Shown here in pieces: positions 1 through 64,000 of a DNA stretch of 64,000 bases. How positions within the stretch are numbered: the stretch's first letter is position 1; every line of letters begins with the position of its first letter. Source of the DNA: Mizuhopecten yessoensis (Eukaryota); assembly GCF_002113885.1 (NCBI RefSeq), contig NW_018405338.1:577888-641887 (forward strand), written 5' to 3'. The position numbers were made by a program, and so were the translations under genes. The notes under the pieces are model-generated. The model saw only the letters and a list, made by a program, of their open reading frames with translations, ran no database searches and was not told the DNA's origin.

Positions 1-122
1 TACTGACATGATATACCACCTGTCTGTAGAGATCACCTACTGACATGCTACATCACCTGTCTTTAGAGATCACCTACTGACTTGATACATCACCTGTCTG
101 TAGAGATCACCTACTGACATGA
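1..122. repeat. 37-bp minisatellite, at least 3.3 copies, truncated by the window edge
   Basis: TACTGAC recurs at 1, 38, 75 and 112; unit approx. TACTGACATGATACATCACCTGTCTGTAGAGATCACC. Confidence 0.9.
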
Positions 123-924
123 TTGGTTTTTTTGATAACTTTGTGCTCAGTTTAATTTTCATATATGTTTTACATTTTCATTTTAATGATAGAAATTACA
201 ATTCTGTTTTTTGTGTGTAAAATACCCCCAAATGATTCTCTTCTGCTGGAGAGCTGGGAAGAGAAATAGCTGAATATCTGCAATATTGTTATGTTTTCCG
301 TGGTTTCATTGTGGCCTGCCTGGCTCTCAAATTGTACAGCTTTAGGCTATGTTTGAAATCAAAGTTGGAAGATAACTGCCTCCATAAATCTATTCATATA
401 TGCATATTGATTAGGACATTCCAATCTTTACCGAAAAAGACTGGTTTAGTCGTCCGGCTCTGTCTGGATGATACGTTATAGAAATTGCCTCTGCATATGT
501 CAATATTTGCTTTTACATGAAAAGAATCGGCACAGAGCTCTTCGATTGAGGATGTGAGCCATGTTGCGCAACGTTGTGTAAAAATCCAGTTTGATTTATA
601 GCTTCCTGCGACAATTGTGCGAGGAAAAACAATATTTGATATTAAAATAAGTATGCATTGTGACGGAAGAATATGTCACTATAAATTCAATATAACGGAA
701 GGGTCACTGAGTTCTGTATCAAATAACAGGATCGCTGATTCTGTTTGGTGCAGGACAACAGTTTTACCGCTCCTATCCCAGTGGGCAGTGCCGTGGTAAA
801 TTATCGGGGATGGGTGGGGTAAAGGCTAATGGATTGAAAACATTTTTGTCGTTAAAGCAGTTAGTTACATAGGACATATATAGCCAGGTGCTATAAATAG
901 ACATTATATGCTTAGGGTTTCATC

Positions 925-985
925 TGCTGGATAACTGAACTTTTCGGTAGTGAAGCGGACGTAACACCGCTCAAACAAACAAACA
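925..985 (+). mobile_element. SINE 3' tail remnant
   Basis: GCTGGATAACTGAACT...GGACGTAACACCGCTCAAACAAACAAAC; a similar tail at ~17098-17155 (GCTTGATAATAGAACT...GACATAAAAACACTCAAACAAATAA). Confidence 0.4.
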
Positions 986-1334
986 TATATGGTTATAGAG
1001 GACAGGAAACCATGAATTATTTAACTATATGCTTATTGTAAAGAATTATTTGTAGTGATCATGACTAGTCCCCTACTGGAGACTATGGGTCTGAAATGTG
1101 TCTGTCGATATTCTCTACGTTTTGTTAAAGAGTCATATAAACAATTATGATCCGCCATCGTGAGTTTGCGGACCTTTTTCTCCCACAACGTTCAGATAGT
1201 ATGTCTAGAAAACCAGTCTTGGGAATACATTATAAGATAGACCAATGAAATAACGTCCAGGGTGTTGCGCAATAGTGGATTACCAAAAATGTTTACCAAC
1301 TCATGACAGGAGACCTATAGTGGCTGTTGGGGGA

Positions 1335-1545
1335 ATGAATAATGTACCCAAGGGTGTAGAATTTTGGTCAGAACTGAGGCTTTGCTAAGGGGGATAAGGA
1401 AATTTTACTCGAGGGTGTAAATAAAGCCATAGTATTTACTTCTAACTCAAGCTTTGCCAAGGCTCTGATGCCAAATTCTACACCAGAGGGTAGTAACCAC
1501 ATCTTAAGTACATCCCTAACCATTGACTGTTATTTCTATCACCTC
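1335..1545. mobile_element. Degenerate palindromic (fold-back) interspersed repeat
   Basis: GGGTGTAGAATTTTGGTCAGAAC (~1352) pairs imperfectly with GCTCTGATGCCAAATTCTACACC (~1461). Confidence 0.45.
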
Positions 1546-1562
1546 ATGGCTGAAATTTGGGT

Positions 1563-1655
1563 TTAACTCATTCACTGACCTGAAGACACATTTAAACTCT
1601 TCCAATTCAAAGGTTGGAATAGTTCATTATTAAATTTTAAGGGTGAATGAGTTAA
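1563..1655 (+). mobile_element. TTAA-flanked micro-MITE family A (piggyBac-like)
   Basis: TTAA|CTCATTCAC...GTGAATGAG|TTAA; same internal sequence as five other copies in the window. Confidence 0.85.
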
Positions 1656-2368
1656 CAACATGTCAACAATACAAATGGAACACTCAATATTCCAAAATTT
1701 CTAAATAATATACACAGCAAAATGACCATATTTGGAAAATCTAAAGAAGCGTAACACAGTTTTTTGACAAGCTTATGCAATATTTCTTATGATCTTGAGG
1801 TGGTGTGTCGGTTTCTGATGTTTTGTTCGGCTTTTGATTGTGACATCACAATGTTATGTCGTGAGTTCCTTGTTATGTCATAAAAGGTAAAGGTCACTGA
1901 GTGCACGTATATGAATTTTCGTTCTAGGACATGTGTATGTTTTATGAATGGAGGAGGGAGAAAATTACTACTCCGCTTCTGTTTTCCTTATTCTCTATCC
2001 CCTTTGTTCTTTGATTCAAAATATTGTCTGAATCTTGTTTTCTATACTATTTCATCAAGAGTAACTAGATTAAATATGCATGTACATTATGGGATGACAG
2101 AGTGCTGCATACATAAGCAGGTCACTTTGACATAAATTTTGACCTTTGACCCCAAAATTGGAAAAAAGAAAATCAGGGACATATCTTTAATACTTTTAAC
2201 TTGGTTTTACTAAAATTGGAATGCAGATCATTTTTGAAAAATTCAACTGCATTATTTATTTTGTGGTTGAATCCTTCAGTGAAAAGTATGAAATTAACAC
2301 TGCCGTGAAAATTTCTTAGCATACACTCTAACGTTGTAAATCTCTATTGATGTTTGTATTGATATTTG

Positions 2369-2464
2369 CTAATCAATGTTTCTTTTCTTTTCATTCTAGG
2401 TAAGTGGGATCTTTTGAAGACTCCTAGTATGGGTTTTTGTGGATAATATTATAACTGTAAGTAT
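2369..2464 (+). other. Candidate recursive splice site (AG 2398-2399 | GTAAGT 2400) with 57-nt RS-exon 2400-2456
   Basis: Branch-like CTAAT 2369-2373, tract TTTCTTTTCTTTTCATTCTAG abutting GTAAGT, second donor GTAAGTAT at 2457; stops in all three frames. Confidence 0.7.
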
Positions 2465-2525
2465 TGTGTACAATGACCTTGTGGACGAAACCTGTGATCA
2501 CTCGGTTTTATTGCTCTGGTGCATT

Positions 2526-3019
2526 CTTAGTGTCGCCTGTGAAGCAATTAAAGGTGACTTTTTGGGATCACTGACGGCAGCTTTGTCATCCACATAATTG
2601 GTTTCCATGCGATAACTCCAAAAGGAATTATTGAAATTCATGAAGCATTTCTACACATACCTACAGTACCGATTACCTGCTCAAGTTCGATTTGGAATCA
2701 AATCTTGAAATTGACGTAGCCACATTCTGTGGAATTCCTGTTAACGATATTTGTTGTTGGTTGAAATTTACATCTAACATGTTTTGAATTTCTATCAGTT
2801 TCTTATCATTAGGACGACATCATCTAAGATTTGCACAAATGCTCAATCCTTTAGATTTGCATGGTTAGCTGTTATCTGTTATGGGTCTGTGGAACCATGT
2901 GATGGTCCATTGTTGAGATTATAAAATTCCATAAACGCTATTATGGGTAGTTATACAAATCTATCAATATCGCCAAAACATACCAAGTGAGCGCTGCAGG
3001 TCGCAGTGGCCTCTTGATT
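2526..3019 (+). mobile_element. HINE-like (non-autonomous Helentron) element, degenerate
   Basis: 5' TCTTAGTGTCGCCTG; 3' CAAGTGAGCG followed by a hairpin and CCTCTTGATT, the same end architecture as the 40083 element. Confidence 0.6.
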
Positions 3020-3099
3020 AATGAAATGGACATCTTGTATCAGAAGTATATGCTAGCTGAATCAGACATCGGGTATTATTGATATTTTTTTGAAAAAAT

Positions 3100-3457
3100 A
3101 CTTATAAGTGNGCCACCACAGCTGCCATTTTGGTAAACTATTTCAAACTTAAAGTAAAGATCTACTTGGCCGATTGAACTGAAACTTTGTAGGAATGATC
3201 GAATCATGGTCCTGACAAAGTGTTGTTATTTTTCGGGTCAATCAGAAATACAATTTGGCTGCCATGGCCGCTATTTTGCTACTAAGTTCTAATAGGCCGA
3301 TCTCACTTAAAATTGGTCTAGGAATGATCAGCTCATGGTCCTGACAAAGTTAAGTTAACATTATACTATTTTTTACTCAAATTGGTACATATTTCAACAA
3401 CAAAAATAAATACTATAGACTCAGGTGACCGTTAAGGCCCATGGGCCTCTTGTTTTT
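3100..3457 (+). mobile_element. HINE-like element, 3' part
   Basis: Internal repeat AGGAATGATC...TCATGGTCCTGACAAAGT x2; end CAGGTGACC + hairpin AGGCCCATGGGCCT + CTTGTTTTT. Confidence 0.7.
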
Positions 3458-4879
3458 TACAAAATCTTGAAGGAAATATTGACATTTTCATAACTCCTGA
3501 TTTGGTGACACAAATATTGTAAAATAAATTTCATTATTGCAACATTTTCTCAAAACACATTGTCTCTTATTAATGCTATGCTAAGGTGTTTATTTCTGAA
3601 ATTCATGATTTTATTAGGGATGAGAGCATATAGTGTTACTAATGTCTGTCCTGTTTTATTTCATGTCCATCATGTCAATCCTGTTCAGTCTTATGTCTGT
3701 CCCGTCTGATCATATGTCCGTCCCGTCTGATCTCTTGTGAGTCCTGTCCGATCTCTTCTCCGTCCAGTATCTCTCCGATCTCAACTCAGGTTCATAACTA
3801 TATTGTTTTCTTTATTCATTTACAAATTTTATTAACTTCATACAAAAGTAAAATATAGGAATATAGGAATACCTTGAACAAATTGTATTTCAGGTTTCTA
3901 AGGTCAGTGGTAAGGTCATCGTTACTATTTGTAGAAATTTGCCAACCAAGTCGGTTACGTCCCTCGCAACTTCTTTTCTGAAAGGATTTTGATGTAACGT
4001 GATGCAAGGAACAATTATTGGAATATCTCAAATGACTTGATTTCAGGGTTCTAATTCAAAATGTCAAGGTCACCATTGCTATTTATAGAAATTTGTGAAA
4101 CATTGACACTAATTTGCATGGGTTTTGGGGCATTCATATCTTGCAGAAATTTCCTATTATTCCTGAGGTTATGTCAAGGAAAGAACACTTTTGCACCCGT
4201 TTATTGTTATTATTATAAAGATAGAACTTCAAAACTCCCTGTGACATAATTGTATACATGCTAAGGGCTGAGAATCTAATTTCCGAGAGCTTGTTACCTA
4301 AGTTATCGATTGCTGAAATGCATTCCTCCCATCATTCATGATCCTGGGGAGACTTGCAATACACACATGTGCTTTTAAGATTTCTTTCCCAAAGTGGAGT
4401 CAATCCTGTTTATTGGAAAATTGGAATTCCTGCCTAGGCTGGCTTCTCCTCCTCCATGATAGTGTAATCAAATTTAATTACAAATAAATCAAAGCTCATA
4501 CTACAAACAGCTACGCTAAATGATTAAGTTTCATTTATCTATTTTGATTTGATTGCAAAAGAGGCGGAAAAAATTACGCGGCAACCATTGACTTCTGAAG
4601 TAATCCTGCAGTGTTTCTCAGCATAGCTTTTTTCTGTCTTTGATTTTGTCGAACTGCTTTTCTTTGAAGAATCGATCAAATTTATGTCGGGGAAATACAA
4701 GATGGTGCCGCGGTTCCTAATCAAGTGATAACGTTACTAGTACTAGAGGAAATTTCTGCTACCTCTATTACAATGTTTAATAATTAATTGAGAAATGTAA
4801 TTAAAATTGTAATTGGCAAAAATTAAAAGCAGGAATTTTAAGTTTTTTTCCCTTTTGTAATCCCATGCTTTGAACAAAG

Positions 4880-5290
4880 TTGGATTTTATAGTAAACATC
4901 TTATGCGTGTGTTTGTCCCCTGTCCTTGGCCACCGTTTCATGAATGGACAAACTTATTGTGTAGGTACGTAATGGAATGCGGCTGTATAGTAAATCATAA
5001 TTGGGACACTGTGACCTTAATTTGACCTTTGACCTTTGACATTGACCTCAATTACCAAACCATACAGGTTTGCAGAGCACATCTGAGTCAGTTTCAGATA
5101 TGGATTTCAGACTTGTTATGTAGATACAAAATGACAAGAAACCTTAAATAAGGTTATCACAACCAGATTTGACATTTTGACCTTTGATCTCAGATGCAGG
5201 AAATTGAATTTCCAAAGCATATCTTGGCAATTATGCTTCAAGTAGTTTGGACTTCAAAGTATTTTTTTGACCATACACCTTGACATCATG
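4880..5290 (+). mobile_element. Degenerate HINE-type remnant
   Basis: Repeated TGACCTTTGACC motifs typical of the internal repeats in the better-preserved copies; ends not defined. Confidence 0.4.
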
Positions 5291-5684
5291 TTCATCAAAT
5301 ACAACTTCCAGGCATCATCTCTGCCAAAGTTTATGCAGGGTGATCAATCAAACTAGGAGGGCAAACAACCTAATTCACCTAATTAGTCTTTGATTAGTAG
5401 CTCACCTGAAAATAGTGAAAATAACGTATGAATTATTGTATAACATGTAAGGTTTGTTGTGTACAAACATTTGTGGTTTTCCTGGACTACTGATTGGTAA
5501 AAAATCTATGAAATTTTGTGCCACACATTGATTAAAATGGTTCCTAATTAACCATGAAAGAAAAAAAATCTGAACATTTCATGTTATGCCGTAGTCAGTT
5601 TTGAGGATGCATGTCAAAGTGTTACCCGCATTAGGACAGTACTCTTAATGTGTTGGACAGGTGAAAGAAATAAAACCTTGTTCA

Positions 5685-5773
5685 CTAACCCTTTCACCTG
5701 AAGACCATAATGGACTCATCCAGATCAATGCATGGTAGAGTCTACTAAAGTTACACAGGGGTGAAAGGGCTAA
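5685..5773 (+). mobile_element. Micro-MITE family B (piggyBac-like) with CTAA target duplication
   Basis: CTAA|CCCTTTCACC...GGTGAAAGGG|CTAA; homologous to 13899-13989. Confidence 0.85.
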
Positions 5774-6909
5774 ACAAATGTTTTACTCTAAGTTTTCAGG
5801 TGAGGTTTATTGGATACGGAACAGTAGAATCCACGAGCTTGATTGACATTTAATCCTAGATAATGCCACATACACACAACTTGGAACGTCAATACGTAGA
5901 CGGTTTATGGCGGAATGTGTCCGAGTGTCGGAGGCTGTTAATTGTCTGGGATTTAGCGGTGTTAACTAATTGTGTTAATTGATTATAGGTGTCCGATGAT
6001 GGGCGGGCAGTGACAGACGGGTCCTGTCAGATCTAGGTCATCGGGTTGCTTGCTTATTGATTGGTCAATATTTGTACTGGTATGTTTGGGTGAGGATGTC
6101 GGGTGACAGAATTGAGCGGTCGTGCGATTGCAGTCAGTGTTTTTGCTAACTTTTTGAAAGAGGTTGTTGACTTGAAAAGAATAGCCTGTTGTACATTCAC
6201 ATGCTTTTAAGTTGACCTGTTGTTCTGAAAAAATAGTTGGATCATAGTTGTTGAATAGCAGGCTACATTGTATTTTAGCTGGCAACTGGCTTTTAAGGAA
6301 AACACTGTTCACATTGAATAATTAAGAAAGAATTTTAGCAAATTTTCACATTTAAACAAACACATGAATAAGGCAAACAGCATACTGGCAAACTTTCCCT
6401 ATTTTTGAGAGGGACTCCTGATTTTTGACCCATAAAATTTTAATATTTCCAACTTGGGAATTAGGTCCACTTTTCCTGTATTCTAAGATGTAATGATTTT
6501 ATCCGGAAGAACGACTGAATAGACAGCTTTTTAAAGTGTTAAAGAGGATGCAGCAAGAAATGAGACGGATTTGGCATCAGAGCTATGCCTGTGCTTAAAC
6601 ATTCCAACTCTAATTAGCAACATCAAACATATGTCGCAATTACCTTATAACGGTCATGCTTGTGTTGATTTCAAATTTGTTTCACTGAGAGTATTGTTAG
6701 AATTTATTGTATACACCGGGAAATGTTCGCCACAGGTTAACTTTAACTTTTATCCCCCTCTGTAATGAGGCTGAATTCATCACAGCAATGAAAATAAGTA
6801 CACAACAAAATATACATAATAATGGCAAAAATTTTCATCCATACATGCCCCTGTCATTTGTATAGGGGTGGGGATAGGGGCATATAGTGTCACCCATGTC
6901 TGTTCTTTC

Positions 6910-7126
6910 CCGCCGAGTCATTAAGGCGTCTGACCGTCTCAGATCACTAGCCTTTGCCACTGGATTAATGGTCTGAGGTTTACGTGGGGCTGTCGCCAGG
7001 TACTGGCCACAGATTGGCGGTAGTTTTTCCTGGACACTGCTGTTTTCCTCCACTACCAAAAACTGCAGTGGCACATCCATAAATGACCACAGCTATTAAA
7101 AGGACGAAAACACTAACAAAACAAAT
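6910..7126 (+). mobile_element. tRNA-derived SINE with V-like core
   Basis: A-box-like GCCGAGTCATTAAGG, core GGTAGTTTTTCCTGGACACTGCTGTTTTCCTCCAC, tail AAATGACCACAGCTATTAAAAGGACG + A/C-rich end; aligns by eye with 34432-34662. Confidence 0.75.
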
Positions 7127-7444
7127 TAGAAGAAAGTGAATATTTTAAGACAACTGGTCGAAGCAAGTCAACAAATGTTTTATAGCTTTTTCAAGTTAAA
7201 CATAAAATATAATACATGAAAATCAATAAAAAAAAGTACATGTAATGTGTTGTTATGCCCAATGACTTGCATTGGCAATGCATTTACCGGTTCTTGGGCT
7301 ACGTTGGTGTTTTAGCATTGGGACAGTTTATGAGATGTATGGGAATAGTGTAGATCTAGAGCTGGTATTGGCAAAGTATCTGACAATCCTAGCAGTACTT
7401 ATATAGCCATCAGGTATTGCACTTTTGTGGGAAAGTTTCACACA

Positions 7445-7489
7445 ATGCCGTCCTTTTCTGTAACATGGGTAAACGATTTAATGGAATCG
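7445..7489 (+). CDS. Candidate alternative first coding exon, MPSFSVTWVNDLMES, phase-0 donor
   Basis: ACAATGC start, in-frame upstream TAG at 7346, donor TCG|GTAAGT at 7490; a phase-1 reading (MGKRFNGI from 7465) is also open. Confidence 0.45.
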
Positions 7490-8279
7490 GTAAGTCGGTG
7501 GCATGGCGAAGACTTGGAACTCTGCCTTTGGCTGTACATTTGCCTGCCAAGGTAATGAGCTAGCAAAATGTACTCTTGTATGAAAGCATGCAAATACTAC
7601 TGACAGCAAATTCTTAACTCTAAAATCCCTACGGTATATAACCTTCCAACCAAATACGCTGTAGCAGACCAACAATCGGCACTGTACGCCTGGTGTTAGT
7701 AATCGTGTGCCGATTCGGTAACAGTATTGGTCCTTTGAGGCTTCATTGGAAACCATAAAAAAGAGGGATTTTTCTCGCAGTGTGATGGAATGGTAGGTTG
7801 TCTGTGTTTGGGGAAGATTTGATACAAGTATCTGAAGGTGAAGGTCACCTTCAATGTCGTACAGCTGTCCTCCGAGACCACAGCAATTATATAAAAGAGC
7901 ACATTTGATAGCCATGTCAGTGGTATGGTCACTCGGGTAAGCTGACATTTTGATGACTTAGGGACGACTTCCTGTCAACAGTTGTTAGTGTGGGTATAGC
8001 AGACGTCTCGTATAGTGCCTGGTGATTGGTCAGGACAGGATGAAGTTAGATAAAGGTCATACGGCTATGACTGCCGTAAGGTGAGATCACAGAAGGTTAT
8101 GCTTTGTTAAGGATCCCCGAATCACTATCAAAAACTACCTTTTGATTGAAAACTTCTTTCTGACGTGATTATTATAAGTGTTGATGAATAATTTCTGAAA
8201 AGAAGACCATACCTTGTAGACCAAAATGAAAACAATAAAGGTGATATTAAAAAAAAAAAGATTGATAATTGTGTTGGCA

Positions 8280-8400
8280 ATTTAAAAATACATTGAGGTA
8301 AGACCAGGATTTGACCGCTGGACTTTGATCATAAAACTGTTTCTCTAACAAATGAACCAACTGGGATCTTTAGAAGTTTCCTGGTTCTGTCCCACTACAG
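8280..8400 (-). mobile_element. Fragment of the tRNA-like-segment repeat family (see 13608)
   Basis: Reverse complement resembles the A-box/B-box segment at 13743-13810. Confidence 0.4.
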
Positions 8401-8467
8401 TAAATATCTAAAATAGAAACAAGCTAGAACTTTGGGAGTGTTTGTCTGCAGTAGGACAGAAAACCTG

Positions 8468-8513
8468 TTTTATTAGGGCCCCGTATCGGAGATAAGGGTG
8501 CCCTATATATAGT

Positions 8514-8550
<37 letters not shown>

Positions 8551-9368
8551 ACAATTTTTTTCCTGGCTAATAACTTCGTTATTTATTGACCGATGTACTT
8601 GAAACTTGGTCAAGATGTTCAGTTCACAAAAATACACATTGAGGTAAAAAGTCAAGGTCAAATGTCAAGGTCAATTTTTGCATCTTTTCACTGATGAACA
8701 TTTTGTTATGACATGATGAAGCAAAGTTGATCAGAATTAAACAAGGAGTCAACTGACCAAAGGTCAAGGTCACTGGGTCAAAGGCTAAGATTAAATTTTG
8801 AATATTTTCCCTGATGAACATTTTGTTATGACATTATGAAGCAATGTTGTTCAGAACTTAACACAGAGTCAACTGACCTTAGGTCCAGGTTACGGGGTCC
8901 AAAGGGTCAAGGTCAAGTTTTGTATTTTTCACTGATGAACATTTTGTTATGATATTAAGAAGCAAAGTTGGTCGGAATTAAAGAATAAGTCAACTGACCA
9001 AAGATCAGGGTCACTGGGTTAATGGTCAAGGTCATTTGGGTCCAAAGGTCAAAGACAAAGTGGATCTCTGAATTTGACCCTGGCTCTTGATGGAGGAGGT
9101 ATATAAGGTGAAATAAAACAAAGCAAAGCTAACAAATGAGTATTGCACCGGTATTTACATTCCTGTTAGCCCAGCAAATATGGAGGTGGAAGGAAACAAG
9201 ACTCACATCATAGTACATGTAAACTGTATATTTTGCTCCCTTGCGATTCTTTTTGAAGTCCAAATGTCAAACGTCAAGCTCAGCTATATTGGCAGATTGT
9301 TTCTTGATGATTATGGGGGATATATTGCCACAAGACGGGGCCCTTACTGACCTGTCAGTGTTCTAGTT
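8468..9368 (+). mobile_element. HINE (Helentron-associated, DINE-1/pearl-like) element, full length
   Basis: Subterminal inverted repeat AGGGCCCCGT 8475-8484 / ACGGGGCCCT 9335-9344, (CTGT)n microsatellite near the 5' end, three ~120-bp internal repeats, 3' hairpin ACTGAC-CT-GTCAGT, T-rich flanks. Confidence 0.85.
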
Positions 9369-9729
9369 CGGAACAAGATTCATTAGTTTGGTATGATTCT
9401 TTTTTAACCAATGCTGTCAAACAGGAAATATACAAAAATGAATGTCCAATGAATGCCCGACAGGTCACGAAGCATACGATACGCTTGACAGGGGAAGTTA
9501 CTCTGGGCCAGAAACACTCCTTTAGGTTGGGTCATCTTTGATATAAAGGGGAGAATACTCCAAGTCATTAAACTCTTGAGTGGAACTCTTCTGTGTGATT
9601 AAAAATGATGTAGTGGTACTATCTACCTTAAACACATGTTGTCTCTTCATATTAATATATCAGTCTTTCACAAAAGTCTGTTCTTGATTGGACTTCATGG
9701 TTTCTTAACATTTTGTTCTTATTCTGTAT

Positions 9730-9820
9730 TTAACTCATTCACCCCTGAAGACACATTTGAACTCTTCCAATTCAAAGGTTGGAATAGTTCATTATGAAAT
9801 TTCAGGAGTGAATTGAATAA
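9730..9820 (+). mobile_element. Micro-MITE family A
   Basis: TTAACTCATTCACCCCTGAAGACACATTTG...TTCAGGAGTGAAT; right end degraded. Confidence 0.85.
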
Positions 9821-10459
9821 ATTGATGAACAAGTACTTTTGAGAATTCTAGGTAGAAAGTTAATCAAATGTGACCGAACTCCTGTTATAATATTGATATT
9901 CATGAGATGTATTTCAATCTAATATATTACCTACATACATATGTATGGTCATCCAATATTCATAAACACATGCTGGTGCCCAATACAGTGGGGAAATTTA
10001 CGTCTACACGTGGAGCAGTGTTCTGTACACAGCCTTAGAGAGATTCACTCAGTGAATTGAATACATTTCCCGTACACTTTGATACAGAGTCCATTAACTG
10101 CTGGAGTGTCTCCGGGCAAGGATAAATTTGGTCATCTCGGTGTACTGGTACTCCGGAAACAGTGCATTGTGGAGAGATTGACGATGGGTTTGTTCAGGTC
10201 ATGCGGGGAAAACAAGGCTTTATTTTGGTTAAATATTCAGTTTGCTTTAAAAAGGAAACATTTAAGATGGAGTTGGGGTTTGAGACAGGATATATTCTGT
10301 TGTAGTAAGGGTCCATAATCTCGCTACTGATTATTCTGATGCTGGAAGAGAGCTCCTTCCTGTTTTAGCCACATGAAGTCGGTCCCAGATCCTACTTCTA
10401 CTAAAGTTAAAAGCTATACTTGTTGTTACTGAGCCCCACTCCCACTTCCCTAATTAACA

Positions 10460-11065
10460 CCACCCTTTTGTATACTCCCCTCTAATTCCACCTCGTTGCA
10501 AACTGATTCCCCTTTAATCTATCCTCATTGTTAACCTACTCCCCTCTAATCCCACCTCTTTGTAAACCGACTCCCCTCTAATCCATCCTCATTGTAAGCT
10601 TACCTCTCTAATCCCACCTCTTTGTAAGCTTACCTCTCTAATCCCACCTCATTGTAAACATATTCCTTTCTAATCTCACCTCATTGTAAGCCTACTCTCC
10701 TCTAATCCCACCTCATTGTAAGCCTACTCCCCTCTAATCCCACCTCATTGTAAACCTACTCCCCTCTGATCCCACCTCATTGTAAACCTATTCCCTTCTA
10801 ATCCCACCTCATTGTAAACCTACTCCCCTCTAATCCCACCTCATCGTAAACCTATTCCCCTCTAATCCCACCTCATTGTAAACCTACTCCCCTCTAATCC
10901 CACTTCATTGTAAACCTACTCCCCTCTAATCTCACCTCATTGTAAACCTACTCCCCTCTAATACCACCTCATTGTAAACCCACTCCCCTCCAACCCCACA
11001 TCATTGTTAACTTACTACCCTCTAATCTCATAACATTATACACCCACTTTCCTCTGATTCCACCC
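10460..11065. repeat. 32-bp C-rich minisatellite, ~18 copies
   Basis: Unit CCCACCTCATTGTAAACCTACTCCCCTCTAAT, period 32 (10803, 10835...). Confidence 0.95.
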
Positions 11066-12389
11066 CCATAATAATTTGACTTTATTACACATCAGTCCAT
11101 TGTATACATTACATTGTTACCCAACAATTTTAACCCAATAAAAAAATAACCAGCCTCCATTCTTAACCCTTCCGACACAATTTACATTTACCCCTTTTTA
11201 GCCCTACCCTACCTTCAATACCTTCACCCATCTTTGTAGCCCAAAAACAAAAGATTAAAACAATTCCCGCCCTCCGTACCCCTACGTGACCCGTATCTGG
11301 ATGATAGAGACACAGAGTGATCTCTCTTCCTCGAAAACCTTTTGAGTGTAATGTACACCCCTTTCTATCCTCCTCTTAAAACCATGACCCTTTTTAATCC
11401 CACTCCGTTGTGAAGCCCTGACCCTATCTAGCCCAAACCAGTATAAACCCTTCCTATTTTACTTCACCTAATTTTGCTCTGTCCTTTTTTTCCTTGTTAA
11501 TTAGTCCATCGCTTCCCAATACATTTTCTCCACAAATGTTACGTTAAATTATTAAAAAAAAAAATCTATGAAAATGATATAAAACTCTGAGCCCATCCCA
11601 CACCCATCACTAATTAGTAGACACTTTTGAATTTTTAAGGGATAAAGATATTCTTGTTGCTATTTCACAAGAAAAGAATCACTGAAATAAAACAAGTATT
11701 GAACTACTTTGGCCCTGATTTGGGCCAATTTAATTTTACTTTGACTGATTTACCTACATATTGATTAAAAAAGCCTCTTTATTTCTGTAGTTTTCCTTTC
11801 ACCATTTAGTGAAAACCTGCCAATAATTTTTCTTTTATTGTGTACTTTGTACAATTTTTTTCCAAAACGATGTAAGAAAAGAAGAGTTGTCTCCCTTATG
11901 CCAAGATTATCGCTATATCGCAAACTATGTTATATGACTTATATGTTATAGACTGTCACCATAGAAACAAGAATCTAGAACAGTTTGTTCTCAGAACCTG
12001 GTTATCGATTAAAGGCAGGTACACATATTGGATATAATATTTAAACAAAGTCGTTTAAGTTTATAGCAAAATTCAAATGTTAGGAGGAAGAAGGATTCCT
12101 TTTAATAAAAAGATGTTAAGAATATTACTGAATGAGAAACCATGATATTAAAAAGAATATAAATAATAAACAATAGCTGGTACTGTCAAAATCATTCAAT
12201 TTATGAAAACAGATAACAGTTTTAGAATGAGCTATTTTACCTGGAGAATATTTTTAAAATCAGTAATAAAAGATGATGGTGTCAAAATGTATCTCAGTAT
12301 CTCTTGGCTATATCGGTTATTAGTGTATATGCTAGTATGATGTGACCGTTGTTTCAATTTGAATCACCATATATATCTGCAATAAGAAC

Positions 12390-12936
12390 TAGGGGTGGGC
12401 ATGCAGCAATATATTTACATGACGATACGATACGTATCACGATTCTGTGGTCACAATACGATACGTATCACGATTCTGTGGTCACAATACGATATGTATC
12501 ACGATTCTGTGGTCACAATACGATACGTATCACGATTCTGTGGTCACAATACGATACGTATCACCATACTGTGGTCACAATACGATATGTATCACGATAC
12601 TGTGATCACTATACGATACGTATCACCATACTGTGGTCACGATAAGCTACGTATCCAATACATATAGTAACAGTAGAAGCAAAGAGAAAAGATATGTTGC
12701 AGATTTTTGATAGCAATATTACAAGACGAAATAGACTTAGACGAAAATTGACATGACTTTAAACACACACAATTCATGTCTTTCGACGTGCATGCCGAGC
12801 TGGAGCTGTCACTCACCATGTTGGAACCAATATGAGTAGACTAAATTCAGAAATGACATAGGCGTATTGTGACCTCCCTAAAAATACTATGTATTGTATC
12901 ATGGTCAAAATATCACGATATATCGTTGCAGCCCTT
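12390..12936 (+). mobile_element. hAT-type MITE carrying an internal 31-bp minisatellite
   Basis: Ends TAGGGGTG.../...GCAGCCCTT; 8-bp TSD ATAAGAAC 12382-12389 vs ATAAGCAC 12937-12944; subterminal CGATA motifs. Confidence 0.75.
12424..12645. repeat. 31-bp CpG-rich minisatellite, ~7 copies
   Basis: Unit CGATACGTATCACGATTCTGTGGTCACAATA. Confidence 0.95.
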
Positions 12937-13607
12937 ATAAGCACAGAGGACCAACACATCACTCTGTCTCAAAGCAGGGGTTGGCTGATGGCACGACAGT
13001 GAATTAGTATCTGTTGGTACTTCTACTGTATATGATTTGGATGGACTTATTATCAGTCATGGGCTTATTGCTGAATAAATATGGGATAATTGTGCACTGT
13101 GCTGCTGGACTGAAAAGCTTCCAAAGTCATCAAGACTTAAGCGGAATGGGTTACTATATCTCAATAGCAAGATAATGTCTTGTAATTTCCATACCTTTTC
13201 TGTTCCAGTTTTGGGGATCTATTAAACATTGGCTGAAAGTGGCTTTTATGTAAAAAATAGCGGAGAAATTACAACATGGGAGCAGGGTTGTCTATTGAGC
13301 TTTGCTAAATTTTGCTAAATTTTATATCTATATATGGTGAAATTCCAATTCTGAATTGCAGAGTATAGGCAATTTCTTTATTTCAATTTAATAAAGACCC
13401 TATCTAAGCTCTGATATGTAAAACTTTGCATTTCTTTCAGATAGATTTCTGTACAGTAAAATTAGGGTTTGTGTAATTCTCTCCTGAAAGTTCTTGTTTC
13501 TTAGAGTATGACTTCTGAATGTGTTTATGTTTATCCTGAATTCAGAATGTGGAAAAAATCATGTGAAAGTCCAGTTGTCATGGCAAGGTCAAAAACCCAA
13601 TTCCTTC

Positions 13608-13840
13608 TTAAGGATTTCTGACCCACTGTAGACAAAACACCAAAGAGCTCCTCTATAATTTTTGTTTCTACAGTAACCTCCCCTTAACTTTGTTTTGGAT
13701 AAAACTGTAATGTGACTGGGCACAGGCAAACCCATTGACTAGGTAGCTCATTTGTTTACAGAAACAGTGTAATGATTTGGGGTCCAGGGTTCGAATCCTG
13801 GTCTAGCTGCGTTGAATTTTTGACACCCGCGACATTTGAT
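13608..13840 (+). mobile_element. Interspersed repeat starting TTAA|GG with an internal tRNA-like (A-box/B-box) segment
   Basis: Shared motif CAGTAACCTCCCCTTAACTTTGTTTTGGATA 13671-13701; GGTAGCTCA 13742; GGTTCGAATCC 13788-13798; reverse copies at ~28585-28695 and ~41770-41966. Confidence 0.7.
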
Positions 13841-13898
13841 TTCCTTTGTTTTTTCATAGAGTTTGGAAAGGTATGGTTTTCTTTTCAAAAATGCTTTA

Positions 13899-13989
13899 TT
13901 AAACCTTTCACCACTGTAGACCATAATGGGCCCTTCCATATCAATGCATGGTAAAGTCTACTAAAGTTACATAGGGGTAAAAGGGTTAA
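13899..13989 (+). mobile_element. Micro-MITE family B
   Basis: TTAA|ACCTTTCACC...GGTAAAAGGG|TTAA; internal TCAATGCATGGTA.AGTCTACTAAAGTTACA shared with 5685. Confidence 0.85.
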
Positions 13990-14582
13990 AGCTATAGCCA
14001 ATTGTGACTTAAGGTTTCAAGGTTTGTCAGCAGTGATGCAAGGTTCTTTATGTCGTCTTTTGATTGATTGATACAACATTCAATGTGCACTTTTAAATTT
14101 AAACTGGGTTCAAAACCAGGATTGCCACCTCCAGGCTATAAAGAAACAACTAAAAGACCGTGCAGGCTGTACCGTTCAAAATGTCTCGGTGGCAACGAGG
14201 CGATGTGTTCGATGCTGATCTGTGAGACCATAATATCGTTTCACAATCATCTAAAGAAGACCTGATTTGATTGGTCTTTTTTCAGTCAACCATTATAAGG
14301 TCATAAACCCTCTTCACTGTAAAAACTATATAATTTGAAAATCAATGGATTAGTCCTAACAGGTACTTAAGAAATGTTCGGCAATCGTAAAGGGTCGCTG
14401 TCACGTAACAATGTTGTATTGTTTAGTTATAGCTTCTCCCGGCTCCTATGAGGGTTTCTAATGAGGCTGGCGGTGTGGATACGGGCAAGATCTGTAATGT
14501 CATAGGAATGGTTATGTAATTGTCTGAATTTTATAGGAAAATGTGGGTGACTCCACGGGTGAAAGTGTTAAGTATAACAATA

Positions 14583-16952
14583 CCTTTACTGGACAGTAGG
14601 ATACATGTGTCTTAGCTTTACTGGACAGTAGGGTACATGTGTCTTTGCTTAACAGGTAACTAGTGGACATGTGTCTTAACTTTACTCGACAGTAGGGTAC
14701 ATATGTCTTAACTTTACAGGACTGTAGGGTACATGTGTCTTAACTTTACTCGACAGTTAGGTACATGTGTCTTAGCTTTACTTGACAGTTAGGTACATGT
14801 GTCTTAGCTTTACTGAACAGTAGGGTACATGTGTCTTAACTTTACTCGACAGTAGGGTACATATGTCTTAACTTTACTCGACAGTTAGGTACATGTGTCT
14901 TAACTTTACTGGACAGTTAGGTACATGTGTCTTAGCTTTACTCGACAGTTAGGTACATGTGTCTTAGCTTTACTGAACAGTAGGGTACATGTGTCTTTGC
15001 TTAACAGGTAACTAGTGTACATGTGTCTTAACTTTACTGAACAGTAGGGTACATGTGTCTTAGCTTTACTTGACAGTTAGGTACATGTGTATTAGCTTTA
15101 CTGAACAGTAGGGTACATGTGTCTTAACTTTACTCAACAGTAGGGTACATATGTCTTAACTTTACTGAACAGTAGTGTACATGTGTCTCAGCTTTACTGG
15201 ACAGTGGGGTACATATGTCCTAACTTTACTGGACAGTGGGGTACATATGTCTTAACTTTACTGGACAGTAAGATACATATGTCTTAGCTTTACTGAACAG
15301 TAGGGTACATGTGTCTTAACTTTACTCGACAGTAGGGTACATAAGTCTTAACTTTACTCGACAGTAGGATACATGTGTCTTAACTTTACTGAACAGGAGG
15401 GTACATATGTCTTAACTTTACTCGATGNAACTTTACTGGACAGTAAGATACATATGTCTTAGCTTTACTGAACAGTAGGGTACATGTGTCTTAACTATAC
15501 TGGACTGTAGGGTACATATGTCTTAACTTTACTCGACAGTAGGATACATGTGTCTTAACTTTACTGGACAGTAGGGTACATATGTCTTAACTTTACTCGA
15601 CAGTAGGGTACATATGTCTTAACTTTACTGGACAGTTGGGTACATGTGTCTTAGCATTACTGAACAGTAGGGTACATGTGTCTTAACTTTACAGAACAGT
15701 AGGGTACATGTGTCTTAGCATTACAGGACAGTAGGGTACATGTGTCTTAACTTTACTGGACAGTAGGGTTCATGTGTCTTAATTTTGCAGGACAATAGGG
15801 TACATGTGTCTTAACTTTTCAGGACAGTAAGGTACATGTGTTTAAACTTTACTGGACAGTAGGGTACATGTGTCTTAACTTTGCAGGACAGTAGGGTACA
15901 TGTGTCTTAACTTTTCAGGACAGTAAGGTACATGTGTTTAAACTTTACTGGACAGAAGGGTACATGTGTCTTAACTTTGCAGGACAGTAGGGTACATGTG
16001 TCTTAACTTTGCAGGACAGTATGGTTCATGTGCCTTAACTTTTCAGGACATGAGGTACATGTGTTTAAACTTTACTGGACAGTAGGGTACATGTGTCTTA
16101 ACTTTACTGGACTGTAAGGTACATGTGTCTTAGCTTTACTGGACAATAGGGTACATGTGTCATTAGCTTTACTGAACAGTAGGGTACATGTGTCTTAACT
16201 TTACTGGACAATAGGTTGCATGTGTCTTAACTTTACAGGACAGTAGAGTACATGTGTCTTTAACTTTACTGAACAGTAGGGTGCATGTGTCTTAACTTTA
16301 CTGGACAATAGGGTACATGTGTCTTAACTTTACTGGACAATATGGTACATGTGTCTTAGCTTTACTGGACAGCAGGGTACATGGGTCTTAGCTTTATTGG
16401 ACAGTAAGATACATGTGTCTTAACTTTCCTGGACAGTAGGGTACATGTGTCTTAGCTTTACTGGACAGTAAGGAACATATGTGTCTTAACTTTACTGGAC
16501 AGTTGGGAACATGTGTCTTAGCATTACTGGACAGTTGGGAACATGTGTCTTTACTGGACAGTGGGGAACATGTGTCTTAGCTTGACTGGACAGTAGGGTA
16601 CATGTGTCTTTACTGGACAGTGGGGTAGGTACATGTGTCTTAGCTTTACTGAACAGTAGGAAACATGTGTCTTAGGATTACAGGCATGTGTCTTAGCTTT
16701 ACTGGACAGTAGGGTACATATGTCTTTACTGGACAGTGGGGTACATGTGTCTTAGCTTGACTGGACAGTAAGGAACATGTGTCTTTACTGGACAGTGGAG
16801 TACATGTGTCTTAGCTTTACTTGACAGTAGGGTACATGTGTCTTTACCGGACAGTGGGGTACATGTGTCTTAGCTTGACTGGACAGTAGGGTACATGTGT
16901 CCTTATATTACAGGACAGTAAGGTACATGTGTCGTAGTGTTACAGGACAGTA
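14583..16952. repeat. 32-bp minisatellite, ~2.4 kb (~70+ copies)
   Basis: Unit CTTTACTGGACAGTAGGGTACATGTGTCTTAA/G; shorter variants toward the 3' end; a single n near 15428 suggests a contig join. Confidence 0.97.
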
Positions 16953-17744
16953 AAATTGTGCCTTTGGAAGCTGGACTGCATTATAGCATGTTCATGTTTA
17001 TATTCAAATTTTCATTCCCCTTGGCAGATCGTATTTTTGTAAATTAAAATAACTCTGAAACAGTTAAGACAAACCTGTTTGTATATGTCTCTGATTCTGC
17101 TTGATAATAGAACTACTTGTTAGTGCAGCTGACATAAAAACACTCAAACAAATAAGTCTCTTATTGTGAAATTTCATGTTTTTCTATTAATGCTGAATTT
17201 TCTTTTACAAAAAATAAAATTGAATTTAAAGTCACTTTGGACATTACATGCTGAAAACCATGACAGTGCATTTAGTTAAATGGAGACTGCCATCCCATAC
17301 AAATCAAGGTATGGCAGTAATCTTCATCTGTAGGAGTTGTTCCCCTTTATTATGTAGATATACTGACATCAGTGATTATTCCTGATCCAAAATGGTGATA
17401 TTTTGCAACATATTTTTGCTTTTTGGGGATGAAGGAAATTTTCCAAAATATGTCAAAGGATACATTTTCTTCAAAAGTATTCATACAGAAGACTTAAACA
17501 ACTTCTGTAATGAAGAATTATTTAATGTTTTAATTTAGGAAAATTGTAAAGAAAGGGGAAAAGCATCACTGGGAAACGTGTCCCTAATATTGGCCCCTTT
17601 GAGGACCTTCATAAATCACTGGAAAGTATTGTGTCACTTAAAAGAAATAAATCAATATAAATCTTATAAAAAAAAGAGAGTTCTGATCTATCCACATTGT
17701 GCAAATTCAAGAATTTGTTTTAAAAAAAGGCAAAGTCTTAGAGA

Positions 17745-17965
17745 TACATTCATTTTTAAAATAGAATGTCTCTCATCAAAAAAAAAAAGATATATTCATT
17801 TTAAAATAGAACGTCTCTCATCAAAAAAAAAAAAGATATATTCATTTTAAAATAGAATGTCTCTCATCAAAAAAAAAAAGATATATTCATTTTAAAATAG
17901 AATGTCTCTTATCTAAAAAATGATGCATTCATTTTATAAATAAAATGTCTCTTATTTCTAGAATA
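17745..17965. repeat. ~46-bp AT-rich tandem repeat, ~4.5 copies
   Basis: Unit ATATTCATTTTAAAATAGAATGTCTCTCATC(A)nGAT. Confidence 0.9.
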
Positions 17966-20900
17966 TTGAAATTATTAAGAAAACATAAAACTTGTTATTT
18001 TGATCTCTTGAGTGTGGAATGTTCACACTAGGAGGCGATAATTGACTAGAATAATTCAGCTGAAAATTCTTAGGGAAGACTTTGGGGCTGGTAGGCAGTT
18101 AAGTAAAAGGATAGTAAGAAATTTGGCCTGAAATATCAATTACTGTCGATATCAAAACTCTTACACATATATACACAAAATATATTCTCAATAGTTCCAG
18201 TAGCTGCCTTATTTAGATAAATCAATATACATGTATGTTTCAACTTTCAACAGCTGCATTTTTCTTTCATATAAAACACACAGGATGTGGCCATTCAGAC
18301 ACTAGTACAACTTTTGAAGTTGATTTGTTTTTCAGAAATGATCTTCAACTTTGGCAGAGTTATAACTCGAGTGTGGTGGTCAGTATGATAAGATGGTAGC
18401 CTAAAGTGACCCAAATGACTTCCTCATGAAATTGATGTGTGAATCTGTTACAGAATCCTGTCAGTCACGTTGTGCTGACCAACATTACTGGTCAGTTACA
18501 TGGTCATTACCTGGTCATTTTCATACCTCAGATGACCAATGGCCATGCATTAGCTGACCAGCTTATACTGAACACCATGCAGCTACTGACCACCATACAG
18601 CTTGCTTTGATTAATTCCGCCCTGGAGAGGTCATTTTGAAGGCTGCAGCTCTGGACTGGCAATTAAGAGGTCACTGTGAGTTTGATCAGGTCATTTGCAG
18701 CAATTAAGTGCAACAATCAGTAGTTTTCAGTTCCTAACTTTGAGATATGATGGTGATTGGTCAATTTCTACTTTCATGATGGCTTGGCTCACTCTAGATC
18801 TGTGTTGATTGTAATAAATGTTCTAAAGATGTTGATTCCAAAATAAAAGGGAAGAAAACTTTAAGGAATTTCCAAATTTAATGTAAAAAAATAAGACAAT
18901 AAGTGATCAGTTAAAACAAAAGCAGAACAAAAAGATTAGCAGTCATTTAAATTGAAAATTATGGAAACTGACGCTTAATGTAATTGTTGCTTGAGGAATG
19001 ATAGTATCTACAAAGTAATAAAAAAATCTTACAGTCTTCAAATAAGTGATATTTTACTCTTTCTAATTTTTTTTACAATATATTGATTTAAATAGAACCT
19101 ATATGACTACATTGTTGGTATCTTTATTATAACTAAGCTTCAAAACAAATTGGGGGAATTCAATATTTTAGTTTCAAATAGGGAAATACAGCTAGGTAAA
19201 TTAACTGCAAAGGGGCGAAAATGAAACAAAACTAAAAAAGTTATGTTAGACAACATTTTACTTCATATGACAGCTAAATATTTATTGATCTCATCAACAG
19301 CAAATAATTAAGAAAAGAAAAAGATAACTGATCAAGGAAAGGTACCGCACAAGCTGTGGTAGAGTTTATGGAAAAAATCCAGTGTGTCTGAATTGAACTG
19401 ACCCTAGATTTGTGCATTAAGCACCCTATGTGCAATGGAATGTAAGCCGAGCTGTCAACGGTTGTGGTCAGAGCTTAGTCATTTGGGACGGAGCGGGGAA
19501 CCAAACTGGTCATTTCTCCCTGAAGCTGTGTCCACTGATGGCGGTGACTCAGTCACTAATTGGTGTTGGGGGATTCACTTTAATTATGTGTTTACAGATA
19601 GTCCATACATCACTGTGGTTATAATGAGCTTGGACACTGGGGAAATTCTGCTGCTGAAGTGACAGCTACCCCTAAATGCTCCGGAATATTGGGTCACTTT
19701 ACGAATTAATAATATTTCCTCCACAGAACGTCAAAGAATTGGTGTCGTAAAAATGTCATTTTGAATGAATAATATTATTTTATTGTCCTTAGTTTATGGT
19801 AGGGCACCGTGACAAAATGCTGTTGTGTTGTCATCTGGTCAGATGTGAAACAGGTTTCTCTTTACTGGATCACCAATTGAAGTGCAAAGGACAGATTTGA
19901 AGGTCAAAGGTCAACAAAAACTGTTTATGTACAATAAAGCATTTATTTTCTAGAAAAAAACTACTTTTGGCAAAATAGGACAAATTAGAAATATTTTGAT
20001 GTGATGTAAAATGAAAATATATATAGAACTTTAGGAAGCAGCATACAGGACAAAAAAGGTGGAAATTCAAATTATGAAACTACGGAAATATTGTTCATGG
20101 TTAAATGAAAACAGAAAAGGTAATTGATACATTTCAAATATGTTCAATAATAATGCAAAAATATAACGTTAATTAAGGATTCACAAATGATTGATGTGTA
20201 ATTGGTCTCCAAAATATTCAAAGGGTAATTTTCTAAATCATTTGGAGTGATTCATTTTTTTGGTTAGAAAAAAAATAAAAAAGTAGCAATGATATATTTT
20301 TATATTCCCACTTCCATGAAGTTGGGTGTGTAGTCTTTGTCCTGTGCCTGGATACTTCTGGACCAGGATGTGTTGGTTCATCCATCCATTACAGTTTCCT
20401 GAGCACATCTTGGTCACTGTTTCATGTATTTTGTAGGTATATAGATATTGAGAAGGTGCTGTGTCACATTTAAAAGAAAGGTCATTGTGACCTACTTTGA
20501 CCCTGTTGACCTTTGATCACGCATACAGAAATACAGATTTCTAGAGCAATTGTCTTGGCCTGTACATTCTAACATGCATTTACGAAATCCTAGGGGATTA
20601 AATTGGGTGTACTTTTCTTTAAGAGGAGAGACAACTTAGTTACCTCCCCTTGTAAGATATCTATGTGGTCAGAGGCTGCCACCAAAACGCACCAGACATT
20701 ACAAAAGTATTTGCTGCATGGAACAGGCTGAGAATACAACATCATCAAAACTCCAGGAGTTACACTCATTTAAGTTAACTGCAACACATGTCATGGCAAA
20801 ACTGAAGGCATGCGGCTAGCTGTTTGATTGGTTTCAGATGAAAAAAAACGCACTTCCAATCGCTATGCTAATACCAGTAGCCTTTGAAGATTACAAAGGA

Positions 20901-23900
20901 GCAACACCCAACTTCAGAGCCAGTCAATTTTACCATTATGGTGCAGTGTGATTCTTTTGATGTATATCAAAGAATCAAACTAGTCTTGTTGTCTCATCCA
21001 CAAAGTTTCTGGTACAGAGCCTTCAATTTCGCCATGACATATTCCAGGGGTGCAGAGAACGTAAGGGAGCGTAACCCCTGGAATCTCAAGCATGAGAATA
21101 CAAATCATTATCATGAAAGTTTAAAGCAGGATGCTTGTTTTAGGAATGTCGGCACTTGGATTTAAAGTTCAAAGTCTTTCATCTTAAATAGCTGTAACTA
21201 ATGGAGATGGACAGATATTTACGACAGATTTCCTAGATTTCTGCAACGAAAATGCAAAAGATACATCTCCCTACATATCCAGTACTTTATGAATGAATTG
21301 TTATTTACTATGTTCAAGCTAATAATTGCCCCATCCCTTATAAACTCTTTCTAAGGTCGAAAGCATCTTGTCCATGCACCATAATGTAATTACATCGAAA
21401 AGCGTATATTAGCACTAATTTCATGGGTGAATTTTGGAAATTTGGAAGTTTGGAAGATTTGTAGTATTCTCAAATTGATAAGTTCACAGTGGGATTACTA
21501 GGTCAAATACAGTATGTAAAATATTGATATTTAGAGAGAATAAGGTTTCGGTAGAATTGTAGCTAAATGTGGTCGTCTGCTTCCCGGAGAACAATTTAAA
21601 CTACAGGTTGATGGATGTTCACATTGGGAGTTCCAGGAGACCAATCCCGATTTGTGACGTCTGCTATAAAAACAGACTAACATTTGTACTGTAGAAGTTC
21701 ACGAAAATACCTCAGAAGACAAATATTGTGGGGCAGAATTGAAACTAAATTCGGCAATCTGGTATCGGCAGGAGTTTCACGGAAACAAGAGTGCAGCTTG
21801 ATAAATCGTTCTGTCGTGAAAATTGAGAGAACGTCGTCGTCCCAAATAAGATTTGCATGTTTGCAATTTGTCACCAGACAATTGTCGAGATGTTTGGTTT
21901 TGATTTGTTTAAAATTTGACGCCTCTATTTTGAAAATGTGTCCTATTTATTGATATGAATTGTTTTTAGATTTTATTAACAAGTGGTCACATGACATGAA
22001 TCATTACTGAACTGGTGTGTTTTTAACACTTTTATCTAAAAGTAGCTTTGTATGTAGTACATGTATTTCATTAATCAGTAATTACTTGTGGAATTCTTTA
22101 ATTCTCAGAAACTTCCATAGAAAGCTTCACCCAGTTGTTGGAAGACTTGTCGGCCCATATGACATCAAAACTTTTATTTTCATGTACATTTATTTCATAA
22201 AATATATATATTTGTCTTCAAGCGGGCATTAATTCTTTTGCGTTTATAGTTACATTTAGTGTTTTATAATTAAAGCACAATATTCTGAATGTTTTTGTTA
22301 TAGTGTGTCAAGTTGACAATCCTTTTTTTTTTGCTGGTCTAAGTCCCATTTAATCAAAGAATTGTTAGCTTTATGACAAGAAATGTGATATAATGTATTA
22401 ATAAAAAATGAATTTAATGATAAAATTTACATGTGGGAACTGAAAAGTTATATCCCGAAAACAAAATATGTACAAATACTTTCTTAGTTTGACTTGGTGT
22501 GGAATAAAATCAGTTTTGAACATTTTATATTTTAGTTGGTTGAGTTGACAAATACTGGTGTAATGAGGCCATAGCTTGGCTGATTTATACGTAAATGGTG
22601 GCTGGTGACACTCTTGACCGTTATGAGTCAGCTTGATTGGTCATTAGCTCTCCAGCTAGAGAAATAAAGAAATATGGCTGCTGTTTGAAATATTGACACC
22701 CTATGAATAATGCATCAGATTTGTTGATGAAAATAAATGGATTTTGAATTGAAGGGGAATACCATCAGTTCTATCAATTGTTTGTGTGTTTAGTATGTTG
22801 ATTTCACTGACCATATGGACTGTCCAAACTGACCATATGCAACTTAAGTCAATAAGGACATTAAATGACCCTAAATACAGTCTACATTGTTAGCTGCACA
22901 CTGGCAAGGATGTGTGTAAAATCCAATGAAGAGATGATGACCATGAAATGGCTGGAATTGACCACCAGAATCCTGTGAGTAAAACCAATAATTGGACACA
23001 GCTGGACGATGGTCATCCAGATGGTGTGAGGATAGTTAGTGTGGCTATTGTTGTCTGCGAACATCACACTAACTCCTGTTGGTGCTTCTGCTCCCTGCAT
23101 CCCCGCAGCATCAACATGCAGCCTCCGAATCCTTGGTGTCACATTCTCCCAAACGGTGTCAAAGTCATTGAAAAACCTTCCCAGAACCCCCTCCCTAATC
23201 ATCTTAGCTCTGAAAACCTCCATTGATCCTCCCTGCTTAATTATCTTAGCTCGACATGCAGCATATTTTCTGATTAACGGTTAATTGTAAATTTACAGTC
23301 TGACTGTGTGAGGTGTGGGAGCGTTTGGAATCATACAGGAATGTCATTATAGACATGTGTTGACCAGTGCTTGACCAGTGTTTGACCAATGGTCATTCTG
23401 AACTAATATTAGTGAGGGGAGCTTGGAAAATTGTTTTATTTGTGGATAAACGATGTAAAAAAAATTAAGGAAATGTTGATTAGAAGAAAAAAATAAAAAC
23501 TTTGAATTGAAACTTTGCAGATTTTTTTCTCTCCATAAAAACAAAGAATTTTGGTTTGGTATATGTTTAATCTGTACAAGGTATGTAAAGTCTGTTTAGA
23601 GTAAAAGTATCTGTCAAAAAGAATATTTAAAAGGTGACACGATAATATCAAAATATGTATTTTATATATATATATAGTATGATTGATGTTCATTTCATAA
23701 CATTACTGTTTATTTCCTTATTAACTTTTATCGTAATGTTAATTAGAAGAAAAAAAGTCTGTCTGATATTCATTATTTATAAGAAAATCTGTGTTTGCAA
23801 TTAAACTGATAAAAATCTGACGAAAACATAAAAGCAATCATGATTTTTTGAAAAATTTATGACTATTTTAACAAGAAAAGGTACTTTTATGTTTTAATTA

Positions 23901-23916
23901 AAAAGCTAACAATGCT

Positions 23917-24004
23917 TTAAAATTCACCCCTGAAGACACATTTGAACTCTTCAAATTCAAAAGTTGGAATGGTTCATTATGAAATTTCAGGGGTGAATGA
24001 GTTA
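23917..24004 (+). mobile_element. Micro-MITE family A
   Basis: TTAAAATTCACCCCTGAAGACACA...TTCAGGGGTGAATGAGTTA. Confidence 0.85.
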
Positions 24005-24099
24005 CTGTCTTTCCCTGGCTGATCCAAGTCTATCATAACCTAGTGTCTCTTCCCTGGTACTTTTGACAACGGTAGACGTTTAGCTCCTTTCCAATCCCT

Positions 24100-24250
24100 G
24101 AGGGAGTCTGGGCCAGCACTCCACTCTCATTGGTCGATTGGTGCCGGTGGAAAGGTCACTGAGGTCGTGCCAATAATGCTTCACTTAATACAAAAGCGTG
24201 CACTTGTAATTGTCATCCGAAATTCCATCCCCAGTCAGAGTGTTCTGGAA
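24100..24250 (+). promoter_or_regulatory. Candidate promoter for the 24869 exon
   Basis: Locally GC-richer unique DNA with two inverted CCAAT boxes (ATTGG 24129, 24137), ~700 bp upstream of the ATG. Confidence 0.3.
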
Positions 24251-24868
24251 TTCCTGGATTGAAATCAGACGCAAAAAAATATTGCCGAGTTTTACACTGT
24301 TGAATAAGATCAATGGCACCAGTGGAATGCCTATATAGATTTTGTTGAGTCTGGTGACTTAACACAGTGGCCATGTATTACACATGTATATCGGAATAAT
24401 ATGAAATCGGATTTGATATTTTAATATTTTTTTTTTTTAAATTAAATTAAATCCCACGCAAATCTAACATGTAACGTTGTTTGAAAATACTGTTTCTGGT
24501 TTTTTTTATATATATATTTTTTTGAAATTCTAGACTTTAAAATGTTTAAAAAGAAAAGGATTGATTGCATTAGTTTACACTTGACCAATTCACATCGAAC
24601 AGGTGATTTTTCTTGTTGAGTTAAGAGAAATCCAGGTGTGTTGACATACCTGTACAAAGTTTATGCAGGTGTGTAATTTGCGACCAGCGTGGAAAACTAG
24701 TTACATACACCTGTATTTAAAGGGAAATGCTATACATTGTGGATATTTCAAATAATATTTGTGCATGTTTGGCGTGGAAGTATTGCATTGGATGTAAATT
24801 GTGATGTCAATTGGAATTAGAAAAATCAAAATTTCGTGACGGTGTACGTGAAAACAGCAGAATGTGTT

Positions 24869-24964
24869 ATGGGAAGATATACTCTGACCAACGTGTTGAA
24901 TAGAATGTCCCGTTTCGGATTTAATCTCAATGCTTCCCTGCATCAGAGGGGGATGTCACGCAAG
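24869..24964 (+). CDS. Candidate alternative first coding exon, MGRYTLTNVLNRMSRFGFNLNASLHQRGMSRK, phase-0 donor
   Basis: Three in-frame ATGs (24869, 24905, 24953), upstream in-frame TAG at 24818, donor AAG|GTAAGG at 24965. Confidence 0.5.
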
Positions 24965-25654
24965 GTAAGGACTATTTACAAAGATACAGTGATGTGCTAA
25001 GTCTTTATCATGTTGGGTCATTTTCACATTGGATTTTATGTTGTTGTTTTGTTTTTTTTCATAATATTTCCTGAGTTTGTTTGATATCCAGTTTTAATAA
25101 AACTTCACATCCTGTTAAATGTTGCCAAATACAATTTGTTTGGCCAATTAAATCATCATGGTAAGAATTCAATGAAAGTGCATGTGTAAGATATTTTTCT
25201 AGTTGTCTTGCAATTTTCATCAGCTTTTTACTAAAATTGAAGTTTAGTTACCAAAAGTAAATTGAAAATAACGTTGTGTGTAAGACTTACAGGGCACATC
25301 ACTGTATATTTGATTGGTTAAGATATTAATTGATATTGGTTTCAAAGTGCATGTGTATAGCTGACACATTTGAAACAAGACCATAGAAAGTTTGTATGTA
25401 TGTCTGTATGATAAGTTCTATAATCTTGATGTAGTTTTAACTTTAACATAATTTTCAAGGGTCATTGTTTGATGTGGTGATATCTTCCCAATCAGGACTG
25501 TTTGGTTGGATCTGAAACAAAATTACACTCAACAAGTCCAATATTTATGGATACCGACACCGGTGTTGCACTGCAGTTAAGCTTCGTTAATACAGCAGAA
25601 TAACAGCAGCCTGTGTGTAAGGATGATTGTATCAAGGTTTTGCTGTACAGTCAA

Positions 25655-25742
25655 ACCTGGCTTCTACAATCACTAGTCCTCCACCACCGGCTCATCCTTT
25701 AATGACCATAGCTGTTAATATGACGTAAAGCATAAATCACCA
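25655..25742 (+). mobile_element. 5'-truncated SINE fragment
   Basis: CCTCCACCACC...TAATGACCATAGCTGTTAATATGACGTAAA matches the 3' part of the 34432 SINE. Confidence 0.6.
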
Positions 25743-26042
25743 AGATCAGTGTGAATCCATGTAGCTATTGTTTATTCACTAAGATTGACGAACTCTGTTT
25801 CTTTTCGTGAGACCGATTGAAAATCAAGAGAAATGTGTCTCGTGCTGTGAGGAATTTTTCTGAAATAATTTTGTGAGTCTCGTGCTCAAATCTTTAGATA
25901 TGGCATGTATGCACAAACAAAACTAAATTTGGAAAGAAACAATTCAGTCAAGCTTCATTAATCAAACAGAAACACAACAGAATCACATTAATCAGCAAAA
26001 AACAGTCTAGAATAGTTAATCGAGCAGCAATACTCAGTCTTG

Positions 26043-26133
26043 TTAACTCATTCACCCCTGAAGACTCATTTGAACTCCTCCAATTCAAAGGTTGGAATAG
26101 TTCATAATGAAATTTCAGGGGTGAACGAGTTAA
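26043..26133 (+). mobile_element. Micro-MITE family A, complete
   Basis: TTAA|CTCATTCACCCCTGAA...TTCAGGGGTGAACGAG|TTAA. Confidence 0.9.
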
Positions 26134-27849
26134 TTCAGCAAAAACACTGACTTACAAACGAATGTTAAATATGATCAAAGGTGGTTTAATTCTGCATGAC
26201 TTGCTTGATTGATTGACAGCTTTCAAAAGGAAGACAAGAATGCACACTATTATTTTATAGCACTTTTGTAGTTCTGAATGATATTGTATAAAATGAAATC
26301 ATTCTAAGGGAGATTACTCTAGCACAAATTGTATGTATGATGGGTGAGGTAGTGTAAAACCTTAAATAGAATGGAAAGAAAGTCATTTGAAGCATTACAA
26401 GAACCTGCTTGTCCTTTTGTTTGAAAAAATTCTATTTGCTTTTGTACGTGAAAAGAAAATCATAAGTGTCACCTTGTAGGTGGATTCTGAGTGTTGTTTG
26501 CATATGTATAATGATATGCAGTAGAATTCTATTTTTTGATTGTCGATAAAATTGGAATCCCTCAAACACTTGAAATGTTCTAACTGCTATAGACAAACCT
26601 GTGCCTGAAACCTGTTGGAATGAAATCAACTCAGCAGCTTGATCTGAACCGAACGCAACGCATGCAAGTTCTGTAAGAATGTCTGTTTCCATTTGTTTCC
26701 GTACTGAAATTGACAATGACATTTTGACTGAGTTTCCAAGAAGAATATAGTTACTTTATGACAAGCTTTTTCCTGTACATTTCATATTTTGTCGTTATTA
26801 GACATTGGTGTTTGCTGTCACAAGAATCGCCACCTATTGAAATTGTATTCGGATTTTCTTGCATTGACAAAATTTGACCAGTTGATGGAATGCGCTGTTG
26901 AATTATTAACTTTTTTTTCTCACTGTTGTAATGTTCGTTTTTTTTTTTTAAAGTCTCGTTGGTGACTCAAGTGGAGATAACCATATAAGGAGTGAAATCA
27001 CCCGTCACTGAGCTTGTAGCGTTGGTGACAGGTTAACGGTAGGCTGTCCTCGTAAAACCCCCCATTCTTGCATGCCCGCACCAAAACAACAGATGTCAGC
27101 TTTGCATAGTTAAAAGGTTTTCCTAAAAGCACATCTCATCTTTGTAATCGCTACACTGTTTTCTAATATGTTGCTTTTTCCCTGTCTCCTCTCCCTCCTT
27201 TTTAAAAAGTTGATAAATCAATTTCTGAAATTTAATGCTCGGAAGGTTCAGAGGTCATGGATTGCAACTGAAATCGGAATATTCATAACGATTTCCTGTT
27301 TCGTTGATCACTTTGCTGATTACTTGTGAGTTAATAATTGATGAACGTCATTATGTAATTATCGCTGGAGTGTGCAGGCGTCTGTTACGAGGATGGAATG
27401 TCTGTTTCCAAACCTGTTTGATACACACATTGATTGGTCAATCCATACTTTTCTCCCATTTTAAGTTTACTGATTGGTTGAATATAATTCACGGTCTACC
27501 GATACCTAACATACAGTTAGGTAATTGACACCCGTCTCCAAGGTAAATGATGGATATGCGACAATTTTCGAAAAGTATCAGATTTATTTCCCCATATTAC
27601 ATGTCTGAGTGGCGCATAAGTGGTTTATTCACCTGTGTCAAAAGCTTAATTAGCTGCAAGGTATGAACAAGTGTTTCAGGTAGCTATAGGTAAACAGAAA
27701 TTAACGAGTTTTTGACAGGTAGTCATTATTGTTTAATGATTATTTAAGGAGATGTTAAAAAGTGGTGAATGATATTGCAAATTACAATTGTAAATCTCGA
27801 CCAAGCTTTTTACATTTTGCGTTTATAACTTTATCATAATTAACCTTCA

Positions 27850-28092
27850 AGGCCAGAGCATTCGAAAGCATGTGAACCGCCTTTAGCTGGCAGACAGGGG
27901 TTTGAGTTCTGGTGTAGTGGGCTACAGGTATTGCACCTCAGAGCTGGGTGTTAAAGTAACTGTATAGATATCACTTTTATCGTTGCATCCCATGTCGAGG
28001 GTATTGATTGAGTCAAATTTAAGTGTTATATTATACATGACTTCAGACAGGGCATGCTTGTTGGACCAATAACGAACATAAACAACCAAACA
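27850..28092 (+). mobile_element. Degenerate SINE-like element
   Basis: B-box-like GGGTTTGAGTTCTGG at ~27898; tail ACATAAACAACCAAAC. Confidence 0.35.
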
Positions 28093-28584
28093 CGATATTG
28101 AGTTGAAATTGGTCGTTTATTTTGTATAAACGACCCTTGAAAATATTTTCAATAAATATGTACATAAAATAGTTTGGTCCTAGGTGGGGATAAAACCGCC
28201 ACCTGGATAATAAGTAACAGGTAAGTACAACAATACCAGATGGAGGATGATGGGGAGGAGGCGTGTCAACTTATATTGAACTTAAAATAAACAAGACTGA
28301 CAGTGACCACTGTCCATCTGTGTTTGTGTGTAGTTGATGCCTCCAGTGGCTGGAGTATATAGCCAAATTAATGCGTGTGACCTTTTCATCTCTTTAACCC
28401 CAACACCTTCCACTGTTAACAGACATTACATTGGGACTATTTTAATTTAGTAAACCTAACCTAACATGACAAAAATTAATATCAGCATGTATAAAATTTA
28501 TTAAAATTGCATTTTTTTTTTTATATGTTTGTACGTGAAATATAACAAAAAGAGCTATGAGATTGACAGCAAGTCCCTGGCCCA

Positions 28585-28695
28585 TTCCCACTTTATTTAT
28601 ATCCAAAACAAAATTAAGGGGAGGTTACTGTTTGTATGAAAAACTACATTGGAACTCTCTAATGATTTTGCCTGCAAAGGGACAGGGACCCTTAA
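28585..28695 (-). mobile_element. 5' fragment of the 13608 repeat family
   Basis: TATCCAAAACAAAATTAAGGGGAGGTTACTG 28600-28630; ends GACAGGGACCC|TTAA. Confidence 0.65.
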
Positions 28696-29632
28696 GTGAA
28701 TTTTAATTTTCACAAATACTTTGAAAAAAATAGGTACAAAGGCCATAAAAGGGATTCACAAAAGCAATCTGTTTTAGTTAATTGATTGAAGAATTTGAAA
28801 TGTCTAAACAAAAAAGCGCAAGAATCATTTAACGTTTTAATGGGTGATCATGTGATGTTTAAAATGGACATCGCGTGGTGCTGATTGAAATTAAGATTTT
28901 TTAATTTTCTGAGAGCGATACAACGTACCTCTCAGTATCTTATAATCTAACCATTAGTTGTCCATCGTCATTAGTTCTCTGGGACACAGAACAACCAATC
29001 AAAACCCTCTTTACAAGGTCTGAAGTCATGTCATTACCATATCTGTATTCCTTTTTTGTAATGAATCGAAAGTTGACCCAATCTGAAATTGCAACATTTT
29101 TTGTTGTTTTGAAAAAATAAAAATTTAAGCGAGCGTTAATGGGAATTGAAATTAACGACTGCTCCAAGACAACAAGAGCAAAATGAGAAGAGCATGTTGG
29201 GATATGTCGTGTCCTCAACATGTGTGACATGGCTGGCGTCCCCGAGATTGTCTCCACGAGGTTCTTGTCTGGCTTCATTAAGTGAATTAGCTATGAGTCA
29301 TTATATCTTAATCTTGCTCTCGTCAGACATCGTCCACTGTTTAGCCCGTCGCTGATTGTTTTGTCAACGAGCTGAAATTTGGTGGAAAATGCTGTATTAA
29401 TCCTGATTTTTGTCAATTTTCATTACAGTTTACGAACGCTTTGATTCTAATTTGGCGCAAAACCTGCGTGAATTGGTTTTGTACCAGACAGAATCTGTCA
29501 CCAGTGTGGGCTGCTCATTCATTTCCCGTCATAAAAAAAAAATGGAATGAAAGATTCACGCATGTTTATGGTATCTGGTGATTATGCGGTAGGGATATTC
29601 TAGCCAAGGTTCAAAGATTCATGTTGATGATT

Positions 29633-29738
29633 ATAACGCTTAAATTGTGTAGTGGATGGAAGGAATATATCGTAATATTCAATCCATCCACTACACAATT
29701 TAAGCGTTATGGATTGAATATTACGATATATTCCTTCC
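29633..29738. repeat. Perfect interleaved inverted repeats A-B-A'-B'
   Basis: 29633-29660 is the reverse complement of 29683-29710 (28/28); 29658-29687 is the reverse complement of 29709-29738 (30/30). Confidence 0.95.
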
Positions 29739-30794
29739 CTTTCAATACCTACTCAAACGTTACTTTTTCTTTCAACTTTGATGCAGATTTGTTGATAAGG
29801 TTGAATAGGAAAAGAAAATGATGTGTCTGAATCTTGAGATTTCGTTGAAATATACCGTTTGTTATGGTAACAGAATATACCTTGTGGAAATGACATCCTG
29901 TAATCCATATAGTTAGATTTAATTATAAAGAGACTCAAAATTTGTCATTGGCGGTCTTCAGCAGATACTGATGTTAAGGTCATAGGAGTGTATTGATAAA
30001 CAGAAATAGGAAGTACATCCCTAGTTGAAAATCCAATGTAGGGAGACAGTATCACAATTTCGCCATATTCTAATGTTTAATATTAAACTGATGAATATTG
30101 TATGTTTATTATTGACAGAACAGTGTGTTAATTCTCTCAATATTAAAGTATTTCAAAGCAATCCAGGCATTAATTCAGTTTTTTTTTTATCAATGGGTCA
30201 TAATTGTGTCCATTTTTCTGTACTTCAGGAACCGGCTACCTATTTCACTACTATGAAGTTTTTCAAGAAAAGATAACTCTTACATGGAATTACTATGCGT
30301 ATATGGTTTTATTTAACTTAGATTAAACTTAGATTATTCTGAACGCAGGCATATACATTTGCCTCTATATCCAGATCACAGTCCTTCAAATAATAATTAT
30401 GTACATGTAATATAGTGTATGTGACATCACTCGGGTGTTATTGTAAACATCCTGTCGCCAGTGTCCCAAAACTTATCAAGGCGATTTTTAAATGTTATAA
30501 TATTCGGTGCTTGGACCACGTTCCACTCAGGTACGGAGTTCCAGCTGCTGACTACACGCTGAGTAAACGAGTATTTACGAACATCTAATCTACTTCTTGA
30601 CTGTCCATGCAGAATGAATGCCCGTCAAGTTTTTTTGTCTTGTTTAATTTATAGAAGCCCTGTTGATCCTGATGTATCATATATGCCTGACAATATTTTA
30701 AATACTTCGATCATGTCTCCCCTGTTCCCTCTATGGACTAATGATGGAAGTTTAAGTCTATGCATTCTTTCCTTGTATGAAATATCCTTCATCC

Positions 30795-30914
30795 CTTACT
30801 CCAGTTTCCTCCCACATTAGACCCCCCTGCGTGCGATCATCCAGGAAACTGACATTAAGACCCTCTGATATAACGATATAGAACTTGTTTCATAATTGTT
30901 GTAAATTGAAAGTT
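30795..30914 (+). mobile_element. V-domain SINE (second family), 3' fragment
   Basis: TACTCCAGTTTCCTCCCACA core; tail ATAGAACTTGTTTCATAAT shared with 62335-62472. Confidence 0.7.
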
Positions 30915-32409
30915 ATATATATATATTTTAAGCGTGGGACAAAAATGAAAATGATACATTAAATTTGAAAGAGAAACTTTTCATTAGTAAATCGGATTAC
31001 AGACAAATATATATTCATCACCTATTGTGAATACCAAATAGATGAAATTTTGAACTCTTTACAGCTTCTTTGCAAAATGCATTTATACACCTCTATCTAA
31101 ACACATGCATCAATAATACATGATGGGCTGACAAAATTGAAGTAATTATATTTAAATTCTTTAATAAAATCAATCTGGTTGAGCTTATAGATCCAGTCCA
31201 GTAATATATGCAAGCAGTGTTAATGCAAACAGGATTGTATTTATTCAAGGACCCTAGTAGAGTTCTGAACGACTAATGAACCATGCTTCATTATCAATTA
31301 AACATATGTGCTAAGTAATTGAACCCTCCCCCTCCTCCTTTTGGATGAGTGCAGACAAGATATACATTATATACTATATTTATAGTCTACAAGCATAGTC
31401 AGCTTGCATGAGAACACATATTGTGAGTTTGGCTCATCATCTATGTTGAAAACATTTACTGTTTCTTTTAAGTTTAGAAGCTTGAACAAAAAATCAGTGT
31501 TGGACATCATTTTAAAAAGAAATTATCATTATATGGTATATCTATGTTGCCAATTCTTTTTTCAAAAAAAAATACAATTTCTTTTTTTTATGTTTCATGC
31601 TAACCAGCCATTGTCCAAGTATTATTTATGTTGGAGAAGGGGAGGTCAATTTTGAGTAGATTACATGCTGTGACCCCCTGGAGTGACCATTACTTCCCAG
31701 AAGGTGTGTAGTAAATGACCAGTAATCATATCCAGTTGTCTTGTGGTCTTTGTTATCCAATCCATTGCCAAAATTGCTGGTGTCCATCCCATAATTTTTC
31801 AGTGAAAGGTACATTACCATGGCAACCAGGGACCTATATCCCTGTCAACAACCAATCGTGGTCGTCAGATTTGCCTTGAGTGTATTTTACTTGGCAAAAT
31901 TTCATCTAATAACAATAATTTGGAGATATTACTATAATTGATAGATGTACGCTATTGTTGCTGTGTTTCCGTGGCCATTATTTGGTTACTAGGGAGTAAA
32001 AACTGTCATGGATGTGCCTAACAGCCTAACATGAAGATGTATGTGTCTATTTACTAATGTTAAGTGTGTCTGTGAACTTTTACAAAATTCCCAACGTTTA
32101 TGAAATTGTTTCACCAAGAGATAACAGTGGCATATTTATTCTCCAGTGGACCGGAGATACTCTGTGCAATATCCATAAGTTAGACTTGTCTAGTCCCTGC
32201 TCCGATACACCTCCAACTTGTTCTGCATATCGATATTACAACTCGGTATTCACGGTCAGGAGCTGTTCTGTAGCGTTAAAAACATTTAAGGTAAAACGTC
32301 GGAGATTTATTTGAACACTTTTTCATTTGTTCGCCTTGGCTTTATCGCCACCTTTGGACATCTACAGGCAAGTCTCCCGGGATATATTTCCGACGGTTTC
32401 CTAGACATC

Positions 32410-32502
32410 ATGGATTTATACATGTCGGGGTTGTATTGGGATTTATATGTTCAGCTGATCTTTTTTTGTGTAATTCTCATTTTCGTGACGTTTACACATT
32501 AA
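32410..32502 (+). CDS. Candidate hydrophobic uORF, MDLYMSGLYWDLYVQLIFFCVILIFVTFTH
   Basis: Strong Kozak context ATCATGG; same frame as the ATG at 32533. Confidence 0.3.
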   Translation: MDLYMSGLYWDLYVQLIFFCVILIFVTFTH

Positions 32503-32532
32503 TGGTCTAACGGCAGTAATGCACCGATCGCC

Positions 32533-32553
32533 ATGGCCGCGGAAAGTATTCAG
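32533..32553 (+). CDS. Candidate alternative first coding exon, MAAESIQ, phase-0 donor
   Basis: Optimal Kozak GCCATGG, donor CAG|GTAAGA at 32554, in a locally CpG-rich unique segment (~32150-32600). Confidence 0.6.
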
Positions 32554-32842
32554 GTAAGATATATAGTTTTACCCGATTCCTACACAACTCGAACCTCGAG
32601 AACACTGTCCCCAATGTGCGAGATGTATTGTTTTCCTGATAGACCATATGTTATCATTTTAGTAGAATATTATTTTAATGATTCAGAGTTTTCCTGCTGA
32701 TTTTTTTTAAGAACTGGAATGTTTCTTGTATTCAAGACATCATTAACCTACTAAACTGATACATACACAATGTTGATTTCATTTGTTAATTAGAACTTGG
32801 AGTTAAAGTCCCAACACTTATTGATTTCTTAAATAAATCGGT

Positions 32843-33292
32843 TATTAGGGCCTAGCACCATAGATGTGGGTGCGCCATAGTATAGTCACAGTGTCCGTCC
32901 TTCCGTCTTTCTGTTCTTACATTTGATGATAAGGAGTTTATAATTCTAGGTTTTTGAACAAAGACTGAACTCCTTATATACAATGCTATTCGGGCTAACA
33001 GAATGAATCTATTCAATTGTATGGTGTTAGGCCACTCTCCTAGCTCCTCAAATATCAAATGTTAGTGTGTGCAAATTCCCTTTTGGGAGCTTATCTTGGA
33101 ATCAAAAAAGTTAATCTTTTTGAAATTCGATAATGGTCATAGGCTGTGATATGTAGATGTGCAAAAGGGGTTTGATCAGTTTCTTTGAGGTCAATTAAAG
33201 GTCGCTATAACTATTAAATAGACCATTAAGGGGGGTGGGGTATGGTCAGGCACATGATGGGACCGTTTCTGACCTGTCAGTGTTCTTACCTT
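32843..33292 (+). mobile_element. HINE element related to the 8468 copy
   Basis: 5' TTATTAGGGCC, GTCC microsatellite remnant, 3' CTGACCTGTCAGTGTTCT identical to the end of the 8468 copy. Confidence 0.75.
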
Positions 33293-34431
33293 TTTTATGG
33301 GAAATGGCTGCCTGTCTCTTTGGAAATGTTCAATGTGAAAGGCGAAAATAACGCTGCAACAATGGATATTACTAGTGAAGGGCCCCAGTGAAACTGTATT
33401 GGTATACAGTGGTTGCTTATCCGCTGTCTGGAATAAGGTCTGAAGGATTGTAATAAAATATGTTCCGAAAAGTTCACTTGATGCTTTGTAAAGCTGACAA
33501 TACTGTAACAATTTGTGCATGGGTGTATTGATTTATAAAATGAAGTGTTTCCATGGGATAGTTATTTAAACAAATGGTCATGTTTCTGCATTGTAATGTC
33601 TGCTAGATTTAATTTTCATATCACAAGTAATGGTGGTATTTAATTTGCATTTCGAGGAACATAAATAAAAAATCCTACATAAATATTTAAAAAAAATTAC
33701 AAGATAGAGAAAGAGAGATTTAAAAATGCAAGTTGTAATATAAGAGGTCAGAAACAGAATAACTTGAGATCATATGGGTCTAGATAATAACAATGTTCTG
33801 TGTGAAACCATGAGCAGTGAAGTCCACTAGAATGCATTACACTATAAGTAATTATCAAAGTATACAAAATTGTGGACCCTATGGTCATTCTCTATAGACA
33901 ATATTGACCAGATCTGCTGATGACCACCCCATATCCAATATTGCATTGGTCCTCATCTGGTCAGTCCATACCAGCTGCTAATGATGACCATATGTTGACC
34001 CTTCTTTGGCCACATGTGTCCAGCCTCGCTTAATATTGATTGACCAGTATTTGGTGGTCATTTGTCCGTAATGTTTAGTAAATAGGGCACTATGTCCACA
34101 CTGACCATAACATATAGCAAGGACAATGTCACTTGATAATCTGATTTTTACCTGTATACAAATACAGTTATAATTGTGTTAGGTAAATATTTCTTCTCTA
34201 CCTGTAGTACAAAAATGTCAGGTGTGCTCGAGAAAGATCAATACATACACTATTATAATTTGAACTAAAAAGGCCTTTTTTCTCGTTAATTTGTGTCTTA
34301 TATTTGATTTTGAAATTTATCTGAAAAGAACAGACATTCTGATTCATTTGAAATCTCTGCTGCTAGTGTTACTGTTTAACAATGGACAACAGGTATAAGA
34401 TATACTTGTGTCGTAGTTTTGATTGGAGCCT

Positions 34432-34662
34432 ACTGGGATTGGGGTGGCCGAGTGGTTAAGGTGTCTCACCATCCATGATCTTTAGCCGTCTATCACAGGG
34501 TGTCAGGTTCAAGGCCTAGCTTCATGGAGCAGATACCAGGTACTGGATGCAGGTTGGCGGTTTCTGTCCAGGTAATCCGGTGTCCCTCCACCACCAAAAC
34601 TGTCTCGTCCTCAAATGACCACATCTGTTAATAGGACGTAAAACACACAAATAATTAAATTA
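34432..34662 (+). mobile_element. Full-length tRNA-derived SINE with V-like core and TSD
   Basis: A box TGGCCGAGTGG 34445, B-box-like GGTTCAAGGCC 34506, core and tail as at 6910, TSD ATTGGAGCCT at 34422-34431 and 34663-34672. Confidence 0.85.
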
Positions 34663-36853
34663 ATTGGAGCCTTACAGTAGGAGTTAATCGACATATATTA
34701 TCATGTGTTTTACATGGAGGAAAACTGAGAACTCGAATATGAAAAATGAGTTGTTTCTGTATACTGAAGATATTGCTTTTATATTCAGGTTGATCGAAAA
34801 GTGTTTTTATGTGTTTCTGGATCATTTTAGCCTATTTAAATACAACTTAGATGATACAGGCCAATTACATCTTTTCGGTTTAAATTCATGCAAACTCAAA
34901 CGAAAATTGCCTACTTAGACTTAAAAAAAATGTTTGCTCCATTAGTCTGAATTTCTGACAAAAAATAGCAGATGCAGGTCAATAATGTCTCTTAAGCTTG
35001 TTGTCCGTTACAGTTTCATAGATACATGCATAGATCCAACATCTATCAACTGTGTACAAAACATTTTTTTCGTCTGAGGCTATAGTCTGAAGTAATTTAA
35101 TGCCAAATTACATAGCATAGCCTTGTATATGCCTCGGGAATACATTAGCAGCCGGTCACATTATACTCTATGGGAGCAGTTCTCAGTCTTTGAAACGATC
35201 AGATGTTTTTTTTCCCGACTGTTACAGACACTGTTTTGTTGGAATTGTCTGGAATTTTTTCTGTTTTTTTTTTTTATTCGTGAAGAGACATTTGCAGGAT
35301 AATGGTTGTGTCTGTTCCGTGGTGTCAATCCAAGGACAGTTAGGGGTTTCGGATCCGTGTCTCGGAGCAGATGGACAAGTGTGTGCAGGACACGACCTGC
35401 ATACTTTAAACAAATTACCTTTTTTTTTTAATGGATTTTCAATACATCTTTGTATTTGAGCCTTTGCAATCTCGGATCTGATGCTGCTTCAGTTCTAACG
35501 GTGGCTGAAGACAAGAAACAAAATTGTTGACTGTATAAACTGGAACTTTTTATGGTACATATGGTTATGGAAGATTTGGGTACTTTGAAACAGATGTATT
35601 ATCAAAGTTGTTGATATGACTTCAGTTCTAGCTTGAATTGATTCTGAAATTAAAGTGATTTTTTTTTTAATATTAGTTATAAGCAGTTGCATCTTGTAAG
35701 TGCATGTTATGTGTTATACCTGTGAAACTGGCATTGTTGCAGTGTACATTACATTCTATCAAAAACGAAAAAAATAAATAACCAAGAGTCAATGTTTTAA
35801 CTTTGTCACTTGTTGCCAAGAACAGATTGTGCTGGTTTGTTTTATAACCAGCTAAGCCAACATAATTAAACATTAAAGCCATCCAAACTCAATTCTTAAA
35901 ATGAGTTTTGGGCCAAAATCAGTTCAAGGCAAAACTATTTGACCTAGGGATTGAATTTGTGTATCCTGTTAATTAACTCCGATATTGGATAAACTGCTTA
36001 TAGATGTTCCCTGTACTTGTTGCATTAGACTTCTGTCTCAGACAGAGGTTACGCTCACAATAATATTTACTCTGAGGCCTCGGGAAGACACCCACATCTG
36101 GACCCACACATTGAAAGCTTGGTCAGTGTAACACTGATTTAACACAAAAGTTTCACCTGGGATGAGTTTCAAAAAGATTAAAAACTTGGAACTAAATTTA
36201 CTTGCATAGAGGTTCAATACTATCCCTAAATACAAAATACAAAATGGTATGTTTCTTTTCATATGTTTTCAAAAAAAATGTTTTGAAAATTTTCCTTAAC
36301 AATTCGTCATGCTGACCAGACTTTGTAAAAGCAGACCTTGTGCTCAGAGAAAAGTGCCATCAGGGGAAAGTATTGTCAGCTTAGTGTTCAATATAAATGG
36401 GCTTTTGCTGAAGATTTTTGAGAAAATCACTGACCCTTTTATAAAATTATGATATGGTCATGAAACAGAGGTAGGAGGTAGTAGGTTTGGGTTCTGGAAT
36501 GGCGGGCTGTGTTGGTGTCCTCTAGGGAGACACTTTATGCTTGTTGAGTTCAATTTATTTGAAAATACATTAATCCAAAAGGTTCTGATGAATTTTATTT
36601 TGAAAGCCTCACTTGTTCAAAGCCTGATTAAACAATCAAAAATACAAGTTTTCAAAATGTTATCATCTAAAATTTATATGAAATATTACGTAATATTTTT
36701 GTCTTTTTTTGCCTTCAGATGTTTATATTTATACATTTAGCTCTAGTTTGATTTTTTTTTTTTTTAAATGTACACAAGTTGTTGAATCTCTGTCAAGCTG
36801 ATCATACTTTTAAGAACCGGTGCCTAAATATTGGACTGATGTAGATTTCACAA

Positions 36854-36943
36854 TTAACTCATTCACCCCTGAAGACACATTTGAACCCTCCAATTTAAAG
36901 GTTGGAAAAGTTCATTATAAAATTTCAGGGGTGAATGAGTTAA
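36854..36943 (+). mobile_element. Micro-MITE family A, complete
   Basis: Perfect 16-bp TIR CTCATTCACCCCTGAA / TTCAGGGGTGAATGAG with TTAA on both sides. Confidence 0.92.
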
Positions 36944-37972
36944 AGGCTTACTGGACTACAGTCTCTCTCTACCTCGTCTTGGAAAAGTTGGACTTTGATG
37001 TTAGCTCTTCGACCTTGACCTTGAAACTTTTGGCATAATTATGCTGAATGACTTTTACATGTATGCATCCTCAAAGCAATTACTGGTCTCCATTGAAGAT
37101 TCTCTCCATTTTGCAGGGAAGAGGAAGTAAAGAAACATCAAAGTGATCTGGATGTTTGACACCAAAAACTCTCCGAGTGCTTTTGAACTTGATTGCACTG
37201 GAACCCTTTAACCAGTCAATTAATGCAGACACACGATGGACTCAGATGAGTCAAATCTAGGTGATGAAGATGTTTTCACAAGTAATTCTGTCTTAGAAGG
37301 GTTTTTTGGCACAGCAACATCAGAATCAAATTGAAGTAGCTAGGTGAAACTTATGTGTCAAAAGGCAAAGTCAAATGTGAATGACCAAGGTTCTCAAATC
37401 ACAAATCAAAGTGAACAAACCATTGGAAAGAAGATATTATGGGCATCATATACATACAGCTATTGAAAAAAGAAAGCTGTTACATTGTCATGATGCACAC
37501 TGTTTACTCTTAAAACATTATGATCCAGATAATTTGTTTTGATGTTGATAAAATATGGGGTTGATGTGATAAAAAATTGTCAATTAAGTTTGTTACCATG
37601 GAAACCAATTGTATTTTTTTTTTTTGTCAAGTGATGTTTTTGATGTGGTTCAAACGTTGGTCGGATAAAGATCATTATCATTTTGGTGCATGCTAGATAT
37701 CTTAGCAACAGCAAATATTATAGATACCATAATATGATAAAGATTTCTAAGGTCAGAAAACTCGGGACAATGATAAAATTTGTGTGAGATAACAAATACA
37801 AGCCTGATGAAGAATGAAAAAAAATTCAGAACAAGCTATGCAAAAAATACTTGCATTTTAATATGACAGGATAAATTTGGTTGAAATACTGTAGAATTTT
37901 AATATTTCACACGATATATGATTTTACGTAACTTTGCATGAAGCATCAATTGCAAATTCAAGTACTTAAATC

Positions 37973-38356
37973 CATAGCTGTCAACCCTCCCTTATTAAGA
38001 GGGCGACTCCCTCATTACGACCAAAACATATCAATCTCCCTTCAAACTCCCTCATTGAAGTCCAAACTCACTAACTCAAAAAGTACATTCGGTGGTCAAA
38101 TGTACATCCGGTGGTCAAATGTACATCCGGTCGTCAAATGATCTCCTAGTTACTGCAGGGTGTGTGTAATGATCATAACAGGTGTGTCTGAATCAAATGA
38201 ATGCTTTTTGAATTAATTTTGATACATAAAAAAGGGAAAGATAAGATGAGCATGCAAAGCAGTTTTATTCATGTTTAACACACTTTCTCCCTCGTTAGAA
38301 ATGAGGAATGAGGGAGATCTCCCTCATTGGAGGTTAATCAGAGGTTGACACCTATG
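37973..38356. mobile_element. TIR element (hAT-like MITE)
   Basis: CATAGCTGTCAACC ... GGTTGACACCTATG; internal CTCCCTCATT motifs and a 19-bp x3 repeat at ~38083-38140; no clear TSD. Confidence 0.6.
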
Positions 38357-40082
38357 TATATCACAGAAGCAATTATTAGTCCTTTTTAATATTTTTGCTG
38401 TTTGTTTGTCTGTCTGTCTGTCTGTCCATCATTCATTATGTCTGGGTCTTATTTGATATACTTTGTTGCCTACAATTGCCAAACATATTATACTTGCTTA
38501 GAATTATTGAAGTATTATGAACTGAAATTAGTTTTCGTTTTAAAACATATACAGGTGTATTGCCCTTTATTCATCACTGATCACTTTGAGACATTTTTTG
38601 ACTCAGTCACTTAATTAACAAATTTTGTATGTGAGTGCTTCTTGGCATGGTGGAGTGCCATGGGGTCTTGTGCCCCATAATACAGAATTATATCCCTTTG
38701 AACAAAGTTATTCCTGAGAGGACAGACTATGTTTTACATGTAGCACTTTGTATTGTTCATACATAAGATGTACTTGTCAAAGAGAATTGCAGATTAGAAT
38801 TCTCATAAATCGGCGCAGGAAAATCAGCTGATGAAGAAAAAATGTTACGAAATACAAAAAAATATACAGTTCTGCATAATTTACAACCAATATATCTGAG
38901 TTAAATCTATAAATAATGAAAAAAAACCCCAAATTTGTGACTTCTTGTTTCACAGACTGATCTGAACAGAAGACTTGATTTGTTCCACAGCTGATTATAT
39001 TTACCAGTTTTGCTCTTTTATATGACCTTAAAATCATAAGAAGCGTCTTCCTATTTTCAACACAGACTTTTATGTCAGAAACAGTTTTGAAATTGGAACC
39101 AAATATTTACAGTTATCTCAAGCATAAGAGAATAAAAGCTGATGCCTCATTGTAAAATCAAATGACAGCAGTTTTGGCATACACATTTAATGAGATTATT
39201 TTACAGTTATATACATAACTTCAAATTTCTTTTGGGAGTATAAATTTTGACAAACATTTTACTCATTAAAAATATATTTGATTTTTTTTTTACTTGAAAG
39301 TTTGTATTCTTGAAGACATTTAATTGTTCTTCTTCTTTTCTTTGTATAAAAATCTTGATCAGTTTGGAGAACTTAAATAGTTTAAAGAAATAACACATCT
39401 TGCTTGTTTATTTGAAAGTGTTTGCTGCTTTAGCAAAATTCTGATGCAAATTGATGTGATTGTTCCTACAAGGGTGATATCTTTCCAATGTAATGATCAC
39501 CTTATTCGTTACGTTCAGGGTGCCATGTATCCCAGGGGTCTCTTGTTCATGTAAGTTGTATTTTAATTTGTAACTGTTGCCTACTAAATATAGAGGATAG
39601 AATATAAGGTAAATCAACGACATAGAAGAGACCTTAGGTAATTCTTTCAGCAAACTTGTTGCTATGGAAACTTGCAAGAAACTAAAATGTTTAAGAGACG
39701 GAAACCTAGCAAGGTTTTATTGTTATTTTAAGTTAAAGTGATTACAATTGATATAAAATGTGAACAGTTTGTTTGTTTTTGAGATGATGTTTCGATTTTA
39801 TGGTGAACAATCTTTTTCCTTGGGATTTTAGCTAGGAGTCAAAAAAATATTTAAATGTGAATCTGTGAATTCCATATCAGACTTCTTGTTAGATAAGGAC
39901 GAACCACTCCAAATATTAAGTTTTTCCTGATACTTGCGGTATCATTGGTAAATGTTTACTTCTTCATTAGGCATGAAGAGAGGTTTCAAAACGGCAACTG
40001 CATTCATAGCCCAATGAATGCAATTTCTTCTGGTAAATTATATTGTGACATTCAACAAAAACATAATAACATTCAGTCTTGT

Positions 40083-40665
40083 TTTATTAGCTCACCTGGC
40101 CCGAAGACCAGGCTGATGGTATTTGGCCAGTAGCATGCTTGGAAGAAGGGCTACCTAGTTTGTACAAATGAATGACATTGACTCACTTTCAAGGTCACAG
40201 GGGTCAAATGTTGTAAAATCTTCAAACGACTTCTTCTCGAAAACCAAAAAGCACAGGGTACTGATACTGGCCCTGTAGCATGCTTGGATGAAGGGCTACA
40301 AAGTTTGTTCAAATGAATGGCATTGACCTACTTTCAAGGTCACAGGGGTCAAATGTCGTAAAATCTTCAAACCACTTCTTCTCAATAACCAAAAGGCACA
40401 GGGTACTGAAATTGGGCATTAAGCATGCTGGGATGAAGGACTACCAAGTTTGTTCAAGTGAATGACCTTGACCCACTTTTAACCTAATGTCCTTGTTTGA
40501 CATTCAAGGTCACAGGCGTCATACGTTTAAATCTTTTAATAGCTTCTTATGAATCAAACACTGATATTCTGCCTGTAGCTGTATTTTAGTCCACTTTTAA
40601 GATTATTATAAGTGTGAGATTAATACCAGGTGAGCGATGCAGGCCCGCCCATTGGGCCTCTTGTT
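40083..40665 (+). mobile_element. HINE element with 145-bp internal repeats
   Basis: GCTCACCTGG 40090-40099 / CCAGGTGAGC 40626-40635; 3' hairpin AGGCCC...GGGCCT + CTTGTT; repeats start at 40131, 40276, 40421. Confidence 0.85.
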
Positions 40666-40711
40666 AGGATCATCATACTAATGCCAAAAACTGCAACTTT
40701 GCATTGGAAAC

Positions 40712-41649
40712 AGTTTTTATACGCCCGTCGAAGACGGGGACGTATTATGTTATCACGCGGATTAACTTCAAACTTCACAACAAGGTTAATTACCATGAAA
40801 CCTCGGACAAGTTCGATAACCGCCATTATCCGACCATAATTTGTGGAGTAATGCCCCTTTATGGTTTTGCCGAAACAGTGTCCGCTCGATATCTCGAGTA
40901 ACTATTAACAGATTAACTTCAAACTTCACAACAAGGTTAGTTACCATAATATCTCGGACAAGTTCGATAACCGCCATTATCCGACCATTATTTCTGGAGT
41001 TATGCCCCTTTATGGACTTGCCGAAACAGTGTCCGCTCGATATCTCGAGTAACTATTAACAGATTAACTTCAAACTTCACAACAAGGTTAGTTACCATAA
41101 TATCTCGGACAAGTTCGATAACCGCCATTATCCGACCATAATTTGTGGAGTAATGCCCCTTTATGGTTTTGCCGAAACAGTGTCCGCTCGATATCTCGAG
41201 GAATTATTAACGGATAAACTTCAAACTTCACAACAAGGTTGACTACCATGAAACCTCGGACAAGTTCGATAACCGCCATTATCCGACCATAATTTCTGGA
41301 GTTATGCCCCTTTATGGACTTGCCGAAACAGTGTCCGCTCGATATCTCGAGTAATTATTAACGGATTAACTTCAAACTTCACAACAAGGTTATTTACCGT
41401 AGAAGCTTGGACAAGTTTGATAACCATTATTATCCGACAGTAATTATTGGCGTTATTCCCCTTGATTTCATAAATGCGATGCATGCGTTCCATGATGTTG
41501 TATTGCACTCATTGATCTACCAGTTATGTTGAATTATTTCTCTTTTAATATCAATTACTCACAAATACTTCATATATTTCAATCATACAAACAACTGCTC
41601 ATTCAATGTGTGACGGGCGTATTATATACCGCTCGCGGTAACCTTGTTA
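40712..41649 (+). mobile_element. HINE element with 151-bp internal repeats (~4.5 copies)
   Basis: TACGCCCGTC 40720 / GACGGGCGTA 41612; 3' hairpin TACCGCTCGCGGTA + CTTGTT; ATTAACTTCAAACTTCAC at 40761, 40912, 41063... Confidence 0.9.
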
Positions 41650-41769
41650 CGATATATAACTGTAGCTTTGATAAATCATTTCTGAAAAGAAAACCAAGCT
41701 GCACCTAGCAGGACTTTGATGATGAAAATAAAGACGAAATAAAAACAAAATATTATCAACAGCAGTGTT

Positions 41770-41966
41770 CGGAGTGTAAATATTTAGTGAGCCTAGATCG
41801 GGATTAAAACCCTGAACTTCAAATTGTTATACTATCGCTCTAACAGACTGAGCAACCTGATCAACGAAAGTGTCCTAGACCAACTATGCCACAGTTATAG
41901 CCAAAACAAAGTTAAGGGGAGGCTACTCTACATACGAAAAAATTGCAGTGAGACAGGGATCGTTAA
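41770..41966 (-). mobile_element. Reverse copy of the 13608 repeat family
   Basis: CCAAAACAAAGTTAAGGGGAGGCTACT at ~41901; reverse A/B-box segment 41790-41860; end GACAGGGATCG|TTAA. Confidence 0.7.
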
Positions 41967-42359
41967 ATGATGTGGCGAATGCTTTTGTTGTGCATTGTTG
42001 TTTATGATGTAGTTATTTTCCCAGTTTTCTAAAATTGCTTCAATATTTCCTAATAGAAAAAGTGCAGGACTCTGGTGAAATTGGCTAGAAAGATCACAGA
42101 TTCATAATGGAAAAGCTATATGTTAAAGTTCAAAAGTATAAAGTTTTCACGTTCTTATGAAACAACTGTTGGAACAAAATTGTGATTGGTAACCTTTCTT
42201 GTCTCGTATCTTCCAACTTGTATTTCGGTAACAGCACAAGAAATACTAAACAAAAAATACAGGCCCTTTGTGCCTCTTGTATAAGTGTTTTACAACATCT
42301 CAACACTAACCACTTGTGCACAACTGTGACTTCAGTTTTATCTTAGTTTTAACATAGCC

Positions 42360-42685
42360 GCAGGTAGTGCAGGCCCCATGGACTGTTTGTTATTAAATCC
42401 ACAGGTAATACAGGCCCCATGAGACTGTTTGTTATTAAATCCACAGGTAATGCAGGTCCCATGGGACTGTTTGCTATTACAATCACAGGTAATGCAGGTC
42501 CCATGGGACTGTTTGCTATTACAATCGCAGGTAATACAAGCCCCATGGGACTGTTTGCTATTACAATCACAGGTAATACAAGGCCCATGGGACTGTTTGC
42601 TATTACAATCACAGGTAATACAGGCCCCATGGGACTGTTTGTTATAACAATCACAGGTAATACAGGCCCCATGGGACTGTTTGCA
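42360..42685. repeat. 42-bp minisatellite, ~8 copies
   Basis: Unit CAGGTAATACAGGCCCCATGGGACTGTTTGCTATTACAATCA. Confidence 0.95.
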
Positions 42686-44607
42686 TGACATTTATGCAAC
42701 ATGTCAGTAACAATGTACACATGTACTCTTATGGAGCGATGACACATTCTTTTATGCGAACTCTGGTGTTCTTGCATGTACAGCATTGTTGACCTTTAAC
42801 CTTCTAAGACTGTCGGCTGAACACTGTCATACAGGATTATCTCTGGACGGGATTAGCTCCGACTTTCTGCGACTTTTATCTACAGATGGCATCCTCAGTA
42901 CGGGGGATTAGGTAGAAAACCATCTTAGATAAAATCGTTTTTGCATTCCAAGGAGCCGAAACAAAAATCTTTGCTACATTCCAACAGAATTCTGCCTAAT
43001 TTCTATGACGTACCAGATGTTTGATGATTCTGCCGGCATAACCTCTAATTTCCGTATCTTGTCCCTGTGATGTCATGTAACAGTATCCCAAACCAAGGTC
43101 TTTCTTGATACCATTTTTGCATTGTAATGTAATAAAGCACATCTCTCTGTCTTTCTATCCAATATCAGAATATCAGCCAGAACTGTTACTCCGAAGTATA
43201 ATTTCATTAATGGCGGTGACATTGCTGATCTAGAGGAAGTGATTCAAAATTGTTTTTAAAATTTTTACCGATTTGACAAAGATGAAAAGAAAAATAAAAT
43301 TGTCTGAATAAAATTTTGCTTTTAAGTTTTTCCTGCTTTAGCTGATAGATTGAACAATGATATCTTAGATTAAAAGCAATAATCTTGTTTTTAGCTCCAT
43401 GGAGATTTTGGAGATTTTGTTGTTTTGATTTCCTGGTAATATATGAGCCCATAGCAAATAGGAGATATGTAGTATTATGTAAGAGCTTGAAAGAGGCGAG
43501 TTCTAGGAAGTGACTTAGAAATTGTATGCATTATTTCATTCATATTCAACTATCACAATGACTTTGGCTGTTTATGGTATATATATATATATATACGATT
43601 TCCATTATTATAAAGTTTTTAATGAGATTCTTCAAATGTAAGCAGTCAATTTCCTATTATTGAAATTCAAATAATTATCAATTCTAGTGATTCCAATTAT
43701 AAATCCCATATTTAGATTTCTATTCACGAAGATAGAATATTTTTTCTGGTATTACGCAGATTTGAAAGGATAAGTCGTGGGTTGATGTGCAAGGGAATTT
43801 ATTTGCAATGACTGGAATTTGAATAATTATGATCTTCAGGTTTTGTTGAAGTATTCCATGTTACTTTCTGAGTCATGGAATGTGACTAATTTGAGGAAAG
43901 TGTTTCTAGGACAATATCAGATTTATTTCATGGTCATTGGTTCAGAAATCGGTCAGTCATGGCCGTTATCGCTTTGGTCTTCATTGTTCAAAACAGACCC
44001 GGACAATTAGCCATTAATCGCTGCTGGCTAGTCTCCTTTTCTCCGATTGGTTGTGTATCCTGTTCATTAAACATTCGAGATTGATGTCGTTGATTTCATT
44101 GTCCTATTCTACTGATCTAATTAATGGGAGAACTAATGGAATCTAATTACGTTAATCAGTTCCATCATACAATGGAAATGTTGTATTACATCTGTGGTGT
44201 AGAAGACGGTATTTAAAACACAATGTCGAAATCTTGATCAAACGAAATGGAATGTTAGCTAGAGTTCAGTCATGCATGAATACCGTAAGTTACATGTTGA
44301 GAGCCCTGGGCTACGCTCTAAGTTCAAAACGGGGTAAAATTCAGTCCAGTGTCACTAATCATGGTCTCAAATATGATAATATATGTGTAGAAGAATAATC
44401 AAAGCGTACAGTTTAGGCTTATAGATATAGATACCATATAATAGTATAAATTTTACTTTGTAATCAATTAAAAACATGATTGGTGTAAACTGTAATCACT
44501 TGAGAACCTGCAGATTAGTGTAATGATAGCAAAGAATAATCTAGGTTGATAATTAATGTTTCATGTTCTCTGTTCATCTAGATCTGGCACTGGCTTTTAC
44601 TGTATAT

Positions 44608-44803
44608 AACAAACACCTGTCTATAATGGACCCTTCCATATCTGGTCTAGGTATATTTTCTGTCTATAAAAACACCTGTCTATAATGGACCCTTCCATAT
44701 CTGGTCTAGATATATTTTCTGTCTATAAAAACACCTGTCAATAATGGACCCTTCCATATCCGGTCTAGGTATATTTTCTGTCTATAAAAACACCTGTCTA
44801 TAA
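44608..44803. repeat. 59-bp tandem repeat, ~3.3 copies
   Basis: Unit AAACACCTGTCTATAATGGACCCTTCCATATCTGGTCTAGGTATATTTTCTGTCTATAA. Confidence 0.92.
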
Positions 44804-45670
44804 TTGTTAATTCAGAACCTTTTTGTTTGTTTATATATAACAGCTGTGGTATATGTCATATGACACAACAATTTTGTCAATATATTTCAATTGCACCCAC
44901 AGGTTTGGCAGATTTTCACTTGACACAAACTCTTGCGTCATCACTTGTTTTCGTTTTTTTATATCACCTTTTTAATACCCTAAAGATCTGTGAAACACTT
45001 TCTGCAGCCTGTTACAGAGAACTGCCGGAGTGGGAGCGTTTCAGTCTGCAGTTTAAATTATACGTTGTCAATGAAACGGGTCAGAGTTTTTTCTGTGGTC
45101 TGTGTTTTTACCATCATCCTCAGATATGCCTCTGACAGATGGTTCAAATGTGTCAGGGGCATTAGATCTTCACAGGGCAGTGACTGCCAAATCTTTCCTG
45201 TTTCATTCTCCGCAGATGACGACCTTCTCAAAACCGATGTTTTTCAGCGCTTTATGATTTGTATACGCTCATTAGATATGGTAGACTGCTTTTCAAAACA
45301 GATCAGTTGTGCAAGGTTATGAAGCTTATATACATGTATATATAAAAGGATACAGATGCAAAAAAGATGCATGCTTGCATACAAGACGATCATGTGGATT
45401 TCCAAAGAACTGGCACACAGCCTTTGCTGTGCACTCTACAAAACCCAGATTGCAGCGAATATCTACATGACAGATCTAGACGCGTAACAATTTTTAAGGC
45501 TATATACTAGCTTCTTGAGTATGACATGCTCCTCCTTCACAAAAGAGTTTCAAAGTAAGATACTCATTAAATATCTTTTAAGAATGTGAACTTGTGCAAT
45601 TTGCTAAGGACATATTTGAAAGGTTCTGAAGAAAACGTCCTTGATAAAAGAGGTAATCCCACATGAATCA

Positions 45671-46172
45671 AAGATTTGAAGGTACCTTATAGCCTTAAGA
45701 ATTATACCAAGATTTGAAGGTACCATATAGCCTTAAGAATTATACCAAGATTTGAAGGTACCATATAGCCTTAAGAATTATACCAAGATTTGAAGGTACC
45801 ATATAGCCTTAAGAATTATACCAAGATTTGAAGGTACCATATAGCCTTAAGAATTATACCAAGATTTGAAGGTACCATATAGCCTTAAGAATTATACCAA
45901 GATTTGAAGGTACCATATAGCCTTAAGAATTATACCAAGATTTGAAGGTACCATATAGCCTTAAGAATTATACCAAGATTTGAAGGTACCATATAGCCTT
46001 AAGAATTATACCAAGATTTGAAGGTACCATATAGCCTTAAGAATTATACCAAGATTTGAAGGTACCATATAGCCTTAAGAATTATACCAAGATTTGAAGG
46101 TACCATATAGCCTTAAGAATTATACCAAGATTTGAAGGTACCATATAGCCTTAAGAATTATACCAAGATTTG
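45671..46172. repeat. 38-bp minisatellite, 13 near-identical copies
   Basis: Unit AAGATTTGAAGGTACCATATAGCCTTAAGAATTATACC; I see only one substitution, in the first copy. Confidence 0.97.
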
Positions 46173-47799
46173 TCTTTCATATGCCTTGGTGCTGTTTGTA
46201 TTGGAAAAAGTATCATTTATGGCAAATATTTTGAGTATCTTCCAAAGTGTTTTCTGATATATTAATATTTTTGGTATTTTTTTCTCCCCCGCCTTTGGAA
46301 GAAAACGAGAGATATTAATTTCAACTAGAAATGTTTTAAAATGTCATATACCACAGTAATAAAATCCTGTCTTGAGAAGTAATTGTCTTCTTTGAAAGAT
46401 TATTTTTATGACAATATCCGTGAGGTTGAGAAGAAAGCAGGATGGACATGTTGTGAGTGACCACTTACGTTGAAAGACCACTTTTCCATAAAAGGAAAGA
46501 AGGGTCTCTCAAGACAGAGTCTACCATACCTCAGAACCTAATCTGAATTTCTTGTCATAAAGTTAATTTTTAACTCAAGTCCGAAAACTCAAAATCTTGC
46601 ACATACGGAATAACATTTTTGAAAAGCTCCAGAATTAAAACGACAAAGCCATTGTACAAATAAGAAATGTTATCTAATATAGATGACCACAGTTCAGCAA
46701 CTTTTAAACTTAAAGCTTTCATTTTTTTTCTAACAAAAGTCAACTTTAGATTATGGCATACAAGTACAGATGTACTGGTAATATTGTAATCCTCGTATTT
46801 TTTGATATCTTTAATTTAGATGAAAAACTAATGTTCATTAAACATAACACTAATTGAATATCTGATTCGGGGCAAGGGTGTCAGTTTCAGCTTTCGACTT
46901 CAAACAACTTGATCTTGTATTTTCGGGTGAATCATATTATTTTTCAAATAGGCCCCTCCCATTTTACCATAATCAGCCCAGAGCAATGCAAGAACGAAGA
47001 AATAGTGTGTCTCCTGGGGGCCATATATCTCTGGCTATGAAACCATGTCAAAATTGACACACACACACGAAAAAAAAAGTCAGATTTTTTTGTTTGAAAC
47101 TGATAATTTTGAACACTCCACATTTTGTGTGGCAGATGAGCGATTGGTATTAATTGCTGTGGTTAAGTGTTTAACGGCCGCACAGGGATATGGTAATTTA
47201 AGTCGGACTGATAACGGGCGTCTAATTACTGCTGTTCTTCATAACTCTGCTCATAACATGGAACACGACTTACGTTTCCATTGTGATGTCACAACATTTT
47301 AACTGATCGTATAAACAATCAATGTCTAAGTATTGTCTTTGATAATTTTTACAATGGTTAACATTTTTTTTTTGAAAGTTTTGTGTGTTTGGAAATTAAA
47401 AAAGCATTTAAATTTGCTACAGTTCTTTTCGATTTGAAAAACAAAAGATAGCTTTCATGTGACAGTTGTTGAGTTGCATTGAAGTTTTTGTATATTGATA
47501 TGTAGGGTAGTATTGTGTGTACTGAAAAAAAGCAAATGTCAATTTTAATTTTTCAATGGTATGTCAATTTCAAAATTGATGTTTTAATTGTGTGACTCTG
47601 TACTTGAAACATTTGTTGGATTACCATTGAATTAGAGAGAATTGAAAAGTTTTGCCACTCGTATCAGAAAATATTGAAATATTGAAACCTGTCTAACCTC
47701 ATCTTTGAGTATTCAGAAAACCTGTCTAATATAGAGCCTTAGTCCTATTTGTAATGAAAACTACCAAACAAGACCTGTGTAATCTGACCTTGTGTCAAA

Positions 47800-48795
47800 A
47801 CTGACCAATTTGTTGTGTCCCACAGTGTCGGATTAGTCAGGATACTATGACAATATGTTGTGTTCTGCAGGGTTTCAGATTAGACAGGTTAATCTGAAAA
47901 TGTTTTGTCCCACAGGGTGTCTGATAAGAAAGGTTAATATGACCATATGTTTTGTCCCACAGGGTGTCAGATTAGACAGGATAATATGACAATATGTTGT
48001 GTTCTGCAGGGTGTCAGATTAGACTTATGGCAATCTTTTGTCCCACAGGGTGTCAGATTAGACAGGATAATATGATAATATGCTGTGTTCTGCAGGGTGT
48101 CAGATAAGACAGGTTAATCTGACAATGTTTTGTCCTGCAGGGTGTCAGATTAGACAGGTTGATCTGACAATGTTTTGTCCCTCAGGGTGTCAGATTAGAC
48201 AGGTTAATCTGACAATGTTTTGTCCCACAGGGTGTCAGATTAGACAGGATAATATGACAATATGTTGTGTTCTGCAGGGTGTCAGATTAGACAGGTTAAT
48301 ATGGCAATGTTTTGTCCCACAGGGTGTCAGATTAGACAGGATAATATGACAATATGCTGTGTTCTGCAGGGTGTGGGATAAGACAGGTTAATCTGACAAT
48401 GTTTTGTCCTGCAGGGTGTCAGATTAGACAGGTTGATCTGACAATGTTTTGTCCCTCAGGGTGTCAGATTAGACAGGTTAATCTGACAATGTTTTGTCCC
48501 ACAGGGTGTCAGATTAGACAGGATAATATGACAATATGTTGTGTTCTGCAGGGTGTCAGATTAGACAGGTTAATATGGCAATGTTTTGTCCCACAGGGTG
48601 TCAGATTAGACAGGATAATATGACAATATGCTGTGTTCTGCAGGGTGTGGGATAAGACAGGTTAATCTGACAATGTTTTGTCCTGCAGGGTGTCAGATTA
48701 GACAGGTTGATCTGACAATGTTTTGTCCCTCAGGGTGTCAGATTAGACAGGTTAATTTGACAATGTGTTGTCCCACAAGGTGTCAGATTAGAGAG
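47800..48795. repeat. 45/47-bp minisatellite with a 274-bp higher-order repeat
   Basis: Unit CAGGGTGTCAGATTAGACAGGTTAATCTGACAATGTTTTGTCCCA; the variant order recurs at 48080, 48354 and 48628. Confidence 0.95.
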
Positions 48796-50199
48796 ATATA
48801 AGCAAACCTGACCATTTTGTTATGTACCAAAAATAAACACATTGACCAGCAATAAGCCCATGCCTGGTGATAGGCCCAGTCTCTTGTAAACAGATGTTAT
48901 AAATGAGGTTCGTCCTGGATTGAAAATCTTTTTGCATGAATGGTTTTCCAATTGAGGAATTTTAGCCCAGGGATTGGTATAACTCCCTTACTAAGGAACC
49001 GACCTCCTGTTATCTCATAAGAAATAATAACAACTAAGGACTAGACCCTACATTTGTCACAGCTAACATCTGTTAGTCTAATTAAACAAATTACACCTAC
49101 AAACAATGATGAGGTAATGTTGACATCCCGAGGACTATAGGGGTCATTATCTGCTCCGTATTGATCATTAACGTGATTCATCCAATATTGATATTGTCTG
49201 CACACGTATACAAGATCCCGAATGATTCAGATCAATCTGTTCCCTTCTGGCTAAACATACATGCAGGGTCAATATTAAATCGTTCTAAAATTCCAAATTG
49301 ATCATTGACTATAGTGACATCACTAATGAATCCACTTAGCAACTGTGACACGTTCCCTAGCAACAGACGATGAAGCCTCTTTAAGCCTCTTTGTGGTAAA
49401 CCGGACAATTTGTGAAAGTCTAATTTTGATTTGATAGCTTGGGAGATAATAATTATCAGGAGGTACTTGTAAAATTATTGATTTATTGATAAATGTCTTG
49501 GGTGAGGTATATTTGTGATTGGAACCTGTGGGGAAGAATGCTGGACACATACATACATACATATATATACATATAGCCAGTGTCCATTTTGTGGTGGCTG
49601 TTTAGATGTGACCATATTACACTGTATGGGTGGTATGTTTTAAGAATTGTAAATTGGAGTAAACTTCAGCCCCACACTTGCAATTACGCTCTCATAATAC
49701 AATATGGCTGATGATGAAAGGGTGGTCGGAGCAATATAAACAAAGTAAGATTTTGGCAGACACGATTTAGACCTGGAGATTCAGACCATGAAGAGCTCAC
49801 GTACAGCTGGAAATATTAACCCAAGAATGACAGAGGAAAAAATGACCAGGAAATTGTAAAAAGATAATTTGGTGGAAATTTCACTCGAGATTTTGTGTAA
49901 TAAAATCACATAAAAACCTTTTTTGTTGCTTCTCCAACAGTGAAGCCTTGCTAATTTGGATAAAAAAATGTTTTGGACCACAGAGTTTGTTTCTGTTTTT
50001 AAACTGAATTTGGGCAGAAATCCCATATTTTCTTTTCTGTGAAAGACATATTGTTTACTTAGATCATACATGGCGGGAATTTTGTTGGAAGTTGGACCGA
50101 CAACCTCACTTCCTCATTAAATGCTTTTCGTGGTTTTGGAACAATTGGAACATGCGTGGCACTTTGTTGATTTTAATACTGTAATTGTACCGGCATCAT

Positions 50200-50360
50200 T
50201 ATATTCCCTTCAGTGGCTTCATTCATGAATTTCGGCCAATCAGCTGGAGTGAAGGGGTACGGAGCCTGTCGTCTGCTTCGGAGGGAAGTTTGAGCCAGGC
50301 TAGTGCTGTATGGTATATATATACACAGCTGGTATTACTCACGGTTTGAATCAGCGTATG
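50200..50360 (+). promoter_or_regulatory. Candidate promoter for the 50993 exon
   Basis: NF-Y-type GGCCAATCAG (CCAAT 50236-50240), TATA-like TATATATATA at ~50314, locally GC-richer. Confidence 0.45.
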
Positions 50361-50992
50361 AACTCATCATCTGTATCGCAATCTTGTGAAATACTTATGC
50401 ACTACACACACGAACTTTCACTCCAATTTGACGGAATTTTGAAAGTGGTTGCCTCTGGAACAATTCTCTGATTTCATGTCAGCAAAAAATTGTGTACTTA
50501 TTCTGTGATTTTGGAAAAGATTTTCAAGATTTTTGACAATATGGTTTGTTAGAAAGATGTGCTAGTTTCCTGTATGTGTATGTATTTTGTGGTATACCTG
50601 TTATTGTGGGTGGGTACAGCTAGCTAACAGACCTGTTGTTGCCGTGGGCTACAAGTGTCATTATGGACTTCTCATATCATCATAAATGTTCGACCATTGG
50701 AAGTATGCAGCTGTGATTCGAATTTGTATTTAATTATTTCATCTTTGACAAAGTGGATTTTTGAATATCTTCAAAAAGATAGGATTCTTTACAATTAAGG
50801 ATTACAATTGTTTGAATTATGGGAAATTGTTTCTGGAAGTGTGTCTGTGATCTTTATCAATATGTTTAAAGATTTTCAATATTGTGAATCAATCATGGGA
50901 AATGACCATTACTTTGCAACATAATTTCATCATCAGTACGATTTGTGTGGATATTTTACAATACTGATCACATCCAAACAATAACATTCATC

Positions 50993-51055
50993 ATGGTTCT
51001 GGAATATATCGTCACAGTGTGGGATTCAGCCGAACCCAAGACATTTAATGCTGAG
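50993..51055 (+). CDS. Candidate alternative first coding exon, MVLEYIVTVWDSAEPKTFNAE, phase-0 donor
   Basis: Kozak ATCATGG, upstream in-frame TGA at 50903, consensus donor GAG|GTAAGT at 51056. Confidence 0.6.
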
Positions 51056-51579
51056 GTAAGTATTGGAACAACCTAATTTAGAAACTCCTGATCAAATACA
51101 ATCTTCAGTCCTCAAAATTCAAATGTATGCAATGTAATGTATAATGGTGTCAATTTCATGTGGAAAGAAACTAACTACTAACCTTGAAGTTGATGAACTG
51201 ATATTTAAATCAATATTCAATTTCATGTAGAAATTGACATCTGTTGATGAAATTAAAGGGATTTTTTTTTTTCTTTTTTTTTTTTAATTTAATTTGTTTG
51301 TTTGAGTTGTAACTTTCACAGAAAGATGTCTTTAACATTCAATTTGAACCTATGTTTTCAGATTCTATCAGAATATAAAATAATTGCTGTTCTTAATTTT
51401 GAGAGAATTTTAATGTCAAATATGTATTGATGCCAGGATTCTGGTAACACTTGAACAGCTTGATTATAAAGATCTTAGTCTGTTGGTGGTCAAGTTGTAA
51501 ATGTCACTGTCGGCTAATGGTAAAAATATGTATGTATCCAAAAATCTTGTCTGATTACCTGTATTTCTTCTTTGATTAA

Positions 51580-52030
51580 AAGTCATATAACCTTCCATAT
51601 ACCTCATATTTTGGGGGTTTGGGATGGCGGAGTATTTGGAGGTCCAGAAATTTATTACTACCATAAGGTATGGTATACCTAGTCAGGTTGTCTATGCTCC
51701 TGTGATGAGCTCAAAGGTCATATAATCTTCCAATGTCAATTGACCTCATATTTTGGGGGTTTGGGATGGCGGAGGATTTGGAGGTCTAGAAATTTATTAC
51801 TTCCATAAGGTATAAGGTATACCTAGTCAGGTTGTATACACACTCTTGTGATGAGTTCAAAGGTCACACTACATTCTGATCTTCAAAAGACATTTCCTGT
51901 TGGAGGTTTGGGATGGCTGAAGGTGAGAAATATATTACTACCATACCGTATGGTATACAAAGTCAGTTTGTATTTACCTACGAAATGAGGTCAAAAGTCA
52001 TGCTGCCCTCCGACCTAGAATGACCTTATA
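51580..52030. repeat. ~142-bp tandem repeat x3, probably HINE-internal
   Basis: ACCTCATATTTTGGGGGTTTGGGATGGCGG at 51601 and 51743, third copy degenerate; AAAGGTCA motifs. Confidence 0.8.
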
Positions 52031-52439
52031 GTTTCCAGATTTCTCTGGGATGTGTAAGACATATACAACATTAAGGCCTTGTATTATACGACTTTGTCTT
52101 TTGAAAATGTAAAAGAATAAAATTAAGTCGTATGTAAAATTTAAACTTAACATATATTCTTATCACTTAAAATTAAGCTTAAAACTCAGCTTATCTAGAA
52201 ATATTTTTAGGATCCCTGGAGTGTTTATTTCAGTAGATCTTAACTAAGATATATCAAGCACCAAATTGATCTTGACAATCTTAATTTGACTTAAAGGATG
52301 ACAGCCTCTCATCCTTGTGCTTTAGAAATTTATGCTGTTGAGATGGTTTGACTGAAGTCAAAATACATTCATTTTTATCTCAATTTTATGTATAAAATGT
52401 ACATGTATTTGGATGTATGTGATAAAAAGTATTGTTGAG

Positions 52440-53425
52440 CACCCAAAAACACATTTCCTCCACCCCAAGGCGCAAATTCCATATCTCACACCCCGAAGTA
52501 AGCCTTATCCCTTTTCATGCCCCACCTCTACATTTCTCACTCACCCAACCAAAAATCCCTATTCCTCCCTCCCTAGTTAATGTGTTTTCCTCACTTTCCC
52601 CACCCAACCTCTGCCCTGCAAACATGCACCCCTCCCCATCATATACTTATTTTCCCTTCTCACACCCTGCCCCTACATTTCCACCTGCCACCAAAAAAAC
52701 ACCTCACATTATTCTCTCTGCAGCAAATGTGTTCTCCCCCATCCCTAACCCATGGCCACCCACCCCCACTCCGCCTCCCCATCACAAATTTCTGTCTCTA
52801 CCCCATTGTCTCCCCCAGTAAGTATACTTCTCTCGGTTTCATTCTCACCTTACCAGTACCAATGATACACCTGTCCTTAATTAGTAAGACCATACATCTG
52901 CCAGATCTCAAACGAAGCAGGACTAACAAGTTACACCTGTGTCTATACATCCTCCTTTGTACCCGGCCTAACCTACCTATAGTATGGTATCCCCTATCAC
53001 ACATCCAGACATATACTCCCTACTGTAGTTTTGATATCCTATTTGCTCCTTCCTGCCAACTCATAGTCACACTGTTTGCTTATCCTTCCCTTCATATCCC
53101 AATATTGTTTGTCTGATCCCTACCCCCTATCCCCCCCCCTCTAGACACACACCTCCCAAATTCCCAGTCATTCATATCTCCTAACAGTTCCCCCTCCCCC
53201 AATTCTAAACTCCTTTGATTTTGATATTGTGTTATACATTGTTAAACTTGTTACCCCATCCCTCCAACCTCTTACCCTTTCCCATCCCCAACCTAACAAT
53301 TACCTTCCGATCCCCCACTCCTCAACCCAACATCTACCCTAAAACAACTTGTACACAGTCCCTCCATTTCTACTCCAACCCCAAAACCGCCTTGGCCCCC
53401 CCCCCAACCCCCACCTCAAACTTGT
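52440..53425. repeat. C-rich low-complexity tract
   Basis: Dense CCC runs and few G on the + strand; no clear period. Confidence 0.7.
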
Positions 53426-54309
53426 GATCTTATATAAATGAACGACTTTTGAAACTTCTGACACCATCCTTCAATTTATGCTTATCAATATGCATATTTT
53501 AATAAAAATTTGTGTCATTTCTGTGAAATCTTGGGATATGCTAATAAATACAGAAGATCTTGTTAATATTTATAAATTGATATTATACAATTGTTTGCAA
53601 CATAAAGCTATCAAATTCAGAATGAAATTTACTTTTAAAGTTACAATTATATAATCTGGTCAAAATGGATGGCTTAATTATTCTATAATTGCACAAAAAC
53701 GACCTTAATGTGCCAGCTGTGAAATTTTGACCCAATCTTGTTTAAAACAAAGTCTATTAGAGGGTAATGTTGTTTAAAAAACAATTATACCCTGTCTAAT
53801 GAGGTTAGAGAAAGTCCCAAGTTGTTTTAACTCCATCTTATCGGTCAATCATATGTCAGATGTTGGAGCTTAAAGAAAACAGTTTGGCAGAATTGGCAGT
53901 GAAATGCAATTAAAGTTGTCCTTGAAAGCTACTTTGACCTTGTATATTTCAGTAAGTGTATCTTTCATTACCATTTCGCAGACGGACTGCCAGTTACTAG
54001 GTCATCTACGATTCTCTAACTAGATGCAAACGAGTTATACCAATACCTGCGGACAGAAGTAATTAACAGATATAATCTAATTACGGAGCAGTACAAACAA
54101 TGCTATAGGCCATTGTTATCTATTATCCCCTCCCAGACTCCCCCATCTTCATCAGACGTAATGGCGACATACCTTTGGCCCTAAATCGACCACAGATCAC
54201 CTTACCGAAATAATATGCATATTTTTCCAGGTGACTATCGGCCTATAAATGTTTGTTATAATTACGGAGATGTTTACCTTGTAGTACTATACCTGTCTAT
54301 TGTGTAGGT

Positions 54310-54742
54310 TTTAGGAGGGGGACGGGTAAAGGATGGCTGGGGAAGGGGAGGGAGGGAGAGGGGGACAGGTAAAGAATGGGTGGAGTAGGGCAGGGAGGGA
54401 GAGGGAGAGGGGGACAGGTTAAGAATGGGCGGAGTAGGGCAGGAACGGAGAGGGAGAGGGGGACAGGTAAAGGATGGCTGGGAAAGGGGAGGGAGGGAGA
54501 GGGGGACAGGTAAATAATGGGCAGAGTAGGGCAGGGAGGGAGAAGGAGAGGGGGACAGGTTAAGAATGGGCGGAGTAGGGCAGGGAGGGAGAGGGGAAGG
54601 TAAATAATGGGTGAAGTAGGGCAGGGAGGGAGAGGGGGAGGGGGACAGGTAAAGAATGGGTGGAGTAGGGCAGGGAGGGAGAGGGGGACAGGTAAAGAAT
54701 GGGTGGAGTAGGGCAGGGAGGGAGAGGGAGAGGGGGACAGGT
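54310..54742. repeat. Purine/G-rich ~40-50-bp minisatellite running into the assembly gap
   Basis: Unit approx. GGGGGACAGGTAAAGAATGGGTGGAGTAGGGCAGGGAGGGAGA. Confidence 0.9.
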
Positions 54743-55519
54743 NNNNNNNNNNNNNNNNNNNNNNNNNNNNNNNNNNNNNNNNNNNNNNNNNNNNNNNNNN
54801 NNNNNNNNNNNNNNNNNNNNNNNNNNNNNNNNNNNNNNNNNNNNNNNNNNNNNNNNNNNNNNNNNNNNNNNNNNNNNNNNNNNNNNNNNNNNNNNNNNNN
54901 NNNNNNNNNNNNNNNNNNNNNNNNNNNNNNNNNNNNNNNNNNNNNNNNNNNNNNNNNNNNNNNNNNNNNNNNNNNNNNNNNNNNNNNNNNNNNNNNNNNN
55001 NNNNNNNNNNNNNNNNNNNNNNNNNNNNNNNNNNNNNNNNNNNNNNNNNNNNNNNNNNNNNNNNNNNNNNNNNNNNNNNNNNNNNNNNNNNNNNNNNNNN
55101 NNNNNNNNNNNNNNNNNNNNNNNNNNNNNNNNNNNNNNNNNNNNNNNNNNNNNNNNNNNNNNNNNNNNNNNNNNNNNNNNNNNNNNNNNNNNNNNNNNNN
55201 NNNNNNNNNNNNNNNNNNNNNNNNNNNNNNNNNNNNNNNNNNNNNNNNNNNNNNNNNNNNNNNNNNNNNNNNNNNNNNNNNNNNNNNNNNNNNNNNNNNN
55301 NNNNNNNNNNNNNNNNNNNNNNNNNNNNNNNNNNNNNNNNNNNNNNNNNNNNNNNNNNNNNNNNNNNNNNNNNNNNNNNNNNNNNNNNNNNNNNNNNNNN
55401 NNNNNNNNNNNNNNNNNNNNNNNNNNNNNNNNNNNNNNNNNNNNNNNNNNNNNNNNNNNNNNNNNNNNNNNNNNNNNNNNNNNNNNNNNNNNNNNNNNNN
55501 NNNNNNNNNNNNNNNNNNN
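54743..55519. other. Assembly gap (777 N)
   Basis: Run of n. Confidence 1.
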
Positions 55520-57089
55520 GTGGGGGGGGTGGGGTGGAGATACGTGGAGTAGCAGTGTTTGAGTGAAGAGACATAGGTAGTGTTTTCAACTTAGGGTAGA
55601 ACACAGACATTCACCGCAAAAACACTAGGTCTATGGAAATCCTTATGGTTATAGAACAAGTTGTCTAGAGTGTTTATGATTCATTGAGAAGCGTATATGA
55701 TATTGAGAGAAGTGTTTTGTAAAATCAGTTTTCTGTGTTCGTTATCATGTAAAACCTTATTTTACTGCCACTGTTTGTCCAGAGAAATGTTGGCATTATA
55801 AAGGGGTTTTGGGATAAATTGCAGGAACTATATAAGTAATTCTTCAGATAACAAGAAATAGGGAGATTAAAATATGTTGGCAGTAAACCAGGTGGCAGAT
55901 GAAACATTATATTGAGGTTTTAGTTTTTACTGGGTTTTTTTTCTTCTTAATTTATCAAGCAATTAACATTAAATTCTGATGTCATTCCCCCCTCTTCATT
56001 CAACCACCCATTTCTCACACCCTAAATCCCCACCAGCTCAGTTACTCCTCCATATGTGCTTTTTGGCTATAAACAATAGTCTGCCAGATTGTACATGTGT
56101 TTTAATCCACCCAGGCCTGGGTCCAGGATCATCCTTTGGGGCATTCAATTCTGAACAAGTATGACACACATTTTGGTATGGCAGCATCTGTCCTTATAGC
56201 TACAAGCTTTACCTATATTTTAGTTCAGACTTGATCTGTGATATGAAATGTCTTCATGTGAAATTTTGCAATAAAGCAGACGAAGAGAAGGAGACCTTGA
56301 TCACAGATTTACTAAAGGACAATTCAATTTCTGATGCTTATTTCTGGAGTAAGTTTTATGATTGATCTCTGAGTTGTGTTACTGACCTTCCCTGAGGTGG
56401 TCATGAACACTTATTAACCTGAATATTGTGGTATTAACCAATGTAAAGGTAGTTTGACATGTACTGACAATGCTTCATCACTCAGACCATCATGTAGTGG
56501 ATATAGGGCCGTTCCTTTACTTCCTCATTCAGGTTACTGTTGTTCTCAACACTGGGACAGCACAAATCATGTTCTGATCGTAGGAAATGGCCATGGAGGT
56601 TAATCCAATTTGGGAATCTCTGGACAGGGAGGACATTTGGCACCGAACATGTTTGGCTGTATGACCTCATGTTATCATCCTTATCACAGGGATGGGAGGT
56701 AAAAACATGTGTAGACTATAAAAATGACCTGGGATAACACCTAAAGTCGGTAAAAATGCTGGGTTTTACCACCAGGGAACAGAGTTATAGCTGTGCCTGG
56801 CTTTGCTAGTGTGATAGTGTAAGGTAGGTGGGGAGGAGTTGGAAGGGGGATGAGTAGCTTCGCTGTTGGTTGTCTTGTTTTGGGGGAGGAGGGGGTTGAA
56901 GTAATTGTTGGTTGGGGTACGTAGGGGTTATTGGGNAAGAAAATTATCAGGGTGGGGGGGGTTCCTGAAGCCCAAAAAACCCGTCTGGATCCGCCACTGG
57001 TCACTGTAGTAATGCACTATGATAATATTTATAAGGGGAGGGAGGGAGGGGGTTGTCTGATGTGTTGTATTCTGTTCAGATCAGAACAT

Positions 57090-57280
57090 GGGTAGACTAG
57101 ACTTGACCACTGGTTGACCACACATAAGGTCAAGTTATATGGTTATGATGGGACATGTTCAGTCTTTCATAAACCTGTAATAGACTTAGATATGACCACT
57201 GGTTGACCACAGCATAATTAACCAGTGTCCAGTCCTATGTAAACATGTGGTAGACTAGATTTGACCACTGGTTGACCATA
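57090..57280. repeat. Degenerate ~80-bp repeat x3
   Basis: TAGACT..A.TTGACCACTGGTTGACCA at ~57093, ~57181 and ~57251. Confidence 0.7.
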
Positions 57281-57581
57281 CATGTCAGGTTCTACGGTCT
57301 GTGTAAACTGTCCATAATAAATTTTGCTGTGTATTGGTCAGAAATCAAATTATGGGTCGGTATGCTTATTTGTCAAAAGGATTTTTAATGTAATATTGAG
57401 GTCACTACAGAGTTTGTTGGGGTGACTGGGGCATTGGTAGTGACATGTTGTGTATGGATTTGTCCTGAATTTGTACAAGAGAGACAATTTTCCCTTAAAA
57501 AAAACCCACAACAAAATCTACCAGCTACTACAGTAAATACTGAAGACATCAGTCTAGTAGTGAGTTTATGTATCACAACCA

Positions 57582-57672
57582 TTAAGTCATTCACCGCCAC
57601 ATATTTAAACTGGACTTACCCAGTCTTTGATTTGGTAAGGTTCAAGTGTGACTGTAGGGGTGAACGGGTTAA
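57582..57672. mobile_element. TTAA-flanked micro-MITE family C
   Basis: TTAA|GTCATTCACC...GGTGAACGGG|TTAA, 91 bp, internal sequence differs from families A and B. Confidence 0.7.
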
Positions 57673-57923
57673 GCATTTATGTGTGACGTTTCTGGGACTA
57701 GTATGATGCATACCCTGTCACCTTCATCAGACAAATGACCAGTGAATCGTATGTACACAAAGGTGTAAAATATATAAAAGTTGGCAATGTATAATCAAAG
57801 TCAATGCAGATATATGCTACCAGCATATGTACTCTTACTTGTTATACATGTACAAAATGATGAATCATACCCACAATATGATTGTGCTACGTTTTGTTTA
57901 ATACCTGTACATAGAGGTGCAAG

Positions 57924-58188
57924 AGTCTATGAGCCCCCTCATCTCGGTTCAGAAATGTTCATACTTACCAACCTGAAGAAAATGTTTAGAGATAGACATC
58001 AGTCTCCTGCCAGTGTACTCACTCATGAAAGGTTGCAAAAGAAATCAATCGATCAATAAGTCTATGAGCCCCCTCATCTCGGTTCAGAAATGTTCTCATG
58101 CTTACCATCCTGAAGAAAATGTTTAGAAATAGACATCAGTCTCCTGCTAGTGTACTCATTCATGAAAGGTTGTAAAAGAAATAAATCT
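57924..58188. repeat. 135-bp tandem duplication
   Basis: AGTCTATGAGCCCCCTCATCTCGGTTCAGAAATGTTC at 57924 and 58059. Confidence 0.92.
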
Positions 58189-60029
58189 GTCGTCATCGAT
58201 ACATTTGTGGTCGAACCAGGAGGATTGGGCAGCTCAGTGTTGGTGGTGATGCGTTTTTTCTCCACTCTGCTTTATGATGTAATATGTAAGCTGGCTATGG
58301 TTCTGCCCTCAATTGTGGTTATTACGTACACACAGGTGTAGGGTACAAAACTGTGCTGCTAGGTAGTTCCTGCCCCAGAATGTGGTTGGTTTGTAACGAT
58401 CATGTAGATTTTGAATGGTAGTTTTATCAGAAGCCCTGTGAGGAGAGTAAATCAATTTTTGATAAACTTTAAAATAAAAATTGTGCCCTAGCTATTTTGT
58501 GGATGGGTTGGTCATGTAATGTTTGCCATATCTGTCCTGTCCTATCCCTTCCCTTAAATCATGTCTTGTCCCGGCCCGTTCAGTGTCATTATTCTAAAAA
58601 CTTCATTTCTAAAATAATTTTGATTAAATTTATTTCAAGTACATGTAGTACAATTCATGAAATGAGTTCATTTTTTGGGGGTTTCAAGGTCAAGCCTGAA
58701 CAATTCTCAAACTTTTGCTTGTAACAACGCATCTGTGACCTCCTACCAACATCCCAAAGAACTCTTTACTTGAAATACTACACAACCTGGGCCCATATTC
58801 ATGAAACCATTCTCTTGCTCAAGTAATTGATTGGTCCTGCATTAACCCACTGGCTTTCCATGCATACAGCTCGGGTCTGTTTCCAAGTACAAGTTAGGAA
58901 TTGTCAGAGATATGATTTTTTGCCTTTCATAGATTCTCTTGGGCGTTCTACCAGAGTTGTCCCTGTGATAGTACTCGAGAAAATTGAGGTAACCTTCAAA
59001 TATACAATAAAACTTATTCTGCCACGATTTCTCCAGTGACAAGTTTGGCTCTATAAAGAGGTGTTGTAGTTTGACAAATGAACAATATCCTGGACTTGTC
59101 ACAGAAAAAAGTAAAATGGGACCATGGAATAGGTTGGCGGTAATTATAACTGAGGTGGCAATAGAATTGAGGGGAATTACTGAAATTAAGTGTTGCTCTC
59201 ACGTTAAAGGTTAGACTTTGTATAGACTTGCTAAAGTCATTTTAACCTACTAAATCATATTATCAGTTCATTTTTACGACGTCAGAAGGACCTTCCACAA
59301 GCAAAGACAAATCAAAACAATGGTTTCATTTTCACACGCGATATTTTTATCCAATAATAGTCACCGTTACAGCCTTCAATTAAATTAGGACTTGTAACGA
59401 TTCTATAATGATGTTCAGATAATCTGGGTGTGATGAAGTATTCGTCAGACTTACGATGTTGTAACTAGATGACTGTCTAATATGTCTGCAGGCTGGAGTG
59501 GCTTCCAACACCTCAGAGAGAAATGATCTAATTCTACGCCCACTTTGTCGGTAATTTTGATGGAACTTTTAGGGATGATACATATTGGACCACGACGTTG
59601 TTGAATATACTTGTATGAGGATTGTATCATAGCCAATCTAAAGGACTTTTTGTCATTTATCTGTATTTGAACTGTGTGTCACCACAATGTTTATTTATAG
59701 TACCGCTGTGCCACCTTTTCATAGCTGTGAATGATTAATTTCTACTTGGAACTTTGCTGAAGGAAAGTTAGGAAAGTTGTCTTCCTCTGGTCCCAAAATA
59801 TAAATTTGTAATAAAAACAACACTGGGTACTTAACAACAGAGTGATTTGACAATCTTTACTTGCTTCTACAGTTTCGACCTACTTTAGGACAAAGTCACT
59901 ATATAGGGTTAGGTGGTTTATTCAAATTTTGTATTTTCTGGTCCTGGCTAACGGCGATGTAACATTACGATCCCTATAACGGATGTATGAGGTGTCTGAC
60001 GATGAATATATTTCAGCGAGCATATCACA

Positions 60030-60062
60030 ATGTTAATGGAAATTAGAAATTCGGGAAGGGGT
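60030..60062 (+). CDS. Weak candidate alternative first exon, MLMEIRNSGRG, phase-0 donor
   Basis: ACAATGT start, upstream in-frame TGA at 60003, donor GGT|GTAAGT at 60063 (no G at -1). Confidence 0.25.
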
Positions 60063-61794
60063 GTAAGTAAGTAGGATATGGTGTTCCGTTATAGATGAAT
60101 ATATAATAAAGTTCCATCCCATAATGGTCGTGAGGCCTTGAATGATAATTGAGGTCCATCCTACAGCTATACGCTAGAAGCCTCAGCATGTATTATGTAG
60201 GTAGGCGGCTGGTAATTTGTTTATTTACAGATCAAAGTTTTAATCTCGAAGTTTGGTTTTGTCACGGAAACTGTCAGTTGGGGTCACTGCCAATATGATG
60301 GGTTAACATGTTTAAATTACACCAAAATGAGAATATATGGAAAATACATGTCAATCGGTGGGATGGGTAATGGGTTACCTCCCTTTTCAAGTGGTATCCA
60401 TGTAAGCATCTTTTATGCTTTAAATAAAGATGGTTTCTCGAAACCATGCAATCACTTCAAAAACAAGACAGTGAACCACCAGCCAGAATAGTCTATAGAT
60501 GGTATGTGGACCAGCAAACAAAATGATGTCAAAAATTGGTCGCAAAATTACAGATACAGAATGTTTATTAAGATAATAGGGAAAAAAAATGTAATTGACA
60601 TCCCGCTAGCATACGAGGATGGGTGTGCATTGTGGTACCCAGACAGGTGGCCTGATACAGGGAGTATATAATCTCTAACGAACAAAGTGTTCATCTATAC
60701 CGCCGACCTACAGTCTTCATTTATATAGACACACTAGAGAATTTGGCAAACTTACAGACGAGCAGCACACACATATTCCATCATTATTACATGTAGGTAG
60801 GTGTGCATGTCTTCGGTCTGGCAAGGAAAGCGCTGTTATATAGCATTCAAATACCACATGTTGTAACAGAGGATCGACCTGACTCACGGAGAGGAGACGA
60901 TTGCAGGTTCGGTTGTTGGTGTGTATTTAGTTCCGAGAGTATGGTTCTCATTAGTGACTGCAATTATCGTAATTCTAAATGGGATTCAACTGAAAAGTGT
61001 CTGGTTTTTGCGGTGTTGCGAAGAATGGGGGCAGTTAGCTCTCTTGCATACATATTCTTCCTAAAATAAACTGTGTGGTCGCGACTTCTTGATCGGTCTT
61101 GTGTAAATGTCAACAAACAAAAGTATTCATATATATATAAGTGTAGATTGCCAATTTATATTTGTATGACATTTGACCTGCGTTAAGATAGCATAAACAT
61201 ACTTTATTACCCATACAAAACCTACAGTTCTGCTCATTGTAAAACCATATGGAAACAGTTTTTGATCTAATAAGGATGCGGAGTCTGGGTAAATGACAAG
61301 TCTGGACCCTCTTTTTAGAAACATTTATCATCCAGACACCATATCTTGTATATTGACCATTTTACTGCCACCAACAAGAAGATATGAAGGGCATTTTATC
61401 CCTCTCCGTGGTTTTATTCCCCACAAATAAAGCACTGTATTGTTCTGAAAATTGCATTGGTTACTATCTAATGTCCATGGCAGTCTTACATTCATTCAAT
61501 TACTCGTTAACTGAACTGACGCAGTGCCATTTTTTGGGGTAGAAGTTCTCTGAATAAAAAAAGCAACCAGAAAATTTCTGTAAATTATGAAATCTGGTAC
61601 AGAAAAGGTATAATCTTTTCGATGAGTAATATACGGGTTCCAGGGAATTTTGAAGTTGGGATAATGATGAAATATGGTGGGGATTCCTAGAATCATCATT
61701 TTCATGCTCAGGATGAAAAATGCCTTGGTTATAGTAATATAGTTTTATAAGTGGACAGTTCACATTTTAATTCTTCAGATTACTTTCACATAGA

Positions 61795-62003
61795 GAAAAA
61801 CCTCCATATAAAGCCCCTTGTTTCATTTGCCAATATGTTCAGTTTTTAAAAAAAAATCCATATAAAGCCCCTTGTTTCATTTGCAGAAATGTTCAGTAAT
61901 CAGAAACCCCCATATAAAGCCCCTCGTTTCATTTGCTGAACTGTTCAGTAATCAGAAACCTCCATATAAAAGCCCCTCGTTTCATTTGCCAATCTGTTCA
62001 GTA
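61795..62003. repeat. ~53-bp tandem repeat x4
   Basis: CCATATAAAGCCCCT.GTTTCATTTGC....TGTTCAGT recurs four times. Confidence 0.88.
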
Positions 62004-62334
62004 AAACAATTGCAATGTCTGCCTTCTTGTTTTTGTAAACAGTTCATTTTCATGTTCCTTCCATACATTGCCTTAATTACCCTTTTATAATGCCAACTAA
62101 TTGTTTGGCAAATGGTGGAACTATAATAAGGTTTAACAGTATCTAAGGTATCATTCCTGATTTGTTTTCCACACATTTCTGTCATTAGTACTATATTCAC
62201 CTATCTAAACCTCTAACTGGTATTGCTGTGCACTTCTAGAACATATGCACCCCTGACAGGTTTTAGATACTTCAATATTTATCCTTGGTGGACAGATAGC
62301 GCACTCATTTACACCAAGATGACCTGTCTGCACC

Positions 62335-62472
62335 ATGTGGTTTTCTCGGGGTACTCTGTACCCTGTGTCCTCCCACATCAAGACCCTTGCACGCTACCAT
62401 CCAGGCCAGTAGGAGTGTTTGATATAAGTTGATAGAACTTGTTTCATAATCGTCGTAAAATAAAATAAAGTT
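62335..62472 (+). mobile_element. V-domain SINE (second family) fragment
   Basis: GTGGTTTTCTCGGGGTACTCT...TCCTCCCACA core; tail shared with 30795. Confidence 0.7.
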
Positions 62473-62549
62473 TATATTCAATACTTATCCTACTCATTTG
62501 ACAAACAACAGAATGTGATATTTAGAAAAATGCCAAATTGTTTTTGCAT

Positions 62550-62668
62550 GTTGATAATATGATTGATGTTGTTTTTTCTGTATTTTGTAGGTAAGTGGTA
62601 TTTTGTTTGATGACAGAGAGACAAAAGAATGTTAAGGGGAGACAGTGGGACATACAGGTTGTAAGTAT
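62550..62668 (+). other. Candidate recursive splice site (AG 62589-62590 | GTAAGT 62591) with 70-nt RS-exon 62591-62660
   Basis: GTTGTTTTTTCTGTATTTTGTAG abutting GTAAGT; no other AG for over 60 nt upstream; second donor GTAAGTAT at 62661. Confidence 0.7.
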
Positions 62669-63028
62669 TCAGTATATGTGATAAAACATGCCTGTTGACA
62701 TCATTCAGCTGAGAGAAGTCTTTCCCAGTGTTGTTTAGTATTTCACATCAAGGTTGACATATTTTAAGGGAATGGTGCTGTCGGTCCAATTTCCAGTGTA
62801 AAATTCTTCTGAAACGTTTGACCAGACTTTACTAAAAGGAAAATATGAAGGTGATGAAACGGGAAAATTGACAAAGTTAACTCTGTATAAGCTTTTCACG
62901 TGTGTAGTAACAGTACAGCTATATGTGATGTCCTAGATTGTCCCTCAGATGGTGTCCTCACAATCATTAATAATACATGATCATTTAGAAATTGGTGTGA
63001 TTTTAAATTATTTACAAAGGATTGATAT

Positions 63029-63103
63029 TTAATTCATTCACCCCTGAAATTTTATAATAAACTATTCCAACCTTTGAATTGGAAGAGTTCAAATGTGGCT
63101 TCA
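63029..63103 (-). mobile_element. Micro-MITE family A, reverse orientation, truncated
   Basis: TTAATTCATTCACCCCTGAAATTTTATAATAAACTATTCCAACCTTTGAATTGGAAGAGTTCAAATGTG is the reverse complement of the family A sequence. Confidence 0.85.
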
Positions 63104-64000
63104 ATTTGACAGCTTCCTTCTCTTTGAGCTCAGTTGGGTTCTTAAGTAAAATCGTATAAAAGGAAGATTTTTGAAAAAGACGTCATTGTATATGGATGGA
63201 GCATTGTGTTGGCTTGTGTTAGTATCTTTATAGTTATTTATAGATCAATGGACCTTGATGTAAACTTTTGGAAAGTGGCGAATTGTCAGAGGTCATGTTT
63301 GAAAAAATGGTGACATGCCTGGTAATTTGATAAAGTGTTCAGACTTTATCAGTGTGGTGTCTGTCGAAGGGTACACAGGGGAAATTACATTTCACAAACG
63401 CTTCCTTTTACAAAGAGAATTGTATTTTTTTTCAGCAACAAATATTTTCACTTCACAATCAGAAACAAGACCGGTATGAATGCTAAAAAGCATGATTGTA
63501 GAAACTATCTGGAAATTCTACTTTTCATCTTCATGTGTCTTGATGAGTAAGATTTGGTTAAAAATTTGCTATTTCAAGAAACATTAACACCCCTTGTGTG
63601 CCGCCACCATCTGGGCCAACAAGTATAATTTATACATGCTGATGTAATATGTTTCATAATTGTTGTAAAATAAATAAAGTTTAATTTGATATAAATGAAG
63701 ATAAAATCGTAGCTGATTATCTTTTCCTGTTCCCTTGAGTGACATTTAGTGTTATTTGATTTGTGTAATTTGTCAAGCAATTTTATGTTGATATTAATAA
63801 TTTGAATAAGTGGTTTCTTCAGACAGTTTGTGTTAAACTTTCAAAATACCACCCAGACTTTCGGATGGCAAAGTTTGATAAATCACTTAACTAAATACCA
63901 GTTCACACCTTTGTTTGCCGAAAGGGACCCCCAGTGCGATAAACAATATGGATACAATGTTCCTTGTTAAGTGGAGGGGCACATCTTGACTTTGGGTGGG

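What the first reader, a model, noticed from the sequence alone, without database searches (positions are those of the whole stretch)
2369..62668. Putative recursive-splicing plus multi-promoter system in a giant (probably molluscan) gene
Seen in sequence: two sites 60 kb apart share the same layout (long AG-free pyrimidine tract, TAG|GTAAGTGG, 57-70 nt, then T|GTAAGTAT). They bracket 4-5 short ATG-initiated exons ending at phase-0 donors, and no long ORF occurs in 64 kb. Established: ratchet points with cryptic, often stop-containing RS-exons define recursive splicing in Drosophila and in long vertebrate neuronal genes, where RS-exon inclusion depends on the upstream exon and can send transcripts to NMD. 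Inference: transcripts from several promoters are spliced stepwise through the 62590 site. The regenerated donor would inherit different upstream bases (TCG, AAG, CAG, GAG, GGT), so the site could act as a promoter-specific quality filter. I am not aware of this being characterised in molluscs but cannot check the literature.
Basis: partly seen in the sequence, partly recalled or inferred. Interest (0 to 1): 0.85.

Follow-up and report, generated by a model that had tools for sequence, protein, structure and literature searches.

The report
Probable recursive-splicing sites in scallop intron
A very long intron of a mollusc gene (apparently the Yesso scallop) carries two fused splice-acceptor/splice-donor sites of the kind flies use to remove giant introns in steps, which would extend a known mechanism to a phylum where I found no report of it.

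Summary
Both sites are real and far beyond chance: TAG|GTAAGTGG at 2399/2400 and 62590/62591, AG-free for 80 and 65 nt upstream, each with a second donor 57 or 70 nt on. Shuffles give 0.007-0.04 such sites per window; the minus strand has none. This is the layout of Drosophila ratchet points with cryptic RS-exons.

The others are unsupported, because in-frame ATGs before donors are common by chance.

In one public run of guessed RNA type, a contig's alignment stops exactly at the second site and runs on into the intron, as a splicing intermediate would. That is suggestive only; three ordinary RNA-seq runs had no coverage. Conservation of the sites, the gene's identity and continuity across the N gap were not established.

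The promoter-specific filter is unlikely: every G-ending upstream exon regenerates a donor stronger than the cryptic exon's own. The scan already noted similar sites elsewhere in this genome (s1-528040, s1-529743). Verdict: probable new members of a known mechanism, in a new phylum.

The parts
2320..2399 (+). Site 1 acceptor: AG-free tract, branch-point-like CTAAT at 2369 (-31), pyrimidine tract, TAG ending at 2399
   Evidence: strongest acceptor tract in the window scan (18 of 20 pyrimidines)
2400..2456 (+). Site 1 ratchet donor (GTAAGT at 2400) and 57-nt cryptic RS-exon, stops in all three frames
   Evidence: use not tested with reads
2457..2464 (+). Own donor of cryptic exon 1 (T|GTAAGTAT), weak on the exon side
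   Evidence: score 2.4
7445..7489 (+). Candidate ATG first exon (15 codons, ends TCG, donor 7490); unverified
   Evidence: no homologue; its end would fit the contig boundary at 62590
24869..24964 (+). Candidate ATG first exon (32 codons, donor 24965); unverified
   Evidence: no hit among 1.84 billion representatives
32533..32553 (+). Candidate ATG first exon (7 codons, strong donor 32554, local CpG rise); unverified, too short to search
50993..51055 (+). Real coding exon starting at ATG (21 codons) with phase-0 donor at 51056; first-exon status inferred from invariant ATG and unconserved upstream DNA
   Evidence: 10 identical, 8 synonymous, 3 non-synonymous codons; ATG and AG|GT invariant in 5 rows
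54743..55519 (.). Assembly gap (777 N) in intronic low-complexity DNA; not filled, continuity unproven
60030..60062 (+). Weak candidate ATG exon (11 codons, donor GGT|GTAAGT at 60063); no support
   Evidence: donor score 2.1; no reads and no joint to 62591 listed in four runs
62526..62590 (+). Site 2 acceptor: AG-free tract, branch-point-like TTGAT at 62563 (-28), T-rich tract, TAG ending at 62590
   Evidence: alignment of run X1 contig 7 stops at 62590
62591..62660 (+). Site 2 ratchet donor (GTAAGT at 62591) and 70-nt cryptic RS-exon, frame-shifting, stop after 14 codons for phase-0 partners
62661..62668 (+). Own donor of cryptic exon 2 (T|GTAAGTAT), weak on the exon side
   Evidence: score 1.7; the X1 contig reads through it into the intron

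Best explanation
The window is intronic DNA of a long + strand gene that begins upstream of the window and has at least one internal coding first exon. The two sites are Drosophila-type ratchet points. The spliceosome defines a short cryptic exon between the strong acceptor and the weak downstream donor, and joins the upstream exon to the AG. This regenerates a strong donor (last bases of that exon plus GTAAGT), which outcompetes the cryptic exon's own donor, so the cryptic exon leaves with the next intron segment and nothing remains in the mRNA. Site 1 serves transcripts from promoters upstream of the window. Site 2 serves those and also transcripts starting inside the window, such as the 50993-51055 exon 11.5 kb upstream. 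Shown: the anatomy, its non-randomness, the gene's strand, one coding exon. Suggested: use of the site 2 acceptor. Inferred from fly and vertebrate work: exon definition, donor competition, skipping.
For: Two full motifs where 0.007-0.04 single ones are expected, both on the strand of the conserved exon, none antisense. Second donors at 57 and 70 nt match the fly pattern (about 50 nt, PMC8605326; under 100 nt, PMC6224609). Branch-like motifs at -31 and -28 fall in the fly range of -36 to -21. The 60.2-kb spacing is within the fly range of 2.6-63.6 kb. Regenerated donors beat the cryptic donors. In run X1 a 487-nt contig aligns from exactly 62590 to 63055, through the cryptic donor, with 21 letters unaligned; the chance of a contig end that close is about 1.3%. 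X1 contig depth averages about 6 before and 10 after the site. Strand skew runs through the whole window.
Against: No junction letters were seen: the 21 unaligned letters were not printed, and their side is inferred. X1 is only guessed to be RNA; if it is DNA, the break could be a polymorphism. Contig depth is a poor measure and has holes. Three ordinary RNA-seq runs had no unique coverage, so they neither show expression nor exclude exon inclusion. Site 1 was not tested with reads. Conservation of the sites could not be reached, because orthologous contigs end within about 4.6 kb of the exon. Continuity across the N gap is unproven.
Confidence: 0.75

Rival explanations
1. The two elements are ordinary alternatively included cassette or poison exons (or 5' UTR exons, for site 1) whose first bases happen to be GTAAGT. 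Inclusion would add a stop and send the transcript to nonsense-mediated decay.
For: Each has a full acceptor and its own donor, and both carry stops. Expressed RS-exons and poison exons are known (PMC8605326). The ordinary RNA-seq runs were uninformative.
Against: It does not explain a perfect GTAAGT at the first base of both exons. Their own donors are weak (T at -1, scores 2.4 and 1.7). The stops are at chance level. The X1 contig reads through the 62661 donor.
Confidence: 0.12
2. One reading: site 2 is a promoter-specific quality filter. The last three bases of each first exon set the strength of the regenerated donor, so transcripts from some promoters include the stop-carrying exon and are destroyed.
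For: Donor competition decides RS-exon inclusion in flies and humans, and a rare CADM2 isoform retains its RS-exon. The GGT-ending 60063 candidate would regenerate a donor (2.1) about equal to the cryptic one (1.7).
Against: The four G-ending candidates all regenerate clearly stronger donors (5.0-9.1), so they would not be sorted. The 60063 exon has no support. Only one first exon is proven. The matrix is generic, not scallop-trained.
Confidence: 0.08
3. The sites are unused look-alikes: chance matches, or the two halves of the window are not one transcription unit because the scaffold is mis-joined at the gap.
For: No direct junction read; gap continuity untested; a relaxed motif occurs once on the minus strand at 5405.
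Against: Joint expectation of the order of one in a million per window; same-strand skew on both sides of the gap; the contig boundary at 62590. A mis-join would break the one-gene picture, but not either site taken alone.
Confidence: 0.05

Closest known systems
Drosophila intronic ratchet points with cryptic RS-exons (Ubx, kuz, Bx, luna; bioRxiv 10.1101/006163, PMC8605326, PMC6110457)
   Same: Strong acceptor fused to GTAAGT deep in a long intron; second donor under 100 nt downstream; ratchet donor stronger than the cryptic one; cryptic exon out of frame or with stops; branch point near -30; a gene with more than one start (as Bx).
   Different: Found in a mollusc. The 60-kb spacing is at the top of the fly range (typically 9-15 kb, PMC6110457). 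Junction, lariat and conservation evidence is not in hand.
Vertebrate RS-sites in long neuronal genes, such as CADM2 (Sibley 2015, not held; read through PMC6224609)
   Same: Exon definition followed by competition between regenerated and own donor; possible dependence on the upstream exon.
   Different: Only about ten efficient intronic sites are known in humans, and most vertebrate RS-exons are included under exon-junction-complex repression. The scallop sites look like the skipped, fly type.
Computationally predicted RP-sites in insects and sea urchin (PMC2773006)
   Same: Sense-strand excess of fused acceptor/donor motifs in introns over 50 kb; fly 2.2 and urchin 0.54 per 100 kb, against 2 in 64 kb here.
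   Different: That survey had no mollusc or other spiralian; this is one selected window, not a genome-wide rate.

Membership tests
Ratchet point with cryptic RS-exon | Strong 3' splice site fused to a donor motif (AG|GT) inside a long intron, sense strand | tested here: met
   strand
Ratchet point with cryptic RS-exon | Second donor within about 100 nt defining a cryptic exon | tested here: met
   57 and 70 nt
Ratchet point with cryptic RS-exon | Regenerated donor stronger than the cryptic exon's own donor | tested here: met
   generic matrix: site 2 gives 7.9 with the proven exon against 1.7; the upstream partner of site 1 is unknown
Ratchet point with cryptic RS-exon | Junction reads from an upstream exon to the site that continue into the intron | tested here: inconclusive
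Ratchet point with cryptic RS-exon | Saw-tooth coverage resetting at the site in total or nascent RNA | tested here: inconclusive
   X1 contig depth about 6 before and 10 after; contigs cannot show RNA level reliably
Ratchet point with cryptic RS-exon | Cryptic exon absent from mature mRNA | tested here: inconclusive
   no reads on 62591-62660 in three RNA-seq runs, but the stretch held no proven exon to show that the gene was expressed
Ratchet point with cryptic RS-exon | Motif conserved in orthologous introns | tested here: inconclusive
   orthologous contigs found but too short to reach either site
Ratchet point with cryptic RS-exon | Recursive lariats, or exon inclusion after mutating the ratchet donor | not testable with these tools
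   needs nascent RNA or a minigene
Multi-promoter gene with alternative coding first exons | At least one internal ATG exon under coding selection with a conserved donor | tested here: met
   50993-51055
Multi-promoter gene with alternative coding first exons | Several further first exons, each with its own transcription start | tested here: inconclusive
   no enrichment over chance, no homologues; strand skew upstream of all candidates implies at least one promoter outside the window; no CAGE data
Poison cassette exon | Regulated inclusion with a premature stop and decay | not testable with these tools
   stops present but at chance level

The most novel reading that the evidence does not exclude
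Molluscs use fly-type recursive splicing routinely, so cryptic ratchet points are ancestral at least to protostomes. In this gene one ratchet point collects transcripts from several promoters and destroys those whose first exon regenerates a weak donor. The first half alone I put at about 0.6; the probability given is for the whole statement including the filter.
Probability: 0.08. Interest if true: 0.75.

Novelty: new member of a known kind. Interest (0 to 1): 0.5.

Why it matters
Recursive splicing has been shown in flies and vertebrates and predicted in other insects and sea urchin (PMC2773006). A published evolutionary comparison sampled yeast, fly and deuterostomes only, and concluded that skipped cryptic RS-exons are a fly speciality (PMC6224609). 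My searches found no paper on it in molluscs; the library lacks most subscription journals, so this is not proof of absence. Fly-like sites in a bivalve would fill the spiralian gap and make a directly testable prediction about when the mechanism arose. The mechanism itself is not new, and the scan has already flagged similar sites in this genome.

Tried and rejected
Rfam and tRNA scans: nothing. Gene identity: Pfam, PDB, Atlas and paper searches with the short exon peptides found nothing; the length filter of the protein search hides full-length relatives. Names that came to mind from memory were not testable and are not claimed. Metagenome scans with the exon profile and a short degenerate pattern were empty. 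Exact look-up of ten ORFs beside the two sites, meant to recover same-species contigs, found none. Walking along orthologous contigs stalled. The species of those contigs were not identified. The single read-laying run was swamped by a high-copy element at 63028-63103, which pushed the informative loose ends out of the table. Rejected: all-frame stops as evidence (chance level); phase-0 ATG pattern as evidence (chance level); the sites as alternative last exons (they would give peptides of about 35 residues); the sites as repeat units; the sites as duplicates of each other (similarity beyond the core is marginal, p about 0.02). The sigma-70 promoter scan does not apply to an animal and was ignored.
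Full report
Observation. Site 1 has an 80-nt AG-free tract ending in TAG at 2399, then GTAAGTGG, and a second donor at 2457. Site 2 has a 65-nt AG-free tract ending in TAG at 62590, then GTAAGTGG, and a second donor at 62661. With a filter of at least 15 pyrimidines in 20, at least 30 AG-free bases and YAG|GTRAGT, the window has these two on + and none on -. Markov simulations of order 2, 4 and 5 give 0.017, 0.007 and 0.037 per window, and a second donor 30-120 nt on has a chance of about 0.04 each. Neither site is in a tandem or internal repeat. There is no long ORF, tRNA or Rfam match.

The gap. The 777-N gap (54743-55519) lies between the proven exon and site 2. It is intronic, so frame is not at issue. 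The left flank is a purine-rich tandem repeat and the right flank is G-rich, which explains why the assembly broke, but the flanks do not share a unit. With repeats masked, G>C and T>A skew are positive on both sides, and G exceeds C in 26 of 29 bins. From my own knowledge, this is the skew expected on the coding strand of long animal introns. It fits one + strand transcription unit that starts upstream of the window; it does not prove the join.

The first exons. That pattern is not evidence: among strong + donors an ATG is in frame in 10, 14 and 11 of 33 for phases 0, 1 and 2, and the - strand gives 8, 10 and 10 of 31. One exon is proven. The 21-codon exon 50993-51055 has a homologue on an ENA contig with 18 of 21 residues the same; 10 codons are identical, 8 synonymous and 3 changed, the donor sits at the same phase-0 position, and the flanks share nothing. 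A profile search found it in two further lineages, and ATG and AG|GT are invariant in all five aligned rows. These contigs carry short ATG-plus-donor candidates of their own, two of which resemble each other, so a multi-first-exon layout is plausible for the family. The gene remains unnamed. The species name, Yesso scallop, comes from earlier scan notes and was not tested by me.

Read evidence. I laid four runs on 58101-64000. Three ordinary RNA-seq runs had no coverage outside repeats, so they say nothing about expression or inclusion. Run X1 (contigs, guessed to be RNA) covers most of the intron. Its contig 7 is 487 nt long and aligns over 466 nt from exactly 62590 to 63055, through the cryptic donor at 62661. 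The 63055 end is where a contig should stop on entering the high-copy element at 63028, so I infer that the 21 unaligned letters lie upstream of 62590, as in an exon joined to the acceptor. If they lie at the other end, the contig still begins at the splice position, as a spliced/unspliced branch would cause. About 1.3% of such layouts would put a contig end this close by chance. A start at 62590 implies a partner ending in G but not AG. That fits 7490 or 7937, or an exon from outside the window carried through site 1, but not the proven exon. Contig depth averages 6.0 before and 10.0 after the site, the direction of a saw-tooth. All this is suggestive only: the letters were not printed, the run type is a guess, and a polymorphism in DNA could mimic it.

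Mechanism. The anatomy matches fly ratchet points point by point: fused acceptor and donor, cryptic exon of about 50 nt (PMC8605326), second donor under 100 nt (PMC6224609), branch-like motifs at -31 and -28 against a fly range of -36 to -21, and a 60.2-kb segment against a fly maximum of 63.6 kb (bioRxiv 10.1101/006163). The cryptic exons' own donors are weak on the exon side (scores 2.4 and 1.7), while site 2 regenerates 7.9 with the proven exon and 5.0-9.1 with the other G-ending candidates. By the donor-competition model the cryptic exon is defined, joined and then discarded. These steps are inferred from other animals, not shown here.

The filter idea. It needs first exons whose regenerated donors straddle the cryptic donor's strength. 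Only the unsupported GGT-ending candidate does. Stops in all three frames occur in about half of random stretches of this length, so they do not show selection for decay. Upstream-exon dependence is already known from CADM2. I give the filter about 0.08.

Conservation of the sites could not be tested. The orthologous contigs reach at most about 4.6 kb downstream and 14.5 kb upstream of the exon and contain no such motif, and attempts to extend them failed.

Novelty. Searches for recursive splicing with mollusc or bivalve terms found no study (the two hits are unrelated reviews). Enrichment was predicted in insects and sea urchin (PMC2773006). The scan noted similar candidates elsewhere in this genome, one with a comparable contig break (s1-528040); those notes are leads, not independent support. 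Verdict: probable ratchet points (0.75), new members of a known kind in an unreported phylum, inside a gene with one proven internal coding exon; interest 0.5.

Noticed in passing
window:63028-63103: Part of a very high-copy short element with terminal inverted repeats (MITE-like), abundant in all four laid runs; smaller repeat hits near 58800, 62385-62460 and 63650-63685.
   Followed up: partly
window:28060-28230: The strongest donor in the window (CAG|GTAAGTAC at 28221) has no ATG frame and no pyrimidine tract before it, but a CCAAT motif about 155 nt upstream: possibly a non-coding first exon.
   Followed up: no
window:7925-7945: A second strong donor (CGG|GTAAGC at 7937) with a 4-codon ATG frame, 447 nt after the 7490 candidate; its end would also fit the contig boundary at 62590.
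   Followed up: partly
window:5790-5810, 54215-54240; minus strand at 5405: Weaker fused acceptor/donor look-alikes (CAG|GTGAGG at 5800, CAG|GTGACT at 54231) and one antisense look-alike with a 76-nt AG-free tract at 5405.
   Followed up: partly
window:2406-2430 and 62597-62621: The 25 nt after the GTAAGT core are somewhat alike at the two sites (T-rich, about 2% of random pairs reach the score); could reflect a shared element behind the ratchet donor or chance.
   Followed up: partly
L003:3535-3565, L002:3640-3666, L003:6934-6951: Orthologous contigs carry short ATG-plus-donor candidates 2-11 kb upstream of the conserved exon; two (8 and 7 codons) resemble each other, and no counterpart was found in the window.
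   Followed up: partly
window:54315-54742 and 47811-48792: Tandem repeats whose units contain CAG|GT motifs on the + strand (49-nt and 45-nt units), of the splice-site-like minisatellite type that the scan noted elsewhere in this genome.
   Followed up: no
window:3111, 15428, 56936: Single N letters outside the main gap; left as they are.
   Followed up: no

What the first reader, a model, noticed from the sequence alone, without database searches (positions are those of the whole stretch)
62550..62668. Ratchet point 2 whose RS-exon would be a poison exon for all phase-0 first exons
Read in phase 0, the 70-nt exon gives VSGILFDDRETKEC then TAA, and its length is not a multiple of 3. Inclusion would truncate the protein, while re-splicing at the regenerated GTAAGT leaves no trace. 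The exon body is purine-rich (GACAGAGAGACAAAAGAA), consistent with exon definition.
Basis: partly seen in the sequence, partly recalled or inferred. Interest (0 to 1): 0.7.

Follow-up and report, generated by a model that had tools for sequence, protein, structure and literature searches.

The report
Recursive splice site, scallop navigator gene
The 260-kb first intron of a scallop neuron-navigator gene carries three evenly spaced stepping-stone splice signals, and assembled transcript data show two distant first exons spliced onto this one, so the intron is likely cut out in steps as in fruit flies; a regulatory 'poison exon' role is not supported.

Summary
The site is real and is used. AG|GTAAGT at 62590|62591 is the last of three strong ratchet-point motifs, about 60 kb apart on the sense strand of the first intron of a scallop neuron navigator gene. 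Each is followed 41-70 nt later by T|GTAAGTATT. Contigs from 2 of 3 RNA-like runs of one study join first exon F1 (196 kb upstream) to 62591; one of them also joins F4 (51055). One contig carries F1 and runs on past the 62661 donor into intron, the expected recursive intermediate. The 70-nt exon would truncate the protein for all four mapped upstream first exons (all phase 0), but 88% of random pseudo-exons would too, no inclusion was seen, and its donor pairs with U1 about 4-6 kcal/mol more weakly than the regenerated one. Best reading: a Drosophila-type ratchet point whose cryptic exon defines the site and is skipped. Re-splicing, sawtooth and conservation are not shown; overhangs are short (22-30 nt). 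The mechanism is known; my searches found no paper on it in molluscs. The scan noted similar motifs on other DNA (octopus, annelid, urchin), mostly without RNA.

The parts
62530..62590 (+). Recursive 3' splice site of ratchet point C: AG-free zone, TGAT branch-like motifs, pyrimidine tract, AG at 62589-62590
   Evidence: Sequence; first-exon ends joined at this AG in contigs of X1 and X2
62591..62598 (+). Ratchet donor GTAAGTGG, completed into a full 5' splice site by the last three bases of the incoming exon
   Evidence: Sequence; predicted U1 pairing -11.1 to -13.2 kcal/mol after first exons F1-F4; its use in a second splice is inferred
62591..62660 (+). 70-nt cryptic RS-exon; phase-0 stop TAA at 62633-62635; ATG at 62610 open and in frame with exon 2
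   Evidence: no inclusion seen
62661..62669 (+). RS-exon donor TT|GTAAGTATT; the same 9-mer follows all three ratchet points
   Evidence: predicted U1 pairing -7.3 kcal/mol; the long contigs of X1-X3 run through it unspliced
50993..51055 (+). Coding part of alternative first exon F4 (MVLEYIVTVWDSAEPKTFNAE), phase 0, conserved in oysters, abalone, a whelk and a chiton
   Evidence: its last 30 nt joined to 62591 in run X2
2340..2465 (+). Sister ratchet point B: acceptor AG at 2398-2399, 57-nt cryptic exon 2400-2456 (VSGIF then stop), donor CT|GTAAGTATT at 2457
   Evidence: no RNA laid on it
1..64000 (+). The whole window lies inside the first intron region of the neuron navigator gene. Outside it, in window coordinates: F1 ends -133775, F2 -96314, ratchet point A -56752, F3 -16519, F5 87571, F6 116237; exon 2 starts 126959

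Best explanation
This is a splice acceptor fused to a splice donor deep in the first intron of the scallop neuron navigator gene; upstream first exons are spliced onto it, and the donor so regenerated is then likely used to splice on to exon 2, leaving no trace (recursive splicing). Three such points cut the 261 kb from the most distal first exon F1 into pieces of 77, 59, 60 and 64 kb. The 70-nt exon most likely serves to define the acceptor: its downstream donor pairs with U1 over all eight intronic bases but has a poor exonic side (GTT), so it would help recognition yet lose the competition to the regenerated donor, which inherits a final G from every first exon. Shown: motifs, gene structure, first-step joins. 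Inferred: second step, exon definition, order A then B then C. Truncation on inclusion is a side effect, at most a fail-safe.
For: 3 of 3 strong motifs on the sense strand, evenly spaced, each with the same downstream donor; similarity among the three is confined to the splice motifs. Loose ends at 62589/62590 equal the ends of F1 (X1, X2) and F4 (X2); the two strings tested are each found once in 464 kb and end exactly at a GT donor. X1 record 8 (487 nt) carries the F1 end and continues through 62661 to beyond 63020. The long contigs of X2 and X3 start at 62590 and 62591; control run X6 runs 62424-63020 unbroken. The F1 join carries no base of exons A or B. Protein P0047 joins F1 directly to exon 2; 0 of 163 fetched navigator proteins hold the exon's peptide. 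U1 pairing -11.1 to -13.2 against -7.3 kcal/mol. Same layout and logic as fly kuz and Bx (PMC8605326).
Against: The joins come from assembled contigs of one study whose RNA nature is a guess; overhangs of 22, 24 and 30 nt are under the tool's 31-letter bridging rule; X3 lists no join. Donor and ratchet share 7-8 nt, so template switching would give the same letters. The second step was not observed, and junctions alone do not separate productive from dead-end splicing (PMC6110457 Results makes this caveat). No genome-wide class was shown: TTTTTYNYAG|GTAAGT gave 16 hits against 115 for the reversed control, and only 3 of those 16 have a downstream GTRAG (background 10%). Conservation could not be tested.
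Confidence: 0.82

Rival explanations
1. Regulated poison exon: the 70-nt exon is included under some conditions or after some first exons, and the transcript is destroyed by NMD, tuning navigator levels.
For: Inclusion gives a stop at codon 15 of the exon plus a frameshift for F1-F4. All three RS-exons truncate. The downstream donor is clearly selected (3 of 3). Such a switch is described for human RS-exons (PMC5126111, passage on Sibley 2015).
Against: Three of three truncating is expected by chance (0.88 each, about 0.68 together). No inclusion listed in 3 RNA-like runs. The RS-exon donor is 3.8-5.9 kcal/mol weaker after every first exon tested. The stop lies near the start codon for F1 and F4.
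Confidence: 0.08
2. Dead-end or terminal-exon splicing: first exons splice to a cryptic acceptor and the product is degraded or polyadenylated downstream (AATAAA at 63056, 63669), while productive splicing jumps straight to exon 2.
For: Only the first step is seen, and contigs running past 62661 fit a terminal exon as well; AATAAA sites follow.
Against: Does not explain a perfect donor at +1, the second donor, or three copies at about 60-kb spacing. X1-X3 also cover the intron upstream of the site, as pre-mRNA-rich libraries would.
Confidence: 0.07
3. The joins are library or assembly artefacts (template switching at the shared GGTAAGT) and the motifs are unused.
For: 7-8 nt of microhomology; short overhangs; one study.
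Against: Two different exons, two samples, exact splice boundaries; in 3 of 3 RNA-like runs the long contig starts at 62590/62591 and no listed piece bridges the acceptor, whereas X6 does (193 pieces not shown). Motif statistics are independent of the RNA.
Confidence: 0.03

Closest known systems
Drosophila intronic ratchet points with cryptic RS-exons (kuz RP1/RP2, Bx, Ubx, Ten-m; PMC8605326, PMC6110457)
   Same: Tandem AG|GTAAGT in a very long intron, several evenly spaced sites, a short (~50 nt) out-of-frame cryptic exon with a weaker downstream donor, first-step joins without the exon in mRNA.
   Different: Bivalve mollusc; pieces of 59-77 kb (the two fly kuz sites divide a ~50-kb intron); interleaved with at least six coding alternative first exons; the same T|GTAAGTATT donor at all three sites; second step and conservation not shown here.
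Vertebrate cryptic RS-exons and the 'binary splicing switch' (Sibley 2015, seen only through PMC5126111 and PMC6224609; CADM2)
   Same: The regenerated donor depends on the preceding exon; RS-exons carry premature stops; long neuronal gene with alternative first exons.
   Different: No first exon here is predicted to favour inclusion; no inclusion seen.
Sea urchin and insect RP-site enrichment (PMC2773006, Table 2)
   Same: Sense-strand excess of fused splice motifs in introns over 50 kb of invertebrates.
   Different: That study is motif-only and includes no mollusc; here one gene has RNA joins, but no genome-wide excess was shown.
Poison cassette exons coupled to NMD (as defined in PMC8605326 Introduction)
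   Same: Inclusion would truncate the protein.
   Different: No inclusion, NMD sensitivity or conservation shown; the exon begins with a donor, which marks it for skipping.

Membership tests
Intronic ratchet point with cryptic RS-exon (Drosophila type) | Strong 3' splice site fused to a consensus 5' splice site (AG|GTAAGT) | tested here: met
Intronic ratchet point with cryptic RS-exon (Drosophila type) | Sense strand of a very long intron, dividing it into similar pieces | tested here: met
   3 sense against 0 antisense; pieces of 77/59/60/64 kb
Intronic ratchet point with cryptic RS-exon (Drosophila type) | Upstream exon joined to the site in RNA, with intron still attached | tested here: met
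   F1 in X1 and X2, F4 in X2; X1 record 8 continues past 62661. Contigs of one study, overhangs of 22-30 nt
Intronic ratchet point with cryptic RS-exon (Drosophila type) | Short cryptic exon with a downstream donor weaker than the regenerated donor | tested here: met
   70 nt; -7.3 against -11.1 to -13.2 kcal/mol, predicted with this genome's U1
Intronic ratchet point with cryptic RS-exon (Drosophila type) | Exon absent from mature mRNA | tested here: inconclusive
   P0047 is F1 plus exon 2; 0 of 163 proteins hold the peptide; no loose end listed behind 62660; the four mRNA-type runs had no cover on F4 either
Intronic ratchet point with cryptic RS-exon (Drosophila type) | Sawtooth coverage in nascent RNA | tested here: inconclusive
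   The contig downstream of the site is deeper than each listed non-repeat upstream piece in X1-X3 (8.6/12/12.2 against 2.4-8.0), but contig depth cannot rank parts of a gene
Intronic ratchet point with cryptic RS-exon (Drosophila type) | Re-splicing from the regenerated donor (lariat; donor mutant includes the exon) | not testable with these tools
   Needs lariat sequencing or mutants
Intronic ratchet point with cryptic RS-exon (Drosophila type) | Motif conserved across related species | not testable with these tools
   No related genome held; no look-alike window
Poison exon (AS-NMD) | Inclusion creates a premature stop or frameshift | tested here: met
Poison exon (AS-NMD) | Truncating character beyond what chance gives | tested here: not met
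   88% of random 35-75-nt exons truncate; 74% of 70-mers have a phase-0 stop
Poison exon (AS-NMD) | Exon included at a measurable, regulated level | tested here: inconclusive
   None listed; contigs drop rare forms and NMD would hide them
Poison exon (AS-NMD) | Included form rises on NMD inhibition | not testable with these tools
   Needs a UPF1 or SMG1 experiment

The most novel reading that the evidence does not exclude
The three ratchet points act as a proof-reading chain for a gene with six or more promoters. An exon ending in G regenerates a winning donor; an incoming cryptic exon or an RS-exon included by mistake regenerates a donor (-6.5 kcal/mol) that loses to the next RS-exon donor (-7.3), so errors propagate into truncated, discarded transcripts. 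The uniform T|GTAAGTATT donors would be tuned to sit between these two strengths, and molluscs would use fly-style recursive splicing combined with a vertebrate-style switch.
Probability: 0.15. Interest if true: 0.68.

Novelty: new member of a known kind. Interest (0 to 1): 0.48.

Why it matters
Recursive splicing with cryptic exons is documented in flies and vertebrates. My searches of the held library found no report in molluscs, and the scan's earlier invertebrate candidates mostly lacked RNA. A site with first-step joins in a bivalve suggests the mechanism spans all three main bilaterian branches. One intron with three matched sites and several first exons is a compact test case for whether RS-exon donors are tuned only for exon definition or also for quality control.

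Tried and rejected
Raw reads of X10, X13, X14, X20 on 50400-64000: no cover on F4 and none on unique intron; signal swamped by repeats at 63028-63103 and elsewhere; uninformative on use or inclusion. No RNA holder on record was listed; X1-X4 are 'RNA?' guesses. Pattern search gave 0, but none of the three known sites fits that pattern; discarded; 4 hits against 1 control, one being site A and one a tandem repeat; 16 against 115 control; 3 of 16 with a downstream donor; no class shown; 36 hits against 8 control, recovering all three navigator sites, but most others are tandem repeats; of 30 inspected, only the 3 navigator sites have a tract of at least 15/20 pyrimidines. Pfam CH scan of the genome missed this gene because of short exons. 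Alternative donor CAG|GTTGTA at 62657: predicted U1 pairing -7.2, non-consensus, no RNA support. A shared repeat origin of the three sites was rejected. Purine richness as general support was rejected (sister exons at background). A fly ortholog in the recursive-site tables: 0 hits for sick, FBgn0263873 or CG43720 (identifiers recalled) in 9 supplement files of PMC6110457; the tables may use other identifiers. Sibley 2015 and Joseph 2018 were not held. One search did not force the key term and is uninformative. No earlier notes near this place or on relatives.

Full report
Observation. The window reads ...TTTTTTCTGTATTTTGTAG|GTAAGTGG at 62590|62591 and ...CAGGTT|GTAAGTATT at 62660|62661. The 70 nt between translate in phase 0 as VSGILFDDRETKEC then TAA (62633-62635). 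The acceptor has 15 of 20 pyrimidines and no other AG for 60 nt upstream.

Host gene. The window is G000:C2011:577888-641887. I fetched 200 kb on each side. A long downstream ORF matches neuron navigator 2-like proteins named Mizuhopecten yessoensis at 100% identity, on a contig of the same length. Mapping N-termini of homologs places six coding first exons in front of exon 2 (IYTDWANH..., start of the CH domain, window coordinate 126959): F1 ending -133775, F2 -96314, F3 -16519, F4 51055, F5 87571 and F6 116237; all are phase 0. F1 and F6 match proteins of this species, F2, F4 and F5 match Argopecten isoforms, and F3 rests on weaker matches to oyster and brachiopod N-termini. The whole window is intron apart from F4 and two unconfirmed candidates.

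Three matched sites. In this 260-kb region the strict motif (YAG|GTAAGT, at least 15 of 20 pyrimidines, AG-free tract) occurs 3 times on the sense strand (-56752, 2399, 62590), 0 times on the antisense strand, and 0.05 times on average (maximum 1) in 60 block shuffles. The thresholds were chosen after seeing the sites, so this control is somewhat generous. The pieces from F1 to exon 2 are 77, 59, 60 and 64 kb (the pieces contain 86 to 4950 N). Each site is followed after 41, 57 and 70 nt by T|GTAAGTATT, a 9-mer found 6 times in the region, one being F4's donor; the background chance of GTAAGTAT at that distance is 0.0028. Similarity among the three neighbourhoods is confined to the splice motifs, so they are not repeat copies. 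The finding's site is the third of the gene.

RNA. Four raw-read runs from four studies gave no cover on F4 or on unique intron and say nothing. Logan contigs of X1, X2, X3 (one study, RNA by guess) and X6 (kind unknown, used as control) were laid on 59030-63020. X1 and X2 show loose ends before 62590 that equal the end of F1; X2 shows one before 62589 that equals the end of F4. The two strings tested occur once in 464 kb and end at the GT donors. In X1 a single 487-nt contig holds 22 nt of F1 and continues through the 62661 donor to beyond 63020: an exon joined to the site with intron still attached, carrying nothing of sites A or B. In X2 the joins lie in records not listed and the long contig starts at 62590; in X3 it starts at 62591 with no join listed; X6 runs 62424-63020 unbroken. 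So 2 of 3 RNA-like runs show a join. Limits: overhangs of 22, 24 and 30 nt are below the tool's 31-letter rule; 10 loose-end rows and 193 pieces are hidden; 7-8 nt of microhomology mean template switching would give the same letters. The downstream contig is deeper than every listed non-repeat upstream piece (8.6, 12, 12.2 against 2.4-8.0; repeat pieces at 61797-61832 and 62413-62450 left out), a weak hint of a sawtooth only. No loose end was listed behind 62660.

Mechanism. With the U1 5' end taken from this genome, predicted pairing of the regenerated donor is -11.1 (F1), -11.7 (F2), -13.2 (F3) and -11.8 (F4) kcal/mol against -7.3 for the RS-exon donor. All three RS-exon donors pair over the eight intronic bases and not on the exonic side. 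In flies the stronger donor wins and the cryptic exon is recognised but skipped (PMC8605326, Introduction and first Results). I infer the same here: exon definition across the 70 nt, splicing to AG 62590, then re-splicing from GTAAGT to exon 2. Protein P0047 joins F1 directly to exon 2, and 0 of 163 fetched proteins contain the exon's peptide. The second step is not shown. An incoming exon ending in T, such as an included exon A or B, would regenerate only -6.5 and could flip the choice; this is a small predicted difference and the basis of the novel case.

Poison exon. Inclusion would truncate for F1-F4. That is the default: 88% of random 35-75-nt exons drawn from this intron shift frame or stop, and 74% of 70-mers stop in phase 0. 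The stop would lie 103-106 nt into the CDS for F1 and F4, where NMD is often inefficient (recalled). The exon also has an ATG at 62610 open into exon 2 (21% by chance, weak context). Purine content is 67% (1.9% of random 70-mers), but 49% and 51% in the sister exons. Nothing here shows a regulated poison exon; out-of-frame cryptic exons are typical of fly ratchet points (PMC8605326).

Against a wider claim. Genome-wide patterns showed no class: 16 hits against 115 control, 3 of 16 with a downstream GTRAG against 10% background; 4 against 1; 36 against 8, mostly tandem repeats, and among 30 inspected only the three navigator sites have a strong tract. L045 and L047 look like further candidates. 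These searches are lower bounds and cannot tell sense from antisense. Conservation of the site could not be tested.

Literature seen. PMC8605326: parts 1-2 of 6 and passages. PMC6110457: abstract, Results part 1 of 3, and a search of 9 supplement files. PMC2773006, PMC5126111, PMC6224609: passages. 10.1101/2024.12.11.627982: part 1 of 3, which names flies, mice and humans as species with the phenomenon. Sibley 2015 and Joseph 2018 were not held. Searches: 'recursive splicing' with 'mollusc' 0 papers; with 'mollusk' 2 listings on other subjects, not read; 30 of 39 listed for genomes/species/long introns, none on molluscs by title; 40 of 253 listed for navigator terms, none holding 'recursive splic'. 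Subscription journals are largely missing. The scan's notes list 191 findings with these words in at least 21 genomes; of the 8 shown, most had no RNA.

Verdict. A used ratchet point with a cryptic RS-exon, one of three in the first intron of scallop neuron navigator: a new member of a known kind, of interest for the phylum and for the RNA joins, not for a poison-exon function. Interest 0.48.

Noticed in passing
L039:3248 (window -56752): Ratchet point A with a 41-nt frameshifting cryptic exon and donor TT|GTAAGTATT; no RNA laid on it.
   Followed up: partly
window 24869-24964 and 32533-32553: Two further candidate phase-0 first exons (MGRYT...MSRK|GTAAGG; MAAESIQ|GTAAGA with a good Kozak context); no homolog N-terminus among 55 distinct ones matched them.
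   Followed up: partly
window 50993-51055: First exon F4 peptide is strongly conserved across bivalves, gastropods and a chiton; F1's SVEETI(R/K) end matches mussel, abalone and an annelid, so the many-first-exon layout is old.
   Followed up: partly
window 62610-62660: ATG inside the RS-exon opens MTERQKNVKGRQWDIQV in frame with exon 2; probably chance (21%).
   Followed up: yes
L047 (C1845:297001-297060, minus) and L045 (C1201:452719-452772, plus): Further candidate ratchet points with pyrimidine tracts and 46-nt and 40-nt cryptic exons; host genes not looked up.
   Followed up: no
L068-L074 (C591), L075, L080-L087: Tandem arrays whose units contain GTAAGT, often as CAG|GTAAGT, up to 32 times in 700 bp; they inflate ratchet-motif counts.
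   Followed up: no
window 63028-63103, 62400-62480, 63653-63683: High-copy dispersed repeats that attract thousands of RNA reads from elsewhere.
   Followed up: no
L026:4011-7034: Long low-complexity Thr/Asn/His-rich ORFs (about 1000 codons, minus strand), mucin-like, with an Ig-like stretch nearby; neighbouring gene upstream of navigator.
   Followed up: no
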